Shown here: positions 1 to 64,000 of the stretch, one piece after another
How positions within the stretch are numbered: position 1 is the stretch's first letter
Layout of the letters: each line of letters opens with the position of its first letter
NCBI GenBank assembly: GCA_001776935.1
Contig: MFDN01000001.1
Span: 19,619 to 83,618, forward strand
Reading direction: 5' to 3'
DNA length: 64,000 bases
Source of the DNA: Candidatus Daviesbacteria bacterium RIFCSPLOWO2_01_FULL_39_23
GTDB lineage: Bacteria > Patescibacteriota > Microgenomatia > Daviesbacterales > UBA10151
The notes under the pieces: model-generated
What the model saw: only the letters and a program-made list of their open reading frames with translations
Database searches by the model: none
Told to the model about the DNA's origin: nothing
Program-made: the position numbers and the translations under genes

Positions 1-811
1 GTTGTGCTTCTTCTTTTAGTTCATTTTCTTCTTCTAAAACATCCAAAGCTGCTCCGGCTAAATGCTCTTGAGTTAATGCTTTTGACAGCGCATCTGTGTC
101 TACAACGCCGCCACGGGAAGTATTAATCAGCAAGCTCCCTTTTTTCATTAAGGAAATATTGCCTTTGTTAATTAAATGATGTGTTTGTTCCACTAACGGA
201 ACATGCAAAGTGACAATATCGGAATTTTTTAAAAGTTCCTCAAGGGTAACGTAAGAAAATCCTAAATTTTTAGAAAGTTCATCGTTTGGATGGGGGTCCA
301 TGGCTAAAACTTGCATATTAAAACCTTTGGCAATTTTTATAACATTACTGCCGATTTTTCCGGTTCCCACCACTCCCAAAGTTTTGCCGTTTAGATCAAA
401 TCCCTTAAATCCATCAGTTGAGAACTCTCCGCTAAGTTTTAATCTGTAAGCTGCTTGAGGAATTTTACGTGAAAGAGACAGGATTAACCCAAAAGTAAAT
501 TCTGCCACAGTATTGGAACCATACGCAGGAACATTGGATATTGAAATATTCTTGGTTTTTGCAAACTCGCAATTAACATTATCAAAACCTGTTGCCCGGA
601 CAGTTATGTATTTTAAATTTGGAAAAGAATTCAAAACTTTAGGGGTAAGCAGAGACTGTACAAAGATAGAAATAACTTCAAAATCCGTATTCTGGGGAAT
701 AGAATCTTCGTTTAAAGGATTTTCAAAAAAGGCAACTTCATGGCCTTCTAAATTTTGGGAAAAATATACTTGTTGATCCTTATCGCGGATTTCAAAAAAG
801 GCAGTCTTCAC
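1..811 (-). CDS. D-isomer-specific 2-hydroxyacid dehydrogenase (NAD-binding), 3' end runs off the window; GTG start ~809-811
   Basis: Minus-strand translation gives MKTAFFEIRDKDQQ...GKTLGVVGTGKIGSNVIKIAKGFNMQVLAMDP (GxGxxG Rossmann motif of D-LDH/2-HADH family) ...RGGVVDTDAL. In-frame TAG upstream of the GTG. Confidence 0.8.
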   Translation of the reverse strand, partial: MKTAFFEIRDKDQQVYFSQNLEGHEVAFFENPLNEDSIPQNTDFEVISIFVQSLLTPKVLNSFPNLKYITVRATGFDNVNCEFAKTKNISISNVPAYGSNTVAEFTFGLILSLSRKIPQAAYRLKLSGEFSTDGFKGFDLNGKTLGVVGTGKIGSNVIKIAKGFNMQVLAMDPHPNDELSKNLGFSYVTLEELLKNSDIVTLHVPLVEQTHHLINKGNISLMKKGSLLINTSRGGVVDTDALSKALTQEHLAGAALDVLEEENELKEEAQ

Positions 812-856
812 TAATTTATTATACAGAAAAATCTAATCGAAGTATAAATCATTTAT

Positions 857-958
857 GTCATCCTGAGACCCGATTAAATCGGGGCGAAGGATCTCTCAAC
901 TGGCTTGAGGAGAATCTGACATAAAGTCAGAGATTCTTCGCTAGTCGCTCAGAATGAC
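857..958. repeat. Complex ~100-bp inverted-repeat/multi-hairpin element in divergent intergenic region
   Basis: gtcatcctgag...cgaaggatctc (857-895) pairs with gagattcttcg...ctcagaatgac (930-958). Internal perfect hairpins cccgat-taa-atcggg (867-881) and ctgac-ataaa-gtcag (916-930). Confidence 0.6.
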
Positions 959-991
959 ATTGCGGTATAATAGAAATAACAGTCTTTTGAT

Positions 992-1793
992 GAATATTAC
1001 CCTTATAAAAAATCTTTTGGATATTAGCGGAAAAACAGCTATTGTAACAGGCGGAGCTTCGGGTATTGGTTTTGGGATAGCCTGCAGACTGGCAGAAGCC
1101 GGGGCAAATATAGTGATTGCAGATGTGCAGGCTGATGAAGCGCAAAAGGCAGCAGAAGATTTCTCAGCAAAAGGCTGGAAGGCAAAGAGTGTAATGGTTG
1201 ATGTATCAAATGAGGAAGATGTTAAAAACTTAATTGCTGAAACGGTTTCAACTTATGGGTCGGTTGATATTTTGGTTAACAATGCCGGGATTTATCCTGC
1301 TATCCCTATTTCGCAGATGTCTTTAAAAGATTTTGAAAAAGTGATTGATGTGAATTTAGATGGGGTATTTTTGTGCACAAAGTATGCCTCCGAGCAAATG
1401 AAAAAGCAAGGCAAGGGAGGCAAAATTATAAATGTTGCCTCAATTGATGCATTACATCCTTCTATGGTAGGGCTTTCTGCATATGATGCTTCAAAACACG
1501 GGGTTTGGGGATTTACTAAAAATGCGGCTTTAGAGTTGGCGCCTTTTAAAATTTGGGTTAATTCCATAGCCCCGGGAGGAATTGCCACGCCGGGGGTCGC
1601 TAAAATGCAATCCCAGGAAAATTCAGCTGGCGATGGAGGTAAAGCAATAGAAGAGTTTATGGCAAAAATCCCTATGGGCAGAATAGGGGAACCGGATGAT
1701 ATCGGAAAAGTAGCCTTATTTTTAGCCTCGGATATGTCCTCTTATATGACCGGGTCACAGATTGTAGTAGACGGCGGCGTACTTTTATCCTAA
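992..1793 (+). CDS. SDR-family oxidoreductase (3-oxoacyl-ACP reductase-like)
   Basis: TGGASGIG Rossmann motif, NNAG motif, catalytic region YxxxK-like (YDASKHGV). ORF track 954..1793; likely start MNITLIKNLL at 992. Confidence 0.85.
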
Positions 1794-1803
1794 CTTTTGT
1801 TAT

Positions 1804-1834
1804 TGACAACGGTTCCCTATTTAAGATATGATAT
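1804..1834 (+). promoter_or_regulatory. Sigma70-like promoter for csoR operon (TTGACA 1804-1809; -10 candidates ATATGA/TATGAT ~1827-1834)
   Basis: Perfect TTGACA, 17-19 bp spacer to a TATGAT-like hexamer, immediately upstream of the palindromic operator and csoR ATG. Confidence 0.45.
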
Positions 1835-1850
1835 CCCCCTAGGGGGGACT
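1831..1850. promoter_or_regulatory. CsoR operator-like GC-rich palindrome (core CCCCCTAGGGGG)
   Basis: Perfect 12-bp palindrome ccccctaggggg at ~1835-1846, flanked tccccctagggggga. Sits between the -10 region and csoR start codon, the only GC-rich dyad in an AT-rich intergenic region. Confidence 0.6.
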
Positions 1851-1858
1851 AGACAAAT

Positions 1859-2131
1859 ATGACTTACAGACCTAAAGATACTCAGGAACGTATTTTACAC
1901 AGACTTAAGATTGCCAAAGGACATTTGCAAAAAGTTATCCAAATGGTTGAATCCGGTCAATATTGCATAGACGTGATTCATCAGTCTCAGGCTATCCAGC
2001 GTGCTTTGCAGGAAGCAGATTCTGTGCTTTTGGAAAACCACCTAAAAACTTGTGTGGTGGATCATATAAAAAAAGGCGAAGCAGATTCGTCCATTCAGGA
2101 AATTATGAATGTTTTACAAAAAAGCAGATGA
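1859..2131 (+). CDS. csoR: CsoR/RcnR-family metal-sensing transcriptional repressor (copper-sensing CsoR-like)
   Basis: 90 aa. CIDVIHQSQAIQRAL...HLKTCV contains the Cys/His/Cys metal-ligand pattern of the CsoR (DUF156) family. First gene of an operon encoding CopA and CopZ. Confidence 0.8.
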   Translation: MTYRPKDTQERILHRLKIAKGHLQKVIQMVESGQYCIDVIHQSQAIQRALQEADSVLLENHLKTCVVDHIKKGEADSSIQEIMNVLQKSR

Positions 2132-2631
2132 ATAACAAAAAAATAATTATTGGTTTTATAATTTTTACCCTTTTAATGCTGGGGGGCGGGGTTTTTGTTT
2201 TAAGCAGTACGACTTCCGGCCCGGGTAAAATCACAGCTTCTCAAAATGCCAAAGCAGAAGTTTTGGAAAAAACTTTTGACTGGGGAAACATACCTATAAA
2301 CGGCGGCAATGCCACAAAAACTTTCATTATCAAAAATACAGGTTCTGAGATCTTGAAACTTACCGGAATTAAGACTTCCTGTACTTGCACAAAAGCGCAG
2401 GTTGAAATAGAGGGAAAAACCAGTCCCTATTTTAGCATGCATGCAACATCGGGGTGGGTCGGAGAAGTGGCGCCGGGTAAAGAGGCCCGGCTCTTGGTTA
2501 TTTTTGATCCGGCTTTTCATGGGCCAACAGGAGTCGGTTCTGTGGAAAGACTGATTTCTATTCAGACAAATGATTCTCAAAACCCTAATCTGGAATTTTC
2601 TTTAAAAGGAGTCGTGATTAAAGATCAATGA
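2128..2631 (+). CDS. DUF1573 domain protein (signal-anchored, conserved TSCTCT motif)
   Basis: MNNKKIIIGFIIFTLLMLGG signal/TM then FIIKNTGSEILKLTGIKTSCTCTKAQ, matching the DUF1573 consensus (FxFxNTG...SCGCT). ATGA overlap with csoR stop. The longer ORF-track start at 1963 overlaps csoR out of frame and is rejected. Confidence 0.6.
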   Translation: MNNKKIIIGFIIFTLLMLGGGVFVLSSTTSGPGKITASQNAKAEVLEKTFDWGNIPINGGNATKTFIIKNTGSEILKLTGIKTSCTCTKAQVEIEGKTSPYFSMHATSGWVGEVAPGKEARLLVIFDPAFHGPTGVGSVERLISIQTNDSQNPNLEFSLKGVVIKDQ

Positions 2632-3557
2632 AAAAAATTAAGAAAATACTGGCAAAAGCGGTTCCTTTATGGATGGTGATTTTAATTACTATAAATTCCA
2701 CCATGATTATGGGTATTGCACAGTATTATTTAATGAGAGCAGAGCTTCGCAGGAATTTAAGCGAGCTTGCAAAAACAACAAAGAGTCCGGAAGATTTAGT
2801 GACAATTCTAAAACAGGAAGTTCTGCCGCAGGATGGTTATACGACTTCTTTAAAATGGAAAGATTTGGGAAAACAATTGGTAGAATCAGGAGCCATTGAT
2901 AAGAAAAAATATGAAGAAATTTTTACTTCTACCTCAGATGGAGCGGACCATATGAAATATCTTAATGAAGCCTCAGAAGATAATATCAGAATAGATGAGA
3001 AAAATTCCCGCTTCATGGTTAACACTTTTTGGGCTTTGGGTTTGGTACAAAAAAGCAAAGTTTTAGATGAAGGGCCGATGAAAACCGGCGGCACGCCGAC
3101 AGAAAATTTTGCCTCAACAGGAGGGTGGACTTTAGGGGCAAAACCTGTAATGGAAATTTATTCATCCAGGGAATTACTGCCCCTGAATTCTTTTCAGCAG
3201 GATTTGGTGAAAAAGATTGCTGAGAATGTTTTCCGTCCCTGTTGCGGCAACTCCACAGCCTTTCCTGATTGTAACCACGGCATGGCTGCTTTGGGTTATA
3301 TAGAGTGGGCAATCTATAACGGTCTTCCTGAGGAGCAAATTTACAAAGACCTGTTAGCTTTTAATGTTTTCTGGTTTCCGCAAAATTATGTGGAAATGGC
3401 AGTGTACTTTGATAAAAACGGCACAAAATGGAAAAATGTTGACCCGAAACTGGCTTTAGGCAGCGAGTACTCGTCCGCTCAGGGAGCGCAGCGTATTAAA
3501 CAATCTGTTCAAAGCGTACCCGGTTTGCAGATTCAGGGAGGGGGCTGCGGGGTATGA
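2628..3557 (+). CDS. Hypothetical membrane-anchored protein with Cys cluster (CCGNSTAFPDCNHG)
   Basis: 309 aa, N-terminal TM helix, ATGA overlap with the upstream gene, ends GGGCGV. No recognisable family. Confidence 0.5.
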   Translation: MKKIKKILAKAVPLWMVILITINSTMIMGIAQYYLMRAELRRNLSELAKTTKSPEDLVTILKQEVLPQDGYTTSLKWKDLGKQLVESGAIDKKKYEEIFTSTSDGADHMKYLNEASEDNIRIDEKNSRFMVNTFWALGLVQKSKVLDEGPMKTGGTPTENFASTGGWTLGAKPVMEIYSSRELLPLNSFQQDLVKKIAENVFRPCCGNSTAFPDCNHGMAALGYIEWAIYNGLPEEQIYKDLLAFNVFWFPQNYVEMAVYFDKNGTKWKNVDPKLALGSEYSSAQGAQRIKQSVQSVPGLQIQGGGCGV

Positions 3558-3561
3558 AGAA

Positions 3562-3600
3562 AGTTCAAAGTTCAAAGTGTAAAGTGTAAAGTGTAAAGTT
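3562..3600. repeat. Tandem heptamer repeat (AGTTCAA x2, AGTGTAA x3, partial)
   Basis: agttcaa agttcaa agtgtaa agtgtaa agtgtaa agtt, lying between the stop of the 2628-3557 gene and the start of the 3618 gene. Confidence 0.8.
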
Positions 3601-3617
3601 ATGAGATATAAGGTTTT

Positions 3618-4454
3618 ATGGAAAATGTACTTTTTCAAACATCTCTTATAGCTGCGTTTGTGGCCGGGATGGTGGCCCTTTTTGCTCCCTGCTGTATTAC
3701 TTTTTTACTGCCTGCTTATTTAGGCAGTGTTTTTAAGGAAAAGGAAAAAGTAATTCTAATGACTTTGGTTTTTGGTGCAGGGATTTTTACGGTGCTTCTG
3801 CCTGCAGTTTTAGGGGTGGCTTTTATTTCCAAATTTTTATTCCGGTACCATGATTTAATTTATTTTATCGGCGGTTTTGTAATGCTTATTGTGGCTTTAA
3901 CTACTTTTTTAGGTTTAAAAATGCCTATGCCTAATTTACCCGGGGCTAACATCGGCAAGAGGACAGATGTGGTATCAATTTTTACGCTTGGGATGGTGTC
4001 AGGTGTTACCAGCGCCTGCTGTGCTCCGGTTTTGATTGGAATTATGACTTTAACATTCCTGTCCCCTACTTTTTTCGGGGCTTTATTGGTAGGCGGTATG
4101 TATGTTTTAGGAATGGTGATTCCCCTGCTTTTGATTGCTGTTTTTCTGGCTGGTAAAATGCCGAAATTTTCTGTTTTAAGAAAACCTATTTTTTCTCTGA
4201 ATTTATTAGGGAAGACCTATTCGGTTATTCTTAGTAATTTAATTGCCTCGGCAATATTTTTATTTACCGGACTTTTGATTTTGGGCTTAACAATTACCGG
4301 TAAACTTTCGGCAGAGAATATGGATGAGTTTACTAAGATTATCACTAGTGCCTTGAGCAGTGCCAACAATGCGTTTGGTAATAATATTTTATTAAACATT
4401 TTGTTTGTGGGTACACTGGGGCTATTTATTTATTGGATATCCAAAAAAGTGTAG
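3618..4454 (+). CDS. CcdA/DsbD-transmembrane-domain-like thiol:disulfide membrane protein with di-cysteine motifs
   Basis: FVAGMVALFAPCCITFLLPAYLGSV resembles the CcdA TM1 motif (AGxxSFxSPCxLPLxPxYL). A second motif GVTSACCAPVLIGIM resembles CcdA TM4 (PCxxP). Multiple TM helices. Confidence 0.5.
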   Translation: MENVLFQTSLIAAFVAGMVALFAPCCITFLLPAYLGSVFKEKEKVILMTLVFGAGIFTVLLPAVLGVAFISKFLFRYHDLIYFIGGFVMLIVALTTFLGLKMPMPNLPGANIGKRTDVVSIFTLGMVSGVTSACCAPVLIGIMTLTFLSPTFFGALLVGGMYVLGMVIPLLLIAVFLAGKMPKFSVLRKPIFSLNLLGKTYSVILSNLIASAIFLFTGLLILGLTITGKLSAENMDEFTKIITSALSSANNAFGNNILLNILFVGTLGLFIYWISKKV

Positions 4455-4482
4455 TATATATCCTGAGGGGGTGATAATCACT

Positions 4483-4611
4483 ATGATGGGTTGGGGAGGT
4501 TATGGCTACGGCATGATGAATTCAGGATTTGGCATACTTTTTTCGTTAGTCGTATTATTGGATCTGATTCTTTTAGGAGTTTGGCTTTGGAAGCAGATTC
4601 AGAAAAAATGA
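4483..4611 (+). CDS. Small Gly/Tyr-rich single-TM membrane protein (42 aa)
   Basis: MMGWGGYGYGMMNSGFGILFSLVVLLDLILLGVWLWKQIQKK. Strong SD gagggggtg 9 nt upstream of ATG. ORF track 4405..4611 trimmed to the SD-supported start. Confidence 0.45.
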   Translation: MMGWGGYGYGMMNSGFGILFSLVVLLDLILLGVWLWKQIQKK

Positions 4612-4633
4612 TTCTTGGAAAGGGGTGATAAAA

Positions 4634-4903
4634 ATGCTGAATGCGAAAGCTTTTGCTAACGCCGCATCGTTGGTGATGGCAGTATGGGTTGTGGGCTGCG
4701 CTTTGCTGGCATATGTAATGCCTGATTTACTTTTTTCTATCTCGCAGTCCTGGACTCATACTATAAATCTCGGGGCAGTCAGAGCGCCGTTTAATCCCGG
4801 TTTGGGATCGCTAATTCTTGGTTTTGTCAGTGCGGTGGGATTGACCTGGGTAACAACTTACGGGACAGTTGCCCTTTACAATAAATTTGCAAAGAAAGGT
4901 TAG
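4634..4903 (+). CDS. Small hypothetical membrane protein (89 aa)
   Basis: MLNAKAFANAASLVMAVWVVGCALLAYV..., two predicted TM helices. SD aaggggtg 7 nt upstream of ATG. Confidence 0.45.
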   Translation: MLNAKAFANAASLVMAVWVVGCALLAYVMPDLLFSISQSWTHTINLGAVRAPFNPGLGSLILGFVSAVGLTWVTTYGTVALYNKFAKKG

Positions 4904-4909
4904 AGAGCA

Positions 4910-5335
4910 ATGAGAAAGGCTGTTGTTTACGGAATTTTGGCAGGCGCGGGACTGCTCGTTCTATATCTTTTAGTGATGGGTTTGGCATCAGGGTCATGGG
5001 ATTACACTGCGAGACAGCTGATCAATTTTAAGTTTTGGATTGCTGCGCTGGTTTTGGGGTTTGGTATTCAGGTTGGGCTGTTTAGCTATCTTAGGAATTG
5101 CCGTGAAGAAACTGCAGCAGGTAAAAGGACAGTTGCAGCCGGAGCAGGTACATCTACTGTGGCGATGCTGGCATGTTGCGCCCATCACATAAGCGATGTT
5201 TTGCCTTTTTTGGGCTTGTCAGTATTAAGCTTGACACTTAGCAAATATCAGGCGTGGTTTTTGGGTTTGGGTGTTGCGTCAAACCTAGTTGGGATATTTT
5301 TGATGCTACAACAAATTAGGAGAATGAAAAAATGA
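4910..5335 (+). CDS. Hypothetical integral membrane protein with ACCAHH motif
   Basis: 141 aa, 3-4 TM helices, MLACCAHHISDVLPF in a TM segment. Located inside the copper operon. Confidence 0.45.
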   Translation: MRKAVVYGILAGAGLLVLYLLVMGLASGSWDYTARQLINFKFWIAALVLGFGIQVGLFSYLRNCREETAAGKRTVAAGAGTSTVAMLACCAHHISDVLPFLGLSVLSLTLSKYQAWFLGLGVASNLVGIFLMLQQIRRMKK

Positions 5336-5763
5336 ATAAATTGGGAATAGTTTTAATATTAACAATGGTTTTTTTAACAGCCTCATGGGTATGGATGGTA
5401 AGCGGGTCAAAACAGGATCCTGCGCCTTCAAAAATTCCCATGACTTTAAGCAGTCAAAGCGATGAGAAAGGAGATGTCGCTGTGAAAGTTACACCGATTT
5501 CTCTAGAGCCGGGTAAACAAGCAAAATTTGAAGTGGTTTTGGATACTCATTCAGTAGAGCTAATTTATCATATGGTTAAGATTTCCAGCTTAAGCGATAA
5601 TCAAGGCAATGCATTGAATCCAGTTTCTTGGAGCGGTGGATTAGGTGGCCATCATTTAAAGGGCGAACTTGTTTTTCCTCCTCTTAAGATGGATGCTAAA
5701 TCAATAGAGCTTTTTATTTCTGGTATTGATGGTTTTGACAGAAGTTTTAGCTGGAATATATAA
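5332..5763 (+). CDS. Hypothetical secreted/periplasmic protein (signal anchor, GGHH motif)
   Basis: MNKLGIVLILTMVFLTASWVWM signal. Beta-rich sequence with LGGHHLKGEL. ATGA overlap with the upstream gene. Confidence 0.4.
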   Translation: MNKLGIVLILTMVFLTASWVWMVSGSKQDPAPSKIPMTLSSQSDEKGDVAVKVTPISLEPGKQAKFEVVLDTHSVELIYHMVKISSLSDNQGNALNPVSWSGGLGGHHLKGELVFPPLKMDAKSIELFISGIDGFDRSFSWNI

Positions 5764-5781
5764 AGGAGGATACCGAAGCAG

Positions 5782-6141
5782 ATGAGTATAGATAAAATAT
5801 TAGTTGCTTTTTTTGGTCTTTTCGGGATAGCTTTTACTTTTTGGTTTTTTTTGATGAAAAAAGAAAAAGAGGTGGAAGTAAGCGGGGAAATAGATATAAC
5901 AGTTTCCGGTGGCTATTCTCCGGAGGTAATTTCCGTTCCTGTTGGTAAAACTACCAGAATGAATTTTTTCCGGACAGACCCGACAGATTGTTTGTCCGAG
6001 GTCGTGCTTCCTGATTTTAAAATCCGAAAAGAGCTGCCTTTAAATAAAAAAATCAGCGTGGAAATAACTCCGAAAAAAACAGGGGAATTTGGATACACTT
6101 GCGGCATGAATATGTATCATGGAAAAATAATAGTTAAATAA
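5782..6141 (+). CDS. Cupredoxin-like (Cupredoxin_1-type) small membrane-anchored protein, probable Cu-binding
   Basis: N-terminal TM then [17 protein letters not shown]...[19 protein letters not shown] (C-terminal Cys/Met/His ligand cluster as in cupredoxin folds). SD aaggagga upstream. Immediately precedes copA. Confidence 0.5.
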
Positions 6142-6142
6142 T

Positions 6143-8383
6143 ATGGCAGAAAATAAGAAAACATTCAAAATAAAAGGCATGCATTGCGCTTCATGCATAA
6201 GGGTAATCGAAAGCTCTATTAAAAAGATTCCCGGAATATCCGATGCTTCAGTTAGTTTAGTGACAGAAAAAGCAACAGTAGCGTTTGATCCCAAAAGGGT
6301 AAATGATGAACAAGTTATGTCTGCTGTTTCCAGGGTAGGTTATAAAGCCTTTTTGGAGGAGGAAGGGGAATCGGAAGAAAAAGAAAAAGAAGAAAAGCAA
6401 AAAGAACTTTCTGCCCTTAAAAGAAAAGCTTTTATCAGTTTGTTTTTGGCATTTTTAATTGTTTGGGGAAGTTTTCCTTACATTGACCAATTTGCTCCAT
6501 TTATCTTAAAAAACTTCTGGGTGCAACTTATTTTAGCTTTGCCTGTGCAGTTTTGGGCAGGACTCATGTTTTATAAAGCAACAATTCCCGCTCTGCGCCA
6601 CCGCACTGCCAATATGGATACTTTAATCACCATCGGAACAACTGCGGCTTTTGGGTATTCGGTAGTCGCTACAGTTTTTCCGCAGATTATTGAAAGCGCA
6701 GGCATTGAGCCGATGCCTTATTTTGATGTATCGGCAGTAATTATCGGTTTAATTTTGCTGGGCAGATATTTTGAAGCAAAAGCCAAAGCAGGTACCTCAG
6801 AGGCAATTAAAAAGTTAATCGGATTGCAGGCTAAAACTGCCAGGGTTTTAAAAAACGGTAAAGAGGAAGATATAGCAATTGATCAGGTTGTGATTGGGAA
6901 TATCATCCGGGTAAGACCAGGCGAGAAAATTCCGGTTGACGGAAAAGTAAAAGAAGGGCAATCTTCGGTAGATGAGTCAATGATTTCCGGAGAAAGTATT
7001 CCGGTGGAAAAAACAAAAGGAGACTTAGTTATCGGAGGGACGATAAATAAAACAGGAAGCTTTATTTATGAAGCAACCAAAGTGGGAAGCGATACTATGC
7101 TTGCGCAAATCATCAAGCTGGTTGCCGAAGCGCAAGCCAGCAAGGCGCCGATTCAAAGACTGGTTGACTTAATTTCTTCTTACTTTGTGCCGGTAGTTTT
7201 AATGCTTGCAATTTTTACCTTTACAGTATGGTATATCTTTGGGCCTCAGCCTGCATTTTTATTTGCCATGCTGAATTTGGTGGCGGTTTTGATTATTGCC
7301 TGTCCTTGTGCCATGGGACTTGCAACTCCAACAGCCATTATGGTGGGAGTGGGCATTGGGGCGGAACACGGGATTTTAATTAAAAACGCAGAAAGTCTGG
7401 AAATTGCCCATAAAATAAATACGGTGATTTTTGATAAAACCGGAACTTTAACAAACGGTAAACCAGTGGTAACAGACATAATTTCGACCTCGCAGGTCAA
7501 AGGCGCTGGACCTGCGAGGTCTGTGCTGCAGATTGCCTCATCAATAGAAAAAGGGTCAGAGCACTCCTTGGCTGAGGCTATTGTCCAGAAGGCAGACCAG
7601 GAGGGACTTGCCCTGAGCGCAGTCGAAGGGTTTAAGGCAGTACCGGGGCACGGAGTAGAGGGAATTATTAATAAAAAAAGGGTGATCTTTGGGAACAGGA
7701 AGTTGATGGATCGGGAAAAAATTATCTGGCGGAAGATGGAGGCAAATATTGAAAAGTTGGAATCAGAGGGTAAGACAGTTATGATGCTGGCAGTTGAAGG
7801 TGAACTTGCTGGATTGATAGCAGTTGCGGATACTTTAAAACAAACTTCCAAAAAAGCAATTGACACGCTTTCGAAGATGGGAATAGAGGCTGTGATGATT
7901 ACAGGTGATAATGAAAGGACTGCTAAAGCCATCGCAAAACAGGCAGGAATTAAAAGAGTTTTGGCAGAAGTGCTGCCTGATCAAAAAGAAGCTGAGGTAA
8001 AAAAAATTCAGGCAGAGGGTAAAGTGGTGGCTATGGTGGGGGACGGGATTAATGATGCGCCGGCCCTGGCAGCAGCCAATATAGGTATTGCTATGGGAAC
8101 CGGAACAGACGTGGCAATGGAGGCGGCGGGAATTACCCTGGTAAGTAAAGATTTAGCTTCTGTTGCCGAGGCAATTGAATTATCAAAAAAAACAATGAGA
8201 ACAATAAAGATGAATCTTGTCTGGGCTTTCGGGTATAATATAACCTTAATACCTGTGGCAATGGGAGCTCTTTATCCGGTCTTCCAGATATTGCTAAATC
8301 CCATTTTTGCCTCAGCGGCAATGGCTTTAAGTTCAATATCAGTGGTCAGCAATTCATTGCTTTTGAAAAGGACTAAACTCTAA
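6143..8383 (+). CDS. copA: Copper-translocating P1B-type ATPase
   Basis: N-terminal HMA domain GMHCASC, TM CPC motif ([13 protein letters not shown]), DKTGTLT phosphorylation motif, GDGINDAP hinge. 746 aa. Confidence 0.95.
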
Positions 8384-9427
8384 ATGGATCTTTGGCTTAT
8401 CTTTTTTACAGGACTGACAATAGGCGGCGTTTCCTGCATGGCAGTGCAGGGGGGGCTTTTGGCATCCACTATTGCTGCCCGCGAAGAAGAAGAAATAGAA
8501 GAGGGGAAAAATAGAAAACAGGGCGTTTGGCCGACTTTGTCATTTTTAATCACTAAATTCTTTGCTTATATTATTTTAGGACTTGTTTTAGGCGGGTTTG
8601 GGGCGGCTCTGCAGATTTCGGAAAGAGTGCAGGCTTTTATGCAGATTGCAGCTTCTTTATATATGCTGGCTGTTGCCATGAATTTACTGAATGTCCACCC
8701 TGTTTTTAGATATGTGATTATTCAGCCTCCCAGATTTTTAACAAGACTTGTGAGAAACCAGTCTAAAAGCAAGGATTTATTTGCACCCGCATTTCTTGGG
8801 GCAATGACTATTTTCATTCCCTGCGGAACAACACTGGCTATGGAAGCTTTGGCAATTTCCTCAGGCAGCGCAATTAAAGGCGCGGCAATTATGGGAGCTT
8901 TTGTTTTGGGTACTTCTCCCCTATTTTTTGCGTTGGGATACATAACTACCACTTTGGGTGATGCTTTCCGGGCAAGATTTTTAAAGCTGGCAGCAATATT
9001 AATAATTTACCTTGGAATGACATCCTTAAACGGGTCGCTAATTTCCCTTGGATCTCCCATTACCCTGCAGTCTTTGGCAGACGCTTCGCCTATTCAGATA
9101 AGTTTTGGCGGCGAAGAAGGTTCAGACAGCGCAGATACTGTAAATACTACTTTAGTAAACGGAGTGCAGGTTGTGGAGATTCAAGCTTTTCCTAATGGGT
9201 ACAGTCCTACTTATATTAAGATTAAAAACGGGGTGCCGACAAGAATTAATGTAACTGCTACAGGGGGTTATGGTTGCACTTCTGCTTTTGCTATTCCCGC
9301 TTTAGGCGTTAGAAAAAGATTAGCTTTAAATACAACTGTTCCTGTAGAGTTTACCCCTCAAAACAAAGGGAAGATTCTTTTTAGCTGCTCAATGGGAATG
9401 TATTCAGGAGTAATAGAGGTGATTTAA
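8384..9427 (+). CDS. Polytopic membrane protein (CcdA-like Cys-in-TM motifs) fused to C-terminal cupredoxin-like domain
   Basis: TGLTIGGVSCMAVQGGLLAS and IFIPCGTTLAMEAL in TM helices. C-terminal domain ends KGKILFSCSMGMYSGVIEVI, paralogous to the C-terminus of the 5782-6141 protein. Confidence 0.45.
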   Translation: MDLWLIFFTGLTIGGVSCMAVQGGLLASTIAAREEEEIEEGKNRKQGVWPTLSFLITKFFAYIILGLVLGGFGAALQISERVQAFMQIAASLYMLAVAMNLLNVHPVFRYVIIQPPRFLTRLVRNQSKSKDLFAPAFLGAMTIFIPCGTTLAMEALAISSGSAIKGAAIMGAFVLGTSPLFFALGYITTTLGDAFRARFLKLAAILIIYLGMTSLNGSLISLGSPITLQSLADASPIQISFGGEEGSDSADTVNTTLVNGVQVVEIQAFPNGYSPTYIKIKNGVPTRINVTATGGYGCTSAFAIPALGVRKRLALNTTVPVEFTPQNKGKILFSCSMGMYSGVIEVI

Positions 9428-9639
9428 TGATCAAAAAGAAATTTAAAATAACCGGTATGCATTGTTCGTCCTGCGCCATAACCATAGATATGGATTTGGA
9501 GGATTTGGATGGTGTAAAGATGAGCAAGACTTCTTATGCTAAGGCAGAAACTGAAATCGAATTTGACCCGGAAAAAGTTACTGATTCTAAAGTTTTGGAA
9601 ACCATCAAAAAATCCGGTTATGAGGCCAGTATACCCTAA
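9427..9639 (+). CDS. copZ: Copper chaperone CopZ (HMA domain)
   Basis: 70 aa, ITGMHCSSCAITID metal-binding MxCxxC motif. Start overlaps the stop of the upstream gene. Confidence 0.8.
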   Translation: MIKKKFKITGMHCSSCAITIDMDLEDLDGVKMSKTSYAKAETEIEFDPEKVTDSKVLETIKKSGYEASIP

Positions 9640-9640
9640 A

Positions 9641-10624
9641 ATGTTTGATTTAATATCCGTTGGTGATGCACGTATTGATAACTCTGTTCATCTGCCTAAA
9701 GCACATATTTCCTGTACCATAAATAAAGAAAGATGTGAAATCTGTTTAGCTTATGGTGGCAAGATCCCGATAGACAGCGTTAAAGTCCAACCGGCGGGAA
9801 ACAGTAACAATAATGCTGTAGCTGCAGCAAAATTGGGGTTAAAAACAGCACTCTATGCCAATATAGGGGAAGATGCCAACGGAAAAATGATTTTAGATCA
9901 TTTAAAGGCGGCTGGCGTAGATACCAGGTATATGGTGGTAAATAAAGGCATTCCAACAGAGCAGTCAATTGTTATAAATTACAACGGGGAAAGGACAATT
10001 TTGGTTTACCATCATCCCTGGGATTATACTTTGCCTGATTTGGATAAGACTAAATGGGTTTATTATTCTTCGGTTTCATTTTCATTTCCCAAGACTTCTT
10101 TGGTTCCGCAGCTTGAAAATTATATAGAAAGGATCGGGGGCAGCCTGATGTATTCACCGGGGACTCATCAGCTGAAGTTTGGAGTCAAAAAACACCCCAG
10201 GCTCTTGTCTCTAACAAGGGTGTTGATTGTTAATTATGAAGAAGCAAAAAAAATTTTGGAGATTGATGGCGGAAGAAAGATTGATATAAAAAAACTGCTT
10301 TCTTCCCTTGCGGATTTGGGGCCTAAAAATGTCGTGATTACAGACGGGAAAGAGGGATCATATGGATTTGACGGTAGTAGTTTTTTTAAAATCGGGCTTT
10401 TCCCGGCCGAATTAAAAGAAGCAACCGGCGCAGGAGATGCATATGCTACAGGGTTTTTAGCAGCTCTTTTTTATGGAAAAGATTTTTCTGAAGCTATGAG
10501 ATGGGGAGCTGCAAATTCAGCGGCAGTTGTAGAGCAATGTGGCCCGCAGGAGGGGCTGCTTTCTTATAATCAAATGCAGGAAAAATTAAATAAAAATTCC
10601 GGGATCAAAGCAGGGGAAATTTAG
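9641..10624 (+). CDS. PfkB-family carbohydrate/nucleoside kinase (ribokinase-like)
   Basis: MFDLISVGDARIDN..., NNAVAAAKLG, C-terminal TGAGDAYATGFLAAL (DTxGAGD motif). ORF-track 9536 start overlaps copZ; ATG at 9641 chosen. Confidence 0.75.
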   Translation: MFDLISVGDARIDNSVHLPKAHISCTINKERCEICLAYGGKIPIDSVKVQPAGNSNNNAVAAAKLGLKTALYANIGEDANGKMILDHLKAAGVDTRYMVVNKGIPTEQSIVINYNGERTILVYHHPWDYTLPDLDKTKWVYYSSVSFSFPKTSLVPQLENYIERIGGSLMYSPGTHQLKFGVKKHPRLLSLTRVLIVNYEEAKKILEIDGGRKIDIKKLLSSLADLGPKNVVITDGKEGSYGFDGSSFFKIGLFPAELKEATGAGDAYATGFLAALFYGKDFSEAMRWGAANSAAVVEQCGPQEGLLSYNQMQEKLNKNSGIKAGEI

Positions 10625-11343
10625 CGGACTACGACCCTTGTGCCGGGGTTTTCTGCGGTGGCACGTACAGCATTTTGATCCGGGGGAACAACCGGCCCGG
10701 CCCAGTCAAAGAGTTGGGCAACAGAAGCAAGAGGGGAATTTACACAGCCGTGGCTCATCGGGTGACCGAAATTATTATGCCAGTAGGCTCCGTGTATGGC
10801 ATAGCCCTGATGGAAAAACATATTATGTGGCACATTGGGAAGATAATAATATGTCCCCAAATCTTTTGATCCGCCGCTCATTGTTTGATTTCTGGTTTTA
10901 TACCAAATATTAAAAGATCCCTTTGGAGTAGGAGCCCAAAGGCCGGAAGAAATAGGAAATTCTATCACCAGCGTGTTGCCTTCATAAGCCCTTAATCTTT
11001 GTTCGTCTAAGGATACATCAATCCATTTTTCCTCTCCTGCTTCATTAGTGGTGCCCAGTACTGCCTGATTTTCATCGGGATTTTGAGCTAAAGACTGCGA
11101 GTAAGCGTAAGACAAAGATGTTTTTGGGTAATCAATCACCTCTCCGTTAAAAATAGCTGTATTTGCATCTTCATCAAACTTGCCGTTTTGGCTTAAGATG
11201 TTGTCAACGGTGCAGCAGGAAAGCGTGAGGTCGCCGGAGATATTCAGCTTATAAACAATGGTCCTGCGGATAGATTGAAAATTAAAAGCGATATAGGCAA
11301 TTACGGCTATTAACAATAGAAGAGGTACAAGACGGTGTAGCAT
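10621..11343 (-). CDS. L,D-transpeptidase (YkuD domain) with N-terminal TM anchor
   Basis: IHGAYWHNNFGHPMSHGCVNSPLASVAQLFDW contains the H...SHGC catalytic motif of YkuD L,D-transpeptidases. Confidence 0.75.
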   Translation of the reverse strand: MLHRLVPLLLLIAVIAYIAFNFQSIRRTIVYKLNISGDLTLSCCTVDNILSQNGKFDEDANTAIFNGEVIDYPKTSLSYAYSQSLAQNPDENQAVLGTTNEAGEEKWIDVSLDEQRLRAYEGNTLVIEFPISSGLWAPTPKGSFNIWYKTRNQTMSGGSKDLGTYYYLPNVPHNMFFHQGYAIHGAYWHNNFGHPMSHGCVNSPLASVAQLFDWAGPVVPPDQNAVRATAENPGTRVVVR

Positions 11344-11433
11344 AAGTCAAGCGCGCCGTCTTTTCGCACTACTTTCATTTTGAAATAGTTCCTATATAGA
11401 CGTCAAGAGGCAGTTTAGGTAAGATGAAAATTC

Positions 11434-12345
11434 ATGAAAAAGTATGCCATCCTGGTTGGTATTTTCATTATTTTCTCCTCTTTTATGATAGCCGGCGCCG
11501 CCTCAAGCAGTCGATCTGCTGAGTTGATCTCTCCGGCTGTAAAAGCGGAAAAAGTATTAGGCGTAAACCAATGGTATCCGGGTGAGGCCACTGCAGAAGC
11601 GGATGCCCCAAAAGTTACTGCCAAAGCCGGTTTTTTTGTAGACACAAAAAACGGAACAGTGCTTTATTCAAAAAACATTCATGAAAAATTACCCATTGCT
11701 TCATTGGTTAAAGTAATGACTGCTTTAATAGCCTTGGAGCATAAAAGCATGGAAAATGAGTTTATTGTTTCGGAACATGCTGCAGGTATGGAGCCTGATA
11801 AAATGCTTCTGATTGCAGGAGAAAAGCTGAGTTTGAAAGAAATTTTGAGCGGAATTTTTTTGGTGTCTGCAAATGACGGAGCAGAAGTTTTAGCAGAAGG
11901 AACAACCGGAGACAGGACTGAGTTTTTAAATTTAATGAATGCAAAAGCAAAACAACTCGGAATGAAGAATACCTATTTTGCAAATCCTACCGGTTTGGAT
12001 GAAGATGAAAATAATTCATATTCTACAGCCTATGATTTAGCAATTCTGACAAGACATCTGATCCGTCGCTATCCGGAGGTAGTTGATATATCCAAAACAG
12101 AACATATTTATTTACCCATAACGGAAAATCATCAGGATTATGATATGTATTCAGGGATAAATTTACTGACTACTTACCCCGGAGTAGTAGGTTTTAAGAC
12201 CGGTTATACACCGGAGGCAGGATTAACTTTAATAACTTTGGTGCAAAAAGAAGGCCGGGAAGTAGTGGGGGTTTTGCTTGGATCTTTGTCCCGAAGGGAT
12301 GAGGCAAGAGAGCTTTTGGATTATTCATTTAAAAAGTTAAATTAA
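11434..12345 (+). CDS. D-alanyl-D-alanine carboxypeptidase (PBP5/DacA-type serine peptidase S11)
   Basis: SxxK (SLVKVMTA), SxN (VSANDGA), KTG (FKTGYTPEAG) motifs. N-terminal signal. Confidence 0.8.
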   Translation: MKKYAILVGIFIIFSSFMIAGAASSSRSAELISPAVKAEKVLGVNQWYPGEATAEADAPKVTAKAGFFVDTKNGTVLYSKNIHEKLPIASLVKVMTALIALEHKSMENEFIVSEHAAGMEPDKMLLIAGEKLSLKEILSGIFLVSANDGAEVLAEGTTGDRTEFLNLMNAKAKQLGMKNTYFANPTGLDEDENNSYSTAYDLAILTRHLIRRYPEVVDISKTEHIYLPITENHQDYDMYSGINLLTTYPGVVGFKTGYTPEAGLTLITLVQKEGREVVGVLLGSLSRRDEARELLDYSFKKLN

Positions 12346-12393
12346 TACTTGTTTTCAAATATACTTATGTAGTATTGATATATTACTTACCCA

Positions 12394-12753
12394 ATGCCAA
12401 TTCATGAGATAGAAGCAAAAGTTAATTTAGGACCCCTTTTTGTGGGACGGATTGGAGGACTGGTTGAGATATATCACGCAATAGTATCCAGTCGGGCAGG
12501 ACACCCCTGTAAAACTGTTAAGGTGGCTAATCCTGTAACAATTGAGGCTATAAAATATAATGGCACGACACCGGATGAAGGCAGCAAGCAAATTTTTATA
12601 GGTAGCCAGATTAATGAAGATCCTAATTTAAAAAAGCAATTTTTCTTTGTGGATTCAGGCGCCGAAGAGGATGACATTAGGGGAAGATGGAAATTTTTCT
12701 TAGATCTTCCTAAAGAACTTACTGAGGATCTGCCGGAAGATTTTAATGAATGA
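12394..12753 (+). CDS. Hypothetical protein (119 aa, acidic C-terminus)
   Basis: ORF only; no recognisable motif. Confidence 0.35.
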   Translation: MPIHEIEAKVNLGPLFVGRIGGLVEIYHAIVSSRAGHPCKTVKVANPVTIEAIKYNGTTPDEGSKQIFIGSQINEDPNLKKQFFFVDSGAEEDDIRGRWKFFLDLPKELTEDLPEDFNE

Positions 12754-12807
12754 TTGAGCGTAATAGTTGCAATGGCAAAATTGATGGTAAAGATGTAAGC
12801 TAAAACT

Positions 12808-13095
12808 ATGTTTGGATTCAGCCGGAAAAGATTTTTAGTTACTTTGGGGTTAAGTGTGTTGATTTGGATAGTTAGCAACTTTATACAACTACTAAACTCC
12901 AACCATTGGCCTGCAGGTTTCTCTCTATTAGGTGGTTCGTGTACAGTCACTGGTTATCCATTTGCTTTTTGTTTGGCAGGTTACGAGAAAGTTAAAATAT
13001 TACTAATTTATTTGGTGAATATTGCATTTTGGTTTTGGGTTTTACATTTTTTGTGGAAATGGTTTAACAAAGGGAAGTCTTCTTTTGAAAAATAG
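12808..13095 (+). CDS. Hypothetical small membrane protein (95 aa)
   Basis: Two TM-like segments. 3' end overlaps the convergent lipase gene by ~54 bp. Confidence 0.3.
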   Translation: MFGFSRKRFLVTLGLSVLIWIVSNFIQLLNSNHWPAGFSLLGGSCTVTGYPFAFCLAGYEKVKILLIYLVNIAFWFWVLHFLWKWFNKGKSSFEK

Positions 13096-16044
13096 CTTTT
13101 TCCCCTGAAAAATTGTGGTAATTAGTCCTAAGAAAGCAAGGGTTATTATTCCTCCGGAAACCATTAATAATCCTCCTAAAATTTGACTTGCAGGATTTAT
13201 TGTTTTTTTCTTAGTACTTAATTTTTTCTGTTCTCCTAAAATATTAGTGACATTAATTTGATCAGAAATACGAGCAGGGTTTTCAAAGTTGATTCCCAGC
13301 ACTCTTTTATTCACCTCGAAGGTGGGCTCTGACTCCTTCGAGGTGCTTGCTGTCAAGACGGATGTCGGATTATTGCTTTGGTTTGTTTCCTGAGTGGTGC
13401 CGGAGGAAGAATTATTATTGCCTGAACTGGTGCCTGTAGAGGCAGGTGTTGGCGAGGGGGTCGGTGTCGGGCTGGCTGGTACAGCTATTTCGATAATTAT
13501 GGTCTGAGGGATTTCCTCATTACCAGATTTATCAACGGCTTTTATTTGAATTGTAGTTTTGCCGGGAGCAGAAATAATAAAGGGCTCTGAATAAATTTTT
13601 ACTGTTTGGCCGTTATCTAAGCTGTATTCGATCCTCAGAATACCTGATTCTGTATCATTGCCTGTTAAAGTTATAGTTACAGGATTTGTATAGATGCCGG
13701 ATGAATCCTTGGTGCCGGAAATTTGAATGGAGGTTGTGGGTGAAGATTGATCAAAAGCATTTCCTCCTTGAATCTCGCTGGTAGGGATTATTATTTCGCT
13801 CTCCGGTTGGGCGGAGTCAGGGTAAATAGTTAGCGGTGGGGAAATATCGGACGAAGGATCAAGATCAAACTCAATTCCTCCTTTTTCATCAATAGCAATA
13901 TCTTTATAAATAGCAGTTTTTGAAATCCTGTCTTCCCTATAAGTTCGCTTTTTGATATTGGTGGTTTTTGAAGAAACAGCTTTCTTTTTGCGGGTTGCTT
14001 TGACTTTTACCTTAGCGGCTTTCTTTTTGACAAAAGCATGTTTAGTGTTGCCGGAAGTGGTACATATAACATCAGGAATATTTTCTTCTATCTCTCCTTT
14101 TTCGTTTAATCCGCAATGACGGTTTTGATCATCGTAAAGGTCTAATTCCCCGTCATCCAAAGAAATTTGTTCTCCTTCTAAAATAAACTTTTGGTCCTTA
14201 ACTTCTACAGGTAAATCGTTATCATCGTTTAAGATTGCTTTAACGGTTTGCATAGCGGTTCCATTTGTTGATACTAAATTTCCATGATTCTGTTCTACGT
14301 AATAAATTTTTGTAGCACCCGAGATGTCTAAATTATCGTTTTTTAGTGAAGCACTATATAATGGTACTGTGCCATCACCATTTATGAAGATCTCATCCCT
14401 TTTAGGGAATAAATTTATTGGCCATGTAATCCACCATGTTTCATTGATTTGACCCAAAGTCGGTTGCGCTGTGCCGACTATTCCATAAACTTTTGTGCCA
14501 TTTGTTTGGTTTAATATAGAATCCAAACTATTATGAAATTGTTCGCCAAAATTAAAGACAGACATATTGTAATTTAGATTTGAGAGAAGATTTTTGGTTT
14601 GATCAAAATTAAGAGTTCCAGTTAAGTTGTTGTTATCAATATCTTGATCATCTTTTAATGGGTATGGAAGATTCTTATCTAAATTAGTATAAAAATTATA
14701 ATATTGATTTGATGGCAAAAGTTGGAATAGTGCAGGATTATTCCGTGAGACATCTTTTACCTCACTAGCAGGTACGCCTATTGGAAAAATACCGAAAACA
14801 TTCTTTTGCAGAGCAGAACCATACATAAGCGTTTTTGTTGCACTGGTAGCTCCTAAATGGGGAACTCCCAGTTCAATTAGTTTGTTAACTTTAGAAGCTT
14901 TTTGAGCATCAGAGATATAATATCTGGCAACTAAACCGCCCATGGAATGAACAACAAGGTTTACTTGTGGCTGGCCGGATTTCTGTCTGGCATTTTCAAT
15001 TAAAGCATCTAAATCATCTTTAGTAGTTCTTACATCTTTTCTCCAGTCATAAGGAAAAACAAAGAAATTTGTTCCTTTGTCATACCCCATTTCTGTAAAA
15101 AATGGATCAATATCTGAATATCCAAATGAAGTTAATTCCCCTGTTAAGACAAGAGCTGCTTCTGAAGTTACCCCGTCTGCTTTTAACCTTAAAATATCAA
15201 AATAATCATCATTTCCTAACTTTACCGCTTCGTCTTGATTTACCCAAATCTTTTCTTCACCGCCGTATGCATGAGAATATGTTCCACCGTGTCCGTCATC
15301 CGAAGACCAAAAAATATCCTGCGAAGCTTTCATTTCAGACCCTCCGATTCCGGGAATAAAAATTACCGGCAGTCTGGGCGGATGCGAAGGAGCCAGCGCG
15401 GAAACCTTTATATTATCAAACTTCATATATGCGCCCCCGAATATTCCTGTCCAATATGATAATGTTATAGTCCCTTTTTTAATATTGGTGCCTGTGTCAG
15501 TGAAATCAAAGATAGGAGTGTTGTCTATCCAGGCTTTAATATTTTCATTGGAGACTTCGATTATGAGGTGATACCATTTGTTATTTGCAAGAGAAAAAGG
15601 CTTGATCTCTTTTAATAAAGTCTGCCCGTTTCCGTCAATCTTCCATAATATAATTTGTGGTGTGTTATGTATGCCTTTCCCGTACCTTAAATTGATTTCA
15701 TAAGAACCATTTTCTCCATATCTAAAACCTACACCCTGGTCGATTCCCAAAAAACCATTGATATCCAATTCTATGCGGTAATTATCCCATTCAGAATTGC
15801 CTGTGTTAATTCTTCCGCCCAGCGCTTTTCCTGAACTTGATCCGGCTAAGTTACCGTTATTTACCTGCCAATTACCTGATTCTATTGTCCATCCATTCAA
15901 ATTTCCGTCATCGAAATTATCAAAAAGAAGTATATCTTCTTCGGTTGCCATAACCCGGGTGCTTAAAGCCATAAAAAACCACACCGCAAGAATAAGCCCT
16001 ATTATTAGGCGCAGTGGCAATATATTATTCACCTTTGCATCCAA
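13042..16044 (-). CDS. Large secreted multidomain lipase/esterase: N-terminal ConA-like/DUF1080 lectin domain, alpha/beta-hydrolase lipase domain (GHSMGG-type), Pro/Thr-rich linker, C-terminal TM anchor
   Basis: Signal peptide. ILLFDNFDDGNLNGWTIESGNWQVNNGNLAG (DUF1080/LamG-like). VNLVVHSMGGLVARYY nucleophile elbow as in Lipase_2/PGAP1-like. PASPTPTPSPTPAS linker. C-terminal LGGLLMVSGGIITLAFLGLITTIF. Confidence 0.65.
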   Translation of the reverse strand: MDAKVNNILPLRLIIGLILAVWFFMALSTRVMATEEDILLFDNFDDGNLNGWTIESGNWQVNNGNLAGSSSGKALGGRINTGNSEWDNYRIELDINGFLGIDQGVGFRYGENGSYEINLRYGKGIHNTPQIILWKIDGNGQTLLKEIKPFSLANNKWYHLIIEVSNENIKAWIDNTPIFDFTDTGTNIKKGTITLSYWTGIFGGAYMKFDNIKVSALAPSHPPRLPVIFIPGIGGSEMKASQDIFWSSDDGHGGTYSHAYGGEEKIWVNQDEAVKLGNDDYFDILRLKADGVTSEAALVLTGELTSFGYSDIDPFFTEMGYDKGTNFFVFPYDWRKDVRTTKDDLDALIENARQKSGQPQVNLVVHSMGGLVARYYISDAQKASKVNKLIELGVPHLGATSATKTLMYGSALQKNVFGIFPIGVPASEVKDVSRNNPALFQLLPSNQYYNFYTNLDKNLPYPLKDDQDIDNNNLTGTLNFDQTKNLLSNLNYNMSVFNFGEQFHNSLDSILNQTNGTKVYGIVGTAQPTLGQINETWWITWPINLFPKRDEIFINGDGTVPLYSASLKNDNLDISGATKIYYVEQNHGNLVSTNGTAMQTVKAILNDDNDLPVEVKDQKFILEGEQISLDDGELDLYDDQNRHCGLNEKGEIEENIPDVICTTSGNTKHAFVKKKAAKVKVKATRKKKAVSSKTTNIKKRTYREDRISKTAIYKDIAIDEKGGIEFDLDPSSDISPPLTIYPDSAQPESEIIIPTSEIQGGNAFDQSSPTTSIQISGTKDSSGIYTNPVTITLTGNDTESGILRIEYSLDNGQTVKIYSEPFIISAPGKTTIQIKAVDKSGNEEIPQTIIIEIAVPASPTPTPSPTPASTGTSSGNNNSSSGTTQETNQSNNPTSVLTASTSKESEPTFEVNKRVLGINFENPARISDQINVTNILGEQKKLSTKKKTINPASQILGGLLMVSGGIITLAFLGLITTIFQGKKLFFKRRLPFVKPFPQKM
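13312..13345. repeat. 34-bp hairpin element copy A (cacctcgaagg-tgggctctgact-ccttcgaggtg), inside the 3' coding region of the lipase gene
   Basis: Perfect 11-bp stem with 12-nt loop. 33/34 identical to the copy at 16110-16143. Confidence 0.8.
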
Positions 16045-16109
16045 ATTGTTGATCGTGAAAAATCGGAGCGCAATATGGCTTTAAGGTGATTTAAGATAAC
16101 GAACTGACT

Positions 16110-16143
16110 CACCTCGAAGGTAGGCTCTGACTCCTTCGAGGTG
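16110..16143. repeat. 34-bp hairpin element copy B, in the divergent lipase/cyclophilin intergenic region
   Basis: cacctcgaaggtaggctctgactccttcgaggtg. Differs from copy A by one loop nucleotide. Confidence 0.8.
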
Positions 16144-16180
16144 TTGCAAAATAGACTTTGGGGTGGTATACATTTGAGGG

Positions 16181-16882
16181 ATGTTAACGAACCAGAAAGT
16201 TTTGTGGATGTTGCTTATACTTTTCATTATTGGAGCAGGAGTTTATCTTGCTGTCTCAAAATTTAAAAATGATGTCGGGGATTTATCAGCATCTCCTTCC
16301 CCTTCGCCTTCGGGGCTGGATTTTGTGTTAACTAAATCTCCTGAACCAACAGCGGTGTCGCAGGGCACCCAAACCCAGCAAGTCCAATCTTCTGAATTGC
16401 CATTAGCCCGCAATAAAAAACTTTCTAAATTCCCGGGAGTTTTAAAACCGGAGGATTTGCAAAATAAAAAAGCCGTTATTCAGACTGCCAAAGGGATAAT
16501 CCAGCTTAAAATTTATCCCGAAGCTTCTATGGCTGCCTCCAATTTTATGATTTTATCTGCAAATGGTTTTTACGACGGATTAAAATTTCACCGGGTGGAA
16601 GATTGGGTGGTGCAGGGCGGGGATCCTTTGGGAAACGGCACAGGCGGGCCAGGGTATCAATTTCCTGATGAGCCGGTTACGCGTTCCTATGTTAAGGGTA
16701 TAGTGGCTATGGCAAATGCAGGCCCTAATACCAACGGCAGCCAATTTTTTATCTTGAAAAAAGATACGCCTTTGCCTCCAAGCTATACGATTTTGGGGCA
16801 AATTATTTCCGGACAAGACGCAGTAGATAAACTTTCTATTGGTGATGTAATGCAGAAGGTGGTTATCCAAAATCTCCAATAG
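16181..16882 (+). CDS. Cyclophilin-type peptidyl-prolyl cis-trans isomerase with N-terminal TM anchor
   Basis: [29 protein letters not shown]...[17 protein letters not shown] (cyclophilin signature). Confidence 0.85.
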
Positions 16883-16883
16883 C

Positions 16884-16958
16884 TTTCAGCTATCAGTCTT
16901 CAGTCGTCAGATAATTGCAATTTAAATCTGAAAGCTGAGAGCTGAAGACTGATGACTA
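16884..16958. terminator. Imperfect long inverted repeat after the PPIase gene (arms atcagtcttcag / ctgaagactgat)
   Basis: 12-bp perfect arms at ~16892-16903 and ~16942-16953 with additional flanking complementarity. No clear U-tract. Confidence 0.4.
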
Positions 16959-16960
16959 TC

Positions 16961-16984
16961 TATACAATATCTTGTGTATTGACA
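16961..16984. promoter_or_regulatory. NrdR-box-like palindrome (ATACAATATCTTGTGTAT) followed by TTGACA, upstream of nrdR
   Basis: acaatatcttgtgt resembles the NrdR box consensus (acaCwAtATaTwgtgt, as recalled) with 1-2 mismatches. TTGACA at ~16979-16984. Confidence 0.45.
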
Positions 16985-17021
16985 CTTTATCATATCAACA
17001 TGTTATGTTATACTGAGTTTT

Positions 17022-17462
17022 GTGAAATGCCCATTTTGTCAAAGCAGTTTAAGCAAGGTTATAGATAAAAGGTCGGTTTTCGGCCGCGGTGAAATTAGAA
17101 GGCGCAGGGAATGTTTGAAGTGTGCTAAGCGTTTTACAACTTATGAAAGTCTTGCTGACGTCATGCTTTTGGTTATTAAAAAAGATGGCAGACGCGAGCC
17201 TTTTTTGCGGGAAAAGCTTGAAGCAGGTTTGACTAAAGCTTTGGAAAAAAGACCGGGTATTGACAGGGTTCCAAAGCTTCTTGATAGAATAGAAGGCCGT
17301 CTTAGGGCAAAGAAGCTGCAGGAGATTCCTTCACAGACTTTGGGGAAGTGGGTTTTAGCAGAACTCAAAAAAGTGGACGGAGTGGCTTATTTGCGTTTTG
17401 CCAGTGTGTACAGGACCTTTTCCGATGCGAAAGATTTTAAAAAGGAAATGGAAGCGCTTTAA
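17022..17462 (+). CDS. nrdR: Transcriptional repressor NrdR (zinc ribbon + ATP-cone)
   Basis: MKCPFCQ...CLKC zinc ribbon followed by an ATP-cone-like domain. GTG start. Sits directly upstream of the class II RNR. Confidence 0.9.
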   Translation: MKCPFCQSSLSKVIDKRSVFGRGEIRRRRECLKCAKRFTTYESLADVMLLVIKKDGRREPFLREKLEAGLTKALEKRPGIDRVPKLLDRIEGRLRAKKLQEIPSQTLGKWVLAELKKVDGVAYLRFASVYRTFSDAKDFKKEMEAL

Positions 17463-17672
17463 TCAGGGTATAGCAAATAGGGTTTAGGGTATAGTTTAAT
17501 CAAAAAACTTATGAAAAATTCAAGAAATAAAACAATAACCAAATCCACTTTGCAGCTAGTTTCTGTGGCCCGGGGTAAGATTCAAAAAAAGACTAATGGT
17601 GAACATAAAACCAATGGATTGGATATAAACGGACGCACCTTTGGGACGCGTTTTGATCTCCGCTATAAAAAA

Positions 17673-20150
17673 ATGCCCCAAATGCCGGAAGGTCTGCCTC
17701 AGCCTACATTTTCCGAAAGCTCAAACAAAATTCTAAAGGAAAGGTATTTACTTAAGGGCGGGAATTTAGAAGTTATAGAAACTGTGGCAGAGCGTTTTTG
17801 GCATATTGCCTATGATATTGCCTCTGCTGATTTTGACTTTTCGCAGAGTTCGAAGCATGTTTTTGATTTATCCTGTAAGTTTTACACCATGATGGTTAAG
17901 CAGGAATTTCTACCTAATTCCCCGACAATTATGAATGCGGGCAAAAATAACGGTTTGCAGTATTCTGCCTGTTTTGTGCTGCCTGTTGGGGATTCTTTGC
18001 CGGAGATATTTGATTCCATAAAATACGCAGCGCTTATTCATCAAACAGGCGGAGGCACAGGCTTTGCTTTTTCCCGGCTTCGTCCTACAGGCTCAATTGT
18101 TAATACCACAGGCGGTGTGGCATCCGGACCTGTTTCTTTTCTTAGGGTATTTAATGCGGCTACAGAATCCATAAAACAGGGCGGCACAAGACGCGGCGCC
18201 AACATGGGGATTTTAAGGGTGGATCATCCTGATATTTTGGAATTTATCCGCTGCAAAGCAGAGCTTGATGATTTAAATAAACCTATTTTTGCAGGCATTG
18301 CCCCGCTTTTACCTGATGACGCGTCACGGGATTATGCTAAACAACTGCTTTTAGACAAGCAAATTGCTAATTTTAATATCTCGGTGGCTGCAACTGATAA
18401 ATTTATGGAGGCGGTGGAAAAAGGTGAAGATTATGAACTTATTCATCCTCACAGCGGAGAAGCGGTCGGCACTCTTAATGCCAAAGAAGTTTTTGATGAA
18501 ATAATTGAAAGAGCCTGGAAAACAGGAGATCCGGGCCTTATATTTATTGACCGCATAAACAACTCCCCTGCCAATCCGGTTCCCTCCTTGGAAACTATTG
18601 AATCAACCAATCCTTGCGGAGAGCAGCCTCTTGCGCCGTGGGATGCATGTAATTTAGGATCCATTAATTTGGGTAAATTTGTGCTTGAGGAGGGGTCAGA
18701 TGTGAATTGGGAAAAATTAAAAGATGTAACACGCTTGGCAGTCCACTTTTTGGATAATGTGGTGCAGAATAATCCTTTTACTTTAAAACAAATCTATGAT
18801 GAAGTGCACAAAAACCGCAGGATAGGCTTGGGAGTGATGGGTTTTGCCGATATGCTTTTTAAATTAAAAATTCCTTACGGAAGCGATGAAGCTTTAAAAA
18901 TGGCTGAAAAGATAATGAAGTTTATAAATGAAGAAGGACACAAAGAATCTGAGGAGTTGGCAATAGAACGCGGTCCTTTCCCCAATTTCTTAGATTCAAT
19001 CTATGCTGATAAAAATTCTCCTTCTTTTGCCAATAGGCCGGCCTCGTATGCTTATGAAGGCGGCAGGCCGATCAGGAATTCCACTATTACCACCATTGCT
19101 CCCACAGGCACAATTTCCATAATCGGTGATTGTTCCTCAGGGATTGAACCGGTTTTTGCCCTAGCTTATATGCACAAGGCTAAAGCTTCCGGTGATCAGT
19201 ACAGAATTTTGACTATTGCTAATCAAACATTTGTGGATATTGCCAAAAGAGAAGGTTTTTACAGCGACGATTTGGCGACGAAAGTTTTAGAGCATGGTTC
19301 TGTAGCCGGCGTTGACGGTGTGCCCCAGGAATGGCAAAAGGTTTTTGTGACAGCTCCTGAGATTGATCCTGTTTGGCATGTAAAGATGCAGGCAGCTTTT
19401 CAAAGCTATACAGATAATGGTGTTTCCAAAACTATCAACTTGCCAAACAGCGCAACCCGTGATGATGTCAGGCTTGCATATAAAATGGCTTATGAAACAG
19501 GCTGCAACGGAATTACCATTTACCGGGATGGCTCAAAATCAGTGCAGGTTTTAAATGTTTCCTCTTCTTTGGGTAAAGGCAAAGAAGAGACAGCTCCGGT
19601 AGCTGAGCGGCCGATGATTTTACATGGCAGGACTTATAAAGTTTCCACTCCTGTGGGGGAGGCTTTTATTACTGTAAACCGGGATATACAGGGGCAGCCT
19701 TTTGAAGTATTTGTGACTGTCGGCCGGGCAGGGATGCACACCATGGCAGATGCAGAAGCTATGGGAAGACTGGTGTCTTTGTCTCTGCGTTTGGCAAGAG
19801 GAACAAAAGAAACTGATCCGAAGGCTGTGGCTGCAAAAATTGTCGGCCAGCTTAAAGGAATCGGGGGAGCCTCCTCTGTGGGGTTTGGGAAAAACAGGGT
19901 GATGAGTCTGGCAGATGCAATTGCTAAAGTTTTGGCAGAGGATTTGGCAATGGAGACTCAAAGTCAGGAAGTTGAAGCAATACCTCTTGATTTAACCATC
20001 AACGGCAAAGGTGATATTGATCTACAACCCACAACCCACAACCCAAAACCCAAAACCAATGCTGATCTTTGTCCTGAATGCGGCTCTGCTTCTTTTGTCA
20101 TGGAAGAAGGCTGTAAGAAATGTCATAGCTGTGGGTATAGTATGTGCTAA
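17673..20150 (+). CDS. nrdJ: Adenosylcobalamin-dependent (class II) ribonucleotide reductase NrdJ
   Basis: KILKERYLLK N-terminus, NPCGEQPL active-site Cys motif, C-terminal CPECG...CKKCHSCG zinc ribbon. ORF track begins at 17511 (54 extra aa); start at MPQMPEG (17673) preferred by family alignment, uncertain. Confidence 0.9.
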   Translation: MPQMPEGLPQPTFSESSNKILKERYLLKGGNLEVIETVAERFWHIAYDIASADFDFSQSSKHVFDLSCKFYTMMVKQEFLPNSPTIMNAGKNNGLQYSACFVLPVGDSLPEIFDSIKYAALIHQTGGGTGFAFSRLRPTGSIVNTTGGVASGPVSFLRVFNAATESIKQGGTRRGANMGILRVDHPDILEFIRCKAELDDLNKPIFAGIAPLLPDDASRDYAKQLLLDKQIANFNISVAATDKFMEAVEKGEDYELIHPHSGEAVGTLNAKEVFDEIIERAWKTGDPGLIFIDRINNSPANPVPSLETIESTNPCGEQPLAPWDACNLGSINLGKFVLEEGSDVNWEKLKDVTRLAVHFLDNVVQNNPFTLKQIYDEVHKNRRIGLGVMGFADMLFKLKIPYGSDEALKMAEKIMKFINEEGHKESEELAIERGPFPNFLDSIYADKNSPSFANRPASYAYEGGRPIRNSTITTIAPTGTISIIGDCSSGIEPVFALAYMHKAKASGDQYRILTIANQTFVDIAKREGFYSDDLATKVLEHGSVAGVDGVPQEWQKVFVTAPEIDPVWHVKMQAAFQSYTDNGVSKTINLPNSATRDDVRLAYKMAYETGCNGITIYRDGSKSVQVLNVSSSLGKGKEETAPVAERPMILHGRTYKVSTPVGEAFITVNRDIQGQPFEVFVTVGRAGMHTMADAEAMGRLVSLSLRLARGTKETDPKAVAAKIVGQLKGIGGASSVGFGKNRVMSLADAIAKVLAEDLAMETQSQEVEAIPLDLTINGKGDIDLQPTTHNPKPKTNADLCPECGSASFVMEEGCKKCHSCGYSMC

Positions 20151-20162
20151 AATGGCCTCATT

Positions 20163-20696
20163 GTGAATCCAGAAAAGGGCTTAGTTATCGTTTATACAGG
20201 CGAGGGGAAAGGGAAAACTACTGCTGCTTTGGGTTTAGTGCTCCGGGCAGTTGGCTACAAGCGGAAGTGTCTGATAGTGCAATTCGGCAAGATGTGGTTT
20301 ACCGGAGAAGTTGAGGGAGTTAAAAAATTAGCACCATTTGTTAAGTTTATCCAGGGCGGCAAAGGATTTGTTAAAATTTTAGGTGATAAATTGCCTTTAA
20401 AAGAGCATAAAAAAGCAGCACAAGATACCTTTAATCTATTATATAAAGAAGTAATGTCTGATAAATGGGATGTGGTGGTGGCTGATGAGGTTGTTGGGTG
20501 TATTAAAGCAGGACTGCTAACTCTTACAAAAATATTACAACTTACTCGTGACAAACCACAAAGATTAGACTTAGTATTAACTGGCCATCATGCACCAGGG
20601 GAATTGATTAAGGTGGCAGATTTGGTGACCGAGATGCGGGAAGTGAAGCATCCGTACCAGAAAGGAATTTTAGCAAAAAAGGGGGTTGATTTCTGA
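20163..20696 (+). CDS. cobA: ATP:cob(I)alamin adenosyltransferase (CobA/CobO/BtuR family)
   Basis: GLVIVYTGEGKGKTTAALGLVLRAVGYKRKCLIVQF P-loop and C-terminal VLTGHHAPGELIKVADLVTEMREVKHPYQKG match S. enterica CobA motifs. GTG start. Confidence 0.85.
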   Translation: MNPEKGLVIVYTGEGKGKTTAALGLVLRAVGYKRKCLIVQFGKMWFTGEVEGVKKLAPFVKFIQGGKGFVKILGDKLPLKEHKKAAQDTFNLLYKEVMSDKWDVVVADEVVGCIKAGLLTLTKILQLTRDKPQRLDLVLTGHHAPGELIKVADLVTEMREVKHPYQKGILAKKGVDF

Positions 20697-20722
20697 AAGA
20701 AACAAGATCCCTGAAATGGATC

Positions 20723-20756
20723 TTGACATTTAGCACTCGTGATGCTATTCTGCTAA
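20723..20756. promoter_or_regulatory. lon promoter (TTGACA) overlapping a CIRCE-like HrcA operator (TTAGCACTC-N9-ttcTGCTAA)
   Basis: TTGACA ~20723-20728. TTAGCACTC (perfect left CIRCE half) ~20730-20738, 9-nt spacer, right half ttctgctaa (6/9 to GAGTGCTAA). Preceded by hairpin aagatcc-N7-ggatctt (20704-20724). Confidence 0.5.
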
Positions 20757-20764
20757 TATAAAAT

Positions 20765-23188
20765 ATGGGAGATTTTATTAAGCCTACTGTAAATGAACCT
20801 GTAAAACTTAAACCGACTATGCCTGTTGGCCCGCTTCGCGATACGGTTATTTTCCCCGGTAATTCTGTTCCTATCATTTCGGGAAGATCAAAATCCAAAA
20901 CCGCCTTGGATATTTCGTGGAATTCAGATAAGCTGATAGTTTTCGTGACTCAGAAAAATGCCAAAGTTGAAGATCCGAAAGACACCGACCTCTATAAAGT
21001 CGGAACGGTGTGTTTGATAAGAAGGGTGGTTAAAAATCCGGAGGGCGAGTATACTTTGCAGGCAGAGGGCTTAAGCAGGGTATATCTAAAAAGCTTTACA
21101 AAGGTAGATCCTTATCTTGAGGCAGAAATTGAGGAAATCCCGGAACTTTATGAAAAAACAGAGCAAACAGAGGCCTTGGTCCGTTCAGTCAGGGAACAGG
21201 TCAAACGTTTCCTGGAGCTTGGCGGGAATCCCTTTTTTGACCAAAGTAATTTTGCTAACTGGTCCCTCTTTACCTACAGCGATGATCCCAATCAATTGGT
21301 GAATTCCGTAACTCAAGCCATAGACTTTAAGACTATTGATAAACAGCAAATTTTAGAAATGGTTTCCACTGCTGAGAGACTGCAAAGACTTTCCGAGCTT
21401 TTGGCAAAGGAAATAAGGATTTTGGAAATTTCCCAAAAAATTTCTTCCCAAACCCAAGAAAGGGTTTCCCGAATGACAAAAGAGGCGATTCTGCGGGAGC
21501 AAATGAAAAGCATAGAAGAAGAGCTTGGTGGTGCCGATACAGAACATCAGGAAATCAGGGAATTTGAACTTAAGATTAAAAAGGCCGGGATGCCGAAGGA
21601 AGTTTTGGAAAGGGCTAAAAAAGAATTAATGAGACTTTCAAAAATGTCTTCTTTTAACCCGGAAGCAGGTTATATAAGAAATTATCTTGAATGGCTAACA
21701 GATCTTCCCTGGAAGCTTGGCAAAAAAGTTAAAGTGGATTTGAAAAAAGCAGAAAGTATTTTGGAAGAAGACCACTACGGTCTAAAAAAAGTTAAGGAAA
21801 GAATAATTGAATACCTGGCTGTATATAAACTTGCCGGGAAAATGCGAGGATCTATCATTTGTTTTGTCGGTCCTCCGGGAACCGGCAAGACTTCGATTGG
21901 AAAATCCATTGCAAGAGCCTTGGGGAGGAAATTCGTCAAAGTTTCTTTGGGCGGAATACGTGATGAGGCGGAAATAAGGGGTCATAGAAGGACTTATGTC
22001 GGTTCAATGCCGGGAAGAATTGTTCAGGGAATAAAGCAGGCAGGCGCCACAAACCCGGTTTTTATGCTGGACGAAATTGACAAAATTGGAGCAGATTACC
22101 GGGGCGATCCTTCCGCGGCGCTTCTTGAGGCATTGGATCCTGAACAAAACGAAGGATTTTCCGATCATTATCTGGAAGTGCCCTATGACCTGTCAAACGT
22201 CATGTTTATCACAACTGCCAATATTATGGATACTATTCCGCCTGCTTTACGGGATAGGCTTGAGGTTATCCGGTATCCGGGTTATACGGAGGATGAAAAA
22301 TTCCAGATTGCCAAAAAATTCCTGATCCCCAAACAAGTCCAAACCCATGGTTTAAATTCCGCTCAAATTGAGTTTAAAGATGAGGCAGTTAATACAATTA
22401 TCCGGGAATACACCCGGGAGGCAGGGGTTAGGGGTTTGGAAAGAGAACTGTCGGCAGTTATCAGAAAAGTAGCCCGTAAAATTGCCGAAGGAAACGGGCA
22501 GGTTAAAAAATTCGATATAACTTCTGAAGATGTGCATAAGTTTTTGGGTCCTATAAGATTTTTGCCGATACTTGCAGAAAAAGAAGATGAGATTGGGATG
22601 GTGACAGGTCTTTCTGTGACTGAAGCAGGAGGGGAAGTGTTGTTTATTGAGGTTACTTTAATGCCCGGAAAAGGCAACTTAATCCTGACCGGTCAGCTTG
22701 GGGATGTAATGAAAGAATCAGGGCAGGCGGCAATGTCCTATGTGCGCTCAAATTATGCAAATTTGGGTCTGCCTGAAAAGTTTTTCCATAAAGTTGACGT
22801 GCATGTGCATGTTCCGGAAGGAGCCATTCCAAAAGATGGCCCGTCTGCTGGGATTTCTTTAACTACCGCTATAGTTTCAGCTTTTACCAAAATTCCGGTG
22901 CACAAAGAAGTGGCAATGACCGGTGAGGTTACTTTGCGCGGACGGGTTTTGGAAATAGGCGGTTTTAAAGAGAAAATTTTGGCAGCTCACAGGGCAGGAG
23001 TAAAAACAATTATTGCGCCGCAGGATAATGAAAAAGATTTGGAAGATATTCCGGACTTTGTGCAGAAAGATTTAAAATTTGTTTTTGCAAAACACATGGA
23101 TCAGGTGTTAAAAGAAGCTCTGGTAAGACCTCCTCAGCCCAGTCAGAGGAAAAGAGCTCCTGTTCCCCGCCCAGCCTATATAGCTTGA
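20765..23188 (+). CDS. lon: ATP-dependent Lon protease
   Basis: Lon N-domain ([10 protein letters not shown]), Walker [10 protein letters not shown], catalytic PKDGPSAGI serine motif. 807 aa. Confidence 0.95.
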
Positions 23189-23253
23189 GCTTGCCTCTTG
23201 ACTTATCTTTATACCCTGTTGTAAATTCTATAAGTACTGCCTCAAATATTCTC

Positions 23254-25260
23254 ATGGATTTTCTTGTAAATAATGCAAACTTAATAATTTGGGCTGCCGC
23301 GTTTGCAGCCTTAGCATACGGCTTCTGGCTGATTTTTGAAATTTTAAGAAAAGATTCCGGTGATGAGAAGATGCGGGAAATTGCATCCGCCATTCAAATA
23401 GGAGCTTCTGCATATCTACAAAGACAATATAGAGTAGTGGCCATAGTGGCGGTTGTTTTAGGAGCGTTAATTTATTATCTCTTGGGTATAAATAGTGCTG
23501 TCGGGTTTTTGGTTGGAGCAACTTTGTCTGCCTTAGCAGGCTTTATTGGCATGAGTATTGCTGTGCGGGCAAATGTCCGCGTGGCACAAGAAGCAAGAAA
23601 AGGACTAGAAGGAGCATTTATTTTGGCCTACAAGGGAGGAGCAGTTACAGGCTTTTTAGTAGTTGGTTTAGCTTTAGCTGCAGTTTATGGTTTTTATCAA
23701 TACACAGGGGGAGATTTAAAGTCCCTAATTAGTTTGGGATTTGGAGGATCATTAATTTCTGTTTTTGCAAGGCTTGGTGGGGGAATATTTACTAAAGGCG
23801 CGGATGTGGGAGCGGATTTGGTTGGTAAAATTGAGGCGGGGATTCCCGAAGATGATCCTAGAAACCCGGCAGTTATTGCAGATAATGTTGGGGATAATGT
23901 TGGTGATGATGCAGGAATGGCCGCTGATATTTTTGAAACATATGTTGTTACTGCCATTGCCGCTATGATTTTAGGACAGCTTCTTTTTCCTGCGGATAAT
24001 GGAGCAGTAATATTCCCTCTTATGATTTTATCTATGGGAATCTTTGCATCTGTTGTAGGTTCTTTCTTTGTGCAACTTAAAGGCAAGAATATTATGAATG
24101 CGCTTTATAAAGGAATGATAGCAACCGCTGTTTTATGTGCAGCTTTATTTTATCCTGTAACTTCTGCTTTGATGGGAAGCAATGATACATTTTCTGTTAT
24201 GAATTTATACCTTGCCAGTTTAATCGGAGTAGTTGTCACGGCAGGGATGGTTTTGATTACCGAATATTATACAGGAACAAAATACGCCTCTGTCCAAAAT
24301 TTAGCACTTGCTTCAAAAACCGGTCATGCTACCAACATTATTTCAGGGCTTGCTTTATCCCTGCGCTCAACTTTTGCTCCGGTTATTTTAATTTCTGCGG
24401 CAGTAATAATAAGCTTTTTGCTGGCAGGTCTTTATGGAGTTGCTTTGGCAGGAGTTACAATGCTTTCTTTGGCAGGGATTGTGGTGGCCATAGATGCATT
24501 TGGTCCGATTACGGATAACGCCGGCGGGATTGCTGAAATGGCGAATATGCCTTCCAAGGTGCGCTCTGTTACTGATCCTTTGGATGCAGTGGGCAACACT
24601 ACAAAGGCGGTGACTAAAGGTTATGCAATCGGTTCTGCGGCTTTGGCGGCCCTAGTGCTGTTTGCGGCTTTTGCCCAGGAATTTTCTGCTGGCGCAAGCG
24701 AACTTGTCTTCTCTTTATCTGACCCCAAAGTCTTAGTAGGTCTTTTCATAGGCGGATCCCTTCCTTATCTTTTTGCCTCATTTGCTATGGAGGCAGTTGG
24801 TAAAGCAGGCGCGGCAGTTGTTGAGGAGGTAAGAAGGCAATTTAAAACAATCAAGGGAATCATGGAGGGTAAAGCTAAGCCTGATTATGCAAAGTGTGTG
24901 GATATTGTGACAGCGTCTGCTCAAAAACAGATGTTAGTACCTGCCTTGATCCCGGTTTTAGCGCCTGTGATTGTGGGATTTACTTTAGGGCCGGTTGCGC
25001 TTGGCGGAATGTTGGTTGGATCTATTGTGACAGGTATTTTTGTAGCAGTTTCAATGACCACAGGAGGAGCAGCTTGGGACAATGCTAAAAAGTATATTGA
25101 AACAGGTAAATTCGGCGGCAAAGGTTCTGAGGCTCACAAAGCAGCAGTCACAGGAGATACGGTGGGAGATCCTTATAAGGATACAGCCGGACCTGCAATT
25201 AATCCCATGATAAAAGTGGTAAACATTGTAGCGTTGTTATTGGTTCCTTTCCTCAGATAA
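23254..25260 (+). CDS. hppA: Membrane-bound proton/sodium-translocating pyrophosphatase (H+-PPase)
   Basis: [56 protein letters not shown] signature of V-type PPases. ~16 TM helices. ORF track starts 23185; ATG at 23254 (MDFLVNN) downstream of a TTGACT box preferred. Confidence 0.9.
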
Positions 25261-25342
25261 AATTCCGCCATATCCTTGCGATAACTACGATTTTATTAAT
25301 ATTGTTAGTTTGCGACTTCTATACTTTCAAGAGTAAAAATCG

Positions 25343-25765
25343 TTATGTTTGGTTTGGAGTAGCGGGCGGTGTAGGAGTTTGGTTGCTGCCAAAAAGGGCA
25401 TTTTTTACTTCATTAACCACCTGATCAGGAGTATAAGAAGCTTTAATTAAATAAGCTTGTGCGCCTAACTCAAACCCTTCTTTTATAACTGCTTCCTGAC
25501 CCAGATTGGTTAAAAGAATAGTAATCATTGTTGAGGCAGGATTCTGAGTCTTAAATTCACGGAGAAGTTGCAAACCATTCATCCCAGGAAGCATGATATC
25601 CAAAAGCAAAAGATCAAAAGATTCGTTTTTTAATGTTTCCAAGCCTGTTTGTCCGTCTGCTGCGCTTTTTACTTCGAAACCTGCTTTAGAAAGTTGTCTG
25701 ACATACAATTCTCTGATAAAATCTTCATCCTCAACCAGTAAAATTTTTTTAGCCGCAGGATTCAT
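25343..25765 (-). CDS. Stand-alone response regulator (receiver domain only) with Pro/Thr-rich tail
   Basis: KILLVEDEDFIRELY...DLLLLDIMLPGMNG (CheY-like). No output domain. C-terminal NQTPTPPATPNQT. Confidence 0.8.
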   Translation of the reverse strand: MNPAAKKILLVEDEDFIRELYVRQLSKAGFEVKSAADGQTGLETLKNESFDLLLLDIMLPGMNGLQLLREFKTQNPASTMITILLTNLGQEAVIKEGFELGAQAYLIKASYTPDQVVNEVKNALFGSNQTPTPPATPNQT

Positions 25766-25789
25766 CGTAATTATTTATATCATCAATAT

Positions 25790-27259
25790 TTAATAATTTA
25801 AAGACCCAGATTGAATTGCATAAGAAGTGAATTGATCTGTGTTCAGAACGCTTCCTTTTTGGGTTGCTATAGGCAGGGTGAAGGAAAATTTACTTCCTTT
25901 TCCCGCTTCTGATTCAACCCAAATCTTGCCGTGCAGTTTTTCAATTATGGATTTTGTAATATAAAGCCCAAGCCCTGTGCCTTTGTTGGCTTTTTGGCCT
26001 GTATTGGAGACTCTAAAAAATTTATTAAAAAGATGCGGGATTGCTTCCTGGGGTATGCCGATACCTGTATCAGAAACCGTTGTTGTTATCTCTGTAGGGG
26101 AAACTTGGGTTGAAATTTCCACTTTGCCGCCGGGATTTGTGTAGTTTATGGCATTGGCTATCAGATTACCTACGACTTCTCCTAAACGTATTTGATCGGC
26201 AAGAACTTTTGGCAGAGGTTGGTTTTGAGGGATTAGAGTCAGGATAATATTTTTTTGATTGGCCTGAGCTCTTAAATCCTCAGTTGCTTTTGAAAGTATT
26301 GGGAAATATTCAACCGGCTCAGGAGAAACTGATAATTGATCCCTTTCGATTTTATTAACATTTAATAGATTGGTAATTAATGTCTGGAGTTGTTGCGCAG
26401 CTATAAATGCTTTTCTTAAAAGTTCCAAGTTTTCTCCGGGGAGCTTATCTTTAATTTCATCAAGTGTTACGGAAAGATATCCGATGATGCTGGTAAGGGG
26501 GGTTTTCAGTTCGTGTGAGGCCATTGATACAAAATCCAGTTTCATTTGTTCCAGTTCTTCTTCTTTGGATAAATCATGCAAGATCAAAATACAGCTTAAA
26601 TTTGTTTGTATGGAAGTTCCCACTTGAGCAGTCATTATGCTGACTTTAGTTTGTTTTCCTCCTTTACCCACTACGTTAACACTTTGATTGAAGCCTTCCT
26701 GGCAATAGGTTTTTGCAAAAATCTCATCATTGTTTGAGAATAAATGAATCAATTGAGCTATAGATTTTCCGTAACATTCTGCTTCGGTATATCCTGTTAT
26801 TTCTTTGGAAGCTTTATTTAAAAATAAGACATTTTTATTAAAATCCAGGGCAATAATACCGTCAATGACCGATGAAAGGATTTCTTCAAATTTACTTTTT
26901 TGAGAAACCGCAATATCTTTTTCCTTTTCATAAGTTTGAATAGTCTTTGAGATTTTTTCTGCCATCAGATTAAAGGAGTTTCCAACACTCTCAAACTCAT
27001 CCCCTGTTCTTATGTCTATCCGGTGGTTTAAATTGCCATCAGAGAAAATATGCGTGCTATTAATAACTTCCTGAAGTGGTTTTAAGATTAAAAAAATAAT
27101 TATTATTGAGAAAACAGCACTGATTGCAGCTAGCAGGATAGAAAGAATGGGGTTGAGCGGGATAAAAAGCCCCACAAGATACGGGAGTAATACAGCAGAA
27201 ATGACAATAAAAGCAATTTTTATATGGAGAGTTTTTTTGTCGGCAGGTTTTTGTTCCAC
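25790..27259 (-). CDS. Sensor histidine kinase (TM, HAMP-like, PAS, HisKA, HATPase_c)
   Basis: HELKTPLTSIIGY H-box, GTGLGLYITKSII G2 box, PAS-like region. Two N-terminal TM helices. Confidence 0.8.
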   Translation of the reverse strand: MEQKPADKKTLHIKIAFIVISAVLLPYLVGLFIPLNPILSILLAAISAVFSIIIIFLILKPLQEVINSTHIFSDGNLNHRIDIRTGDEFESVGNSFNLMAEKISKTIQTYEKEKDIAVSQKSKFEEILSSVIDGIIALDFNKNVLFLNKASKEITGYTEAECYGKSIAQLIHLFSNNDEIFAKTYCQEGFNQSVNVVGKGGKQTKVSIMTAQVGTSIQTNLSCILILHDLSKEEELEQMKLDFVSMASHELKTPLTSIIGYLSVTLDEIKDKLPGENLELLRKAFIAAQQLQTLITNLLNVNKIERDQLSVSPEPVEYFPILSKATEDLRAQANQKNIILTLIPQNQPLPKVLADQIRLGEVVGNLIANAINYTNPGGKVEISTQVSPTEITTTVSDTGIGIPQEAIPHLFNKFFRVSNTGQKANKGTGLGLYITKSIIEKLHGKIWVESEAGKGSKFSFTLPIATQKGSVLNTDQFTSYAIQSGSLNY

Positions 27260-27310
27260 ACTCCCAGCGTATCAGAAGTAAAATTTTTGTTCAACCCTAG
27301 GCTTTGTTTG

Positions 27311-27332
27311 TACCGCCAACGGGAGGTTAACA
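27311..27332 (-). repeat. ~22-nt near-identical duplicate of the 3' end (T-arm + acceptor) of the adjacent tRNA-Glu
   Basis: gtaccgccaacgggaggttaac vs tRNA 3' end gtaccgccaacgggagttgaac (one indel), ~110 bp downstream of the tRNA 3' end. Confidence 0.6.
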
Positions 27333-27439
27333 AGTAAGTGATAACTTCGTTATCAGTGAACCGCTTTTTGAGCTGGGATTCACTCTAACGAGGTAATATC
27401 TCCAGAAATTTAGTCGCAAGGATTAAATTTTGGAGCTAG

Positions 27440-27513
27440 TACCGCCAACGGGAGTTGAACCCGTGATTTTCGGAATGAGAATCCGATGTCCTAGGCCACT
27501 AGACGATGGCGGC
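27440..27513 (-). tRNA. tRNA-Glu (anticodon CTC)
   Basis: GCCGCCATCGTCTAGTGGCCTAGGACATCGGATTCTCATTCCGAAAATCACGGGTTCAACTCCCGTTGGCGGTA folds as a cloverleaf (7-bp acceptor with G1-U72, Glu-type D-loop TCGTCTAGTGG..AGGAC, anticodon loop TTCTCAT, T-loop TTCAACT). No encoded CCA. Confidence 0.8.
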
Positions 27514-27597
27514 AAGTCAAACCAAATTATACCATGGGTTTAATCGTAAAACTCTTTGTTCTTACCAATCTCTTACGTATCTCTTTAAACATTTAGT

Positions 27598-27626
27598 TTG
27601 ACTTTATGCACAATATAGACTAGAAT
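27598..27626 (+). promoter_or_regulatory. Sigma70-like promoter for greA (TTGACT-17-TAGAAT)
   Basis: ttgact at ~27598-27603, 17-bp spacer, tagaat at ~27621-27626, ~28 bp upstream of the greA ATG. Confidence 0.5.
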
Positions 27627-27653
27627 TTTCGCATATAACCTTCCCAAATCAAA

Positions 27654-28139
27654 ATGACTAATAATGACAGTTCAAGGAATACGAAAGACGTATACCTGAC
27701 ATCAAAAGGTTTGCTTGAATCCAAAGAAGAATTGGAATACCTAAAAAAAACTAAAAGGGCTCAAATTGCCGAAAAAATTCATCAGGCCCGCGAATATGGA
27801 GATTTGGCAGAGAATTCCGAATATGATACAGCCATGGAAGATCAGGCTATGATGGAAAGCCGGATTGCCCAGCTTGAAAGTATTCTCAAAAGCGCAAAAG
27901 TCATAGCAGATAAACATACTCAGGATTTTGTAGTGATCGGATCAACTGTCAAAATAGAAATGGATGACGGGATTGATGAATTTACTATTGTTGGAAGAGT
28001 TGAAGCAGATCCGTCTAAGAAAAAAATATCCAATGAATCCCCTTTGGGTTCGGCTTTGGTGGGTGCCAAAAAAGGTGAAGAAGTGGAAGTAGCAACTCCA
28101 ATTGTCAGATATAAATGCAAAGTTTTGGAGATAAAATGA
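27654..28139 (+). CDS. greA: Transcription elongation factor GreA
   Basis: LTSKGLLESKEELEYLKKTKRAQIAEKIHQAREYGDLAENSEYDTAMEDQAMMESRIAQLESIL (GreA N-terminal coiled-coil with acidic tip) plus C-terminal FKBP-like domain. Confidence 0.9.
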   Translation: MTNNDSSRNTKDVYLTSKGLLESKEELEYLKKTKRAQIAEKIHQAREYGDLAENSEYDTAMEDQAMMESRIAQLESILKSAKVIADKHTQDFVVIGSTVKIEMDDGIDEFTIVGRVEADPSKKKISNESPLGSALVGAKKGEEVEVATPIVRYKCKVLEIK

Positions 28140-29440
28140 TGGCAAAAGTATCAAGGGATGAGCCCTTACTCGAATTTAATCCAAAACTGCCCAAACTGTC
28201 TAAAAACGAACAGGCTGTCTTAAAGCTTTTAGTTGAGGCAGGTAGGTTAATTGTTCCTATTTACCTTGAACAGGAAAAACTCGCTCAGGTTAAAATTGAT
28301 AAAGCAGAAATTGAGAGATCTGCCAAAAAAGACCCCTCATTTTCATCTCCTTACACCAGCGTAGAAAGATTAAACGGAAAACTGGTAGCTATTCCCTATC
28401 ATATTAAATATGCAGCACCGCTTAAGCCTGTTGCAGATAAATTAAATGAAGCTGCAAATATTTCCGATAACAAAGAATTCGGAAAAGCTTTAAAGATACA
28501 GGCAAAAGTCTTATTGGATGGTAATTATGAAAAAGCATGGGAAGCCTGGTTAAAGATGAAACCTAATAGTTTGGATATTTCTATTGGTCCGCTTCATCAT
28601 CTGGCTAATCAATTTTTCTTTCCAAAGGCGGCTTATCATGCCTGGGTGGGAGTTATGGAAAAAGAAGGAACAATCAGATTCAATAACTACAAAACAGTGA
28701 CACTTAGCGCCAGAAGAAAGACGTTAACGCCTAAGGAAAGAATTGATCCTGCCAGTATCAAAGCAATAGTTTTGGATGCGGTGTTATTTGCTGGAATTAT
28801 GGCTAGAACAAAATTTGTGGGATTAACTTTACCGATTGATGTTAATGTAGTTGAAAAATACGGTGTCCAAGCAACACTTTTTAATCAACCTAATGATTTA
28901 AGATTAAAAGATCAAATTTTACCTACTTTTAATAAGATATTTTCAAAAGGGTTTAAAGAGGGGTTTAGCAAGGAGGATTTAAGAAGAGGATATCTAAGAA
29001 GTGCTGCCTTGCATGATCTTGCTCATAGTTATTTATACTATAAAAATGCCGCTAAAAATTTGGGGGATGATTTTTATACGGTATCTGAGCTTGCCGCTAC
29101 AGTATTAGGGCTTCGTTTAGCGGGTTACTTACTTCTAAAGGACAGAATTACAGAAAAAATGTTGGAATCAATGATCGTGGCTTTTATCAGCAGAAGTGTT
29201 TATCTAATGAGGGAGGAGGATAAAGATAATAAACTGATGAGTAACTATACTTTAGGAAGTAGAATATTTATGAATTTCATGTTTGAAAGCGGGGCTTTGA
29301 AGGAATTTAAGGATCTTATTATTGTGAATTTTACCAAAGTATTTGTTTCAATAAACGATTTATCTTCAATGCTTGAAAGTTTGCTTGCGCACGGAACCAA
29401 AGTTGACGCAGGATCTTTTGTGAAAAAATATTCTCAATGA
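28136..29440 (+). CDS. Hypothetical protein (~435 aa), conserved-looking but unassignable
   Basis: ATGA overlap with greA stop. Contains AALHDLAHSYLYY (HExxH-like with Asp). No confident family. Confidence 0.5.
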   Translation: MMAKVSRDEPLLEFNPKLPKLSKNEQAVLKLLVEAGRLIVPIYLEQEKLAQVKIDKAEIERSAKKDPSFSSPYTSVERLNGKLVAIPYHIKYAAPLKPVADKLNEAANISDNKEFGKALKIQAKVLLDGNYEKAWEAWLKMKPNSLDISIGPLHHLANQFFFPKAAYHAWVGVMEKEGTIRFNNYKTVTLSARRKTLTPKERIDPASIKAIVLDAVLFAGIMARTKFVGLTLPIDVNVVEKYGVQATLFNQPNDLRLKDQILPTFNKIFSKGFKEGFSKEDLRRGYLRSAALHDLAHSYLYYKNAAKNLGDDFYTVSELAATVLGLRLAGYLLLKDRITEKMLESMIVAFISRSVYLMREEDKDNKLMSNYTLGSRIFMNFMFESGALKEFKDLIIVNFTKVFVSINDLSSMLESLLAHGTKVDAGSFVKKYSQ

Positions 29441-29488
29441 TCTTAGTTTGATTTCCCTGATTATTATATAGTATAATCTTCGGCATTT

Positions 29489-30373
29489 ATGTTTGCAATG
29501 GAAGCGAAAAGAGCGCCAGTTTTACCGGTCAGTTTATTACAGGGTTTAAAGCCCTTTGAAACCGTAACTATTAAGGGGATTGATTACAATACTTTTAGAG
29601 TAACAAAGAGTAATATAGGCTTTTTAAGAAATGAAATAGTTCATCCTTTTGAGCAACCTCTACGCTATCGACCAATTCCTACTGCTTTGCAGGTTCGTCA
29701 CAATGTGTCCTTACGGGGAGAAGTTACTACTGCCAGTACGCCCGGACAGAATGGTTCAATTATTGGAGTATCATCTCAGGAATTGAGGAAAGTTATTATA
29801 GAGGAGGAGCGGATGAATGCATCGGTTTCACTACTTAGGTCAGTTGCCCAATCAAGGCAAAAAGAAGAAATTGGCGGAACTATGGCAAGGTTGCAGATTG
29901 TCAGACATCAACCTGTTGTTGTTTTGGGAAGAACAGGGTCATGGCGAATAATTCGTATGCTGGAAGAAATACCTTATGTGGAAGAAATTGTACCTGTTCA
30001 TCGAAGGATGGATAAAAGATCTATACAGGCAATGAAAACAGGGTTTTACCCGGCTGAATTTAACGAAATAGAACGAATTGATAAAGACGATTCGGATACA
30101 ATCACAGGAATTTGCCGAAATATTTATTCTCCGGATTCTGCCGAGAGCCGTAAACCTCCGTTAGACAATCCTGAAGGTATGCGAGTATATAGACAAATGG
30201 AAGAATCGGGATGGAAACCTAATGATGCAATCCGGTATGCTGCATGGATTAATAGAGAATTACTTCAGGAGCTAATACTTGCAGGAGAGGCGATCCCAGA
30301 GTTAAAATCAAAGGCTCTTTCTCCTGCTCGGAAATTTGTGGAAAAGATAAAAAGTATTATAAGGTTAAATTAA
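29489..30373 (+). CDS. Hypothetical protein (294 aa)
   Basis: ORF with no recognisable motif. Confidence 0.45.
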   Translation: MFAMEAKRAPVLPVSLLQGLKPFETVTIKGIDYNTFRVTKSNIGFLRNEIVHPFEQPLRYRPIPTALQVRHNVSLRGEVTTASTPGQNGSIIGVSSQELRKVIIEEERMNASVSLLRSVAQSRQKEEIGGTMARLQIVRHQPVVVLGRTGSWRIIRMLEEIPYVEEIVPVHRRMDKRSIQAMKTGFYPAEFNEIERIDKDDSDTITGICRNIYSPDSAESRKPPLDNPEGMRVYRQMEESGWKPNDAIRYAAWINRELLQELILAGEAIPELKSKALSPARKFVEKIKSIIRLN

Positions 30374-30425
30374 TTTCCTGATAGATCTACTTTTAAAAAA
30401 CTTCTTCTTCAGCTATACTTTAGCC

Positions 30426-32726
30426 ATGTATTGGGCAGACAGGGTAGCAAAAGAAATAATTAATTCAAAAAAGTATATGCCGTATTGGGTGGATGATATG
30501 TTTACACCCTCAGGCTTTGCTCATATTGGTTCTTTAAGAGGACCTCTTGTGCACGACCTTATCTACAAAGCTTTACTGCATAGCGGTCAGGATGTCAAAT
30601 CAACTTATGTTTTTAATGATTTTGACCCCATAGACGGACTGCCAAAAGAACTGGAAAAAGATTTTTCCAAATATTTAGGATTTCCTTTAAGAAATGTTCC
30701 TTCTCCCGAAAAAGGCTTTAAAAGTTTTGCCCACTTTTTTGCCGAGGATTTCAAAAAAGTCTTAAAAAGTTTAGGAGCAAATCCGCAATTTTTGTCCTCT
30801 TATGATATGTACCACGAGGGTAAATTTGACCAGGCGATTAAGTTGGCTTTGGATAATGCTGAAAAAATTCAGGATATTTATCAGAAGGTTAGCGGCAGTA
30901 AGAAAAAAGAGGCAGGCTGGCTGCCGCTTCAGGTAATTTGTCAAATGTGCGGCAAGTTAGGCACCACGAGGGTTCATGATTGGGACGGCGAAACCGTTGC
31001 TTATACTTGTGAACCTGATATGGTGAAATGGGCAAAGGGATGTGGCTATACCGGCAGGATTTCTCCTTTTGGGGGAAACGGAAAATTGCCCTGGAAAGTA
31101 GACTGGCCGGCTCACTGGATGGTAATGGGGGTAACAATTGAAGGGGCGGGTAAGGACCATTCCTCAGCCGGCGGATCAAGAGATATTGCCAGGGAACTGG
31201 TAAAAGAAGTTTTTAATATTGAAGAACCATACAATCTTCCTTACGAATTTTTCCTGATTGGCGGTAAAAAAATGGCTTCATCCAAGGGTTTGGGTTTGAA
31301 AGCCCGTGATTTTAACCAGTTGCTGCCTTCGGAGCTTGCCCGTTTCCTTTTTTCCAGGACAGATTACAAGCAAGCAGTAGAATTTGATCCTCTAGGCACC
31401 ATGGCCATACCGGATCTTTATGATGAATATGATCGCTGTTTCAATGCTTATCTTGAGAGATCAAATGAGGATTTGGCGAGAATATTTGAAATGTCTCAAA
31501 TAAAAAGTCTTCCTTCTAAGGACAAAATTCTTTTGCCAAGATTTCGGGATATTGTAAATTACATACAAATACCAAATATAGATGTATTAAAAAAATATGA
31601 AGAAATAAAAGGCAAAAAATTGTCCGGGATAGAAATAGAAATCATTAAGGAAAGGACAGAATATGCCAGAGTTTGGATTAGAGAATATGCTCCGGAAGAA
31701 TTTAAGCTGCAATTTAGCGAAACTTTACCGGAGAAGGCCAGGGAATTAACGGATGAACAAAAGCAGTATTTGAAAAAAGCAATTAATTTAATTGAAGAAA
31801 ATGATAATCCGGAAAAGTTGCAGCTGGTTTTGTATGATTTGGCTAAAGAATTAAAAATTGATGCCAAATCAGCTTTTGCTGCTATTTATACTGTTTTAAT
31901 TGGTAAAGCTTATGGTCCCAAAGCCGGCTGGTTGATACTTTCTTTAGATAAAAAATTTGTCCGGCAGAGATTTGATGAGGTTCTGCAGATTGAAAATGCA
32001 ACGGTTGCTGTAAATGATGTGAAATTAAACAACTTAAATAAGCCGGAAATTTTTTCTATTGATAAAGAGTTAAAGAGAAAATTTCCTTCTGTATCGGTGG
32101 GTATTGCCATTATTAAGGGTGTAGAAATTAAAAAAGCAGATGAGAGATTAGAGAAGGAAAAACAGGAATTGCTTGCAAGTTTGCAAGGATTGACTACTGA
32201 ACAAATTGGACAATATCCGGAAGTTTTAAATTACCGGAAATTATATAAAGAAACTGGAATAGATTGGCACTCAAGAAGACCAAGTCCGGAAGCGCTTTTG
32301 CGAAGAATTGCTTTAAATAAAGGTTTATATGCTGTCAATACCTGTGTGGATGCTTATAACTTGGTGGTAATGAAGTATCGGGTTTCTGCAGGAGCATTTG
32401 ATTTGGATAGAATCAAATTCCCAACCATTCTTCGATCAGCAGAAGAGGGTGAGGAAATATTGCTGTTAGGCGATGAGCAGCAGACAAAATATAAACAAGG
32501 TGAAGTAGCCTATTTCGACCAAAAAGGCGGATTTAATATTGATTTTAATTACAGGGATGCTAAAAGAACTGCAGTGCAGCTTGAGACAAAAAATTTATAT
32601 ATCAATGTTGACGGGATTTATGACATTACTCCGCAAAAAGTAGAAGAAGTTTTGAAGGAAGTTTGCGATATTATAATTAAATATTGCGGCGGCCAAGTAG
32701 AGGTTTTTGGAATGGAAGCAGGATAA
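30426..32726 (+). CDS. lysS: Class I lysyl-tRNA synthetase fused to a C-terminal B3/4 (PheT-like) domain
   Basis: MYWADRVAKEI, FAHIGSLRG (HIGH-type), LPWKVDWPAHW, KMASSKG (KMSKS) match archaeal-type class I LysRS through ~aa 520. C-terminal ~240 aa has SVGIAIIKGVEI...NTCVDAYNLVVMKYRVSAGAFDLDRIK, matching the B3/4 domain signature. Confidence 0.85.
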   Translation: MYWADRVAKEIINSKKYMPYWVDDMFTPSGFAHIGSLRGPLVHDLIYKALLHSGQDVKSTYVFNDFDPIDGLPKELEKDFSKYLGFPLRNVPSPEKGFKSFAHFFAEDFKKVLKSLGANPQFLSSYDMYHEGKFDQAIKLALDNAEKIQDIYQKVSGSKKKEAGWLPLQVICQMCGKLGTTRVHDWDGETVAYTCEPDMVKWAKGCGYTGRISPFGGNGKLPWKVDWPAHWMVMGVTIEGAGKDHSSAGGSRDIARELVKEVFNIEEPYNLPYEFFLIGGKKMASSKGLGLKARDFNQLLPSELARFLFSRTDYKQAVEFDPLGTMAIPDLYDEYDRCFNAYLERSNEDLARIFEMSQIKSLPSKDKILLPRFRDIVNYIQIPNIDVLKKYEEIKGKKLSGIEIEIIKERTEYARVWIREYAPEEFKLQFSETLPEKARELTDEQKQYLKKAINLIEENDNPEKLQLVLYDLAKELKIDAKSAFAAIYTVLIGKAYGPKAGWLILSLDKKFVRQRFDEVLQIENATVAVNDVKLNNLNKPEIFSIDKELKRKFPSVSVGIAIIKGVEIKKADERLEKEKQELLASLQGLTTEQIGQYPEVLNYRKLYKETGIDWHSRRPSPEALLRRIALNKGLYAVNTCVDAYNLVVMKYRVSAGAFDLDRIKFPTILRSAEEGEEILLLGDEQQTKYKQGEVAYFDQKGGFNIDFNYRDAKRTAVQLETKNLYINVDGIYDITPQKVEEVLKEVCDIIIKYCGGQVEVFGMEAG

Positions 32727-32731
32727 AAAAT

Positions 32732-33319
32732 ATGACCAGAGAAGAAGCTTACAAGTTAATGACTCAAATGCTCCAAAGCAAAAATCTGCAAAAGCATGGA
32801 TTGGCTGTTGAGGCAATCATGCGGGAGCTTTGTAAATATCTTAAGCTGAAAAATCCTGAGTTGCCTCTGGAGGAATTCGACGAAGAAGAGTGGGCAATTG
32901 TGGGGCTTTTGCATGATGCAGATTATGAACTGGTTGCTAAAGATTTAAGCAAGCATACCCTGGTTACTGAGGAAAAGTTAAGAGCTTTGGGCGGGGCATC
33001 TGAAAGGTTAATTAATGGGATTAAAGCTCATCACGAGGGAGTAAAAACTTCCCGGGATAATTTAATGGAAAAATCTGTTTATGCTGCAGATGAGCTCTCG
33101 GGCCTTATTACTGCTGTTGCTTTGGTAAGGCCAGACAAGAAATTATCTTCTGTTACAGTTGATTCGGTAATGAAAAAATTTACTCAAAAAGGCTTTGCAG
33201 CAGGTGCGCACAGGGGACAAATTTTAGCATGCGAAAAAGAATTAAATATTCCTTTGGAAGAATTTGTAAGTATTGCTTTAAAGGCTATGCAGGGTATATC
33301 AGATGAGCTCGACTTATAA
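32732..33319 (+). CDS. HD-domain phosphohydrolase
   Basis: HGLAVEAIMREL...VGLLHDADYE...KAHHEG (HD motif). ORF-track start 32684 overlaps lysS; ATG at 32732 chosen. Confidence 0.6.
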   Translation: MTREEAYKLMTQMLQSKNLQKHGLAVEAIMRELCKYLKLKNPELPLEEFDEEEWAIVGLLHDADYELVAKDLSKHTLVTEEKLRALGGASERLINGIKAHHEGVKTSRDNLMEKSVYAADELSGLITAVALVRPDKKLSSVTVDSVMKKFTQKGFAAGAHRGQILACEKELNIPLEEFVSIALKAMQGISDELDL

Positions 33320-33366
33320 TATAATCAGCTTGTTTTTGTGATTTGTGACTTCGCTGATTAATTAGA

Positions 33367-33957
33367 ATGAATTTAAAGGATTTAAAAAAAATTTTAAAAG
33401 TTTTCTTGACGCTGCAGTGGGCAAAAGAATTACCCAGACAGGGTTTTATTGCTCTGGGTTTTAAAAGGAATGAAGCAGATTCTGTGGCAGCACATAGTTT
33501 TGTGACTGCGCTTTTGGCATATTTTTTGGCAAAACAACTTCAGAAAGAAGGGATGAAAGTTGACAGCGAAAAGGTTTTAAAGATGGGACTTTTTCATGAT
33601 ATCGGTGAAACTATTGTCGGAGATGTGGGGACTTTTGTTAAAGGAATGGCGGGAGGGGTTTTCAAAGATATTGAAAAAGAAGGAGTTAAGACCTTGGTGG
33701 AAGGCTTAGACTCAGAGGAAGAAATAGTAGGGCTTATAGAAGAATATAATAAAAGGGAATCTTTGGAAGCGCGTATTGTGAAGGCAGCAGATAATCTCGA
33801 TGCTTTGGCTCAAGCAAAGGGTGTACCCGGAGCTCAAAATGCGCTAAAATATTTTAAGCAGATGTATCATATAACCAAATTTGAGTGGCATAAAAAAGCG
33901 GTTGATTTAATATTATCAGGAGAAGTCGAGCCCGGAAGGGATTGGCAGAAGATATAG
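33367..33957 (+). CDS. HD-domain hydrolase, YfbR-like 5'-deoxynucleotidase family
   Basis: HSFVTALLAYFLA...MGLFHDIGETIVGDV parallels YfbR HSLxVA...HDxxExxxGD. Confidence 0.65.
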   Translation: MNLKDLKKILKVFLTLQWAKELPRQGFIALGFKRNEADSVAAHSFVTALLAYFLAKQLQKEGMKVDSEKVLKMGLFHDIGETIVGDVGTFVKGMAGGVFKDIEKEGVKTLVEGLDSEEEIVGLIEEYNKRESLEARIVKAADNLDALAQAKGVPGAQNALKYFKQMYHITKFEWHKKAVDLILSGEVEPGRDWQKI

Positions 33958-34028
33958 GATAGCAGGAAATAGTGATCAGTCCAAAAGACTAATTACTACT
34001 ATCCTTCTTCCTACTATCCTAATTAAAT

Positions 34029-35261
34029 ATGTTAGATATAAACTATATTAGAGATAATTTAGAAAAAGTAAGAAAATCTATTCAGGCTAGAAAAGCTGGT
34101 GTGGATTTGGATCAGCTTTTAAGACTTGATGAAAGCAGGCGTGATTTAATCCAAAAAGTTGATGCACTGCGGGCAAAGAGGAACGAAGCTGCTAAGGCAA
34201 AAGATATAGAAGCCGGTAAAAAAATCAAAGGCGAGCTTGATAGTTTGGAGAAGCAGTTGGGCAAGACAGAAAAAGAATGGAATTCTTTAATGCTGCAAGT
34301 ACCGAATATTTTGCTCGATGAAGTGCCGATAGGAGATGTATCAAAAAATAAAACCATAGAAAAAGTTGGGGAATTGCCGGAATTTTCTTTTAAGCCAAAA
34401 GATCATATAGAGCTGGGTAAACTTTTAAATATTATTGATTTTGAACGGGGTGTAAAGACAGGAGGGTTTCGGGGATATTATTTAAAAAACGAAGGAGCAA
34501 GACTTCACTGGGCGGTTTTGCAGTTTGCTTTTGATCACCTGATCTTAAAAGGTTTTCAACCTGTTGTGCCGCCTGTAATAAACAGAAGATTTGCTCTTGT
34601 TGGAGGAGGCCAGTTTCCCTGGGGCGAAGAAGATACATACAAAGTTTCGGATGAGGATTTTCTGGTGGGAACTGCAGAGATTCCTTTGATGGCAATGCAT
34701 TCTGATGAAACTTTTGATACTGGTGATTTACCAAAAAAGTATGTAGGCATGTCTGCATGTTTCAGGACAGAAATCGGGTCTTATGGAAAAGATACAAAAG
34801 GGCTTTACCGGGTGCATGAGTTTTATAAAGTCGAACAGGTGATTTTGTGTGAGTCAGACGAGCAGCAGTCTTTAGGGTTTTTTGAAGAGCTTCAGGAAAA
34901 CAGCGAAGAGCTTTTAAGAAAATTAGGCCTTCCCTATCAAGTGGTGGTTTTATCTTCCGAAGATATGGGCAAAAAAGCTGCTTTAACATATGATATAGAA
35001 ACATGGATGAGCGGGAGAGGTAGTTTTGGCGAAACTCATTCAAACTCCATAGTTTTAGATTTTCAAACCAGAAGACTGAAGATTAAATACCGCGATAAAG
35101 ATGGAAATATCAAATATTGCCATGCTTTAAATAATACTGCCATTGCTTCTCCAAGAATTTTAATTGCTATTTTGGAAAATTTTCAAGCCGAAGACGGAAC
35201 AGTTAAAATCCCCGAAGCTTTACAAAAATACACGGGGTTTTCAGAAATTATACCTAAGTAA
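34029..35261 (+). CDS. serS: Seryl-tRNA synthetase
   Basis: MLDINYIRDNLEKVRKSI N-terminal coiled-coil arm. Class II core motifs (FRTEIGSYGKDTKGLYRVHEF, GLPYQVVVLSSEDMG). Confidence 0.9.
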   Translation: MLDINYIRDNLEKVRKSIQARKAGVDLDQLLRLDESRRDLIQKVDALRAKRNEAAKAKDIEAGKKIKGELDSLEKQLGKTEKEWNSLMLQVPNILLDEVPIGDVSKNKTIEKVGELPEFSFKPKDHIELGKLLNIIDFERGVKTGGFRGYYLKNEGARLHWAVLQFAFDHLILKGFQPVVPPVINRRFALVGGGQFPWGEEDTYKVSDEDFLVGTAEIPLMAMHSDETFDTGDLPKKYVGMSACFRTEIGSYGKDTKGLYRVHEFYKVEQVILCESDEQQSLGFFEELQENSEELLRKLGLPYQVVVLSSEDMGKKAALTYDIETWMSGRGSFGETHSNSIVLDFQTRRLKIKYRDKDGNIKYCHALNNTAIASPRILIAILENFQAEDGTVKIPEALQKYTGFSEIIPK

Positions 35262-35264
35262 GGT

Positions 35265-35531
35265 ATGGATATTATACAACTTGAGGAAGAATTAAATAAG
35301 ATCAAAGAGAGAAACAGGAGGGTAGAAAGAGAAAAGGCTTGGGAAATTTCATGGACCAGAAAAATAATGGTGGCTGTTCTAACTTATATAGTGGTGGCTG
35401 TATTTTTCTTTTATCTCCGGACGCCTGATCCAATGGAAACAGCAATTGTACCGACTATAGCCTTTCTTTTGTCAACTATGTCAGCTCCATTTATTAAAAA
35501 GTTGTGGTTAAGATATATCCACGAAAAATAG
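35265..35531 (+). CDS. Small hypothetical membrane protein (88 aa)
   Basis: Coiled-coil N-terminus followed by two TM helices. Confidence 0.4.
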   Translation: MDIIQLEEELNKIKERNRRVEREKAWEISWTRKIMVAVLTYIVVAVFFFYLRTPDPMETAIVPTIAFLLSTMSAPFIKKLWLRYIHEK

Positions 35532-35535
35532 ATTT

Positions 35536-36471
35536 CTATCTTCCCTGTCGCTGAAGAAGTATCTGGGCTGCAGAAGAAGCTTGCGGGCTGGCGTTACTTC
35601 CTCCAAGTTCACCAAAGTTAGATGAGCTGGAAGCGCCTGGTTGTTCGCTGGGCTGGGCAGATGTTGCAGCTATGGGAGTAGCAGCTGGCGGCGTTGCCGT
35701 TGATGTATTAGTAGTTGTAGTTGCGGGTAAACTGGTTGTAGGCTTAGAAGCCTGGCCGATGCCCAATATAAAATAGGCAGACGCTCCGGCGACAAGAATC
35801 AATAATCCTATACCCACTCCAATAAGCCAAAGCGGCAATTTTTTATGATTTTCAGTAGAGACATTGGGAACTTCGGGTGTTTGGGCAGGCGGAACGACCA
35901 CTGTTTCCGGGTTAGAATCAACAGATTGAGGCGAAGTGTTATTGTTGGTTATTAAGTGAGAAAGATCTGTTGGAGCGGTTTCCGTATTTGTCCAGCTGGG
36001 CTGAACAGCAGGTTGGGTTTCGGGTGCGGAAGGGATACCTGTTGATTCCTGTTGGGATGTATTTGTTGCGGGGAGAGATGCAGAAGTTTGTATTTCAGTA
36101 GACTGAGAGACGGGTTCGGGCATGAAAGTTGGGGTTGGTTCTGGTTGGGGTTGAGCAATTTCTTCCGGTTGAGCAGGAGGGCTCCAGGTGGGGGTTTGAT
36201 TTTGGGCTGTTTCATAAACAGACGGCTCCGCTGCAGCACTTTGTTCACTGGCTGGCATTGTTGGTGCAGGCCACATATCAGCAGGTGCAGCTGCAGCAGG
36301 TTGAGAAGGTTGTTGGGGCCAAGTTGGTACCGGGTCAGGAGATGATTGGGGAAGCTCCGGAACAGAGGTTGGGAGGTTATTCAAATCAGAGGTCGGTTGC
36401 GGAGTTGCTCCAAAAGGCGAGACAGGATCTGAGTTATTAGTAGGCGAAGTTGGATTGTTCTGGTTGTCCAT
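35536..36471 (-). CDS. Pro/Thr/Ser/Gln-rich low-complexity membrane-anchored protein
   Basis: 311 aa, single TM (LPLWLIGVGIGLLILVAGASAYFILGI) flanked by PT-rich tracts. Opposite-strand ORFs over this region judged spurious. Confidence 0.5.
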   Translation of the reverse strand: MDNQNNPTSPTNNSDPVSPFGATPQPTSDLNNLPTSVPELPQSSPDPVPTWPQQPSQPAAAAPADMWPAPTMPASEQSAAAEPSVYETAQNQTPTWSPPAQPEEIAQPQPEPTPTFMPEPVSQSTEIQTSASLPATNTSQQESTGIPSAPETQPAVQPSWTNTETAPTDLSHLITNNNTSPQSVDSNPETVVVPPAQTPEVPNVSTENHKKLPLWLIGVGIGLLILVAGASAYFILGIGQASKPTTSLPATTTTNTSTATPPAATPIAATSAQPSEQPGASSSSNFGELGGSNASPQASSAAQILLQRQGR

Positions 36472-36568
36472 TCGGGCAGAATTTAGATATTGTTAGTGTA
36501 TAAAAATCTGTAACTCATTGTCAATGATGGAATATATGCGTAGTATTCAGGTATAATATACGCTGACT

Positions 36569-39316
36569 ATGTTGGATTTTTTGGGAAAGTTATTGGATTC
36601 AAATGAACGAGAAGTAAGTAAACTTAAACCCCTTGTTGCAGAGGTCAATAATCTTGAAAAAAGATTTGGCAAGCTTTCCGATAAACAACTTAAAGAAAGT
36701 TTTGTAAAATTCAAACTGGATCATGAAAAGGGAAAAAGTTTGGATGAGCTTTTGCCGGAGGCATTTGCCGCGGTCAGGGAAGCTGCTAAAAGAACCATTA
36801 AGCAGCGTCATTTTGATGTGCAGATTATGGCCGCCATCACTTTGCACCAGGGAAGAATTGCCGAACAGAAAACAGGTGAAGGAAAAACCTTATCTGCCAC
36901 CCCGGCTTTATATTTAAATGCAATAAGCGGTAAGGGCGTGCATCTTGTGACTGTTAATGATTATTTAGCTATGCGTGATTGCGGATGGATGGGTCCTGTT
37001 TATCATGCATTGGGGGCCAGCTGCGCCACAATTATTCATGATGCGGCTTTTATTTATGATCCTAAGCATAAGAATACCACTCATGATGATAAACGCTTAC
37101 AGTATCTGCGCCCGGTTTCCCGAAAAGAAGCTTATGAGGCAGATATAACCTATGGAACAAATAATGAGTTTGGTTTTGATTACCTGCGCGACAATATGGT
37201 ATTTAGACTTCAGGATCAATCTCAACGAGGTCATTTTTTTGCAGTGGTTGATGAAGTTGACTCTATTTTGATAGACGAAGCAAGAACTCCTCTTATTATT
37301 TCGGCCCCTGCACAGGAGGCAACTGAAAAATATTATGAATTTGCAAAGATTATTGATTCTTTGTCTCCATCTGATTATGTAATTGATGAAAAACAAAGGA
37401 CAGCTCATTTAACAGAGCATGGGACATTAAAAATCGAAAAAATGCTTGGGGTAGATAATTTATATGAAAAAGATTTTTCCACTCTTCATCATCTGGAAGA
37501 ATCATTAAAAGCTAAAACATTATTTCAAAAAGATAAAGATTATGTAGTGAAAAACGGGGAAGTGATAATTGTAGATGAATTTACCGGAAGGCTAATGTTG
37601 GGCAGAAGATACTCGGAGGGATTGCATCAGGCAATTGAGGCGAAGGAGGGGGTGGCAATCCAACAGGAATCTCAGACTCTGGCGACAATTTCTTTTCAGA
37701 ATTACTTTAGGATGTATCAAAAACTTGCAGGAATGACAGGCACTGCGGCAACAGAAGCGGAGGAATTCAATAAAATTTATAAGCTTGAGGTGATAGTCAT
37801 ACCTACCAATAATCCGATGATAAGAGCTGATCGTCCGGATATGATCTATAAAACCCAGGCTGCAAAATATACTGCTGTTGCAAATTTAGTGGAGGAGCTG
37901 CACACTAAAGGCCAGCCTGTTTTGGTTGGCACTACCTCTATTGATAAAAATGAATTCCTCTCGGAGCTTTTAAAGAGGAAAGGCATCTCGCATGCATTAT
38001 TAAATGCCAAAAATCATGAAAAAGAAGCAGAAATTATATCGCGTGCCGGCGAAAAAGCAGCAGTAACCGTGGCCACGAATATGGCAGGTCGCGGAGTTGA
38101 TATTGTTTTGAGTAAAGATGCTGCGAAGTTAGGAGGATTATATGTTATTGGAACAGAAAGGCATGAGTCAAGAAGAATAGATAATCAGTTAAGAGGACGA
38201 TCCGGCAGACAGGGTGATCGTGGCGAAACAAGATTTTTTGTATCTTTGGAAGATGACTTAATGAGAATTTTTGGCGGGGAACAAGTTTCCAAAGTCATGA
38301 ATTTTTTGAAAATGCCTGAAGATGTTCCGATTGAGCATGGGTTAATTTCCAAAGCCATAGAAGGCGCTCAAAAGAAAGTAGAGGGGCATAATTTTGATAT
38401 TAGAAAACACACCGTTGAATACGATGATGTAATGAATCAGCAAAGGAAAATTATCTATGAGGTTAGAAAAAGAGTTTTAGAGACAGCGCAGAGTCAGGAT
38501 GAATCCTTAAAAGAAGAAATCCTGGAAAAAATAGCAAGAGAAATAGGAAGCATCATCACTATTCATACGGAAGAAGGGTTGAATGCTCAAAAAATCACAG
38601 AGGAATTTGCAAGCATTGTTCCAATAGATGAAAACAGCAGGAAGGGAATAGAAACGCAGATATCCAGCTTGCAAAGTACGGATGAAATTATAAAATTCCT
38701 TACCGATCTTGCAGTTACTTTTTACTCGGAAAGAGAAAAACAGGTGGGAAAAGAGGTAGCCAGACAAATGGAGGTTTTTGTATACCTTAATACCATAGAT
38801 ACTTTATGGATTGAGCATTTGGATACAATGGATGATTTGCGTTCCGGGATAGGGCTTAGGGGGTACGCCCAAAGAGATCCGTTAATTGAATATAAAAGAG
38901 AAGGGTTTGATTTGTTTGAGAAATTGATGGTGGAAATAGATTATGAGATAGTGCATAGGATTTATAAAGTGGCAGTACAAGGGCAAGTTCCCGTCTCTGC
39001 GCCACAGCAGACAGCGATAGAGGAAAAGCATCCGGAGATTGAAATAGGGGTGGAAACTGAAGCGCAGGAAATGGGGGCAAAAGTTAAAATTGAAAGGCCC
39101 GATGATTTGGCCATTAAAGAACAAACTATCCCCGCGGATTTTCCGCCCGGTTACGGAGGCACCAAGGTGACTGTTGAAAGAGGGGGGCAAGTTATTGCGC
39201 AGGAAACATACGGGGAGAGCGGAGAATTGAATAAAGCTCATGGAAAAATAGGCAGAAATGATCCATGTCACTGTGGTTCTGGCAAAAAGTATAAAAAATG
39301 TCATTATCCTAATTAA
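36569..39316 (+). CDS. secA: Preprotein translocase ATPase SecA
   Basis: DVQIMAAITLHQGRIAEQKTGEGKTL (Walker A region), DEAD-like motor domains, C-terminal zinc-binding CHCGSGKKYKKCH. Confidence 0.95.
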   Translation: MLDFLGKLLDSNEREVSKLKPLVAEVNNLEKRFGKLSDKQLKESFVKFKLDHEKGKSLDELLPEAFAAVREAAKRTIKQRHFDVQIMAAITLHQGRIAEQKTGEGKTLSATPALYLNAISGKGVHLVTVNDYLAMRDCGWMGPVYHALGASCATIIHDAAFIYDPKHKNTTHDDKRLQYLRPVSRKEAYEADITYGTNNEFGFDYLRDNMVFRLQDQSQRGHFFAVVDEVDSILIDEARTPLIISAPAQEATEKYYEFAKIIDSLSPSDYVIDEKQRTAHLTEHGTLKIEKMLGVDNLYEKDFSTLHHLEESLKAKTLFQKDKDYVVKNGEVIIVDEFTGRLMLGRRYSEGLHQAIEAKEGVAIQQESQTLATISFQNYFRMYQKLAGMTGTAATEAEEFNKIYKLEVIVIPTNNPMIRADRPDMIYKTQAAKYTAVANLVEELHTKGQPVLVGTTSIDKNEFLSELLKRKGISHALLNAKNHEKEAEIISRAGEKAAVTVATNMAGRGVDIVLSKDAAKLGGLYVIGTERHESRRIDNQLRGRSGRQGDRGETRFFVSLEDDLMRIFGGEQVSKVMNFLKMPEDVPIEHGLISKAIEGAQKKVEGHNFDIRKHTVEYDDVMNQQRKIIYEVRKRVLETAQSQDESLKEEILEKIAREIGSIITIHTEEGLNAQKITEEFASIVPIDENSRKGIETQISSLQSTDEIIKFLTDLAVTFYSEREKQVGKEVARQMEVFVYLNTIDTLWIEHLDTMDDLRSGIGLRGYAQRDPLIEYKREGFDLFEKLMVEIDYEIVHRIYKVAVQGQVPVSAPQQTAIEEKHPEIEIGVETEAQEMGAKVKIERPDDLAIKEQTIPADFPPGYGGTKVTVERGGQVIAQETYGESGELNKAHGKIGRNDPCHCGSGKKYKKCHYPN

Positions 39317-39377
39317 GAAATTTGGATGTATCTATGAAGAATCTAAGCTTTTAAAGAAATAAGAATTTTTTAAAATC

Positions 39378-40748
39378 TTATTTAATTTTATGTAAAATTA
39401 GAACCTTATCCCGGTCTTCTTTAAGGATTTTATAATCCTGAGGAAGTATTTGTTTGTTATCAAGCCTCCATTTATTTGTAATCATAATAAAATTATCTTT
39501 GCTTTTTAATAAAGAAATAAAATCCTCAGGTCTTTTTGGCGCTTTAAAAACAATGTCTTTTTTAGAATAAAATAATGCTGCCGGAATATACTCTCCGTCT
39601 ACATAAAAATTTTGAGGGTATTTTGCAGCCTCTTTTGATAAAATTGCTTCATCAGAGATAAATGCCGGAATATTAATAAATTGATACCAAATCATTTTAA
39701 TCTGGTTAAAATAAATAAAAACGCTGAAAATGAGGATTATCCCGTAAATGTGATATTTCCATTTTGGTAAATATTTCTCCAAAAAAGAAAATGAAAATCC
39801 AAAATAAATTAAAATTAAAATCGGAAAAATAGGAATAAGGTGCCAAATTTGTATTTTAGGAGAGAAAATAATCGGTATCAAAAATGAGAGGAAAAAAAGT
39901 ATTAAGATAAAAAACCTCTTTTGTTTTAGGAAAATAGATAGCACAAGTGACAAGACTCCAGGCCAAAACCATCTGCCGATGCCACTATGAAGATATTCTT
40001 TGGCAAGGCTTAAATTGGCAAGATAAGAAGAATCAAAATTTGCTCCTCTTAAGCCTACTCCCAAATAGTTTTGAATAAATTGAGGATATTGAATTATCTG
40101 ACTTAAAAACCAACCTCCGGTAATGCTCAAAGAAAGCAAAAAGGGTAATATTATATCTTTCATTGTTATCGCCCTGTTTTTGTAAAAGATTAAAACAATA
40201 GCCGGAAGAATAGCTAAAGGGACCATAGTTTTTGTTAAAAAAAGTAAAGATAAACTTACTGATAGAGGCAGAAGATATTTTTTATTTTCGGATGCCATAA
40301 CTGCTAAAAGAAAAGTCAGGAGGAAAAACATTGTTAAGATAATATCTAAATTGCCTGACCGTGCTCTAAAAACAAACCAAATTGCTGAAGATAAAGCTAT
40401 TGCTGAGGCGAAGCCTACCAAAGGGTGAAATAGTTTCTTGCCTAACAAATATAGAAGGATAATACTAAAAACCCCTGATAATGCTGAGGGAAATCTGGTC
40501 CAAAATTCATTTATCCCGAATATTTTATAAGTTATTGCCATTAACCAATATCCAGCAATAGGGTGATCAAAGTATGGTTGGCCATTCCAAATCATATTTA
40601 TTAGACTGCCGGATCTTGTGATATTTCTGGCAACCTCTGCATACCAGGCTTCATCCCAACTTACTAATGATGTTTGTCCTAATTTAAATACAAATAAAGG
40701 TAGCAGTGCTATGATTAAAAGGAGAATTAAAATATCTAATACTTTCAC
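39378..40748 (-). CDS. GT-C-fold glycosyltransferase, PMT/ArnT-like (GT39/GT83 family)
   Basis: N-terminal QTSLVSWDEAWYAEVARNI...DHPIAGYWLMAITYKIFG (DE acidic loop and first-loop motifs of the PMT_2/ArnT family). 12+ TM helices. Confidence 0.7.
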   Translation of the reverse strand: MKVLDILILLLIIALLPLFVFKLGQTSLVSWDEAWYAEVARNITRSGSLINMIWNGQPYFDHPIAGYWLMAITYKIFGINEFWTRFPSALSGVFSIILLYLLGKKLFHPLVGFASAIALSSAIWFVFRARSGNLDIILTMFFLLTFLLAVMASENKKYLLPLSVSLSLLFLTKTMVPLAILPAIVLIFYKNRAITMKDIILPFLLSLSITGGWFLSQIIQYPQFIQNYLGVGLRGANFDSSYLANLSLAKEYLHSGIGRWFWPGVLSLVLSIFLKQKRFFILILFFLSFLIPIIFSPKIQIWHLIPIFPILILIYFGFSFSFLEKYLPKWKYHIYGIILIFSVFIYFNQIKMIWYQFINIPAFISDEAILSKEAAKYPQNFYVDGEYIPAALFYSKKDIVFKAPKRPEDFISLLKSKDNFIMITNKWRLDNKQILPQDYKILKEDRDKVLILHKIK

Positions 40749-40761
40749 AAAGATAAGTATA

Positions 40762-43161
40762 TCACCGCTTATTTGTATTCTGATTGAAGAATCTGGGGAG
40801 CATCAGTAAAAGGATAATTATTATTACCGAAATTCCGCTTATGATAGCTCCAGCCTTTAAAGAATTTGGGGCATATTTGAATTCAACAATATGATCGCCT
40901 TTTGGCAAAACAACTCCTCTGAAATTATAGTTTGTTTGGTGAATTACCGACTCTCTTCCATCTATGAAGGCTTTCCAGCCGGGATAAAAAGAATCTAAAA
41001 CTACAAGATAAGAATCTATATTTGCAGAAGCTTTAATTAGAATATGTGAATTAGTAATTTGTTCATACGTTAAATTTTCTTTTAGGTCCTCATTAGAATT
41101 ACTGTTGAACTCAAAATCTGAGATGGAAGTAGTTCTGATAGGGAAACTGTTATCAAGCATCAATTCCAAAGCTTCTTTGTCTGATGCTTTAATCACCCTA
41201 CTGGTTAAGTAAGCTCTTGGAAGAGTTTGTGTATTTTCCAGAATTACCACACCTTTGTCTCCAAATACTTCTTTGTATTTGGGAAGCTTAAGCTTGCTGG
41301 AGACCTTTCCCATTTCAGAAACTTTGCCGTTATTGTCTCTTTTTACAGCCACTATAAAGCGGACATTTGATTCATCCACTATTTTGGAATCAAAGTTTTC
41401 CAGAATACCCCAGCGGGGCTGAGGAGGGGTGTCAGATCTGCCTGAATTAGCAGACGCAAGCAACTTAGCTGTTTTTAACGGGTATACTCCGTCATAGCCT
41501 GCTATAGAAGATAATTTGTAAGGAAGCCACATATTAGCAGGGAAAACATCCTTTTCAGCGGTGAATCTGTCATATGGATATTTTTTCAAGTAATTTGAAA
41601 TAGGAGTTTCGGGATAAATAAAATTTGGACTTGAAAAGGTATTAAATTTAAGTCCGAAACGGAATAACTCGAAAATAAGCACAATAATAAACACTAAGAT
41701 AACGGTAGATTGTGGTAGCTTGGTTTTTTTGGTTAGCAAAATTAATAATGTTACAGTTATTATTAAAATGATGGGTAATATTAAATTTTTCAAGCTGATA
41801 TTTATATGAGAAATAATTTCCAAATCTGCATTTGCATTACTCATTAAAATATACCTGCTTATCAATAAACCTATTGTTATCCCTGAAGCTATGGAAAATA
41901 TCCATATACCGGGCTTTAAGCTTAATTTTGAAGGAGACTGTCTGATTAAAGATATGCCATATGCTCCTAAAACAGAAAGAGAAAAATTAATTAAGAAATT
42001 TGCCCGATTCATTGTTATGGAAGATCCTCCCCAAAGACCGAGTTTGTATAAGAAAACACTCAAAGGATTTTCAACAACAATAACTAAAGTGGTAATGAAA
42101 ATTAAAAAAGCAAACTTAACTGGAAAATTGTTCCAGTAATGCTTTACCCCTATCAGGGCAAAAATTAGGGCTGTTATCCCTCCATATAAGGTAAAATCCA
42201 TATGGTCTCCGCTGCCCCAAAAATTACCTGTGGCATCATTGCCAAAAAAGTCAGGGGCAATCAAGGTAATTAAGTTTTGTAATGATATAAAGGGACTTCC
42301 TGTTCCCAGAGTTTCAACTACTCTTTGAGAAATTCTAATCAATTCTGCGGCAGGAAATAAAAAGATTGCGCTTAAAGATGCGCCTAGAACAATAAAAAAT
42401 ATAACTTTGGGATCAGGTATAAATCTTTTTGTCTTGAAAATATACCAAATAACTAGCGCGACCAAAGTAAAACAAATGATAGGCAAATAACCTGCCAAAA
42501 TTTGTATGCATAAAAAGATGCTAAATAGTATTCCCCATTTTAGTTTTCTAGAAATTAAATATTTGTCTTCCAGTAAAATTAAGATTGGTAAAAACATGCT
42601 GGTTACAGCCTGGGTATTCCATTGCACCCATAGAATTGTAAATCCACCAAATCCATAAACAATGCCGCCAAAAATACTGGAAAGTATTTCCAATCTAAAA
42701 TGTCTTAAGAGTAAATACATAAAAAAAGACGCCAGCAGCGGTTGTGCCATTATTTGAAGAGTCCATGCAATAGGTGATGAGAATATAAGATAAAAAATCA
42801 TTGTAGGAAAAAGCGATCCTACCTGGACATTTGCGAATAACGGATAACCTCCAAACATATAAGGATTCCATAAAGGCAATTGTTTTTGTTTTACTATTTC
42901 TGCAACCAGAGATTTAAAAGGGTAATACAAAGATACGGCATCAGAGAGTTTGGGGTTTTGAACAGGTACTCCCACAATATAATTTCCCCATTTGTAATTT
43001 ATCCATGGGTGGTAAGCTCCCACAATTAAATCTGTAGGTAAAGGAATTAATCCAAGAAATATTTTATAGAAAAATATTAAGGTTAAAAAAGTAAAAAAGA
43101 TAAAAGCTATAATAATTTCTTTAATGCTCACAACTTCATTATATAATAGAGTTATCATCAA
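40762..43161 (-). CDS. YfhO-family GT-C membrane glycosyltransferase-like protein
   Basis: 799 aa polytopic. N-terminus FFYKIFLGLIPLPTDLIVGAYHPW...YYPFKSLVAEIVKQKQLPLWNPYMFGGYPL typical of bacterial YfhO proteins. Start TTG/ATG at ~43155-43161. Confidence 0.7.
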   Translation of the reverse strand: MMITLLYNEVVSIKEIIIAFIFFTFLTLIFFYKIFLGLIPLPTDLIVGAYHPWINYKWGNYIVGVPVQNPKLSDAVSLYYPFKSLVAEIVKQKQLPLWNPYMFGGYPLFANVQVGSLFPTMIFYLIFSSPIAWTLQIMAQPLLASFFMYLLLRHFRLEILSSIFGGIVYGFGGFTILWVQWNTQAVTSMFLPILILLEDKYLISRKLKWGILFSIFLCIQILAGYLPIICFTLVALVIWYIFKTKRFIPDPKVIFFIVLGASLSAIFLFPAAELIRISQRVVETLGTGSPFISLQNLITLIAPDFFGNDATGNFWGSGDHMDFTLYGGITALIFALIGVKHYWNNFPVKFAFLIFITTLVIVVENPLSVFLYKLGLWGGSSITMNRANFLINFSLSVLGAYGISLIRQSPSKLSLKPGIWIFSIASGITIGLLISRYILMSNANADLEIISHINISLKNLILPIILIITVTLLILLTKKTKLPQSTVILVFIIVLIFELFRFGLKFNTFSSPNFIYPETPISNYLKKYPYDRFTAEKDVFPANMWLPYKLSSIAGYDGVYPLKTAKLLASANSGRSDTPPQPRWGILENFDSKIVDESNVRFIVAVKRDNNGKVSEMGKVSSKLKLPKYKEVFGDKGVVILENTQTLPRAYLTSRVIKASDKEALELMLDNSFPIRTTSISDFEFNSNSNEDLKENLTYEQITNSHILIKASANIDSYLVVLDSFYPGWKAFIDGRESVIHQTNYNFRGVVLPKGDHIVEFKYAPNSLKAGAIISGISVIIIILLLMLPRFFNQNTNKR

Positions 43162-43164
43162 ACT

Positions 43165-44700
43165 ATGAATATTTTTTCACAAAAGCTTAAAATATTTTTT
43201 CTTATACTGATTATTTTTAATACCTTACTTTCCGCTTATTGGTTAATTAATGGAGATATTCATTATGATGTGGATGTTTCCCGTGACTTTTTGGTAATGG
43301 AGGATATTATTGAGAATAATCATTTTACCCTACTGGGTCCGCGTTCAGGAGCCATTCCGGGGATTTTCCATGGTCCACTTTGGTTTTATATTAACTTACC
43401 TGCATTTTTTCTGGGTAAAGGCGATCCTTTGATTGTTGGTTGGTTTTGGTTTTGCTTATCCGTATTTTTCCTGCTGCTTGTATTTTGGGTTACAAAAAAA
43501 CTGTTTGATACAGAGGTGGCATTTCTATCGACCCTTCTTCTTTCAGCTAATTCCATTATAAATCCCTCAATAGGCCTGAAGAATTTTTATAATCCCTATG
43601 GAGCGGTATTCTTAACGCCATTATTCTTTTGGTTATTCCATCGCTATATTAATAGTTTAAAAGCTAAATACTTAATTTTTAGTTTATTTACATTAGGTTT
43701 TATTATTCAATTTCAAATGGCTTTCGGAATACCGATACTTATTGCGCTTACAGTTTTTTTAGGATATTTGTTATTTATCAAGAGGAAACTCATCCATTTT
43801 CTTTCATATTTAATTTTGTTAATTCCTATTTCAACCTTTATATTATTTGATATAAAGCATGACTGGCTGCAGTATAAGGCATTGATTCGATTCCTTAGCC
43901 AAAATAGTAGCTCGGGTAATATTTTGAATATTTTTCAAGACCGTATAAGGGTATTATTTTTTGACTTTTTTGATTTTTTATCTCCGGGGAAAAATATTCT
44001 TACTATTTTTCAGGCAATTTTTTTCCTTGTTGTGTTAATTATTGGTATTAAAAGCAATAATAATCCGAAGAGAAAAGTTTACATTTTATTTTCTATAATT
44101 TTTTTTGGTTTTTGGGTAGTCTCTTTATTTTATCAAGGCGGAACCGGTAATTATTTTTGGCCGCTTTTGCCGCTTGCTGTCATTGTTTTCTGCTCATTTT
44201 ATCGCGTCTTAAAAGCGAGAATTTTTCTTGGGGTTTTCTGCCTTCTTTACCTGGTTAATGTGTATGCGGGAATCTCGGCAATCATGGATTTTGAAACCGA
44301 TGTCGATAGAAGAGGTCCTCATAGCTGGGCTTTTAATTTATATGTTGCTAAAAAAATCTATGCGGATGCAAAAGTTGATTTTGGATATTTTAACTTTTCG
44401 CCGGACAGGTATGCTTATCAACAAAGATATGCCATGAGCTATGCCAAAAAATATTCCCCAAATCTTAACTCCTTCTCTTTTGTTAAAAAGCCGCTTACTT
44501 ATTTGGTAGAAGTAGATCCTCCGAAGGATAGACCGGATTTAAATGGTACCAGCTGGAGAATTAGCGATGTTGGTATTGACCGATTGCCTGATCAGATTTT
44601 TCGCTTTGACTTTATTCAGGTTGAGAAATACTTCCTAAATAATGAAGAGATAAAAATAGAACCTAATGCATACTTGTTAGACAAGGCATTTTTAAGATAA
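43165..44700 (+). CDS. PMT/ArnT-like GT-C membrane protein, paralog A1
   Basis: HYDVDVSRDFLVMEDII...LLGPRSGAIPGIFHGPLWFYINLPAFF...KKLF... Same architecture as A2 (46216..47742). Confidence 0.55.
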   Translation: MNIFSQKLKIFFLILIIFNTLLSAYWLINGDIHYDVDVSRDFLVMEDIIENNHFTLLGPRSGAIPGIFHGPLWFYINLPAFFLGKGDPLIVGWFWFCLSVFFLLLVFWVTKKLFDTEVAFLSTLLLSANSIINPSIGLKNFYNPYGAVFLTPLFFWLFHRYINSLKAKYLIFSLFTLGFIIQFQMAFGIPILIALTVFLGYLLFIKRKLIHFLSYLILLIPISTFILFDIKHDWLQYKALIRFLSQNSSSGNILNIFQDRIRVLFFDFFDFLSPGKNILTIFQAIFFLVVLIIGIKSNNNPKRKVYILFSIIFFGFWVVSLFYQGGTGNYFWPLLPLAVIVFCSFYRVLKARIFLGVFCLLYLVNVYAGISAIMDFETDVDRRGPHSWAFNLYVAKKIYADAKVDFGYFNFSPDRYAYQQRYAMSYAKKYSPNLNSFSFVKKPLTYLVEVDPPKDRPDLNGTSWRISDVGIDRLPDQIFRFDFIQVEKYFLNNEEIKIEPNAYLLDKAFLR

Positions 44701-44711
44701 ACTAATATTTT

Positions 44712-46199
44712 GTGATTAAGAAATATTTACGTTCGCCATTTATTATACTTTTTTTTATTCTTATTTTAGGATTATTTTTTAGACTTTATAAACTGGAAAT
44801 ATTTTACTCTTGGGGGCATGATCAGGATTTATTTGCATGGATAGCAAAAGATATCGTGATTGACCATCATCTGCGCCTGATTGGACAGGAAACAAGCATA
44901 ACAGGGGTATTTATAGGTCCCATCTTTTATTATCTGATGGCGGTTTCTCTTGCGCTTTTTAATATGAATCCTCTGGGTGCTAATATTTCTGCAGTAATAA
45001 TTTCCTTATCAACAATTGTTAGTATTTATTGGGTTTTTAGTCAGTTTTTTGGGAAAAAAATCGGATTAACTGGAGCCTTTTTTTATGCAGTTTCTCCGGG
45101 TATCATACTTTTTGACAGGTGGATTGTTCCAACGCAACCTACCAGTCTGTGGTGTGTCTGGTTTTTGTACATCCTTCTCTCAATTCTCAAAGGTAATTTC
45201 CCCTTGGTGTTATTGGGTTTGCTAATTGGTTTGATCTGGCATGTTCATGTAGCTTTTATCCCGCTGCTTATACTTATACCTATCGCTTGGTGGTTATCTA
45301 AAATGCAGGGGTATAGAATTAAAATTACTGCAAAAAGCATAGTAATTTCTCTTCTTTTAATTTTTACCTTATTACTTCCTTTCTTCACCTTTGAGATTAG
45401 GCATGGATTCCAACAGATTAAGGGTTTGACCAGGGCTACTTATGAAGAAAAAGGAGACGTGAAAGGCATGGATAGGTTAAGAAAAGTTTTTAACGTTTCC
45501 GGAAGAGCGTTATCAGGCATAGTGCTTCTGGATAAAAATGCTTCTCTACCGAAGGAGTTTTTTATGTCTTTGGTCCCTCTTTTGCTCCTCTTAATTTTTT
45601 ATTTGTATAAGACAAAGATCATAACAAGAAATCAGACTGTAATTATCGGTTTATGGATTGGTATTGATTTATTGGGTCAATTCTTGTCAAAAAGATCTAT
45701 ACCGGAATATTATTTTGCTAATTTTATTGTGGTACAAATTTTAGTAATATCTGTATTTATTTCCACTTTTAATTTAAAAAGGGGATTGTCGTTTACTCCT
45801 TTATTGTTAGGAATGTACTTATTTGCAGCGACTTTTTGGTTTGTCACACAACCAGATGATCCGGGCGGATTCTTGCAAAAGAGAAGAGCTATAGAATACA
45901 TAAAAAATAATGCAGGAAACAAAGGGTATCCATGTGTGGCGATAAATTTTATTGAAGGATACGAGGGATTACCTAATGGATTCAGATACTTGTTTTGGTT
46001 GAATAACTTAAAAATTATCACACCGGGAAATGATATTCCTGTTTATAGTATAGTGACGCCTTGGACGATTTCGGCAAATGAAATTAATGCCAAATTTGGG
46101 GTTTTTGGTATCATTGAACCTCCCTCGAAAATAGTTGATCCGGAGCTTTGTTCTGACTCAAGCAGGCAATTACTACCTATATGGGGCTTTACAAATTAA
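44712..46199 (+). CDS. PMT/ArnT-like GT-C membrane protein, paralog B1
   Basis: FFRLYKLEIFYSWGHDQDLFAWIAKDIV...RLIGQETSITGVFIGPIFYYL...YAVSPG...R fits the PMT_2/ArnT N-terminal pattern. Close paralog of 52767..54272. Confidence 0.6.
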   Translation: MIKKYLRSPFIILFFILILGLFFRLYKLEIFYSWGHDQDLFAWIAKDIVIDHHLRLIGQETSITGVFIGPIFYYLMAVSLALFNMNPLGANISAVIISLSTIVSIYWVFSQFFGKKIGLTGAFFYAVSPGIILFDRWIVPTQPTSLWCVWFLYILLSILKGNFPLVLLGLLIGLIWHVHVAFIPLLILIPIAWWLSKMQGYRIKITAKSIVISLLLIFTLLLPFFTFEIRHGFQQIKGLTRATYEEKGDVKGMDRLRKVFNVSGRALSGIVLLDKNASLPKEFFMSLVPLLLLLIFYLYKTKIITRNQTVIIGLWIGIDLLGQFLSKRSIPEYYFANFIVVQILVISVFISTFNLKRGLSFTPLLLGMYLFAATFWFVTQPDDPGGFLQKRRAIEYIKNNAGNKGYPCVAINFIEGYEGLPNGFRYLFWLNNLKIITPGNDIPVYSIVTPWTISANEINAKFGVFGIIEPPSKIVDPELCSDSSRQLLPIWGFTN

Positions 46200-46215
46200 A
46201 AATAATATTCGAAGT

Positions 46216-47742
46216 ATGATTGAAGTTGTAAAAAAATGGCATTATTGGGCCATAGGTTTTATTATCTTGAATATTTTCTTAAGTTTAAGATGGTTAATTA
46301 ATGATGACATTCGTTTTGATGTAGATATATCCCGTGATTTTTTATTAATAAAGGAAATTATTACCCAAAAACCCATTACTTTGATTGGATCTCATACATC
46401 AATAAGCGGAGTTTTTCATGGACCGTTATGGTATTACCTGAATGTACCAGCTTTTTTTATCTCTTCCGGTAATCCAGTACTGATTGGATGGTTTTGGTGG
46501 GGATTGTCAATTTTAACTCTTGCTATAATATATTTTATTTCATTAAAATTATTTAATAAATCTACTGCTCTTCTGGCGACCTTACTTTACAGTGCAAATT
46601 CTATTATTAATCCTAATTATGGTCTGAAGATGTTTTTTCCTCCATATGGAGCTGTAATGTTGTTTCCAATATTTTTCTATCTTTTTATCCAGTATATTTT
46701 TAATAAAAAAGTCAAATATCTGGCATTTGCCATACTTATTTTAGGATTTATTATTCAGTTCGAAATGGCTTTTGGGATTCCTATATTGGGATTGATGGTA
46801 TTATTTCTAGTATATTTCTTATCCAGCAGAAAATTATTGAAACATTTTTTGATTCTTCCACTAATTTTTTTGCCGCTTTCCACATTTATCATTTTTGAGA
46901 TTCGACATAATTTTTTGCAGATTCAATCTCTGATTGGATATTTTGAATCTCAATTGGGCAAGAATCAATTAAATTTATACATGATTTTTATTGATAAAAT
47001 CAGAGGTATTTTTACGGATACATTTTTCTTGTTGATGCAAGATAATAGAAGCCTCAGCTGGACTTATTCTATTTTATTTGTAATTTTAATTTCCAGGATT
47101 AAATCTCCTCTTAAAAAAATTTATTGGATGTTTTTATTTTTTTATTTAGGCTATTGGGTTATTCATCTTTCTTTAAAACCCCTTTGGAGCAGTTATTACT
47201 GGCCACTCCTTACTGTAATAATTATTCTATATGCAGGTTTTATAAACTTTTTCTCCAAGAAGATATTTATTTTATTTTTTATACCGTTACTTTTATGGAA
47301 TATGTATATTGGATTAAAGTATATTAAAGATTTTGAAATGAATGTATCAGTGAGAGGTAAAAACAGTTGGGCATTTAATGAGTTAATTGCTCGAACGGTC
47401 TTTGAAGATGCAGATAGTGATTTTGGTTATTTCATTTTTATGCCAGAAAGATGGGTTTTTCAGGGATGGTATGCCTTGGATTTTTTACAGAGTCAATATC
47501 CGCAAAGAAAAGCACACCCTTTTGCAAAACAAAAATTGACGTATTTAATCATATATGATTCGCCAAAAGACTATCAGGATCCTATTAGTATGGGATGGAG
47601 AATTACCGATCTTAAAATTACCCAAAAACCGAAGGAGAATAAACGAATCGGAAACGTTGAGATTCAAAAATATTATTTATCCGAAGAAGAATTGCGATTA
47701 CCCGTGAATCCTTATTTGCTTAATTCAACTTTTTTCCGCTGA
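46216..47742 (+). CDS. PMT/ArnT-like GT-C membrane protein, paralog A2
   Basis: RFDVDISRDFLLIKEIITQKPITLIGSHTSISGVFHGPLWYYLNVPAFF. Close paralog of A1, including C-terminal domain motifs (SWAFN...DFGYF...KLTYL...PKD). ORF-track start 46135 trimmed to avoid overlap. Confidence 0.55.
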   Translation: MIEVVKKWHYWAIGFIILNIFLSLRWLINDDIRFDVDISRDFLLIKEIITQKPITLIGSHTSISGVFHGPLWYYLNVPAFFISSGNPVLIGWFWWGLSILTLAIIYFISLKLFNKSTALLATLLYSANSIINPNYGLKMFFPPYGAVMLFPIFFYLFIQYIFNKKVKYLAFAILILGFIIQFEMAFGIPILGLMVLFLVYFLSSRKLLKHFLILPLIFLPLSTFIIFEIRHNFLQIQSLIGYFESQLGKNQLNLYMIFIDKIRGIFTDTFFLLMQDNRSLSWTYSILFVILISRIKSPLKKIYWMFLFFYLGYWVIHLSLKPLWSSYYWPLLTVIIILYAGFINFFSKKIFILFFIPLLLWNMYIGLKYIKDFEMNVSVRGKNSWAFNELIARTVFEDADSDFGYFIFMPERWVFQGWYALDFLQSQYPQRKAHPFAKQKLTYLIIYDSPKDYQDPISMGWRITDLKITQKPKENKRIGNVEIQKYYLSEEELRLPVNPYLLNSTFFR

Positions 47743-47983
47743 GCCTGCAATTTAATAAAAGCAATATTTTTTAGGTATCCTTTCCTATTTCTTACAGCTT
47801 TTTGAGTTTTTTCTTAATTTAGAATTATAAAATTTGTTTATTATGAATGGAACCATTATATTTGCAGATTTTAGATATCTTCTAAGATGGACAACAGGGA
47901 GTAAATTTATTTCAATAGTAACAAAGCTTCTAAAGGAGAATTTTATTTACAGGCTTTTGTCGGCTCCTGTAGTTTGAAGTTGT

Positions 47984-49195
47984 TTAAACTGCTTTTCCAT
48001 TGCCCGGTAATTTTATTATAAAGGTAGCTCCTCTTGGTTTGGAATTTGTAATTTCTACTTCTCCGCCATATCTTTCGATTGTTTTTTTAATAATATACAA
48101 TCCTAAGCCGGTGTGACCGCTATCTCCATACTTAAAGCCTTCCTGAAATAATTGGTCCTTAATGTTGTTAGGGATACCTACACCGTAATCAGTTATACAG
48201 ATTTTTACTATATTATTTCCATTTGAAATGCTGATATCGATCCGGTCAGTTTTTCCATGGTCTTTTGCATTCCTTATAATATTTTCCAGCACAGAAATAA
48301 TAGCCTGATCTGCCCAGACTACACCATCCCCTTCTACTTTGAATTTAATAGAGGGGAAAAATTGCAGGATATTATTTATAAGATTTTTCATTGGATAACG
48401 CATCAAAGGTGTACCTGTGTAAAGAACAGACTCTAAACCAGTCAGATGTTTGATTGAATTGACTCCCTGATCAATTGATGCAAATATTTCTTTAAATATA
48501 TCCTGCTTGGCTCTGCCTCTAAGATACATTTCAGTATCTGCTTTAATTATTGTCAAAATATTCAAAAGGTCATGCCTTAGGGTTTTGTAGGATAATCGCA
48601 ATACCTCATTAAGTTCAGCTACTTTCTTTTCTGCTTTTTCCCTAGATTCTATTGCAAGGCGTATTTCGTGAGTATTAAGTTCCAGTTCTGCCCAGGCGGC
48701 AAGGCTTTTTAGCAAGTTAATTTTTTGTTTGTTTAGTTTTCGGGGTTTGTAGTCTTTGATGCAAAATACCCCGACTCTTTTGCCGTCTGCTGATTTCAAA
48801 GGGATTGCTGCGTAGAATCTAATATAGGGTTTACCGATGACCATAGGATTTTTTGCAAATCTTGGGTCTTTTCTGGCATCCGGAATAATAAAAATATCCT
48901 CAGAAAGAAGCGCATGACCACAAAAAGATATAGCCCTTCTACCTTCTCTTTCAGGCAGACCCTGACATGATTTGAACCATTCTCGGCGGGAGTCTATTAA
49001 GGTTACTGTGGAGATGGGTACTTTAAATAAGTGGAGCGCCATTTCAGTAATCCGGTCAAATCTTTCTTCAGGGGGAGTGTCCAGGATTTGCAGTCTTTTG
49101 AGCGAATTTAAGCGCTCTTTCTCGTCAGACGGTATAGGTGCTTTTTGATAATCTAATTGAGTAAGCATAGCCCTCCTTTTAAGGTCTTTGGGCAC
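47984..49195 (-). CDS. Sensor histidine kinase with GAF domain (cytoplasmic)
   Basis: GAF-like region (RAISFCGHALL...IRFYAAIPLKS), then LRLSYKTLRHDLLN (H-box region) and HATPase GLGLYIIKKTIERYGGEVE. Confidence 0.75.
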   Translation of the reverse strand: MPKDLKRRAMLTQLDYQKAPIPSDEKERLNSLKRLQILDTPPEERFDRITEMALHLFKVPISTVTLIDSRREWFKSCQGLPEREGRRAISFCGHALLSEDIFIIPDARKDPRFAKNPMVIGKPYIRFYAAIPLKSADGKRVGVFCIKDYKPRKLNKQKINLLKSLAAWAELELNTHEIRLAIESREKAEKKVAELNEVLRLSYKTLRHDLLNILTIIKADTEMYLRGRAKQDIFKEIFASIDQGVNSIKHLTGLESVLYTGTPLMRYPMKNLINNILQFFPSIKFKVEGDGVVWADQAIISVLENIIRNAKDHGKTDRIDISISNGNNIVKICITDYGVGIPNNIKDQLFQEGFKYGDSGHTGLGLYIIKKTIERYGGEVEITNSKPRGATFIIKLPGNGKAV

Positions 49196-49200
49196 CTGAT

Positions 49201-49869
49201 TTAATCTTTAATCATATACCCAAAACCCCTAACCGAATGGAGGAGTTTTTTCTGACTTCCGTTATCGATCTTCTTTCTCAGATAGCCCATATAAACATCA
49301 ACAACTCTGGTCTCAATATCCTGTGAATAAAACCATACACGATTTAAAATCATCTCGCGTGTAAGCAGTCTTCCTGAGTTGCGCATTAAATATTCAAGCA
49401 GTTTAAATTCCTGTGGAGTAAGCTGGATTGTCTTGCCGCCCCTTCTAACTTCCAGGGCTTGTTTATCAAGTTCTAAATCACCAACTTTTAAAGTTGTATC
49501 CGATAATTTATCCTGACGTAATTTGGTTTTAATTCTGGCAAGGAGTTCATCAGCCACAAACGGTTTAGTTATATAATCATCTGCGCCCATATTAAGGACC
49601 TGAACGATATCGGAGATGGAGTCTTTGGCTGTTAAAATTATAACCGGGAGGGCGGGATTTTGTTTTCTTACTTCTATAATCACAGATTCACCGCTCATGT
49701 TTGGCAATCCCAGATCCAGAACAACAAGATCGGGCGGTGTTTTATCGATGGCATCAAGAGCCTGAATGCCGTCTGAGACAGCCTGGACTGAATATTGATT
49801 GTCCAGCAGAAGCTCTTTTAAGTATTTCTGCAGGCCTTTGTCGTCTTCTACTACAAGTATTTTGCTGGT
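49201..49869 (-). CDS. OmpR/PhoB-family response regulator
   Basis: MTSKILVVEDD receiver plus winged-helix (LLTREMILNRVWFYSQDIETRVVDVYMGYLRKKI). ORF track extends to 49926; start at MTSK preferred. Confidence 0.8.
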   Translation of the reverse strand, partial: TSKILVVEDDKGLQKYLKELLLDNQYSVQAVSDGIQALDAIDKTPPDLVVLDLGLPNMSGESVIIEVRKQNPALPVIILTAKDSISDIVQVLNMGADDYITKPFVADELLARIKTKLRQDKLSDTTLKVGDLELDKQALEVRRGGKTIQLTPQEFKLLEYLMRNSGRLLTREMILNRVWFYSQDIETRVVDVYMGYLRKKIDNGSQKKLLHSVRGFGYMIKD

Positions 49870-50059
49870 CATATTTTCCTTACAAATTTCACTCAGATTA
49901 TATACCAATCGTATCTGAAAATGCAAAGACTATCGTGCAATTGGACTGCGGATAACAATAAATTCACAATAACTTTTTTCTCACAAATCTCTTACTTTGT
50001 TTTAGTTGTTTTATTATTTTATTAGGGTATTCTTCTTCTTGTTAAGTTAGTCGTTTAAT

Positions 50060-50172
50060 TTAGGGGGTAGGATCCGGTTTAGCTGGATATACCAAGAAGC
50101 GATTTGAGGACAACACTAGATCTATCTAGAATATACGAGTATCCTAAAGCTCCTCGGCCTACCCCCTAACTT
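50060..50172. other. Structured intergenic element closed by a 12-bp GC-rich stem (ttagggggtagg ... cctaccccctaa); candidate small RNA or regulatory structure
   Basis: Perfect complementary arms at ~50063-50074 and ~50159-50170 enclosing ~85 nt with further internal pairings (gagga...tcctc, ctag...ctag). Lies in a 400-bp divergent intergenic region. Confidence 0.35.
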
Positions 50173-50330
50173 TATCTTTCAATTTCGTTTCCTTTTAATA
50201 TGGCTATCCTATTTTTATTAATAATAATTTTAATTGCAATTGATGCCATAGAAGACAAAAGATCTCATAGTCAACTAAAAAAATAAACATTAAGTTGCAC
50301 AAAATACTCCTTTTAAGATAATCTGTTTGC

Positions 50331-51158
50331 ATGAATTTAACTAAAGAATGGGTTAACAGCAATTTACCTAAAAGGCCTGCAAATTCTCATAAGGGAACTT
50401 TCGGAAAGGTTTTATCTGTCGCAGGCTCCAGGGCGTATCCGGGAGCTGCCTATTTAGCATGCGCCGCTTGTTACAGAGTGGGCGCAGGACTTGTAGCCTT
50501 GGCCGCTGATCCTATGGTGGAGGTTATAGTTTCACGGAGGTTGCCGGAGGTGACTTTTTTATCTTTAAATGAAGTAATTGAGAGAAAAGATAAATATGAT
50601 GTTTTGCTATTGGGTCCTGGTTTAGGTCAAAAACCTACAGCTGTTAAGCTATTAAAACATCTTTTTGAAGGGTCTGTTTGCAAAATGGTTATAGATGGGG
50701 ATGGATTAAATATTCTATCTAAAGTAAATAGCTGGTGGGAACGTCTGGATGGTGCTTGCGTATTAACGCCTCACCCGGGAGAGATGGCGAGGTTAACAGG
50801 TTTATCTGTGGATGAGATCCAAAAGAATAGGGAGCAGGTGGTTGTAGACTATGCCCGGAAATGGGGACAGGTGGTAGTTTTGAAAGGGGCAAGCACCGTG
50901 ATTGCTTCTCCCTGCGGCGAGGTTTTAAAGAGCCTTTTTGCAAATCCTGTTTTGGCTACTGCCGGCACAGGAGATGTATTAGCAGGAGCTATTGCTGGAA
51001 TAATAGCTCAGCAGGTCGCGCCGTACGCAGCAGCAGGTGTGGGTGTATATCTGCACGGCGAAGCAGGGGAGATGTTAAGAAAGAAAATAGGTGACGCAGG
51101 TGTTTTAGCAAGCGATATTTTGCCTCTTTTGCCACTAGTTATTAAGAATTTAATATAA
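50331..51158 (+). CDS. nnrD: ADP/ATP-dependent NAD(P)H-hydrate dehydratase (YjeF C-terminal domain)
   Basis: LPKRPANSHKGTFGKVLSVAGSRAYPGAAYLACAAC...GDGL...TPHPGE...GAST (YjeF_C / ribokinase-like fold). Confidence 0.75.
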   Translation: MNLTKEWVNSNLPKRPANSHKGTFGKVLSVAGSRAYPGAAYLACAACYRVGAGLVALAADPMVEVIVSRRLPEVTFLSLNEVIERKDKYDVLLLGPGLGQKPTAVKLLKHLFEGSVCKMVIDGDGLNILSKVNSWWERLDGACVLTPHPGEMARLTGLSVDEIQKNREQVVVDYARKWGQVVVLKGASTVIASPCGEVLKSLFANPVLATAGTGDVLAGAIAGIIAQQVAPYAAAGVGVYLHGEAGEMLRKKIGDAGVLASDILPLLPLVIKNLI

Positions 51159-51240
51159 AAATATAATTATCTAATGTTGATATATTGACAATTATCATAA
51201 TTTATTTTAATTTTGGTATTAATATATCAAAAATTAATAT

Positions 51241-52680
51241 ATGCAAGATAATAATTTTCCTTTAAAACAATTTTTAGAAATTCCTTACGCACAACTTGAA
51301 GAAATGAACCTTCGTGCCAAAGAAAAACAGCAATCAGTTGATAGTAAACAATTGGAAGAAGAATACCGCCTTTATTTACAGAAAGAAAAAAAACTTAAGG
51401 CAGTGACTTTATGTTTTACGGATATAGAGGGCAGATTCCATATGCTTGATTATGACAAAAAATATCTTTTAGAATCATCTTCAAATTTAACTTTTGACGG
51501 TTCTTCCATCCGGGGGTTTACAGCCCAGCATGAATCTGATTTGAGACTTGATGTTGATTGGTCAAGTATAATGTGGCTTCCGTCCGATGTATTTGGTTCC
51601 GGCAAGGTTATTATGTTTGCGGATGTTTTGGATAGAAATAGAAATCCTTATATATCAGATTTTCGCGGACAACTAAAATCATTTCTTAAGAGACTTAAAG
51701 CAGAAAAAGCGATAACAGCCTATACTGCAACCGAAACAGAAGGATTTTTGGTCGAAGGCGTTGGAGCGGAACAAAACTTTGATGAAGACATTGGATTCAA
51801 ATTAATTTCCGCAGGGGGTTATTACCATTCTCTCCCGCTTGACAGATTGCGAAGGTTCATAGATGCAGCGGCAGAGGCGCAAAGGGCAATGGGTTTTGGA
51901 AATGAAAAAGATCATCCTGAAGTTGCCCCTTCTCAATTTGAATTGAATTTTGGTTATACAGAGGTATTAAGGGCTTGCGATCAAATTCAGCTCTATAAAT
52001 TAGTCTGTAGGCAAGTTGCCAACAATATGGGAATGACAGCTACTTTTCTGCCTAAACCGATTGCAGGTATTAATGGTTCGGGTATGCACACTAATCTTTC
52101 TTTGGGCAAAAGCGGTAAAAATATCTTTTATCAAAAAGGCGGGCAGGATAATTTATCTGAAATTGCCTGGGATTTTATTTTGAAAATATTAAACCATGCT
52201 CCTGAAATTTCTTTAACGTTTGGTTCGTCTGTGAATGCTTATAGAAGACTTGATCCGCATTTTGAAGCTCCAAATCAAATTAAAGTTTCTCCAATTGATA
52301 GAGGCTCTATGATCAGGATTCCGGAGGGTAATGAAAAAAGTGCCCGGATTGAGATAAGAGCTGTTGCGCCCGATTCCAACCCTTATCTTGTTTTATATAC
52401 AATATTAAAAACAGGATTGGAAGGCAAAAAGCTAAATAATCCTAAAGGAAGAAGAGAGAGAGTTAGATTTTTGCCTGGCACAATACATGATGCCATTAGG
52501 CTATTTAAGGCAAGTGATTTTATCTCAAGAATATTAGGGGAAGAAAATAAACAAAAATATTTATCTTTTAAAGAAGCAGCTGCTGATAGAAGCCCCAAAG
52601 AACTTGGAAAGAAAATTAAAACATCGGAAATTATTTACCACCACGAAGTGGCAAATCAGGTTCTTTGGAATAATTTCTGA
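51241..52680 (+). CDS. Glutamine synthetase family protein (GlnA-like catalytic domain)
   Basis: GINGSGMHTNLSLGK, SVNAYRRLDPHFEAPNQIKVSPIDRGSMIRIP, IEIRAVAPDSNPYLV match GS catalytic-domain motifs. Confidence 0.75.
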   Translation: MQDNNFPLKQFLEIPYAQLEEMNLRAKEKQQSVDSKQLEEEYRLYLQKEKKLKAVTLCFTDIEGRFHMLDYDKKYLLESSSNLTFDGSSIRGFTAQHESDLRLDVDWSSIMWLPSDVFGSGKVIMFADVLDRNRNPYISDFRGQLKSFLKRLKAEKAITAYTATETEGFLVEGVGAEQNFDEDIGFKLISAGGYYHSLPLDRLRRFIDAAAEAQRAMGFGNEKDHPEVAPSQFELNFGYTEVLRACDQIQLYKLVCRQVANNMGMTATFLPKPIAGINGSGMHTNLSLGKSGKNIFYQKGGQDNLSEIAWDFILKILNHAPEISLTFGSSVNAYRRLDPHFEAPNQIKVSPIDRGSMIRIPEGNEKSARIEIRAVAPDSNPYLVLYTILKTGLEGKKLNNPKGRRERVRFLPGTIHDAIRLFKASDFISRILGEENKQKYLSFKEAAADRSPKELGKKIKTSEIIYHHEVANQVLWNNF

Positions 52681-52766
52681 AGATACTGGTCCTGATGGTC
52701 TGGCGCTTATTGGTGGAAAGCCTGTCCGTCATCGTATTCTATCAGGTCCTTATATAACCCTTGAGC

Positions 52767-54272
52767 TTATTCCACATAACCAAACAGAGAATCAGTAAGA
52801 TTGGTATCAGGAGTTTTGCAGCTTTGATCAATCATATCTTTTGGAGGCATATATGTCGGCGGAATAATGCCGATATGGCCAAACTTTTTTTCCACCTCAT
52901 TTAAGGCTAATTCATCAGGGAGAACTATATTGTAAACAGGGACTTTTAAAGAAGGGTGTGCTAGGTGTTGGTTTTTCAAATAGAAAAAATAGCGGAAACC
53001 GGTGTTTTCTCCGGGATCTGTTATATAAGAAATGCCGATACAGGGGAATCCGCTTTTAGCGGCATCAGCTACTATAAATTCTACAACTCCTTTTCTTTCC
53101 TGGTAATCTTTTTTATAGATATCTACAGTTACAAAACTATAAAGGTTTTTTGCAAACAGAATTCCCAGTATAAAAAATACCAAAATTTTGCCGGTAGAGC
53201 TTTTGACTAAATGGCTAAAAGTTAAGGCAATAAGTCCTACAAAAACTACCTCAATGCTGTATAGATAATATTCGGAAATTAAAGATGAAGAGAGGGTAAA
53301 AAATCCGATTACTCCAAAAAGTAAAACAGACAGAGGAACGATTTCTTTTTTTGTTATTATTTTTTTCTTTATCAGGAATATGCTTGAAGCTAAAATAATA
53401 AGTAAAAATAACGGTTTTAAGAAATCTGGTAAAGTATAGGGAGAAAAAAATAAATTATTAACATTTTTAATTACCATTTCAAAAACATAAATTAATTTTG
53501 TCTCTCCTGATCCTCCTCCATGATCGGTCGTAAAATTTTCGATTAAGGCACGGGTTTGACTAAAGCCATGCCTTATTTCAAAAAGCATAAGCGGTATATT
53601 GGTTACAAAAAATGCAATTACAAATAAAGATAGTTCTTTTATCTTTGGAATTTTTCTGGAAATCAAAAATGCAAAAGGGATTGCAAGGAGGGTTGGTATA
53701 AGGGCAATATGGATATGCCAAATTAAGCCAATTAAAATTCCTAAAATAGGTAAAACAAAAAACTTACCCCGGGCTATTTGCACAATCGTATAAAAATACC
53801 AAATGGTCCAAAGATTAGTTGGTGTGCTTGGAACAACTCTTCTGTCGAAGCTGATCCAAGGAAGCAAAATAGCTTGTAAAAAGGCAGCAATGAATCCGGT
53901 TGTTTCTCTGAATAATTTAGAAAAGACTATAAAATAACTTAAAGTAGTTAGTATTCCTATTATAGTTATAGGAACTAAAGCAGCCCAGGGATCCATTTGA
54001 GAAAGGATAAAAAAAGGGACCAAAAGATAATAAAAGAAAGGACCAATAAAGATTCCCGGAGCAGAAGTAAGTTGTCCAATAAGTCTTGGATGTTGATTAA
54101 TAACTATATCTTTGACAATCCATGAAAAGAGTTCCGCATCGTGGCCGTAGCCATATCTTTCTATAATTTGGTAAGTCCTAAAAAATACACTAATTAAAAT
54201 TATGATACCTAATATAAACAATGAGCTTTTCTTCATCCATATGATAGTAACAAGATATATTTGAATGTGCAA
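52767..54272 (-). CDS. PMT/ArnT-like GT-C membrane protein, paralog B2
   Basis: YGYGHDAELFSWIVKDIVINQHPRLIGQLTSAPGIFIGPFFYYL. C-terminal GFPCIGISYI...GFRYFFYLKN parallels paralog B1. Alternative start at MKKSS (54236). Confidence 0.6.
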   Translation of the reverse strand: MHIQIYLVTIIWMKKSSLFILGIIILISVFFRTYQIIERYGYGHDAELFSWIVKDIVINQHPRLIGQLTSAPGIFIGPFFYYLLVPFFILSQMDPWAALVPITIIGILTTLSYFIVFSKLFRETTGFIAAFLQAILLPWISFDRRVVPSTPTNLWTIWYFYTIVQIARGKFFVLPILGILIGLIWHIHIALIPTLLAIPFAFLISRKIPKIKELSLFVIAFFVTNIPLMLFEIRHGFSQTRALIENFTTDHGGGSGETKLIYVFEMVIKNVNNLFFSPYTLPDFLKPLFLLIILASSIFLIKKKIITKKEIVPLSVLLFGVIGFFTLSSSLISEYYLYSIEVVFVGLIALTFSHLVKSSTGKILVFFILGILFAKNLYSFVTVDIYKKDYQERKGVVEFIVADAAKSGFPCIGISYITDPGENTGFRYFFYLKNQHLAHPSLKVPVYNIVLPDELALNEVEKKFGHIGIIPPTYMPPKDMIDQSCKTPDTNLTDSLFGYVE

Positions 54273-54298
54273 TTTTTTGATGATACACTACCGGATCT

Positions 54299-55054
54299 AT
54301 GATAGTTAAAGCTATAAAAACAAGGAAATTTTTACCGCCAAAAGATAATTTATGGGAACTCCTGGATTCTGTTAAAAGCCTTAAAGAGAATTCTGTAGTG
54401 GCAGTTACCTCAAAAGTAGTATCCATTGGAGAAGGAAGATGTATAAAAGTGGGGAGCGTTGATAAAGATAAGTTGATTGCCAAAGAGGCAGATAAATTTC
54501 TGCCTCGTGATTTAGTCCCTAATAAGTGGGCAGTTTATACCATTAAAAATAATTTACTGGTAGCATCTGCCGGAATCGATGAAAGTAATGGTGATAGTTA
54601 TTATATTTTGTGGCCAAAAGATCCGGAAAAATCTGCTAAAAAAATATGGGAATTTTTACGCAAAAAATTCCAGATAAAAAATTTAGGAGTAATCATTACA
54701 GATTCAAAAGTTGAACCTTTAAGAAGAGGAGTGGTGGGGTTGGCAGTTTCTTATTTTGGTTTTAAACCTATAAAAGACTACCGGGGGAAAAAAGATATAT
54801 TTAACCGGCCGTTTGTTATGGAAACATCCAATATGCCGGATTCTTTGGCTACTGCCGCTATTTTAGAAATGGGAGAAGGGGCAGAATGTCAGCCCTTTGC
54901 TGTGATTACAGATATTCCCTGTATTGAATTTATACAAGAAAAATATAAACCGCAAAATGCTGATTATGGGTTTGAAATGACGGAAAAAGATGACCTGTTT
55001 TCCCCTTTTTTATCCTCGGTCCCCTGGAAAAAAGGCGGAGGGGGACAAGCATAA
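54299..55054 (+). CDS. CofE-like protein (F420-0:gamma-glutamyl ligase family fold)
   Basis: VVAVTSKVVSIGEGR, SAGIDESN, GVIITDSKVEPLRRGVVGLAVS, MGEGAECQPFAVI align with conserved CofE blocks. Confidence 0.6.
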   Translation: MIVKAIKTRKFLPPKDNLWELLDSVKSLKENSVVAVTSKVVSIGEGRCIKVGSVDKDKLIAKEADKFLPRDLVPNKWAVYTIKNNLLVASAGIDESNGDSYYILWPKDPEKSAKKIWEFLRKKFQIKNLGVIITDSKVEPLRRGVVGLAVSYFGFKPIKDYRGKKDIFNRPFVMETSNMPDSLATAAILEMGEGAECQPFAVITDIPCIEFIQEKYKPQNADYGFEMTEKDDLFSPFLSSVPWKKGGGGQA

Positions 55055-55072
55055 AAGCAAAACTACTTTGAT

Positions 55073-55459
55073 CTAAATCTCGTATAGTTCCAAAGGTAAA
55101 TTGTCAGGATCAGAAAAAAAGGTAACCCTTTTTCCGGTAACAGGGTCAATCCTGATCTCTTCTGTAGTAATGTTTTTGTTTTTTAAATATGAGATTGATT
55201 CATCCAGGTTAACAACTTCAAATGCCAAATGCCTTAATCCCTGTGCTTCGGGTCTGGAGGGTCTTTTGGGAGGATTAGGAAATGAAAATAGTTCTATTTG
55301 ATCTGTTTCTCCAACTCTTAAATCCAGCTTGTAGGACCCTCTTTCTTCCCTATAAGTTTCCTTTATGATTTTAAATCCCAGGACCTCTGTGTAAAATTTT
55401 TTAGATATTTCGTAGTTGGAACAAATAATTGCAACATGATGAAACTTCTTAATTATCAT
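55073..55459 (-). CDS. VOC-family (glyoxalase/bleomycin-resistance/dioxygenase) protein
   Basis: FHHVAIICSNYEISKKFYTEVLGFKI...HLAFEV. Confidence 0.7.
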   Translation of the reverse strand: MIIKKFHHVAIICSNYEISKKFYTEVLGFKIIKETYREERGSYKLDLRVGETDQIELFSFPNPPKRPSRPEAQGLRHLAFEVVNLDESISYLKNKNITTEEIRIDPVTGKRVTFFSDPDNLPLELYEI

Positions 55460-55468
55460 TTAATTGAT

Positions 55469-56383
55469 CTATTGAGATTTAAAGAAGTCGATAGTTCTTT
55501 TTAAGCCTTCATCTAAATCTACTTTTGCATTCCAGCCCAATACTTTTTGAATTTTTTCAGATGATGCAACAAGAGCAGGGACATCACCTTTTCTCTCGCC
55601 CTTGTCTTCTATTGGAACTTCGTAGCCAATAATTTGAAAAATCTTTTTTACAACATCAATAACTTTTACCCCGGTTTGGGTGCCGACATTGAGTATATGT
55701 AAACCAGATAAAGTTAAAGCAAGAACATGGGCTTGGGCTAAATCATCTATATAAATAAAGTCCCTTATTTGCTCCCCTTTCCAGAAAAGAGGAATAGGTT
55801 TTTTAGAAAGAATTGATTTTACAAAATTCGGTATGGCATGGGTTTCCGGCTGGTGCAATTCTCCCGGACCGTAAGGGTTAAAATACCGTAGGATCGCAAC
55901 ATCAAATTCAAATAAATTATGGTAAAGCTTACAGAATTGTTCCATAGATATTTTAGTTATTCCGTATGGATTTTCCTGTTCTCCTAAAGGATCATCCTCG
56001 GTGATAGGTAATTTTTTGGGAAGTCCATAGACACACGCGCTTGATGAAAAAATGATTTTTTTCACATCAGCAATCCGTATTGCCTCCAACAGCTTAACCG
56101 TTCCAATGATGTTATTTTGTGCAAACTCCACAGGTTTTTTGACCGATTCCCCAACTTCTATAAACGAGGCCATATGAATAACTGCATCATGGCCCGGAAG
56201 TATATTTTCCAGCTGTTCCTGATCTTCCAGACTGACTTGATGAAATTTTATTTTTGGGTCTATATATTCTTTGTGGCCTTTTGACAGGTCGTCAATTACT
56301 GTCACAGAGTGCCCCTGTTCCAAGAGAAGCTTATTAACATGTGATCCGATAAATCCTGCGCCGCCTGTGACTAAAACTTTCAT
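55469..56383 (-). CDS. NAD-dependent nucleotide-sugar epimerase/dehydratase (GalE-like)
   Basis: MKVLVTGGAGFIGSHV Rossmann motif, SSSACVYG, YGITKISME (YxxxK). Confidence 0.8.
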   Translation of the reverse strand: MKVLVTGGAGFIGSHVNKLLLEQGHSVTVIDDLSKGHKEYIDPKIKFHQVSLEDQEQLENILPGHDAVIHMASFIEVGESVKKPVEFAQNNIIGTVKLLEAIRIADVKKIIFSSSACVYGLPKKLPITEDDPLGEQENPYGITKISMEQFCKLYHNLFEFDVAILRYFNPYGPGELHQPETHAIPNFVKSILSKKPIPLFWKGEQIRDFIYIDDLAQAHVLALTLSGLHILNVGTQTGVKVIDVVKKIFQIIGYEVPIEDKGERKGDVPALVASSEKIQKVLGWNAKVDLDEGLKRTIDFFKSQ

Positions 56384-56435
56384 GAAATTAATTTTAACAT
56401 AAATTTAGTATATCTTATTGTAAAATATTTGAAGT

Positions 56436-57989
56436 ATGATTACATTAAATATTATGCCTAGAACACTTCTTATTGTGATTATATTAATAACTGGTGTTTT
56501 ATTTCGTCTTGCTCTGACAGCAAACGGGAATTTTCTTTTTCATATGGATAGCGCAAGAGATATGGTTGATGTAAGAGAGATGGTAATCTTGAAAAAGATT
56601 CGCTTAATAGGACCCACTTCTGCAATTGATGGTTTATTCAGCGGACCTGCATGGTATTATTTGTTAAGCGTCCCTTTTATACTTTCCGGGGGAGATCCAT
56701 ATGCTGCCATTCTCATGCAGATAATTCTTTGGGCAATAGGCGGTTTTTTCCTATTAAAACTGGTTAGCAGCTGGGGAAAGTGGTTAATTGTTCCCATTGG
56801 CTTTATTTGGATTGCTTCAAATCATATAGTTTTAACTAGCTTTTATGCTTTTAATCCCACCCCTGTCATGCTGCTTTCGCCCTTATTTATATATTTATTA
56901 TTTAAATATTTAGAAAACGGGAGAGCAATTTATGGGATTTTCACCTGGTTTTTAGCGGGATTATTTTTTAATTTTGAGATGAATTTTGGTGTGTTTACGC
57001 CAATAATAATTGGTTCCTTAGTATGGACAAAAAATATTAATTTAGTTAAACAAAAAGCATTCTGGATGGGGTTTGTTCTTTTTATTTTAGCTTTGATGCC
57101 GCAAATTATTTTTGATTTAAAACATCAATTCATAATGAGTAAAGCTATCTTGAGACATTTAGCAGAAAATTCAAACGCAAATATAAATTTCCCTGTACGC
57201 TTCCAGGGGACTATAGAAAGTTTCTATAATACGTTTCTGCCGACTCTTTTTAACAGTAAATTATTAACAGGAATTATATTAGTGCTTTTCATTCCCATAA
57301 TATATAGATTTTTTAAGAATGGGACAAAAGAGATAGCGGTTTTGATCAGTATCATTTTTATTTTTGTTCCATTTTTGGGGTATTTAATTTTACCTGTGAG
57401 TATTAATCCGTGGCATTTAGGAGGAGAAATGGCTGTATTGTTAGTGCTGATAGCTTTTCTGTTAAAAAAACTTATGGATGGAGGAAAATTAGATAAAACA
57501 GTTTCCTTAATTATTTCAATTATGATTATTTTTCTTGGTCTTTCTAATATTGTTAATTTTTTCATAAACGATTTTAAAAAAACCAATGAAGACCCGTCAC
57601 TTTATAGAAATGAGATTGCTGCCATAGATTATGTATACCAAAAAGCCGGGGATAGAAACTTTAAAGTTTATGACTATCTTCCATCTATAATTGATTATCC
57701 TTACCAATATTTAATTTGGTGGTATGGGTTAAAAAAATATGGCTACTTGCCGGCAGATTATGCGTATGCTCCTAACAGAACCCCCTATATTTCAAATAAA
57801 GAAAGTTTTTCCGCAACTTCCGAGTCTTTGCAGAATAGGCAGGATTCTGATTTAGTTTTTTTGATAAAGGAACCCAATAGGAATAATACGCGTTCCGGTT
57901 GGGAGGGGAACTTTATTAAAATGGAAAGTATCGAAAAGCAGAAACTGGGTTCTTTAGAAGTTGAAATTAGAAAAGAAATTATTCAATAA
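56436..57989 (+). CDS. PMT/ArnT-like GT-C membrane protein, paralog C
   Basis: FHMDSARDMVDVREMVILKKIRLIGPTSAIDGLFSGPAWYYLLSVPFI with the same first-loop pattern as the other paralogs. 517 aa polytopic. Confidence 0.55.
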   Translation: MITLNIMPRTLLIVIILITGVLFRLALTANGNFLFHMDSARDMVDVREMVILKKIRLIGPTSAIDGLFSGPAWYYLLSVPFILSGGDPYAAILMQIILWAIGGFFLLKLVSSWGKWLIVPIGFIWIASNHIVLTSFYAFNPTPVMLLSPLFIYLLFKYLENGRAIYGIFTWFLAGLFFNFEMNFGVFTPIIIGSLVWTKNINLVKQKAFWMGFVLFILALMPQIIFDLKHQFIMSKAILRHLAENSNANINFPVRFQGTIESFYNTFLPTLFNSKLLTGIILVLFIPIIYRFFKNGTKEIAVLISIIFIFVPFLGYLILPVSINPWHLGGEMAVLLVLIAFLLKKLMDGGKLDKTVSLIISIMIIFLGLSNIVNFFINDFKKTNEDPSLYRNEIAAIDYVYQKAGDRNFKVYDYLPSIIDYPYQYLIWWYGLKKYGYLPADYAYAPNRTPYISNKESFSATSESLQNRQDSDLVFLIKEPNRNNTRSGWEGNFIKMESIEKQKLGSLEVEIRKEIIQ

Positions 57990-58398
57990 TAATTAGTCTT
58001 TTGGTATTCTCTATTTTTGCGATGGAAATTTTTAGTGTATCTGCAGGCAATATCTTTTCAATCTTATCTGCCCATTCTATTAGAATAATATTATTGGAAT
58101 AAGAACAGATTTCTTCAATGCCTAATTGTTTAAGACTTTCTATATTTTCCAGTCTATAAAGGTCTATATGATAAAGAACTTTTTTTGTTTTGGGGATCTG
58201 GTGTTGCCGGATTAAAACAAAAGTCGGGGAAATTATCTTTTCTTTAATTCCTAATCCTTTTGCAAACCCCTGGGCGAAGACAGTTTTACCGGCTCCCAGT
58301 TCGCCGCTCAAAGCAAAAAAACGGCTTTTGGTTTCTTTTGTTATTTTCCTAGCTATCTGCTTTGTTTCTTCTTCTGAGTTAGATATGTACTTTTGCAT
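57979..58398 (-). CDS. tsaE: tRNA threonylcarbamoyladenosine biosynthesis protein TsaE (YjeE)
   Basis: LSGELGAGKTVFAQGFAKGLGI...ISPTFVLI P-loop pattern of TsaE. Confidence 0.8.
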   Translation of the reverse strand: MQKYISNSEEETKQIARKITKETKSRFFALSGELGAGKTVFAQGFAKGLGIKEKIISPTFVLIRQHQIPKTKKVLYHIDLYRLENIESLKQLGIEEICSYSNNIILIEWADKIEKILPADTLKISIAKIENTKRLIIIE

Positions 58399-59599
58399 TT
58401 TTATAAAAATAAATATAACCTATTAAGCCTGCTCCGGCAATTATGAATAATACTCCCAGCCCAATTAGCGGATTACTTTGTTTCTGACTTTTAACCTCAA
58501 CTTTTGTGCCTTTTATATCAGATGCAGATGAGGATGCTTTTGCTCCGGCTACGGATGCAATCTTAGGAGTGGGTTTTAATGAAGGGGTAGGTCGGGGAGA
58601 AGGTGATTTGAAAACCGAAGGCGAGGGGCTAACTTCTTTAGTGGCCTGCGGAGTTGGTGAATTGCCGCGGGATGGGTTGTCTAAGTTGTTAATTTTAACA
58701 GTTATTTCATTGCTCCAGGCCGGACCGGATCCTCCCTGGGTGTAGCGGCCGACTTTAAAAATATAATTGCCGGTTCCTTTAAAATCATTATCATTCTTGT
58801 CAGGTTTTACTTCCAAATTGCCTGACCATGTGCCGCTTGCATCAGTTGTAATCTTATATTGATCGTTGTAGTCGTCGCCATATTCGATCCAATCAGAACC
58901 ATTTTTTGTCAACCCCAAATATCTGGTACCGTCGGATTTTTTAAAGGCTCCCTTCAGATAGTAGTCAGTATTTTGGCTGTTTGGTATTGAAAGGTTAATA
59001 TTTACAGAGAATGATTGGTCGGAGTTTATTTGAGAGGGAGCATTGGAAATAGTAAATGATGAACTTGCTTGGGGAGTGGCGGTGGGTGTTGGAGATAGAG
59101 ATGGGGATGGAGATGGAGTGGGAGATGCAGATGGGGTAGGTGAAGGTGCATTAACAGCAATCTGTAGGATATTTGACCAGGTTGCAGAGGTTCCTGTCTC
59201 GGTATATCTCCCGACTTTTAGATCATATATTCCAGATATTCCGGAAAAGTTTGGATCAGAAGTCTCAACTTTTCCCCGGACAGTACCTGACCAGGAGCCA
59301 GCACCATCAGTTGTAATAGATAAAAAATTCGCGTAGTTAATTGGCGAAGGAGTCCCGTTATAATAAGAGCTGCCATTAAAAGTTGATCCGAAATAATTAT
59401 TAGTTCCTGCTGTAGCTAAAGCTAGCCTTAGTCTATAAACGGTATTGTTTGATAATCCGCTCAAAGCTGTTGATATAGAAAATTCATTATCAGTATTGAT
59501 AGATGATGGGACATTAGAGATTGTCGGTGCGGCGGCGAAAGCAAAGTTTGCTCCAAAAAAGAATAGTGAAATACTAAGAATTAGTAAGTATATTCTCAC
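58379..59599 (-). CDS. Secreted cell-surface protein with two internal repeat domains, Pro/Thr/Ser-rich linkers and C-terminal TM anchor
   Basis: Signal peptide. Repeated domain (SWSGTVRGKVETSDPNFSGISGIYDLKVGRYTETGTSATWSNILQIAV / TWSGNLEVKPDKNDNDFKGTGNYIFKVGRYTQGGSGPAWSNEITVKIN). PSPTPSASPTPSPSPSLSPTPTATP linker. C-terminal LIGLGVLFIIAGAGLIGYIYF. Confidence 0.55.
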   Translation of the reverse strand: MRIYLLILSISLFFFGANFAFAAAPTISNVPSSINTDNEFSISTALSGLSNNTVYRLRLALATAGTNNYFGSTFNGSSYYNGTPSPINYANFLSITTDGAGSWSGTVRGKVETSDPNFSGISGIYDLKVGRYTETGTSATWSNILQIAVNAPSPTPSASPTPSPSPSLSPTPTATPQASSSFTISNAPSQINSDQSFSVNINLSIPNSQNTDYYLKGAFKKSDGTRYLGLTKNGSDWIEYGDDYNDQYKITTDASGTWSGNLEVKPDKNDNDFKGTGNYIFKVGRYTQGGSGPAWSNEITVKINNLDNPSRGNSPTPQATKEVSPSPSVFKSPSPRPTPSLKPTPKIASVAGAKASSSASDIKGTKVEVKSQKQSNPLIGLGVLFIIAGAGLIGYIYFYKNAKVHI

Positions 59600-59615
59600 T
59601 ATTTAAATATTAGCA

Positions 59616-60806
59616 CTAGAGGATATGCCAATACAAAGTCACTATGCCGTTTTGATGATCCACTATTACACCTTTACCCATACTTGAACCGCCTGCAATA
59701 TTATAATTGCAGGGAGCCTGAGTTGAGTAGGCGATCCCATTATCTGATGACAAAACAGCCCTGCCGACACCTTCATAGGTTCTCGGAGCTATGTCTAAGC
59801 CGGTATGGACAGTGCCTGAAGCTTTAAATATATAATATGTATCACCGTATTCTGTGGTTATTATAGTGTCGCCCGGGTATCCACGCAAAGGAGGTCCCAA
59901 TTTTCCGCTGTTTAAGAAATTATGAGGATTTGTTCTATTTCCAACAATTCTTCCGCCTTCTACTTTAGCATTTTCAAAAACCTCAAAATGTAAATGCGGT
60001 CCGGTTGAACATCCTGTAGAGCCCATTGCAGCGATGGTTTGGCCTTTTGTAACGGATCCGATAACAGGACCAACATTAGAGATTGCCTGAGTTATAGAAG
60101 TGACTTCCGCACGCAGTTGAGCAATCAGGTTTTGATAACGGATTTCATCATTTTTGGTAACTTTCATAAGTTCGTCCTTGTCTTTTTTTTGTTGCTCCAG
60201 TTGTGCTTTATAAACACTTAAATCTTTATTTAACTTTTCAGCCTCAGTTTGTCTTGTTTGTTTATCCTGTTTCTGGTCATTGTAGGCAAGTTTTGTGGCT
60301 TGCAGTTCATAGAGTTTCTTTTTATCGTAGGCCTGTGCTACTTGAATATACTTTAATCTTTCCAAAAGCTGGGCAACTCCATGGGATGAAAAAAGCAAAT
60401 CAACAGTTGAGACAGCATTGCTGTATTTGTAAGTTTGAATTATTCTTTGAAGCAGTATTTCCGATAATTTATCCAGATTAGTACCAATTCTTTCTATTCT
60501 CGTTGCCAGGTCGTTAATTTCCCTTTTGAGCTTTTCTATTTTTAAGTTTGTTTCCTCGATTTTTAGTACCGTTACTTTAGTCTGACCATCGATAAGATCA
60601 AGTTGTGATTTTAAAGTTTTTTCCTGGTTTCTTGTATCTGCAAGCTGGGATTCCAGTTTCTGAATTTCTGCCTGTTTTTCCTGTAGTTTTTTTGTTAGTT
60701 CGCTTGAATCATCAGCAGAGACAAGGTTTATTGTTTGATGAAGAGGGTATAGAAAAAGTAAAGCTGTTAAACTAAATACAAGAAGCAATAATAGTAATTT
60801 TTTCAT
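59616..60806 (-). CDS. M23-family peptidoglycan endopeptidase with N-terminal coiled-coil (EnvC/PcsB-like architecture)
   Basis: Signal peptide, ~250-aa heptad-rich coiled-coil, C-terminal M23 motifs (GSTGCSTGPHLHFEV; HTGLDIA). Confidence 0.8.
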   Translation of the reverse strand: MKKLLLLLLVFSLTALLFLYPLHQTINLVSADDSSELTKKLQEKQAEIQKLESQLADTRNQEKTLKSQLDLIDGQTKVTVLKIEETNLKIEKLKREINDLATRIERIGTNLDKLSEILLQRIIQTYKYSNAVSTVDLLFSSHGVAQLLERLKYIQVAQAYDKKKLYELQATKLAYNDQKQDKQTRQTEAEKLNKDLSVYKAQLEQQKKDKDELMKVTKNDEIRYQNLIAQLRAEVTSITQAISNVGPVIGSVTKGQTIAAMGSTGCSTGPHLHFEVFENAKVEGGRIVGNRTNPHNFLNSGKLGPPLRGYPGDTIITTEYGDTYYIFKASGTVHTGLDIAPRTYEGVGRAVLSSDNGIAYSTQAPCNYNIAGGSSMGKGVIVDHQNGIVTLYWHIL

Positions 60807-60815
60807 CAGCGTTCA

Positions 60816-61688
60816 TTAAATTTTAAGATAACGTCTGACCGCGGCAAATGAACCTATTCCTCCCACAAAACATGCAAGTATTAAGCTCCCTCCCAGGAGC
60901 GCCATCATAAATAGCGGGTTAACCGGTAAAAATTTAACCTCCCCAATGTATCCTTGCAAGAATGGTTGAAAGTACCAAAGGCCGGCATATGTAATAGCCC
61001 AGGTTAAAATCGCTCCGGTCACACCATAAAATATTCCCTCTAAGATAAAAGGTGTTCTGATAAAATTCGGCGATGCGCCCAGTAGCCGCATAATTTCTAT
61101 CTCGTTTCTTTTGAGACGTATTTTGAATCCGATAATCATAAGTATGACTAATGTTGCAAAAACCATCAAAAATCCAACAATGGTGCCTCCGGTCACCCGA
61201 ATTACTTTAGTAAAAGATGTCAGAGTCTGTACAACATCTTGCGGAACTATCACCTCAGATATCACAGGCTCCCGTTTTAAGATTTCAGCAATCGGCTGAA
61301 GGTCCTGCGGGGTTTGGGTGGAAATCTCTAAAGAGGCCGGTAAGATATTTGCAGTTACAAGCTCAAGCAGTGCCGGATCGTTTTTATTTCTTTCCCGGTA
61401 AATTTCCAGCGCAGCTTCTTTGGAGACGAACTGGGTGCTGGTAACTCTGGTTTCCTGATGCAGTGCAGTTTCTATTAAAGATACATCCTGATTGGTGGTG
61501 CCTTCTTTGAAAAAGGCAATTACTTGCGGCTTGCTCTCAAAGTAACGTAAAGCTTCCTGCGAGCCTGCTGCCATAATTACAAAAATTTGCAAAGCTAAAA
61601 ACGTTAAAAACATCACCATTGAAGCAGCAAGCGCCTGAAAAGGAGTGCGTCTGATATTTCTTCTTGTAAATTCAATTGCCCTATTCAT
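60816..61688 (-). CDS. ftsX: Cell-division ABC transporter permease FtsX
   Basis: Four-TM topology with large extracytoplasmic loop. Immediately downstream of and overlapping ftsE. Confidence 0.8.
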   Translation of the reverse strand: MNRAIEFTRRNIRRTPFQALAASMVMFLTFLALQIFVIMAAGSQEALRYFESKPQVIAFFKEGTTNQDVSLIETALHQETRVTSTQFVSKEAALEIYRERNKNDPALLELVTANILPASLEISTQTPQDLQPIAEILKREPVISEVIVPQDVVQTLTSFTKVIRVTGGTIVGFLMVFATLVILMIIGFKIRLKRNEIEIMRLLGASPNFIRTPFILEGIFYGVTGAILTWAITYAGLWYFQPFLQGYIGEVKFLPVNPLFMMALLGGSLILACFVGGIGSFAAVRRYLKI

Positions 61689-62355
61689 ATTTTCCTTCTT
61701 TAGTGTCGCTGATTATTTTGCCTGCCTTAATCTTAATTACTCTTCTTTTTAGGGAATTAACAATTTCCTGATTGTGAGTGGACATCAATACTGTAGTGCC
61801 CCAGGAATTGATCTCGTTTAGGAGCTGGATTACTCCCCAGGCTGTTTTAGGATCAAGATCTCCGGTGGGTTCGTCTGCCAGCACTATATCAGGTTTTCCC
61901 ACGATGGCTCTGGCGATAGCGGTTCTTTGGGCCTCTCCGCCTGAGAGTTGTCTTGGGAATAGGTTTTTCTTGTCCCATATTTCTACTAATTTTAAGGTAT
62001 GTTCGACCAGTTTTGAAATTTCTTCATCGGATTTTCCCTGTACTTCTAAAGTTAAGGCTACGTTTTCAAAAACAGTTCTATCGTCTAATAATTTAAAATC
62101 TTGAAAAACCATACCGATTTTTCTTCTGAATTGAGGAATCTCGGATGTTTTTATTTTAGTTATATCAACATTGCCGAGTTTAATCTTGCCGTCGCTTGGC
62201 AGGATCTCTCTTGTAAGGATTTTAAGCAGCGAGGATTTGCCGGCTCCGGATGGTCCTACAATAAATACAAACTCGCCTTGTTTGACTTCGAGTGTAATAT
62301 CATCCAGCGCTATAGTTGCGCCAAACTTCTTTGAAACATTTTCGAATAAGATCAT
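61681..62355 (-). CDS. ftsE: Cell-division ABC transporter ATP-binding protein FtsE
   Basis: Walker A GPSGAGKSS, ABC signature LSGGEAQR, Walker B ILADEPTGDLD. Confidence 0.9.
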   Translation of the reverse strand: MILFENVSKKFGATIALDDITLEVKQGEFVFIVGPSGAGKSSLLKILTREILPSDGKIKLGNVDITKIKTSEIPQFRRKIGMVFQDFKLLDDRTVFENVALTLEVQGKSDEEISKLVEHTLKLVEIWDKKNLFPRQLSGGEAQRTAIARAIVGKPDIVLADEPTGDLDPKTAWGVIQLLNEINSWGTTVLMSTHNQEIVNSLKRRVIKIKAGKIISDTKEGKYE

Positions 62356-62397
62356 AGCAATCAGTAGCCAGATGTGTCAGAAGTTGAAGACTGACAA

Positions 62398-62838
62398 CTA
62401 CTTTATTTCTTCCACTTTACCAACATCCATTAACCAACCTTCTTTAAGGGCTTTTTGTGTTTCGCCGAAAACTTTAACCTTTTTGCCTTCATAAATAGAT
62501 AAATCTACAACCGATGAAGTTAAAGCAACAGGAACGCCTCCTTGTCTGATAAGCATATGAGTACCTTCAGTATATTCGGATGGATCAGATGGAGCGGGCT
62601 TTACTTTGACAGTGCCTTCTGCAAAATCCTTAAAAGTTTTGGTATCCTGCTGAGGGTTTTTTGCCGTGCCCAGCGAAAGAGGAGATACTTTTGAACTACC
62701 TTTGGTTGTAAGCGTGTACCCTGTCAGGGTGCCTAATACCAAAGCTGCGATGACTACACCCAAAAGAAGACGCATTGGGTTTTCTATTTTTGAGATTGGC
62801 TTCGTAATTTTTTCTTCCACTTTTGTTTGCAGATCCAT
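62398..62838 (-). CDS. Hypothetical protein with N-terminal TM anchor (146 aa)
   Basis: ORF only; signal-anchor followed by a soluble domain. Confidence 0.4.
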   Translation of the reverse strand: MDLQTKVEEKITKPISKIENPMRLLLGVVIAALVLGTLTGYTLTTKGSSKVSPLSLGTAKNPQQDTKTFKDFAEGTVKVKPAPSDPSEYTEGTHMLIRQGGVPVALTSSVVDLSIYEGKKVKVFGETQKALKEGWLMDVGKVEEIK

Positions 62839-62882
62839 AGTTATATCTTAACCATAAATAGGGTAATTTGTCTAGTGTAATG

Positions 62883-63977
62883 TTAACTGCTTGTACTCAA
62901 TTTTAATTCAGCTTCAATAAAAGGCGTTAAATCACCATCCAGCACGGCATCTGTATCAGATGTTTCCACTTCAGTCCGTAAATCTTTGACCATATGGTAA
63001 GGATGTAATACATAAGATCTGATCTGGGTTCCCCATGAAGCTTGTCTGATTTCTCCTTTAAGTTTTTCCTGTTCTTTCTTACCCTGAGCTTGTGTGAGGG
63101 CCCAAAGCTTTGCAAGCAGTAATTTCATTGCATTTTCCCTGTTTTGAAGCTGTGATCGTTCTGTTTGAGCAGTAACCGTTATTCCTGTGGGGATATGTTT
63201 TAATCTGACCGCTGTTGAGACCTTGTTGACATTTTGTCCTCCTGCGCCTCCTGATCGGAAGGCGTCAAATTCAATATCCGATTCATTAATTTCAACTTCA
63301 GAAGGATTAATCACCGGTAAAACTTCAACTAATGCAAAGGATGTTTGACGCAGTTTGTCTGCATTGAAGGGGGATTGCCTGACTAATCTGTGAGTTCCTG
63401 CTTCGCCTTTTAAGTAACCAAAGGCAAAAGCTTCATGTACGATCATAGAAACTGTTTTTATGCCTGCTTCCTCGCCCGGATCTTCATCTGTTATTTCATA
63501 TTTCCATTCCGCTTTTTCTAAATATCGTTGATACATCCTGGTCAGCATGGCAGCCCAATCCATCGCTTCAACTCCGCCGGTTCCCGAGTGGATAGAAATA
63601 ATTGCCTCAGATTCATCATGGGGGTTTGATAAAAAAAGTTTAAGTTCCAATTTATCCAAAGCTTTTTCTATTTCCCTGATTTCTGTCTTTAAATCTTCCT
63701 GCATGGAAGGCTCTTCAGAGATTTCTAAACTGTTCTGAATTCTGCTTTCCAATTCATCTAATGTTTGTAATGTCTTTTGTTTATCTGATAGCTGACGACT
63801 TAAGACTTGCGACTCCTGAGGATTATTCCAAAATCCTTCTTTCATAGTTTGAGCTTCAAGTTCCCTGACTTTTCTTTGCAAATTATCCCTGTCAATTGAG
63901 AGGGAGATTTTGTCAAATCTATCTTTTAATTCTTTGAGTTTTCCCTTTATTTCATCCATAGTGGGATTATATCTCAT
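62883..63977 (-). CDS. prfB: Peptide chain release factor 2 (contiguous ORF, no programmed frameshift)
   Basis: GGQ motif ([11 protein letters not shown]) and SPF tripeptide (RQSPFNADK), diagnostic of RF2. Single 364-aa ORF. Confidence 0.85.
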
Positions 63978-64000
63978 ATATTCTTGCCGGACTACAGTAC

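Follow-up and report, generated by a model that had tools for sequence, protein, structure and literature searches.

Conserved spacers in anchored surface proteins

Our findings show that anchored surface proteins encoded in a stretch of DNA from Candidatus Daviesbacteria carry conserved, intrinsically disordered, extracytoplasmic spacers rich in Pro, Thr and Ser (P/T/S), and that these spacers keep the folded domains of the proteins off the membrane or across the wall. O-glycosylation of the spacers by the local GT-C system is plausible, if slightly short of probable; wall-glycopolymer or lipid acceptors for the GT-C enzymes are about as likely as the linkers.

We analysed the whole stretch (the window; 64,000 nt), which encodes 51 proteins with a window-wide background P+T+S fraction of 16.4%, and scored tract strength in each protein as its maximum P+T+S count over 20 consecutive residues. 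An earlier note had described three anchored proteins with P/T/S tracts beside the anchor. The peptides it quoted were found where it had placed them, at 15-18 of 20 residues against a background of ~16%: the count was 16/20 at aa 855 of a lipase, 15/20 at aa 242 of a PT-rich protein and 18/20 at aa 152 of a two-repeat surface protein. The membrane anchors were likewise recovered by hydropathy and, for the two-repeat protein, also by a structural model. Among the 51 window proteins, only these three reached at least 14/20. The observed tract counts were never attained in 500 shuffles that kept the composition of each protein: four proteins had tracts of at least 12/20 (shuffle maximum three) and three had tracts of at least 14/20 (shuffle maximum two). 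Tracts occurred in 4/13 bitopic or exported window proteins and in 0/25 cytoplasmic ones (Fisher p = 0.0097).

In a census of GT-C gene neighbourhoods from 79 Microgenomates loci/genomes, P/T/S tracts were found in 36/247 bitopic, 3/454 no-TM and 0/407 polytopic proteins. The earlier note had suggested setting PT-rich linker proteins against GT-C gene count genome-wide. The enrichment of tracts in exported proteins was strong, but the 44 proteins with tracts belong to only about nine families and are mostly a result of synteny, so that the census is no independent test of a linkage between linkers and GT-C genes.

The two-repeat surface protein (58379-59599, minus strand) consists, in the AlphaFold model, of a signal peptide, two beta-sandwich domains (aa 24-150 and aa 181-304) joined by the P/T/S linker (aa 149-183; 59051-59155, minus strand), a disordered P/S-rich stalk (aa 305-375; 58475-58687, minus strand) and a C-terminal TM helix (aa 377-401 in the model, aa 378-396 by hydropathy; 58397-58471, minus strand). 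The pLDDT drops to low values in the linkers that separate its confident domains. The two halves are true repeats (40% identity, E = 4e-25), and the fold is a generic tandem Ig/FnIII-like one with RbmA as best structural match. Directly upstream and in the same orientation (59616-62355) lie ftsE (61681-62355), ftsX (60816-61688) and a gene for a PcsB-like M23 peptidase (59616-60806), all on the minus strand and assigned by Pfam; CC_PcsB is among the precomputed families in orthologous loci.

The lipase (13042-16044, minus strand) is a secreted, C-terminally anchored multidomain esterase/lipase by Pfam and NCBIfam. A signal peptide is followed by a DUF1080/3-keto-disaccharide-hydrolase-like lectin fold, an LCAT-type alpha/beta hydrolase and an OmpL47-type beta-barrel domain, and C-terminal of the latter by the P/T/S(N)-rich linker (aa 853-905; 13330-13488, minus strand), which begins VPASPTPTPSPTPASTGTSSGNNNSSSGTT, and the TM anchor (aa 960-978 by hydropathy; 13111-13167, minus strand). 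The anchor lies between KKKTINP and a basic tail that ends in KPFPQKM; the C-terminal motif ...LGGLL.VSGGI...KPFPK(M) is family-wide. With 114 full-length homologues, a C-terminal TM helix was present in 93, and 88 had a tract of at least 12/20 P/T/S within the last 260 residues; the composition of the linker is conserved among them, its sequence is not. No NCBIfam match to LPXTG, PGF-CTERM or a similar C-terminal sorting signal was found in the anchors of the surface proteins, which have family-specific conserved motifs only.

The linker DNA of the two-repeat protein is a degenerate hexanucleotide TGGAGA (Ser-Pro) repeat (59082-59134), and the length and sequence of this linker vary freely among homologues. 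Both observations would fit tracts that are neutral products of replication slippage at hexanucleotide repeats, with no selected function. Against this, the linker stands at the same position in 120/120 listed two-repeat homologues (at least 120 were listed), down to ~35% identity, and is positionally kept in the 88/114 lipase homologues; moreover, tracts occur strictly in proteins that are exported or bitopic. In homologues of all three families, tract composition is kept while length and sequence vary. Positional conservation and confinement together indicate selection on tract composition and position, and we regard neutral slippage as very improbable indeed.

The PT-rich protein (35536-36471, minus strand; 311 aa) is a low-complexity bitopic protein with no folded domain and no match in a Pfam search. 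It has a Pro-rich N-terminal region (aa 1-205, minus strand), predicted to be cytoplasmic by the positive-inside rule, a conserved single TM helix (about aa 212-236; 35764-35838, minus strand) and a Ser/Thr/Ala-rich C-terminal tail (aa 237-311; 35539-35763, minus strand), so that only ~75 C-terminal residues are predicted outside. Across the family (n=15), the N-terminal flank of the helix has 1-4 K/R (2-4 in 14/15) and the C-terminal flank 0-1, no member (0/15) has a signal peptide, and the Ser/Thr-rich external tail is kept in 15/15. The N side averages 26% Pro; the C side averages 13% Pro and 25% Thr+Ser. A syntenic homologue is found in CP066688.1, between serS and secA. We excluded the N-terminal 205 residues as a substrate, since they are predicted to be cytoplasmic from the positive-inside pattern in 15/15 homologues and the missing signal peptide. 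Because Pro-rich low complexity thus also occurs on the cytoplasmic side, composition alone is no mark of glycosylation here.

The tail of a receiver-only response regulator, NQTPTPPATPNQT (25346-25384, minus strand; Response_reg domain), had also been listed among the linker candidates. We removed it: the protein has neither TM helix nor signal peptide and is cytoplasmic, and 9/20 P/T/S is within the range of ordinary window proteins and not above chance.

GT-C genes in the window

Seven GT-C candidates were found in the window: one ArnT-like PMT_2 protein (G1), one YfhO-like protein (G2) and five paralogs (G3-G7) of a Microgenomates-wide family, which has 194 members in the 79 loci and comprises >1,700 sequence clusters. 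G1 (39378-40748, minus strand; PF13231, 68.1 bits) carries the motif WDEAWYAE after TM1. Its only match among PDB sequences was ArnT 5ezm (E = 2.9e-12), and the NCBIfam ArnT match was weak. ArnT (GT83; PDB 5ezm/5f15), the lipid A 4-amino-4-deoxy-L-arabinose transferase, shares the PMT_2 family and the DE..YAE motif with G1. No ArnC/ArnD-type Ara4N pathway was present in the region, and CPR/Microgenomates are not known for lipid A synthesis. G2 (40762-43161, minus strand; 799 aa) forms an apparent operon with G1. It passed PF09586 (40.3 bits, cutoff 28.5) with an alignment restricted to residues 688-775 and the last ~100 model positions. Its similarity to the characterised protein-glycosylating PgfM2 was weak and below equivalog level (NCBIfam NF047590, 28.1 bits; cutoff 1500). 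A sequence search of the PDB gave no match for G2, and an acidic pair was not seen in its first 90 residues.

G3 (43165-44700), G4 (44712-46199) and G5 (46135/46216-47742) are tandem paralogs on the plus strand (43165-47742). G6 (52767-54272, minus strand; PMT_2 20.6 bits, below threshold) is a paralog of G4, and G7 (56436-57989, plus strand) bridges the G3/G5 pair (44% identity) and the G4/G6 pair (36%), with 28% identity to G3 and 22% to G4. G7 adjoins the two-repeat surface protein gene via tsaE, an adjacency kept in four genomes. It also adjoins a gene for an NAD-dependent sugar-nucleotide epimerase/dehydratase (55469-56383, minus strand; PF01370, 3.2e-65), whose position is kept in loci L003 and L005. 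Against PF13231 (threshold 26.1 bits), G3, G4, G6 and G7 scored 18.5-22.3 bits and G5 had no match. Most G4 homologues carry a precomputed PF13231 match, which suggests that the G3-G7 family is a divergent PMT_2 branch.

PDB sequence and profile searches gave no match for G4, and we used structure prediction for this protein. The AlphaFold model (pLDDT 90.7) has the GT-C fold. Two features of the GT-C superfamily were found: polytopic membrane topology with a GT-C fold and, in extracytoplasmic loop 1, an acidic motif of the DxD/DE type. The motifs are WDEAWY in G1, DVD in G3 and G5, H-D-Q-D in G4, H-D-A-E in G6 and D-x3-D in G7, and H36 and D39 reach at least 90% conservation among 42 family members. 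The top Foldseek match of the G4 model was ArnT (TM 0.58, identity 10-12%). ALG12, Pmt4, ArnT and STT3 lie at about the same distance from the fold, so that it does not indicate an acceptor.

The earlier note had spoken of many PMT-like genes in an actinobacterial setting. These genes correspond to the seven GT-C candidates, of which one alone lies above the PMT_2 threshold and none has PF02366, and the host is a low-GC (38%) CPR bacterium. Read literally, the claim is that the paralogs are PMT-type (GT39) O-mannosyltransferases that use polyprenyl-phosphate-mannose to modify Pro/Thr linkers, as in Actinobacteria. It draws on the PMT_2 similarity, on the NCBI label 'glycosyltransferase family 39 protein' of homologues, and on a 387-aa neighbour outside the window which has an FDE motif, adjoins a DPM-synthase-like GT2-GtrA gene and scores just above the PF13231 and PF02366 cutoffs (PF02366, 27.5 bits against 22.7). 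PF02366 (the N-terminal module) and PF16192 (PMT_4TMC, the C-terminal module) are the defining PMT modules (PMC12331936). However, none of G1-G7 matched PF02366 at E <= 0.01, and PF16192 was found neither in G1-G7 nor in the 387-aa neighbour. In MtPMT, a bacterial PMT, a WW-like C-terminal hairpin in EL4 serves Pro-rich acceptor recognition. The corresponding pattern (P-x0-3-W-x8-12-[YF]-x12-20-[WL]-x1-3-P) was absent from all eight proteins scanned, G1-G7 included, and the loop of the G4 model corresponding to EL4 has no beta-hairpin, strands being confined to EL1 and the C-terminal domain. A profile of the G4 family matched no PDB sequence, solved PMTs included, and by neither sequence nor structure were the enzymes closer to PMTs than to other GT-C classes. 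We conclude that G1-G7 are not PMT/GT39 enzymes in the strict sense, and we judge the literal reading quite improbable.

Flanking genes and synteny

A partner GT-A polyprenyl-phosphate-sugar synthase, expected beside GT-C enzymes, was found as a candidate in the flank and not inside the window. It is a protein with GT2 and GtrA_DPMS_TM domains (79.9 and 70.6 bits) on the same contig, ~6-7 kb past the right end of the window, and its best NCBIfam similarities, all weak, are PgfS, AglJ, ArnC and PpgS. A GT2-PMT_2 fusion lies farther out, within ~10 kb of the right end, as do the 387-aa neighbour and epimerases. Just past the window there are also rmlABCD and, in all, two GT-Cs in addition to the seven inside it. 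Window and flank together hold at least nine GT-C genes in ~75 kb.

The whole region is syntenic across Daviesbacteria, unrelated housekeeping genes included. Since the order of these surrounding genes is equally conserved, the linkage of surface-protein and GT-C genes may be simple synteny, and co-location of linkers and GT-Cs is due at least partly to lineage-wide conserved gene order. Between secA and tsaE, two GT-Cs were counted in CP066688.1 versus seven here, while the flanking linker proteins were unchanged.

Acceptors of the GT-C enzymes

The earlier proposal of protein O-glycosylation of surface proteins partly holds. The disordered extracytoplasmic linkers are real, and the GT-C fold, a donor arm and precedents in other bacteria agree with it; the PMT type does not. 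In the mechanism that we propose, Ser/Thr of the spacers would be O-glycosylated outside the membrane. GT2-GtrA would attach a sugar to polyprenyl phosphate and assist in its passage across the membrane, and one or a few of the ~nine local GT-Cs, with the YfhO-like G2 and the short 387-aa PMT-like neighbour outside the window as best candidates, would transfer it to the linkers. The glycans may make the linkers stiffer and shield them from proteases, and the remaining GT-C paralogs may extend the glycans or act on non-protein acceptors. Linker glycosylation is a reasonable hypothesis suggested by ordinary sequence features, not a discovery. Nothing in the sequence ties one of the GT-Cs to a protein acceptor.

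We see the best precedents in streptococcal YfhO-type enzymes and in the GT39 enzyme of Caldicellulosiruptor bescii. The streptococcal GtrB/PgtC2 and Pgf systems (PgfS, PgfM1, PgfE, PgfM2) O-glycosylate extracytoplasmic Ser/Thr-rich disordered regions (PMC12041528). As in these monoderms, the candidate acceptor regions here are disordered Ser/Thr-rich tracts outside the membrane in membrane-associated proteins, often near the anchor or terminus, and the streptococcal set of GT-A synthase, YfhO GT-C and epimerase has putative counterparts in GT2-GtrA, G2 and the epimerase/dehydratase at 55469-56383. In contrast to the streptococcal systems, our linkers contain much more proline, G2 aligns with the C-terminal part of YfhO only and scores far below the PgfM2 cutoff, and instead of one or two GT-Cs there are at least nine, five of them from a different family. 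Streptococcal glycosylation is experimental, that of the CPR linkers is predicted.

In C. bescii, the single GT-C Cbes_1864 (CAZy GT39) is required to glycosylate CelA and other enzymes with Pro/Thr linkers, and loss of glycosylation leads to more proteolytic cleavage (PMC6151902). This low-GC monoderm resembles our case in having interdomain linkers (of alternating Thr/Pro), a GT-C with a predicted lipid-linked donor and a GT-C gene near a substrate gene. It differs in that one enzyme does all detectable protein glycosylation. Actinobacterial Ppm1 and PMT systems (M. tuberculosis Rv1002c, Cellulomonas) likewise act on unstructured Pro/Thr/Ser-rich regions of secreted or anchored proteins (PMC12331936, PMC12757957), with PT linkers being heavily mannosylated in Cellulomonas (PMC12757957). 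They share with our proposal a lipid-phosphate-sugar donor, a GT-C catalyst and protease protection. Besides the PMT features missing from G1-G7, they differ by a single PMT versus multiple paralogs, by phylum and by our low-GC genome, in which only the 387-aa neighbour is marginally PMT-like. The streptococcal systems and Cbes_1864, rather than actinobacterial PMT, are our working analogy.

Alternatively, the linkers may be unglycosylated entropic or wall-spanning elements, with the GT-C array building or decorating a non-protein envelope glycoconjugate and the co-location being coincidental synteny. We take this as a serious possibility, somewhat less than probable. PT linkers serve as unglycosylated spacers too, in many organisms. 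GT-C family and fold leave the acceptor unfixed, and ArnT, the nearest solved relative of G1 as well as of G4, acts on a lipid. Nine GT-C paralogs are far above the need of any known protein O-glycosylation system, a point against linker glycosylation, and the number looks more like extracytoplasmic polymer assembly. The YfhO/CsbB systems of Bacillus and Listeria and the mycobacterial EmbA/B/C, AftA-D and PimE enzymes comprise multiple GT-Cs in comparable paralog number, which decorate envelope polymers outside the membrane, or build them, with polyprenyl-phosphate monosaccharides as donors. The acceptors of the YfhO homologues in Bacillus and Listeria are teichoic acids (PMC12041528). The adjacent rmlABCD genes suggest a rhamnose-containing glycan; such glycans are commonly wall polysaccharides. 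Further candidate products are a teichoic-acid-like polymer and a lipoglycan made from polyprenyl-phosphate sugars. The region-wide synteny and the varying secA-tsaE GT-C count beside constant linker proteins also favour non-protein acceptors. On the other side, genes for an LCP ligase, Wzx/Wzy, WecA/TagO or an ABC exporter were not seen in the window or the inspected 10-kb flanks, and Ser/Thr-rich extracytoplasmic regions are glycosylated in the cited monoderms (PMC12041528, PMC6151902, PMC12757957). Non-protein acceptors and linker glycosylation are compatible and not mutually exclusive.

A broader version of linker glycosylation would see a general extracytoplasmic O-glycosylation in Microgenomates (CPR), in which the lineage-specific and heavily expanded G3-G7-type GT-Cs put diverse sugars on P/T/S stalks and their turnover diversifies the surface; we consider this rather unlikely. 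The island between secA and tsaE is variable, with 2-7 or more GT-C copies, and the cells are ultra-small, episymbiotic and phage-exposed. Our literature search returned no data on protein glycosylation or glycoproteomics of CPR/Microgenomates and no experimental CPR envelope glycobiology.

CPR depend on surface contacts with their hosts, and the locus offers testable parts: three surface-protein families with disordered linkers, a candidate donor synthase, sugar-nucleotide enzymes and ~nine GT-Cs of three families. If linker glycosylation is true, lipid-linked, GT-C-dependent O-glycosylation of disordered regions would reach beyond Actinobacteria and Firmicutes into CPR, and the GT-C family of >1,700 clusters would gain a function. 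If the acceptor is a polymer or lipid, the locus would suggest a CPR wall glycoconjugate that is still uncharacterised.

A fourth, weaker tract, absent from the earlier note, occurs in a membrane-anchored cyclophilin PPIase (16181-16882, plus strand; Pfam Pro_isomerase, 1.4e-28). Its Ser/Pro-rich linker (aa 27-80; 16259-16420, plus strand; 12/20 P/T/S, with SPSPSPSG) connects the N-terminal TM anchor to the catalytic domain. A PPIase chaperone, PrsA, is among the acceptors in streptococci, and the cyclophilin is the candidate counterpart here. A Shapirobacteria cyclophilin (locus L038) has a 14/20 tract at the equivalent position.

Pro/Thr/Ser-rich tracts in exported proteins

Tracts were scored by the highest number of Pro, Thr and Ser (P/T/S) residues within any 20 residues of a protein. 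The two-repeat surface protein (58379-59599) reached 18/20, the lipase (13042-16044) 16/20 and the PT-rich protein (35536-36471) 15/20. Among the window's 51 proteins, in which P/T/S make up 16.4% of residues, none other had a tract of at least 14/20, and composition-preserving shuffles of each protein never attained the observed tract counts. Tracts were borne by 4/13 bitopic or exported proteins and 0/25 cytoplasmic ones (Fisher p = 0.0097). The peptides quoted in the earlier note were all present in window proteins, and its observation that surface proteins carry P/T/S-rich linkers is sound. We conclude that selection acts on the linkers as exposed, disordered spacers.

The two-repeat protein opens with a signal peptide, followed by two beta-sandwich repeats (40% identical to each other) with a linker between them, a P/S-rich stalk and a C-terminal transmembrane (TM) helix. 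In the predicted model, pLDDT was low in the inter-repeat linker (aa 151-180) and ~40-48 in the disordered stalk of ~70 residues (aa 305-375); the fold is of a generic tandem Ig/FnIII type, with the Vibrio matrix protein RbmA as best match. All 120 homologues listed, down to ~35% identity, keep the P/T/S linker between domains, with freely varying length and sequence, and the majority carry a second tract ahead of the anchor. In the linker DNA (59082-59134) a degenerate hexanucleotide, TGGAGA when read on the + strand, is repeated and encodes Ser-Pro on the coding strand; the length variation among homologues is consistent with slippage as its driver. The order ftsE, ftsX, PcsB-like M23 peptidase, two-repeat gene, tsaE (58379-62355) was found in four Daviesbacteria genomes (L001, the continuation of this contig, and loci L003, L004 and L005), and the peptidase preceding the two-repeat gene has a PcsB-type coiled coil. 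The two-repeat protein may serve as an accessory factor in cell division or at the septal wall, as opposed to being a generic adhesin.

The lipase is built, in this order, from signal peptide, DUF1080-type lectin fold, LCAT-type hydrolase, OmpL47-type barrel, PT linker and C-terminal anchor. Among 114 full-length homologues, the C-terminal TM helix was present in 93, and in 88 the last 260 residues held a tract scoring 12/20 or more. The family C-terminus (13042-13190) is conserved as KKKTINP...LGGLL.VSGGI...KPFPK(M), and that of the two-repeat family (58397-58520) as VK-x-QKQ-x-NP-x-x-W-x-GL, TM helix, KKN-x-KI. These family-wide motifs go beyond simple hydrophobicity and may represent a lineage-specific sorting or retention signal; NCBIfam sorting-domain models did not match either anchor.

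A membrane-anchored cyclophilin (16181-16882) carries a 12/20 tract (SPSPSPSG) between its N-terminal anchor and catalytic domain, a disordered Ser/Pro-rich linker that tethers this PPIase to the membrane. This parallels the streptococcal PPIase PrsA, whose disordered region is glycosylated. The Shapirobacteria counterpart (L038 20585-21187) has a putative lipoprotein signal, LLSSC, and a P/T/S linker.

Topology of the PT-rich protein and the response regulator

Of the four substrates proposed in the earlier note, two do not stand, one of them wholly and the other for the most part. The PT-rich protein has no folded domain. In its family (15 members) a nearly invariant TM helix (…PKWLIGVG…SAYFILGIGQ) separates an N-terminal side of 150-330 residues (mean 26% Pro) from a C-terminal side of 61-80 residues (13% Pro, 25% Thr+Ser). 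Lys/Arg number 1-4 ahead of the helix (2-4 in 14/15) and 0-1 behind it, and no member has a signal peptide; from these features the bulk of the protein is predicted to be cytoplasmic, leaving only the Ser/Thr-rich tail exposed. Pro-rich low complexity therefore occurs in this lineage at sites beyond the reach of any GT-C glycosyltransferase, which bears on the glycosylation argument. As a proposed substrate this protein is mostly wrong, on account of its N-terminal region. The response regulator is wrong outright: the tail NQTPTPPATPNQT is present and unexceptional (9/20), and is attached to a receiver domain in the cytoplasm, where the outward-facing active site of a GT-C has no access to it.

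GT-C genes and their possible acceptors

Of the seven GT-C candidates (G1-G7), G1 (39378-40748) belongs clearly to PMT_2 (68 bits), and ArnT (E = 2.9e-12) is its one sequence relative of solved structure. G2 (40762-43161) scored above the YfhO threshold, with the match in its C-terminal part, and matched PgfM2 faintly; YfhO homologues elsewhere act in teichoic acid glycosylation (PMC12041528). G3-G5 (43165-47742), G6 (52767-54272) and G7 (56436-57989) form a single paralogous family (G3/G5 44% and G4/G6 36% identical, G7 bridging both pairs) with sub-threshold or absent PMT_2 scores. G5 is listed from a TTG at 46135, which gives a 65-nt overlap with G4; the in-frame ATG at 46216 (MIEVVKKWHY...), directly behind the stop codon of G4, is the likelier start. 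The family is large, with 1,734 50%-identity clusters at E <= 1e-30, and Microgenomates-wide (Daviesbacteria, Woesebacteria, Shapirobacteria, Blackburnbacteria; 194 members in 79 loci).

The earlier note had read these genes as PMT-like. PMT/GT39 enzymes are marked by PF02366 and PF16192 modules, a catalytic Asp in EL1 and a WW-like EL4 hairpin recognising Pro-rich acceptors (MtPMT; PMC12331936). PF02366, PF16192 and the WW-like signature were absent from all seven proteins, and we reject their assignment as PMTs. NCBI labels homologues 'glycosyltransferase family 39 protein', which was unsupported at the PF02366 level in our tests. A 42-sequence profile of the G3-G7 family found nothing among PDB sequences. 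AlphaFold modelled G4 with confidence (pLDDT 90.7, pTM 0.91), clearly as a GT-C fold, with ArnT as top Foldseek match (TM 0.58). The modelled fold is uninformative on the acceptor because enzymes acting on lipid-linked oligosaccharide, protein-O, lipid A and protein-N acceptors all lie equally far from it.

An epimerase (55469-56383) is the sole donor-arm gene inside the window. Just past prfB on the same contig, beyond position 64000 (L001 1-8607), lie rmlA, B, C and D, another epimerase and a GT2+GtrA_DPMS_TM protein, whose best NCBIfam similarities, all weak, are to PgfS, AglJ, ArnC and PpgS, polyprenyl-phosphate-sugar synthases without exception. This continuation also encodes a 387-aa GT-C with an FDE motif, marginally passing both the PF13231 and PF02366 cutoffs, and a GT2-PMT_2 fusion, a single chain with both synthase and transferase. 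A complete lipid-phosphate-sugar/GT-C pathway is thus encoded, and the GT-Cs within ~75 kb number at least nine.

Precedents for linker glycosylation exist: in C. bescii, secreted Pro/Thr-linker enzymes depend for their glycosylation on one GT39 GT-C, whose gene lies near celA (PMC6151902), and Cellulomonas PT linkers are heavily mannosylated (PMC12757957). No experiments on protein glycosylation in CPR bacteria turned up in the literature searched. Given the analogy and the full donor and transferase toolkit, it would be reasonable, and testable, to suppose that a local GT-C O-glycosylates the linkers, a proposal whose chances we place just short of even. Against it stands that the enzymes are not PMTs and that neither fold nor family identifies acceptors. 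The GT-Cs might instead serve a non-protein glycoconjugate, which we regard as a serious possibility on the doubtful side; the number of GT-C paralogs and the adjacent rhamnose pathway fit this about equally well. The two readings are not mutually exclusive.

Co-location of linker proteins and GT-C genes

The order rml/GT2-GtrA, prfB-ftsEX-M23-two-repeat-tsaE, GT-Cs is the same in three other Daviesbacteria genomes, whose surface-protein homologues share ~45-56% identity with the window protein over 57-91% of their length. This linkage may be plain synteny, since the surrounding housekeeping genes are conserved as well. Between tsaE and secA, CP066688.1 has two GT-Cs, compared with seven in the window, and its PT-rich protein still adjoins secA. 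The window interval (36569-58398) also holds a two-component system, glnA and others; it was compared with L004 11160-17649 of CP066688.1. With fixed flanks and variable GT-C content, it looks like a variable island of GT-C paralog gain and loss.

In a census of 79 loci (1.36 Mb, 1,118 ORFs), tracts of at least 14/20 occurred in 36/247 bitopic proteins, 3/454 without a TM helix and 0/407 polytopic proteins. The 44 tract proteins collapse to about nine families, two-repeat and PT-rich orthologues contributing 20 and 17. Independent cases beyond these, from other Patescibacteria, are anecdotal: a GH114 hydrolase, exported and bearing a long PT linker, that is transcribed in divergent orientation to a G4-family GT-C gene (L050 8486-9964), a TIG-domain protein whose N-terminus carries a PT tract and which abuts another such gene (L081 8289-8999), and the Shapirobacteria cyclophilin.

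Genomic background

The actinobacterial frame of the earlier note is inapplicable because three window proteins have their exact or close homologues in Candidatus Daviesbacteria and further Microgenomates (CPR/Patescibacteria); ACD_32C00109G0005 from the Rifle aquifer is identical to one window protein. The window has ~38% GC and a small-genome housekeeping set (NrdR, class II RNR, Lon, H+-PPase, LysRS, SerRS, SecA, prfB, ftsEX). Dozens of TPA MAG records with clear Microgenomates gene content (L007, L012, L013, L020 and many others) are titled 'uncultured Gammaproteobacteria bacterium', which looks like a generic public-record mislabel.

A metal-handling cluster at the left end (954-9427), unrelated to the linkers, includes a P-type Cu/heavy-metal ATPase (6143-8383), DsbD/cytochrome-c-biogenesis-like membrane proteins and several small exported proteins. 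The sole public contig found for the window's first gene is 961 bp, so the left end may vary between assemblies. An AAAGTGT/AAAGTGC tandem repeat (3560-3600, at least 3.7 copies) lies in the short gap that separates the genes 2628-3557 and 3618-4454. An ACAACCC heptanucleotide repeat (20024-20057; 4.9 copies, 96% matches) falls within the 3' portion of the gene for ribonucleotide reductase, and its period, not divisible by three, is unusual for coding sequence.

Follow-up and report, generated by a model that had tools for sequence, protein, structure and literature searches.

Two near-identical hairpins at the lipase locus

The 64,000-nt stretch of DNA analysed here (the window) contains two near-identical hairpins that bracket most of one lipase gene, one of them inside its coding sequence. 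This raises the question of whether the hairpins form a module built around the gene or belong to something more general.

The lipase ORF (13042..16044, minus strand; 1000 aa, with the start called at 16032 in other assemblies) is of the LCAT/alpha-beta-hydrolase type. Its product has a 3-keto-disaccharide-hydrolase-like domain at the N terminus, a low-complexity linker and a hydrophobic tail at the C terminus, and is predicted to be an LCAT-type lipase/esterase, secreted or anchored. The divergent neighbor on the plus strand encodes a cyclophilin-type peptidyl-prolyl isomerase (16181..16882). Copy 1 of the hairpin (13312..13345, plus strand), a REPIN-like doublet of 34 nt, lies antisense to the lipase ORF and reads CACCTCGAAGG-TGGGCTCTGACT-CCTTCGAGGTG (arm-loop-arm). 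Copy 2 (16110..16143, plus strand) is intergenic, located in the lipase/cyclophilin spacer, and reads CACCTCGAAGG-TAGGCTCTGACT-CCTTCGAGGTG, with the arms of copy 1. Both are perfect 34-nt hairpins with an 11-bp stem and a 12-nt loop and differ by a single loop base (G vs. A), so the description and placement given in the first-pass annotation hold in full. The repeat common to both reaches one base further 5′ (T), to 35 nt. With ≤3 mismatches allowed, these two were the only matches in the window, and none was obtained in 100 dinucleotide shuffles. The 11-bp stem was predicted on both strands, with energies of approximately −20 to −25 kcal/mol in 74-nt contexts (z = −2.4 to −3.0).

Copy 1 is translated as TSKESEPTFEV approximately 90 aa from the lipase C terminus, in the low-complexity linker upstream of the hydrophobic tail, and many relatives have family variants at the same linker site of the orthologous lipase. 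Copy 2 lies 66 nt upstream of the lipase start called in other assemblies (78 nt from 16044) and 38 nt upstream of the cyclophilin ATG. By our own reading of the sequence, it directly adjoins a weak −35/−10-like pair (TTGCAA-17-TATACA), a putative cyclophilin promoter.

The genes nrdR and ribonucleotide reductase (RNR) are close neighbors. An NrdR operator was nevertheless rejected, since copies of the hairpin are intragenic elsewhere; its sequence is presumably also unlike NrdR boxes. A diversity-generating retroelement was rejected as well, because the repeat is only 35 nt long and its lone difference, T/C on the coding strand, is not adenine-specific. ARAGORN detected no tRNA at the hairpins and Rfam gave no match at gathering or E ≤ 1 thresholds, on which grounds a CRISPR repeat, a tRNA fragment and a ribozyme were discarded.

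Conservation of the locus among assemblies and related species

The first-pass annotation had suggested a recombination or inversion module bracketing the lipase. Two near-identical 34-nt sites around most of one gene, each with inverted arms flanking an asymmetric centre, could indeed serve site-specific inversion or excision, and their size resembles that of the 34-bp lox/FRT sites. However, the two hairpins are in direct orientation at a distance of 2798 nt, and since one is intragenic, the lipase would be truncated by excision. Their order and the 2798-nt spacing are identical in the three independent assemblies that contain both, and copy 2 is unchanged in seven more. The window copies were kept in 10/10 assemblies and 12/12 cluster members, among which we saw no polymorphism and no inversion or excision of the ~2.8-kb segment. 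In contrast, copy 2 is absent from the orthologous spacer of two related species (L130 and L132), with flanks and gene order conserved, and in the orthologous spacer of locus L131 a single 13-nt unit is found where copy 2 sits. Tyrosine-recombinase core sites (lox/FRT/dif) have a crossover region of 6–8 bp, shorter than the 12-nt centre present here (or 8 nt, counting 13 nt for each arm). Essential genes are among the hosts of other copies of the family described below, so that recombination between copies would be lethal, and the window holds no homologue of the one XerC/D-like integrase (from L218) used as a query. Paired sites of such a module are therefore extremely improbable. The lipase is neither cargo nor part of a cassette. 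On the reading that we favor below, copy 2 inserted specifically in this lineage, immediately upstream of the putative promoter region of cyclophilin.

A dispersed family of paired palindromic units

Copies unique to this locus, an outcome that the first-pass annotation had regarded as telling against its readings, are not what we found, as further copies are widespread. We scanned one genome per species with the pattern ACCTCGAAGG-N6-18-CCTTCGAGGT and obtained >119 stretches; 29 of the matches carry the window loop or a 13–15-nt variant of it. The family consensus is CACCT-NNN-AGG-TGGGCYYTGACT-CCT-N'N'N'-AGGTG, and the family is spread over MAGs of Daviesbacteria and related groundwater bacteria (Levybacteria, Gottesmanbacteria and other Microgenomates). 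An outer C/G pair was present in 29/31 copies, though the search pattern did not demand it. A covariance model of the family (R1) recovered 58 distinct copies, several per MAG, in about 330 kb of related loci, a sample biased by the choice of loci that hold at least one copy. Copies 1 and 2 scored 61.6 and 56.5 bits against this model and are ordinary copies of the dispersed palindromic family. A scan of viral contigs gave a single match with an unrelated loop, and a phage origin was rejected on this basis.

Each arm of the hairpin is itself an interrupted palindrome, CACCYNNNRGGTG, a 13-nt unit of the form CACCY-NNN-RGGTG. The 34-nt hairpin thus consists of two such units, inverted around an 8–12-nt spacer, and reads [CACCT-CGA-AGGTG]-GGCTCTGA-[CtCCT-TCG-AGGTG], with central triplets that are mutually reverse-complementary. 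As a hairpin, the unit alone has a very short stem of 5–8 bp and a 3-nt loop; single units also occur (L131, at 5918, and L216). In its Daviesbacteria hosts, the element measures 34–37 nt.

The stem varies between copies in a coordinated manner. Central triplets CGA, CGG, CCG, TCC, GGA, GGG, TCA, and TCG were found, always compensated in the opposite arm. In a set of 19 distinct arm pairs, pairing holds in 97.6% of cells and 6/11 pairs change on both sides, a level reached by 0/500 shuffles; these statistics lean towards pairing, since the R1 search prefers paired stems. In the flanks of 31 copies we detected neither a conserved 5′ tetranucleotide tag (GTAG or CGTC) nor a target-site duplication or conserved target, and the latter two were not seen at three empty sites either.

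The window also contains a third, diverged family member (7486..7521; 25.8 bits, E about 1e-3), reading GACCTCGCAGGTC-AAAGGCGCTG-GACCTGCGAGGTC. Its perfect 13-bp stem includes a compensated change from A-T to C-G, and it is the longest perfect short-loop hairpin of the window. It lies in the ORF of a heavy-metal P-type ATPase (6143..8383, plus strand; HMA, E1-E2_ATPase and Hydrolase domains are found in the identical L001 gene), where it encodes 12 residues in frame, shortly downstream of the DKTGT motif. The window thus holds three family copies in 64 kb, two of them intragenic.

Placement of the copies within genes

Of the 58 distinct copies, 55 are located inside ORFs of at least 150 aa that belong to housekeeping genes; the hosts include AspRS, MurB, PurL, the CCA-adding enzyme, HMG-CoA reductase, PfkB kinase, and a thiolase. 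Both orientations occur, in a ratio of about 50:50 relative to transcription, and the asymmetric loop is conserved whichever is used. Five of the six frames of the canonical sequence are open, and canonical copies use all five (TSKVGFDSFEV, TSKESKPTFEV, HLEGVKAHLRG, PRRWALTPSR, and PRRSQSPPSR) and never the frame with the TGA stop. In-frame copies are, judging by their coding context, read through as about 5–12 extra amino acids, giving short peptides rich in Ser/Thr/Gly/Pro/Lys/Glu. Copies are often positioned 55–135 aa from the N terminus or about 70–80 aa from the C terminus.

These data bear on two further functions that might be ascribed to the hairpins, transcription termination or attenuation and a selected peptide motif, which we consider very improbable. 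The first-pass annotation had included paired attenuators among its suggestions. A stable, GC-rich stem in an AT-rich genome, with one copy in a 5′ region, is consistent with such a role, yet the hairpins have no T-run, no terminator-like site and no Rfam match, their orientation is evenly split, and nearly all copies are intragenic. A selected peptide or sorting motif was rejected since the hosts include cytoplasmic enzymes and the five frames give unrelated peptides; with one copy non-coding, it is the DNA that is conserved and not the peptide.

Presence, absence and alleles at orthologous sites

Comparison of orthologues showed that the element is present in some and missing in others. A PfkB kinase gene carries it in L016, has none in L108 and has a TCC/GGA variant in L093, while the thiolase gene has it in L048 and none in L069. 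At the MurB site, 120 homologues were divided into 53 short or empty alleles, 13 single-unit alleles and 54 with longer inserts; the last comprise 42 in which a two-unit doublet can be recognised, spread over two reading frames, and 12 others. Some of the short or empty alleles retain hairpin remnants. Relative to the element-free allele, the doublet adds only 15 nt and the singlet 0 nt, so that net length changes at this site do not equal the length of the element. The same protein sites are repeatedly taken by different variants, which simple random insertion does not predict.

These alleles speak for a local, transposase-free origin, in which replication errors that generate palindromes (template switching at a short interrupted palindrome) would turn a single unit into a doublet, flip loops and copy one arm onto the other. 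Single-unit, two-unit, flipped-loop, and expanded or nested-loop alleles do coexist at one site, the length changes are unlike those of a clean insertion and no target duplication was found. However, the asymmetric 12-nt loop TGGGCYYTGACT is identical at dozens of unrelated loci in different candidate phyla, which calls for a common origin and not for local generation, and a Y1 transposase gene has the unit on its flanks as well (see below). We therefore regard this origin as improbable.

A structural element of DNA or mRNA that benefits the cell and is selected by the host at defined gene sites is a somewhat better, still unlikely, explanation. It could be, for example, the site of a dimeric double-strand-specific protein (RNase III-type), a translational pause or a cruciform-binding site. 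At orthologous sites the arms stay complementary despite 2–4 differences per arm between species; intrastrand template switching, though, can preserve complementarity of this kind without selection. The sites in MurB, lipase, PurL, AspRS, and HMG-CoA reductase are occupied across many lineages, and the stem is pseudo-symmetric (CACCTNNNAGGTG), hence a dimeric binder would meet the same view in either orientation. Against such selection, many orthologues have no hairpin and give no sign of compensation, the host genes are functionally unrelated, the asymmetric loop is conserved in both of the equally frequent orientations, no Rfam family matches and the repeats are associated with a transposase gene.

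A Y1 transposase gene flanked by the same unit

The locus L131, which shares synteny with the window, codes for a Y1_Tnp protein of 214 aa whose gene is flanked by TTCCACCCTTGGGGTGGAA. In 80 metagenome Y1 loci encoding relatives of this protein (214–227 aa), CACCY-NNN-RGGTG hairpins adjoin the gene, on one side or both, in at least 25 cases, and 60 units were counted in 328 kb of such loci vs. 0.4 expected. In L157, L161, and L218–L221 the Y1 gene is flanked by CACCTTCGAGGTG and CACCTCGAAGGTGgg, which are the exact arms of the window hairpins, and in L170, L177, and L199 by full doublets with 12-nt spacers. Doublets of 34 nt within 3 kb of a Y1 gene were limited to three loci, and because of this scarcity the link to the transposase rests on the 13-nt unit together with co-occurrence in the same assembly. 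Such co-occurrence was found in CAZPZA01, where the transposase (L220) and in-frame doublets (L082) share one assembly, in CAZKCV01, where L214 and L042 share one contig, in JACPKL01 (L131 together with L048 and L065), and in Gr01-1014_7 (P0231 together with L038 and L115). Instead of a GTAG or CGTC tag, units close to the transposase have (A)GGTGCCAA(C/G)NTA(A/G)TC upstream, and the central triplet of the flanking unit may differ from that of dispersed copies in the same genome.

The protein matched Pfam Y1_Tnp with 31–35 bits (gathering score 23). Its sole NCBIfam match was the REP-associated tyrosine transposase (REP_Tyr_transpos, E = 5e-12), with 43–47 bits, below the curated cut-off of 80, which makes it a distant RAYT relative and not an equivalog. 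The HUH motif (PNHFH), SRYIHLNP and the Tyr motif are invariant among these Y1 proteins; a search for solved structures gave no sequence match. No tnpB was present in the gene tables of the Y1 loci L131, L213, L214, and L218–L221, and no homologue of the Y1 transposase was found within the 64-kb window. The neighborhood of the Y1 gene recurs beside a XerC/D-like gene and DivIC, which gives only a hint of a fixed locus.

Taken with the distribution of the copies, these results lead us to favor, with a probability of about 0.7, a REPIN/RAYT-like non-autonomous palindromic element whose in-frame survival inside genes is unusual. Of the readings offered by the first-pass annotation, that of a small mobile palindromic element tolerated in frame gains support, as the copies are dispersed, in frame in unrelated genes and present or absent among orthologues. 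The mobilising enzyme would be the dedicated RAYT-type HUH/Y1 transposase that Daviesbacteria and related Microgenomates encode; acting on single-stranded DNA, it would recognise the folded hairpin and copy or move it in trans. Copies would insert anywhere, and most would land in genes because these genomes are, by an estimate that we assume, about 90% coding. As the sequence is open in five of six frames, in-frame copies would survive in linkers and surface turns and be translated, and selection would purge the remaining, out-of-frame insertions.

The hairpins could also be something other than passive selfish inserts, in one of two ways, both doubtful in our view: a domesticated Y1 enzyme of Microgenomates might keep rewriting a small number of permissive turns and linkers of essential proteins, or the hairpin might have a cellular role in DNA or mRNA. 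Under rewriting, empty, single-unit, doublet, flipped, and expanded alleles would be swapped in frame with the arms kept paired. It would then amount to a transposase-driven engine of small in-frame variation at protein surfaces, in organisms with almost no intergenic DNA.

Comparison with known palindromic elements

The REPIN/RAYT-like element that we favor has its closest known counterpart in the REP/REPIN-RAYT systems (2013, PMC3733652; Quentin et al., 2018, PMC6006769). Both have a short, GC-rich, dispersed palindromic unit of 20–40 nt with sequence sub-families, inverted doublets that form a hairpin around a short spacer, singlets that coexist with doublets, and a unit-flanked Y1/HUH gene, whose closest curated model here is the REP-associated tyrosine transposase. 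Whereas classical REPs and REPINs are extragenic, with a minority in genes (PMC3733652), the copies of the Daviesbacteria type are largely intragenic and translated. They also lack the GTAG/CGTC tag, the stem of their unit is very short, their transposase is longer and scores under the curated RAYT cut-off, and their hosts are Patescibacteria (CPR). Full-text word searches, which were non-exhaustive, returned no published description of the element or of RAYTs in CPR/Patescibacteria.

REP/REPIN-RAYT systems are regarded as intergenic residents, mainly of Proteobacteria. Our results place an architecture of this kind (short unit, hairpin doublets and unit-flanked Y1 gene) in the Candidate Phyla Radiation, where, in tiny genomes with little intergenic space, the repeat appears to persist through being translatable. 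If confirmed, this would explain many short odd inserts of CPR housekeeping proteins (such as TSKVGFDSFEV, HLEGVKAHLRG, and PRRWALTPSR), which would be relevant to annotation, alignment and structure prediction. The element would also provide a compact sequence marker of these lineages and a natural experiment on which protein sites tolerate insertions of 5–12 residues, and would show how a palindrome can persist in sequence that must also encode protein.

In-frame palindromes have a precedent in the Rickettsia palindromic elements (RPE), which, according to PMC3733652, have inserted in frame into ORFs whose protein products are likely still functional. The likeness extends to small, reduced genomes with little intergenic space and to repeats in intact genes. 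RPE are about 100–150 bp long and add 30–50 aa, considerably more than the element of Daviesbacteria, and no sequence resemblance was obvious on informal inspection. We know of no dedicated transposase for RPE, in contrast to the unit-flanked Y1 gene found here. Yeast mitochondrial GC clusters and the very small dispersed repeats of cyanobacteria are likewise tiny, GC-rich, palindromic mobile sequences of AT-rich genomes and are occasionally intragenic; their hosts and sequences are unrelated to those studied here, and to our knowledge they have no link to a Y1 transposase. Finally, IS200/IS605 elements and their minimal derivatives (palindrome-associated transposable elements) share the Y1 HUH family, sub-terminal hairpins read in single-stranded DNA and a lack of target-site duplication with the system described here. 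They differ in having distinct left and right ends, while our Y1 gene has the same small unit on both sides and, in the loci with gene tables named above, no tnpB; moreover, any IS end pair greatly exceeds the dispersed copies in size.

The hairpins at the lipase locus

The first-pass annotation had described a pair of hairpins bracketing the lipase gene, and we recovered both: copy 1 at 13312-13345, with the arm-loop-arm sequence CACCTCGAAGG-TGGGCTCTGACT-CCTTCGAGGTG, and copy 2 at 16110-16143, which indeed differs in a single loop base (TAGG vs. TGGG in copy 1). The repeat is 35 nt long and in direct orientation, with the copies 2798 nt apart. A search tolerating up to 3 mismatches matched the hairpin pattern at two places in the window, against none in 100 dinucleotide shuffles; the 11-bp stem is the dominant predicted fold on both strands. 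The lipase ORF (13042..16044, minus strand) encodes 1000 aa with LCAT and alpha/beta-hydrolase domains and an N-terminal 3-keto-disaccharide-hydrolase-like domain. As previously proposed, copy 1 lies inside this coding sequence near its C-terminal end, where it encodes TSKESEPTFEV in a low-complexity linker approximately 90 residues from the C terminus. Copy 2 occupies the spacer that separates the lipase start from the cyclophilin start (16181). Directly 3′ of it (16144-16180) we noticed TTGCAA-17 nt-TATACA, followed 8 nt further by the cyclophilin ATG, and TTGCCA-17-TATATA occupies the equivalent position in the related locus L130. By our own reading, uncalled by a consensus scan, TTGCAA-17-TATACA could represent the cyclophilin promoter, with an mRNA that would be almost leaderless. 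Past the cyclophilin stop, ahead of the nrdR start, lies a perfect 12-bp inverted repeat (ATCAGTCTTCAG/CTGAAGACTGAT, 38-nt loop, 16892-16953), whose sequence bears no relation to that of the family of copies 1 and 2.

Identical cyclophilin and lipase proteins were found in many aquifer assemblies labelled Candidatus Daviesbacteria. Both hairpins are present with unchanged spacing on 3 contigs and copy 2 is unaltered on 7 shorter ones, while TSKESEPTFEV is kept by every member of the 90% lipase cluster that reaches the linker (3 shorter partial members stop before it). No inversion, excision or polymorphism of the window copies was seen in the two-copy contigs, the copy-2 contigs or this cluster. 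The suggestion of a recombination or inversion module was rejected, as the repeats are direct, no variant arrangement was observed and copy 2 is missing in relatives with unchanged gene order; the occurrence of other copies in essential genes also speaks against it. No homologue of one XerC/D-like integrase, used as a query, was found in the window. Nor did paired terminators or attenuators find support, there being no T-run and no terminator-like site. Both window copies are ordinary members of a wider family, and the lipase gene is not a cassette.

A dispersed family of compensated hairpins

A one-genome-per-species scan for ACCTCGAAGG-N6-18-CCTTCGAGGT returned more than 119 stretches. Among the matches listed, 29 carry the window loop TGGGCYYTGACT in either orientation or a 13-15-nt variant (TGGCCGAA(T)GGACT, TGACCGGAACGGGCT), and these originate from Daviesbacteria, Levybacteria, Gottesmanbacteria, other Microgenomates and several MAGs with placeholder labels. 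The outer C-G pair, not demanded by the search, is present in 29 of the 31 copies compared among the matches listed, and no conserved flanks were found around these copies.

We then ran a covariance model, built on the scan-derived copies, on the window and related loci. This wider search did yield further copies, 58 distinct ones in all in the related loci. The model also matched a third copy in the window (7486-7521, GACCTCGCAGGTC-AAAGGCGCTG-GACCTGCGAGGTC), absent from the first-pass annotation, with a 13-bp perfect stem and a 10-nt loop; it lies in frame in a heavy-metal P-type ATPase gene, shortly past the DKTGT motif. Copies 1 and 2 and this third copy are the top three perfect short-loop hairpins of the window. 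The family consensus is CACCT-NNN-AGG-loop-CCT-N′N′N′-AGGTG, in which the central triplet varies (CGA, CGG, CCG, TCC, GGA, GGG, TCA, TCG) with compensation in the opposite arm. Across 19 distinct arm pairs, 97.6% of cells are paired and 6 of 11 pairs changed on both sides, values reached by none of 500 shuffles, although searching with the model is in itself biased towards paired stems. Covariation extends to loop positions 3 and 10 (G.A, A.G, U-A), and some copies show a loop expansion of 20-40 nt. Each arm forms an interrupted palindrome together with the two bases that follow it (CACCTNNNAGGTG); the 34-nt hairpin therefore consists of two 13-nt units (CACCY-NNN-RGGTG) in inverted orientation. 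A known RNA family was ruled out (no Rfam match), as was retroelement-driven variation, the repeat being only 35 nt. A CRISPR repeat and a phage origin were discarded; a scan of viral contigs gave a single match, with an unrelated loop.

Copies within genes and their allelic forms

Of 58 copies, 55 lie within ORFs of at least 150 aa, and their orientation relative to the host gene is near even. The hosts include AspRS, MurB, PurL, the CCA-adding enzyme, HMG-CoA reductase, a PfkB-type kinase and a thiolase; the element also lies in the lipase, in giant surface proteins and in two adjacent genes, one of them NadD-like. Canonical copies make use of five reading frames (TSKVGFDSFEV, TSKESKPTFEV, HLEGVKAHLRG, PRRWALTPSR, PRRSQSPPSR), and the sixth, which has a TGA, is never used. 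This pattern indicates that the DNA rather than the peptide is conserved, ruling out a selected peptide motif, and that the surviving copies are those leaving the host frame open.

Comparison of orthologues revealed both occupied and empty sites. The PfkB-type kinase gene has a perfect copy in locus L016, a TCC/GGA-stem variant in L093 and none in L108 (a 13-residue gap); thiolase has the element in L048 and lacks it in L069. At the copy 2 site no hairpin is present in L130 or L132 despite well-conserved flanks, L130 being the closest relative found (lipase 67% identical, same gene order as the window), and in L131 the place is taken by one 13-nt unit, CACCTCAGAGGTG. Among 120 lipase homologues, chosen without bias, many show element-derived peptides at the copy 1 linker position and many others show none. 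Arm covariation is visible there even at the protein level (TSK..FEV, TSG..PEV, TPG..PGV, TPK..FGV, TSE..SEV); at the DNA level, the arms are paired yet differ in the lipase genes of L130, L131 (two copies) and L132, and at the L038 site the arms match the consensus and the 15-nt loop is flipped. AspRS genes of two distinct types, with only 31% identity, contain the element in structurally equivalent positions, which can only be independent insertion. Thus, of the possibilities raised in the first-pass annotation, a small mobile palindromic element tolerated in frame is the one upheld: the family is dispersed, in frame, and present or absent among orthologues.

At the MurB beta-turn, 120 homologues comprise 53 short or empty forms, 13 with a single unit, 42 with recognisable doublets, read in either of two frames, and 12 with other long inserts, nested ones among them. 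The seemingly empty L215 allele (IASQGLALQV) has a small palindrome, CAAGGCCTGGCCTTG, and the L216 allele of the same length (ISHLGGVIKV) a 19-nt hairpin, TCACACCTCGGAGGTGTGA, which differs from a hairpin flanking an HUH/Y1 transposase (Y1) gene in L136 solely by a flipped 3-nt loop (CGG vs. CCG). Relative to the element-free allele, the doublet allele adds only 15 nt and the 19-nt singlet allele none, and no target duplication was found at element sites; this suggests that the element overwrites sequence at the site instead of merely being added to it. These same two observations would fit local generation of palindromes, which we consider very unlikely. The same codon-level sites are occupied repeatedly by different variants, and the arms remain paired at orthologous sites. 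Together with overwriting, this leaves room for in-situ turnover of the element (loop flips, enzyme-driven replacement, palindrome self-correction) or for a hairpin with a host function, to which site reuse and retained pairing lend some weight; we regard a host function as unlikely.

Association with a Y1 transposase gene

In L131, which comes from a related Daviesbacteria MAG and is syntenic with the window, a 214-aa Y1_Tnp protein is encoded beside the ribonucleotide reductase gene, with TTCCACCCTTGGGGTGGAA on both flanks. That class II reductase (855-4661) has 1268 aa with an intein carrying a LAGLIDADG domain; its window orthologue (17511-20150) has 879 aa and no intein. A metagenome scan with the L131 Y1 protein gave 592 relatives, for which 80 loci were kept. 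CACCY-NNN-RGGTG occurs 60 times in these 328 kb vs. 0.4 expected; the usual distance to the Y1 gene is approximately 55 nt on its upstream side and 10-60 nt on its downstream side. In six loci (L157, L161, L218-L221) the gene lies between CACCTTCGAGGTG and CACCTCGAAGGTGgg, which are identical to the window arms and in inverted orientation, and in L170, L177 and L199 it is flanked by full doublets with 12-nt spacers. Gene-proximal units have a longer motif in common, (A)GGTGCCAA(C/G)NTA(A/G)TC, and in the L053 doublet this motif makes up the loop. Four assemblies contain the Y1 gene as well as in-frame doublets: CAZPZA01, CAZKCV01 (on one contig), JACPKL01 and Gr01-1014_7.

The Y1 protein scores above the Pfam Y1_Tnp threshold, and its sole NCBIfam match is the REP-associated tyrosine transposase, under the curated cut-off. 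The motifs PNHFH (HUH) and SRYIHLNP are invariant, and the family is very large, as 7922 of the scored candidates reach E<=1e-10; no Y1 homologue lies within the 64-kb window. The gene repeatedly adjoins genes for a XerC/D-like tyrosine recombinase and a DivIC-like protein (L213, L218-L220), and the recurrent neighbourhood suggests a fixed chromosomal locus, not a hopping insertion sequence.

Hairpins of the form (A/G)GACCTCGAAGGT-loop-ACCTTCGAGGTC were found among the matches listed in Bacteroidota, Ignavibacteria and Chloroflexota (L011, L026, L066, L073, L081, L091, L103, L120, L123 and others). In L120 (Flavisolibacter), hairpins with a ACCTCGAAGGT stem at 16-44 and 712-740 surround a Y1_Tnp homologue (35-646). 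Many of the listed non-CPR matches are thus probably REP-type elements, and REP/RAYT systems of distant phyla have the CCTCGAAGG stem in common with the Daviesbacteria element.

Comparison with REPIN/RAYT systems

Judged by sequence organization, the architecture is of the REPIN/RAYT type (PMC3116915, PMC3733652, PMC6006769): the palindromic unit is short, it occurs singly and as inverted doublets that form hairpins, and it flanks the Y1 gene. We infer catalysis by the Y1 enzyme, a single-stranded substrate and a selective filter. In this mechanism, which we favour and consider likely, a RAYT-like enzyme would act in trans on the hairpin folded in single-stranded DNA, the 34-nt hairpin and CACCTCGAAGGTG being candidate substrates, and gene-breaking copies would then be removed by selection. 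In contrast to classical REPINs, nearly all copies here are intragenic and translated; the unit is very short and lacks the GTAG or CGTC tag of classical REPs, and the Y1 enzyme is only distantly related to curated RAYTs. As in-frame palindromic repeats are known in Rickettsia and a minority of REPs lie within genes (PMC3733652), the element is a variant of an already known type.

Elsewhere in the window, a 72-nt direct repeat (81% identical; 43240-43311 and 46291-46362) lies in ORFs 43165-44700 and 46135-47742, which are probably paralogous genes.

What the first reader, a model, noticed from the sequence alone, without database searches (positions are those of the whole stretch)
30426..32726. 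Class I lysyl-tRNA synthetase fused to a C-terminal B3/4 (PheT-type tRNA-binding/editing) domain
Residues 1 to ~520 align with archaeal-type class I LysRS (HIGH-like HIGS, KMASSKG). The extra ~240 aa carry the B3/4 signature NTCVDAYNLVVMKYRVSAGAFDLDRIK. That domain is otherwise found in PheRS beta-subunit editing modules and in free-standing B3/4 proteins. I am not aware of a LysRS-B3/4 fusion; it could supply tRNA binding or trans-editing.
Basis: partly seen in the sequence, partly recalled or inferred. Interest (0 to 1): 0.55.

Follow-up and report, generated by a model that had tools for sequence, protein, structure and literature searches.

The report
Lysyl-tRNA synthetase with tethered editing-type deacylase
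This gene encodes a class I lysyl-tRNA synthetase joined by a flexible linker to a complete CtdA-type aminoacyl-tRNA deacylase, and because related bacteria attach the same module to the unrelated class II enzyme, it probably proofreads tRNA-Lys, something no lysyl-tRNA synthetase is known to do with a dedicated domain.

Summary
Window 30426-32726 (+) is one uninterrupted 766-aa ORF. It holds a class I LysRS (Pfam tRNA-synt_1f 1.7e-93; TIGR00467 391 bits), a variable linker, and a B3/4 module (Pfam 4.5e-22).

The fusion is not an artefact. At least 120 protein clusters and at least 74 species-level genomes, mainly Microgenomates (Patescibacteria), have the same architecture.

The same module, with an identical 9-site pocket signature and up to 73% identity, is also fused to the C-terminus of class II LysRS at the same genomic position, and it also occurs free-standing. 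Relatives with a CtdA-like pocket are fused to ArgRS.

Best reading (about 0.55): a tethered post-transfer editing domain for mischarged tRNA-Lys; the substrate is unknown. I found no description of this in the searchable literature. It is a new variant of a known kind, of moderate to high interest to synthetase specialists.

The parts
30426..32726 (+). Complete ORF: class I LysRS fused to a CtdA-type B3/4 module (766 aa plus the TAA stop)
30426..31505 (+). Class I catalytic (Rossmann) domain, residues 1-360. It includes the HIGH-like HIGS (residues 33-36, nt 30522-30533), the KMSKS-like KMASSKG (residues 282-288, nt 31269-31289) and an invariant four-Cys cluster (C172, C175, C195, C206).
   Evidence: Pfam PF01921 E 1.7e-93. 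Invariant columns in the 47-sequence alignment A2. Mean 68% identity to homologues.
31506..31985 (+). Helical anticodon-binding domain, residues 361-520
   Evidence: Pfam PF19269 at 404-519. Aligns with 1irx up to residue 516. Mean 43% identity.
31986..32042 (+). Flexible linker, residues about 521-539
   Evidence: AF2 pLDDT below 50 for residues 524-532 and full-length pTM of only 0.63. In alignment A2, residues 521-545 show 25% mean identity, and the stretch between the R515 and P554 equivalents varies from 35 to 55 residues.
32043..32723 (+). CtdA-type B3/4 aminoacyl-tRNA deacylase module, residues about 540-766. Pocket and catalytic positions: R617, R618, Y635, N638, D642, N645 (= CtdA N105), G656 (= G116), F658 (= E118), D659, N704 (= C166), D706, R710, D711 (= Q173), T715, N727 (= I189).
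32732..33319 (+). HD-domain protein whose ATG lies 5 nt after the LysRS stop. It is a recurrent partner of LysRS::B3/4. I am not certain it belongs to the same functional unit.
   Evidence: Sequence. Pfam PF01966. It lies downstream in 18-20 of 74 LysRS-I loci and is fused in-frame in L023, L024, L033 and P0027. It is also fused to class II LysRS.

Best explanation
The protein is the cell's lysyl-tRNA synthetase (class I) carrying an autonomous CtdA-family aminoacyl-tRNA deacylase on a flexible tether of about 20 residues. The N-terminal 520 residues charge tRNA-Lys. The C-terminal module hydrolyses the aminoacyl ester of tRNA-Lys when the synthetase has attached the wrong amino acid. It probably recaptures the 3' end of the product at high local concentration (tethered trans-editing), rather than through a rigid cis channel of the CP1 type. 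The pocket differs from the canavanine pocket of CtdA. It has an aromatic residue (F/Y658) where CtdA has E118, and two Asp (D706, D711) where CtdA has R168 and Q173. That suggests a substrate with a cationic amine side chain, such as a lysine analogue: ornithine, diaminobutyrate, thialysine, hydroxylysine or similar.

Shown: the architecture, the fold, the conservation, retention of the residues essential in CtdA, and recurrent fusion to both LysRS classes.
Inferred: hydrolytic activity, tRNA-Lys as the substrate carrier, the tethered mode of action, and the nature of the mischarged amino acid.
For: (2) The residues whose mutation inactivates CtdA, N105 and G116 (PMC12449066), are kept in 37/38 and 38/38 (G or A) LysRS-fused modules. 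D642, D659, R710 and T715 are also family-wide invariants.
(3) The module evolves as slowly as the catalytic core (65% against 68% identity). The anticodon-binding domain (43%) and the linker (25%) drift.
(4) The same module is fused to the C-terminus of class II LysRS, which is structurally unrelated. Examples are P0126, P0127, P0140, P0188, P0240, P0298, P0300, P0309, P0311 and P0314, plus complete 729-755-aa ORFs in L042, L044, L048, L054, L069 and L070. The class II body is a true LysRS (3a74, E 1e-122).
(5) Class II-borne modules reach 73% identity to this one and rank 12th and 17th of 295, ahead of most class I-borne ones. They share the identical 9-site signature RYNGFNDDN.
(6) Both fusion types sit in the same neighbourhood, GreA ... 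LysRS::B3/4 - HD - SerRS - SecA.
(7) The module also exists unlinked and free-standing with the same signature: P0175 in L085 and P0164 in L002. So it is an autonomous unit.
(8) By analogy, relatives fused to ArgRS carry the CtdA-like signature YPNGECREV, pairing the deacylase with the synthetase whose error CtdA is known to correct.
(9) The linker is predicted disordered and varies in length.
Against: No biochemical data exist for any member of this clade. The specificity residues of CtdA (E118, C166, Q173) are not kept, so activity cannot simply be transferred. Class I LysRS is reputed to be discriminating, and no LysRS is known to need post-transfer editing. Known LysRS proofreading is pre-transfer cyclisation, plus trans-editing by ProXp-ST1/2 (PMC7373986). 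I could not examine coordinates or inter-domain error estimates, so the geometry is inferred only from pLDDT and pTM. I could not check whether the same genomes have an intact PheRS-beta B3/4 domain or a second LysRS. The module tree is an unbootstrapped NJ tree.
Confidence: 0.55

Rival explanations
1. The module is a catalytically silent tRNA-binding or chaperoning appendage. It would raise the affinity of LysRS for tRNA-Lys, much as Trbp111/EMAPII-type domains do for other synthetases.
For: B3/4 folds contact the tRNA acceptor end. The motif HSRRPSPEALLRR is rich in conserved Arg. Appended tRNA-binding domains are common in synthetases (PMC7373986).
Against: The residues essential for CtdA catalysis and the pocket-lining positions are highly conserved, not only the basic surface. 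The module is autonomous and occurs free-standing. One class II fusion (P0310) carries a separate tRNA_bind domain in addition to B3/4. The pocket signature changes with the partner synthetase (Lys-type versus Arg-type), which is expected for amino-acid recognition and not for generic tRNA binding.
Confidence: 0.12
2. The module is an active deacylase, but its target is not tRNA-Lys. It could replace a missing PheRS editing domain (Tyr-tRNA-Phe), remove canavanine from tRNA-Arg, or act broadly. The attachment to LysRS would then be only a convenient co-expression device.
For: Free-standing deacylases often act on products of synthetases other than their evolutionary relatives (PMC11415595). 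CtdA recognises mainly the aminoacyl moiety (PMC12449066 abstract). No pheT or argS lies in the window, so this could not be checked.
Against: The module recurs on both LysRS classes and keeps the same genomic slot. Distinct clades and signatures go with ArgRS, TyrRS and MetRS fusions. PheRS residues H265 and G318 are replaced by Gly and Asp. CtdA residues E118 and C166 are replaced by Phe and Asn.
Confidence: 0.15
3. The module acts on correctly charged Lys-tRNA-Lys. It might hydrolyse it as a regulatory measure, or hand lysine to another acceptor, by analogy with the LysRS-MprF fusion LysX of mycobacteria, where the fused partner consumes Lys-tRNA-Lys.
For: The acidic and aromatic pocket (F/Y658, D706, D711) could in principle fit lysine itself (inference). 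The precedent of LysRS fused to a Lys-tRNA-using enzyme comes from my own knowledge and was not checked here.
Against: All characterised B3/4 enzymes are hydrolytic proofreaders that spare the cognate product (PMC12449066). A tethered hydrolase of the cognate product would be a futile ATP-consuming cycle in organisms with very small energy budgets. No acceptor-binding or transferase domain is present.
Confidence: 0.08
4. The fusion is an assembly or gene-calling artefact, and two genes have been read as one.
For: A few relatives appear split: L084 (a frameshift in the linker), L083 (overlapping ORFs) and L001 (an in-frame TGA).
Against: The open frame is continuous here. It is also continuous in at least 120 independent protein clusters and in 74 LysRS-I plus 6 LysRS-II loci from species-representative genomes of many studies. 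The linker region shows no conserved stop or start codon.
Confidence: 0.01

Closest known systems
CtdA, canavanyl-tRNA(Arg) deacylase (free-standing B3/4 protein; PDB 9f7e, 9mkl)
   Different: Sequence identity is only 16-21%. The specificity residues differ: E118 to F/Y, C166 to N/C/T, R168 to D, Q173 to D, I189 to N/F. It is covalently tethered to LysRS rather than free, and it is not associated with ArgRS or canavanine metabolism.
B3/B4 editing domain of bacterial PheRS beta subunit
   Different: It lacks the PheRS-specific helices and the B1/B2/B5 context. H265 becomes G and G318 becomes D. It is attached by a flexible linker at the C-terminus of a monomeric class I enzyme, not embedded in a heterotetramer.
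Archaeal-type class I LysRS (P. horikoshii 1irx; TIGR00467)
   Same: The N-terminal 520 residues align end to end (E 1.5e-70) and score above the equivalog cut-off. The HIGH and KMSKS motifs, the Cys cluster and the helical anticodon-binding domain are all present.
   Different: It carries an extra C-terminal extension of about 245 residues that no characterised LysRS-I has.
Synthetase / free-standing editing-factor pairs (AlaRS/AlaX, ProRS INS/YbaK/ProXp, ThrRS/ThrRS-ed)
   Same: The evolutionary pattern is the same: one hydrolytic module is found fused to its synthetase in some lineages and free in others (PMC11415595).
   Different: Here the module family is CtdA/B3-4 and the synthetase is LysRS, for which no such pair has been described. 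Uniquely, the same module serves two non-homologous synthetases of one specificity.

Membership tests
Class I lysyl-tRNA synthetase (TIGR00467 / PF01921) | Full-length match to the equivalog model above its trusted cut-off | tested here: met
   390.7 bits against a cut-off of 147.55, residues 1-517. PF01921 E 1.7e-93. 1irx E 1.5e-70.
Class I lysyl-tRNA synthetase (TIGR00467 / PF01921) | HIGH-like and KMSKS-like signature motifs that are conserved among homologues | tested here: met
   HIGS 33-36 and KMASSKG 282-288. H33, G35, S36, K282, M283, S286, K287 and G288 are invariant or nearly invariant in 47 sequences.
Class I lysyl-tRNA synthetase (TIGR00467 / PF01921) | tRNA-dependent lysine activation and lysylation of tRNA-Lys | not testable with these tools
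   This needs enzymology.
B3/4 domain superfamily (PF03483) | Profile match above the gathering threshold, and the B3/B4 fold | tested here: met
CtdA family sensu lato (free-standing CtdA-type B3/4 deacylases) | Full-length CtdA topology, including the CtdA-specific helical insert | tested here: met
CtdA family sensu lato (free-standing CtdA-type B3/4 deacylases) | Residues essential for activity (N105, G116) | tested here: met
   N645 in 37/38 and G656 (G or A) in 38/38 LysRS-fused modules. Their essentiality in CtdA comes from PMC12449066.
CtdA sensu stricto (canavanyl-tRNA-Arg deacylase, CtdA-1) | Specificity residues E118, C166, Q173 (or E) and I189 | tested here: not met
   F658, N704, D711 and N727 in the window protein. 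The modal signature RYNGFNDDN contrasts with YPNGECREV in ArgRS-fused and CtdA-like free proteins.
CtdA sensu stricto (canavanyl-tRNA-Arg deacylase, CtdA-1) | Hydrolysis of canavanyl-tRNA-Arg | not testable with these tools
   This needs a deacylation assay.
PheRS beta editing domain | Editing-site residues H265, G318 and E334, plus the flanking B1/B2/B5 domains | tested here: not met
   H265 becomes G656 and G318 becomes D711. E334 was not mapped. The match to TIGR00472 pheT is only 24 bits against a cut-off of 402. No B1/B2/B5 domains are present.

The most novel reading that the evidence does not exclude
LysRS, long regarded as having no post-transfer editing domain, has one in a whole bacterial radiation (Microgenomates and some Chloroflexota). 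A dedicated Lys-type clade of the CtdA family proofreads tRNA-Lys against a lysine analogue that is not yet identified. The module has been kept through at least one in-situ swap between the non-homologous class I and class II LysRS bodies. Together with the ArgRS-, TyrRS- and MetRS-fused relatives, this would make CtdA-like proteins a general, modular editing cassette for synthetases thought to lack editing domains.
Probability: 0.4. Interest if true: 0.8.

Novelty: new variant of a known kind. Interest (0 to 1): 0.64.

Why it matters
Roughly half of the aminoacyl-tRNA synthetases are thought to lack a hydrolytic editing domain. LysRS is one of these; its known proofreading is pre-transfer.

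A conserved LysRS with a tethered deacylase would add a new fidelity checkpoint. It would point to a lysine analogue that threatens translation in ultra-small, scavenging bacteria.

It also offers a natural experiment: the same editing module works with two unrelated catalytic scaffolds, which makes it possible to separate what editing requires from the tRNA from what it requires from the synthetase.

The work also flags unreported ArgRS::CtdA-like fusions, which are directly testable as a cis version of the only characterised activity of this family.

In practice, these proteins are currently annotated simply as 'lysine--tRNA ligase', so the extra domain is invisible to users of the annotation.

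Tried and rejected
(1) Frameshift or artefact: rejected by the comparative data.
(3) 'Split' forms as evidence for separate genes: L084 turned out to be a frameshift inside the linker, and L083 has overlapping ORFs or a possible frameshift, so I do not count either as a clean gene pair. L001 has an in-frame TGA at a conserved Gly. The neighbouring genes are intact under code 11, so this is not recoding.
(4) Regulatory RNA upstream (T-box or lysine riboswitch): none found. Rfam finds only tRNA-Glu in the window. Promoter and terminator scans are at background level.
(5) A second LysRS, another B3/4 copy, DUF2000 or pheT in the window: none found. A 64-kb window cannot settle this.
(6) The HD partner as a YqeK-like Ap4A hydrolase: there is no detectable relation to any solved HD protein, so this stays speculation.
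(7) DUF2000: only a weak hit to the uncharacterised protein 2gax, and no literature.
(8) The Nat Chem 2026 tRNA-deacylase paper concerns the AlaX family and is not relevant.
(9) The afdb50 fold library was unavailable.
(10) The cluster look-up gave almost no taxon names for the ArgRS, TyrRS and MetRS fusions.
(11) I could not extract model coordinates, so there is no pocket geometry, electrostatics or inter-domain distance.

Full report
**1. Observation**

Window 30426-32726 (+) is a single ATG-initiated ORF of 766 codons with no internal stop.

- Pfam places tRNA-synt_1f at residues 2-359 (E 1.7e-93), Anticodon_2 at 404-519 (E 1.2e-5) and B3_4 at 603-755 (E 4.5e-22, 78.9 bits against a gathering score of 29.3).
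- The NCBIfam equivalog for archaeal-type LysRS (TIGR00467) scores 390.7 bits against a cut-off of 147.55 over residues 1-517.
- Against solved structures, residues 2-516 align with P. horikoshii class I LysRS 1irx (E 1.5e-70). Residues 616-736 align with two free-standing B3/4 proteins, 9f7e and 9mkl, both canavanyl-tRNA deacylase CtdA.

**2. Not an artefact, and not rare**

A search of 5.8 billion proteins returned 120 listed clusters at 54-99% identity. Nearly all are 740-780 aa, and every one is annotated with PF01921 plus PF03483. Where named, they come from Gottesmanbacteria, Levybacteria and 'Patescibacteria group', and the sources call them only 'lysine--tRNA ligase'.

A pattern scan of one genome per GTDB species found 180 loci encoding the module. 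Of the best 80, 74 have LysRS-I and the module in one ORF. One more distant cluster is named Aggregatilineales (Chloroflexota).

**3. Anatomy**

In a 47-sequence alignment, mean identity to the window protein differs sharply by region:

| Region | Residues | Mean identity |
|---|---|---|
| Catalytic domain | 1-360 | 68% |
| Anticodon-binding domain | 361-520 | 43% |
| Linker | 521-545 | 25% |
| Module | 546-766 | 65% |

The number of residues between conserved anchor points flanking the linker (the R515 and P554 equivalents) varies from 35 to 55. So the module is under purifying selection as strong as that on the essential catalytic core.

AlphaFold2 models the isolated module with pLDDT 92.8 and pTM 0.90. 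The full-length protein has pLDDT 88.4 but pTM of only 0.63, with residues 524-532 below pLDDT 50. This describes two well-folded bodies joined by a flexible tether with no confidently fixed interface.

**4. What the module is**

- Foldseek gives TM 0.79-0.82 to both CtdA structures over the whole length, against about 0.6 for PheRS beta.

It is therefore a complete CtdA-type unit and not a PheT-type domain.

I mapped the pocket residues defined for CtdA in PMC12449066 through the phmmer alignment and a 128-sequence module alignment.

- N105 and G116, whose mutation inactivates CtdA, are kept as N645 (37/38 LysRS-fused modules) and G656 (G or A, 38/38).
- D642, D659, R710 and T715 are conserved across the whole family.
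- The specificity positions differ: E118 becomes F/Y658, C166 becomes N/C/T704, R168 becomes D706, Q173 becomes D711 and I189 becomes N/F727.
- The PheRS editing residues H265 and G318 correspond to G656 and D711.

**5. The decisive comparative result**

The same module is fused to the C-terminus of class II LysRS, an enzyme with an unrelated fold.

- Contig-truncated proteins P0126, P0127, P0140 and P0188 read from the class II motif-3 region straight into the module.
- Full-length examples carry PF01336 + PF00152 + PF03483: P0240, P0298, P0300, P0309, P0311 and P0314.
- Six species-representative genomes hold complete 729-755-aa ORFs: L042, L044, L048, L054, L069 and L070.
- The class II body is a genuine LysRS (3a74, E 1e-122).

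Modules borne by class II enzymes reach 73% and 72% identity to the window's module. They rank 12th and 17th of 295, above the median (64%) of class I-borne modules. In an NJ tree, the two kinds interleave in one clade, separate from the ArgRS- and TyrRS-fused clades (no bootstrap).

A 9-site pocket signature makes the same point:

| Module context | Signature |
|---|---|
| Class I-fused (modal) | RYNGFNDDN |
| Class II-fused (modal) | RYNGFNDDN |
| Free-standing P0175 | RYNGFNDDN |
| Second subtype (class I-fused, class II-fused and free) | RYNAYCDDF |
| ArgRS-fused modules and nine free representatives | YPNGECREV |

YPNGECREV matches CtdA at N105, G116, E118 and C166.

Both fusion types occupy the same neighbourhood, GreA upstream and HD, SerRS and SecA downstream. 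This suggests that the synthetase body was exchanged in situ while the module stayed.

Truly unlinked free-standing copies exist: P0164 in L002 and P0175 in L085. Two apparent 'split' cases are a frameshift in the linker (L084) and overlapping ORFs (L083).

**6. Mechanism**

The most economical reading is a tethered post-transfer editing domain for tRNA-Lys. Five lines of evidence support it:

- The family's only characterised activity is aa-tRNA hydrolysis.
- The catalytic residues are retained and strongly conserved.
- The module is autonomous.
- It associates with lysine specificity rather than with a particular synthetase fold.
- Sister clades pair a CtdA-like pocket with ArgRS, the source of CtdA's known substrate.

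The flexible, variable linker argues for recapture of the released or partly released 3' end at high local concentration, rather than a fixed translocation channel. The pocket replaces the E118/R168 pair by an aromatic residue plus Asp and adds a second Asp. This points, by inference only, to a cationic amine side chain, that is, a lysine analogue.

Known LysRS proofreading is pre-transfer cyclisation of homocysteine, homoserine and ornithine by the class II enzyme, plus trans-editing of Ser/Thr-tRNA-Lys by ProXp-ST1/2 (PMC7373986). No LysRS editing domain is described there or in PMC11415595.

**7. Rivals**

- A silent tRNA-binding appendage is disfavoured by pocket conservation, by partner-specific pocket signatures, and by a fusion that carries a separate tRNA_bind domain (P0310).
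- A deacylase aimed at another tRNA, for example one covering for PheRS, is disfavoured by the repeated LysRS association and by the residue replacements. I could not check PheRS beta in the same genomes, and the window has no pheT.
- Action on cognate Lys-tRNA-Lys is possible but would be futile energetically and has no precedent in this fold.

**8. Novelty**

Full-text searches found nothing on a LysRS-B3/4 fusion. The four CtdA papers and two reviews do not mention fusion to LysRS or ArgRS. Hauth et al. state that no ArgRS editing domain is known (PMC10018355).

The library covers only open-access papers and bioRxiv, and the architecture is implicit in Pfam annotations, so a prior mention elsewhere cannot be excluded.

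I rate this a new variant of a known kind: a synthetase plus an editing module, in a new combination and with a new clade specificity.

**9. Limits**

- There is no biochemistry and the substrate is unknown.
- I had no access to model coordinates.
- The module tree has no support values.
- No per-genome inventory of other fidelity factors was possible.

Noticed in passing
window 32732-33319 (+); also L023, L024, L033, P0027, P0275, P0310, P0244: An HD-domain gene starts 5 nt after the LysRS stop. The same HD protein lies directly downstream in 18-20 of 74 LysRS-I::B3/4 loci. It is fused in-frame to LysRS-I::B3/4 in three species genomes and in P0027 (960-992 aa), and it is also fused to class II LysRS. 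It matches only the generic PF01966 and has no solved relative. A link to Ap4A, a LysRS by-product, is pure speculation.
   Followed up: partly
P0249, P0250, P0252, P0257, P0265, P0267, P0268, P0279, P0283, P0302 (related proteins, not in the window): Many Patescibacteria class II LysRS carry a C-terminal DUF2000 (PF09391) domain. P0302 has B3/4 plus DUF2000, and P0214 and P0217 have B3/4 plus DUF2000 without a LysRS body in the fragment. DUF2000 matches only the uncharacterised protein 2gax, weakly, and appears in no searchable paper. LysRS in this radiation seems to collect several accessory domains.
   Followed up: partly
P0339, P0341, P0349, P0372, P0375, P0385, P0399 (ArgRS); P0400, P0409 (TyrRS); P0371 (MetRS); P0351 (class IIb): CtdA-like B3/4 modules are fused to the N-terminus of ArgRS, with the CtdA-like pocket signature YPNGECREV and one case with two B3/4 stretches. 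They are also fused to the N-terminus of TyrRS, and one lies between the anticodon domain and the tRNA_bind domain of a MetRS. ArgRS is said in the literature to have no editing domain. The source organisms could not be identified.
   Followed up: partly
L001 about 4695-4697: There is an in-frame TGA exactly at the conserved Gly of class II LysRS motif 3 (EAIEH*FPPTCG). It splits a LysRS-II::B3/4 fusion into two called genes. The neighbouring genes (for example SecA, 892 aa) are intact under code 11, so this is more likely a mutation or sequencing error than UGA=Gly recoding.
   Followed up: partly
L084 1-3902: In one relative, an aminotransferase gene and an Orn/DAP/Arg decarboxylase gene (a possible lysine-biosynthesis pair) lie immediately upstream of the LysRS-I::B3/4 gene, which is frameshifted there. 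This is a single case. It could hint at a link with diaminopimelate, ornithine or lysine metabolism.
   Followed up: no
window 28115-29440 (+) and 29489-30373 (+): Two ORFs (441 and 294 aa) between greA and the LysRS gene have no Pfam or NCBIfam match. The first overlaps the end of greA by 25 nt. They are almost never found beside LysRS in related loci (1 of 71 for the 441-aa ORF, 0 of 71 for the 294-aa ORF).
   Followed up: partly
window 43165-47742 (+) and 56436-57989 (+): Four ORFs of about 500 aa (511, 495, 535 and 517 aa) have no Pfam match. Three of them are consecutive, in a lower-GC stretch (0.30-0.34).
   Followed up: no
record titles of L005, L018, L025 and many others: Many species-representative MAGs that carry this typical Microgenomates gene are titled 'uncultured Gammaproteobacteria bacterium', or Lysobacterales, Methylomirabilota and so on. 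These look like placeholder or wrong taxon labels in the deposited records.
   Followed up: no
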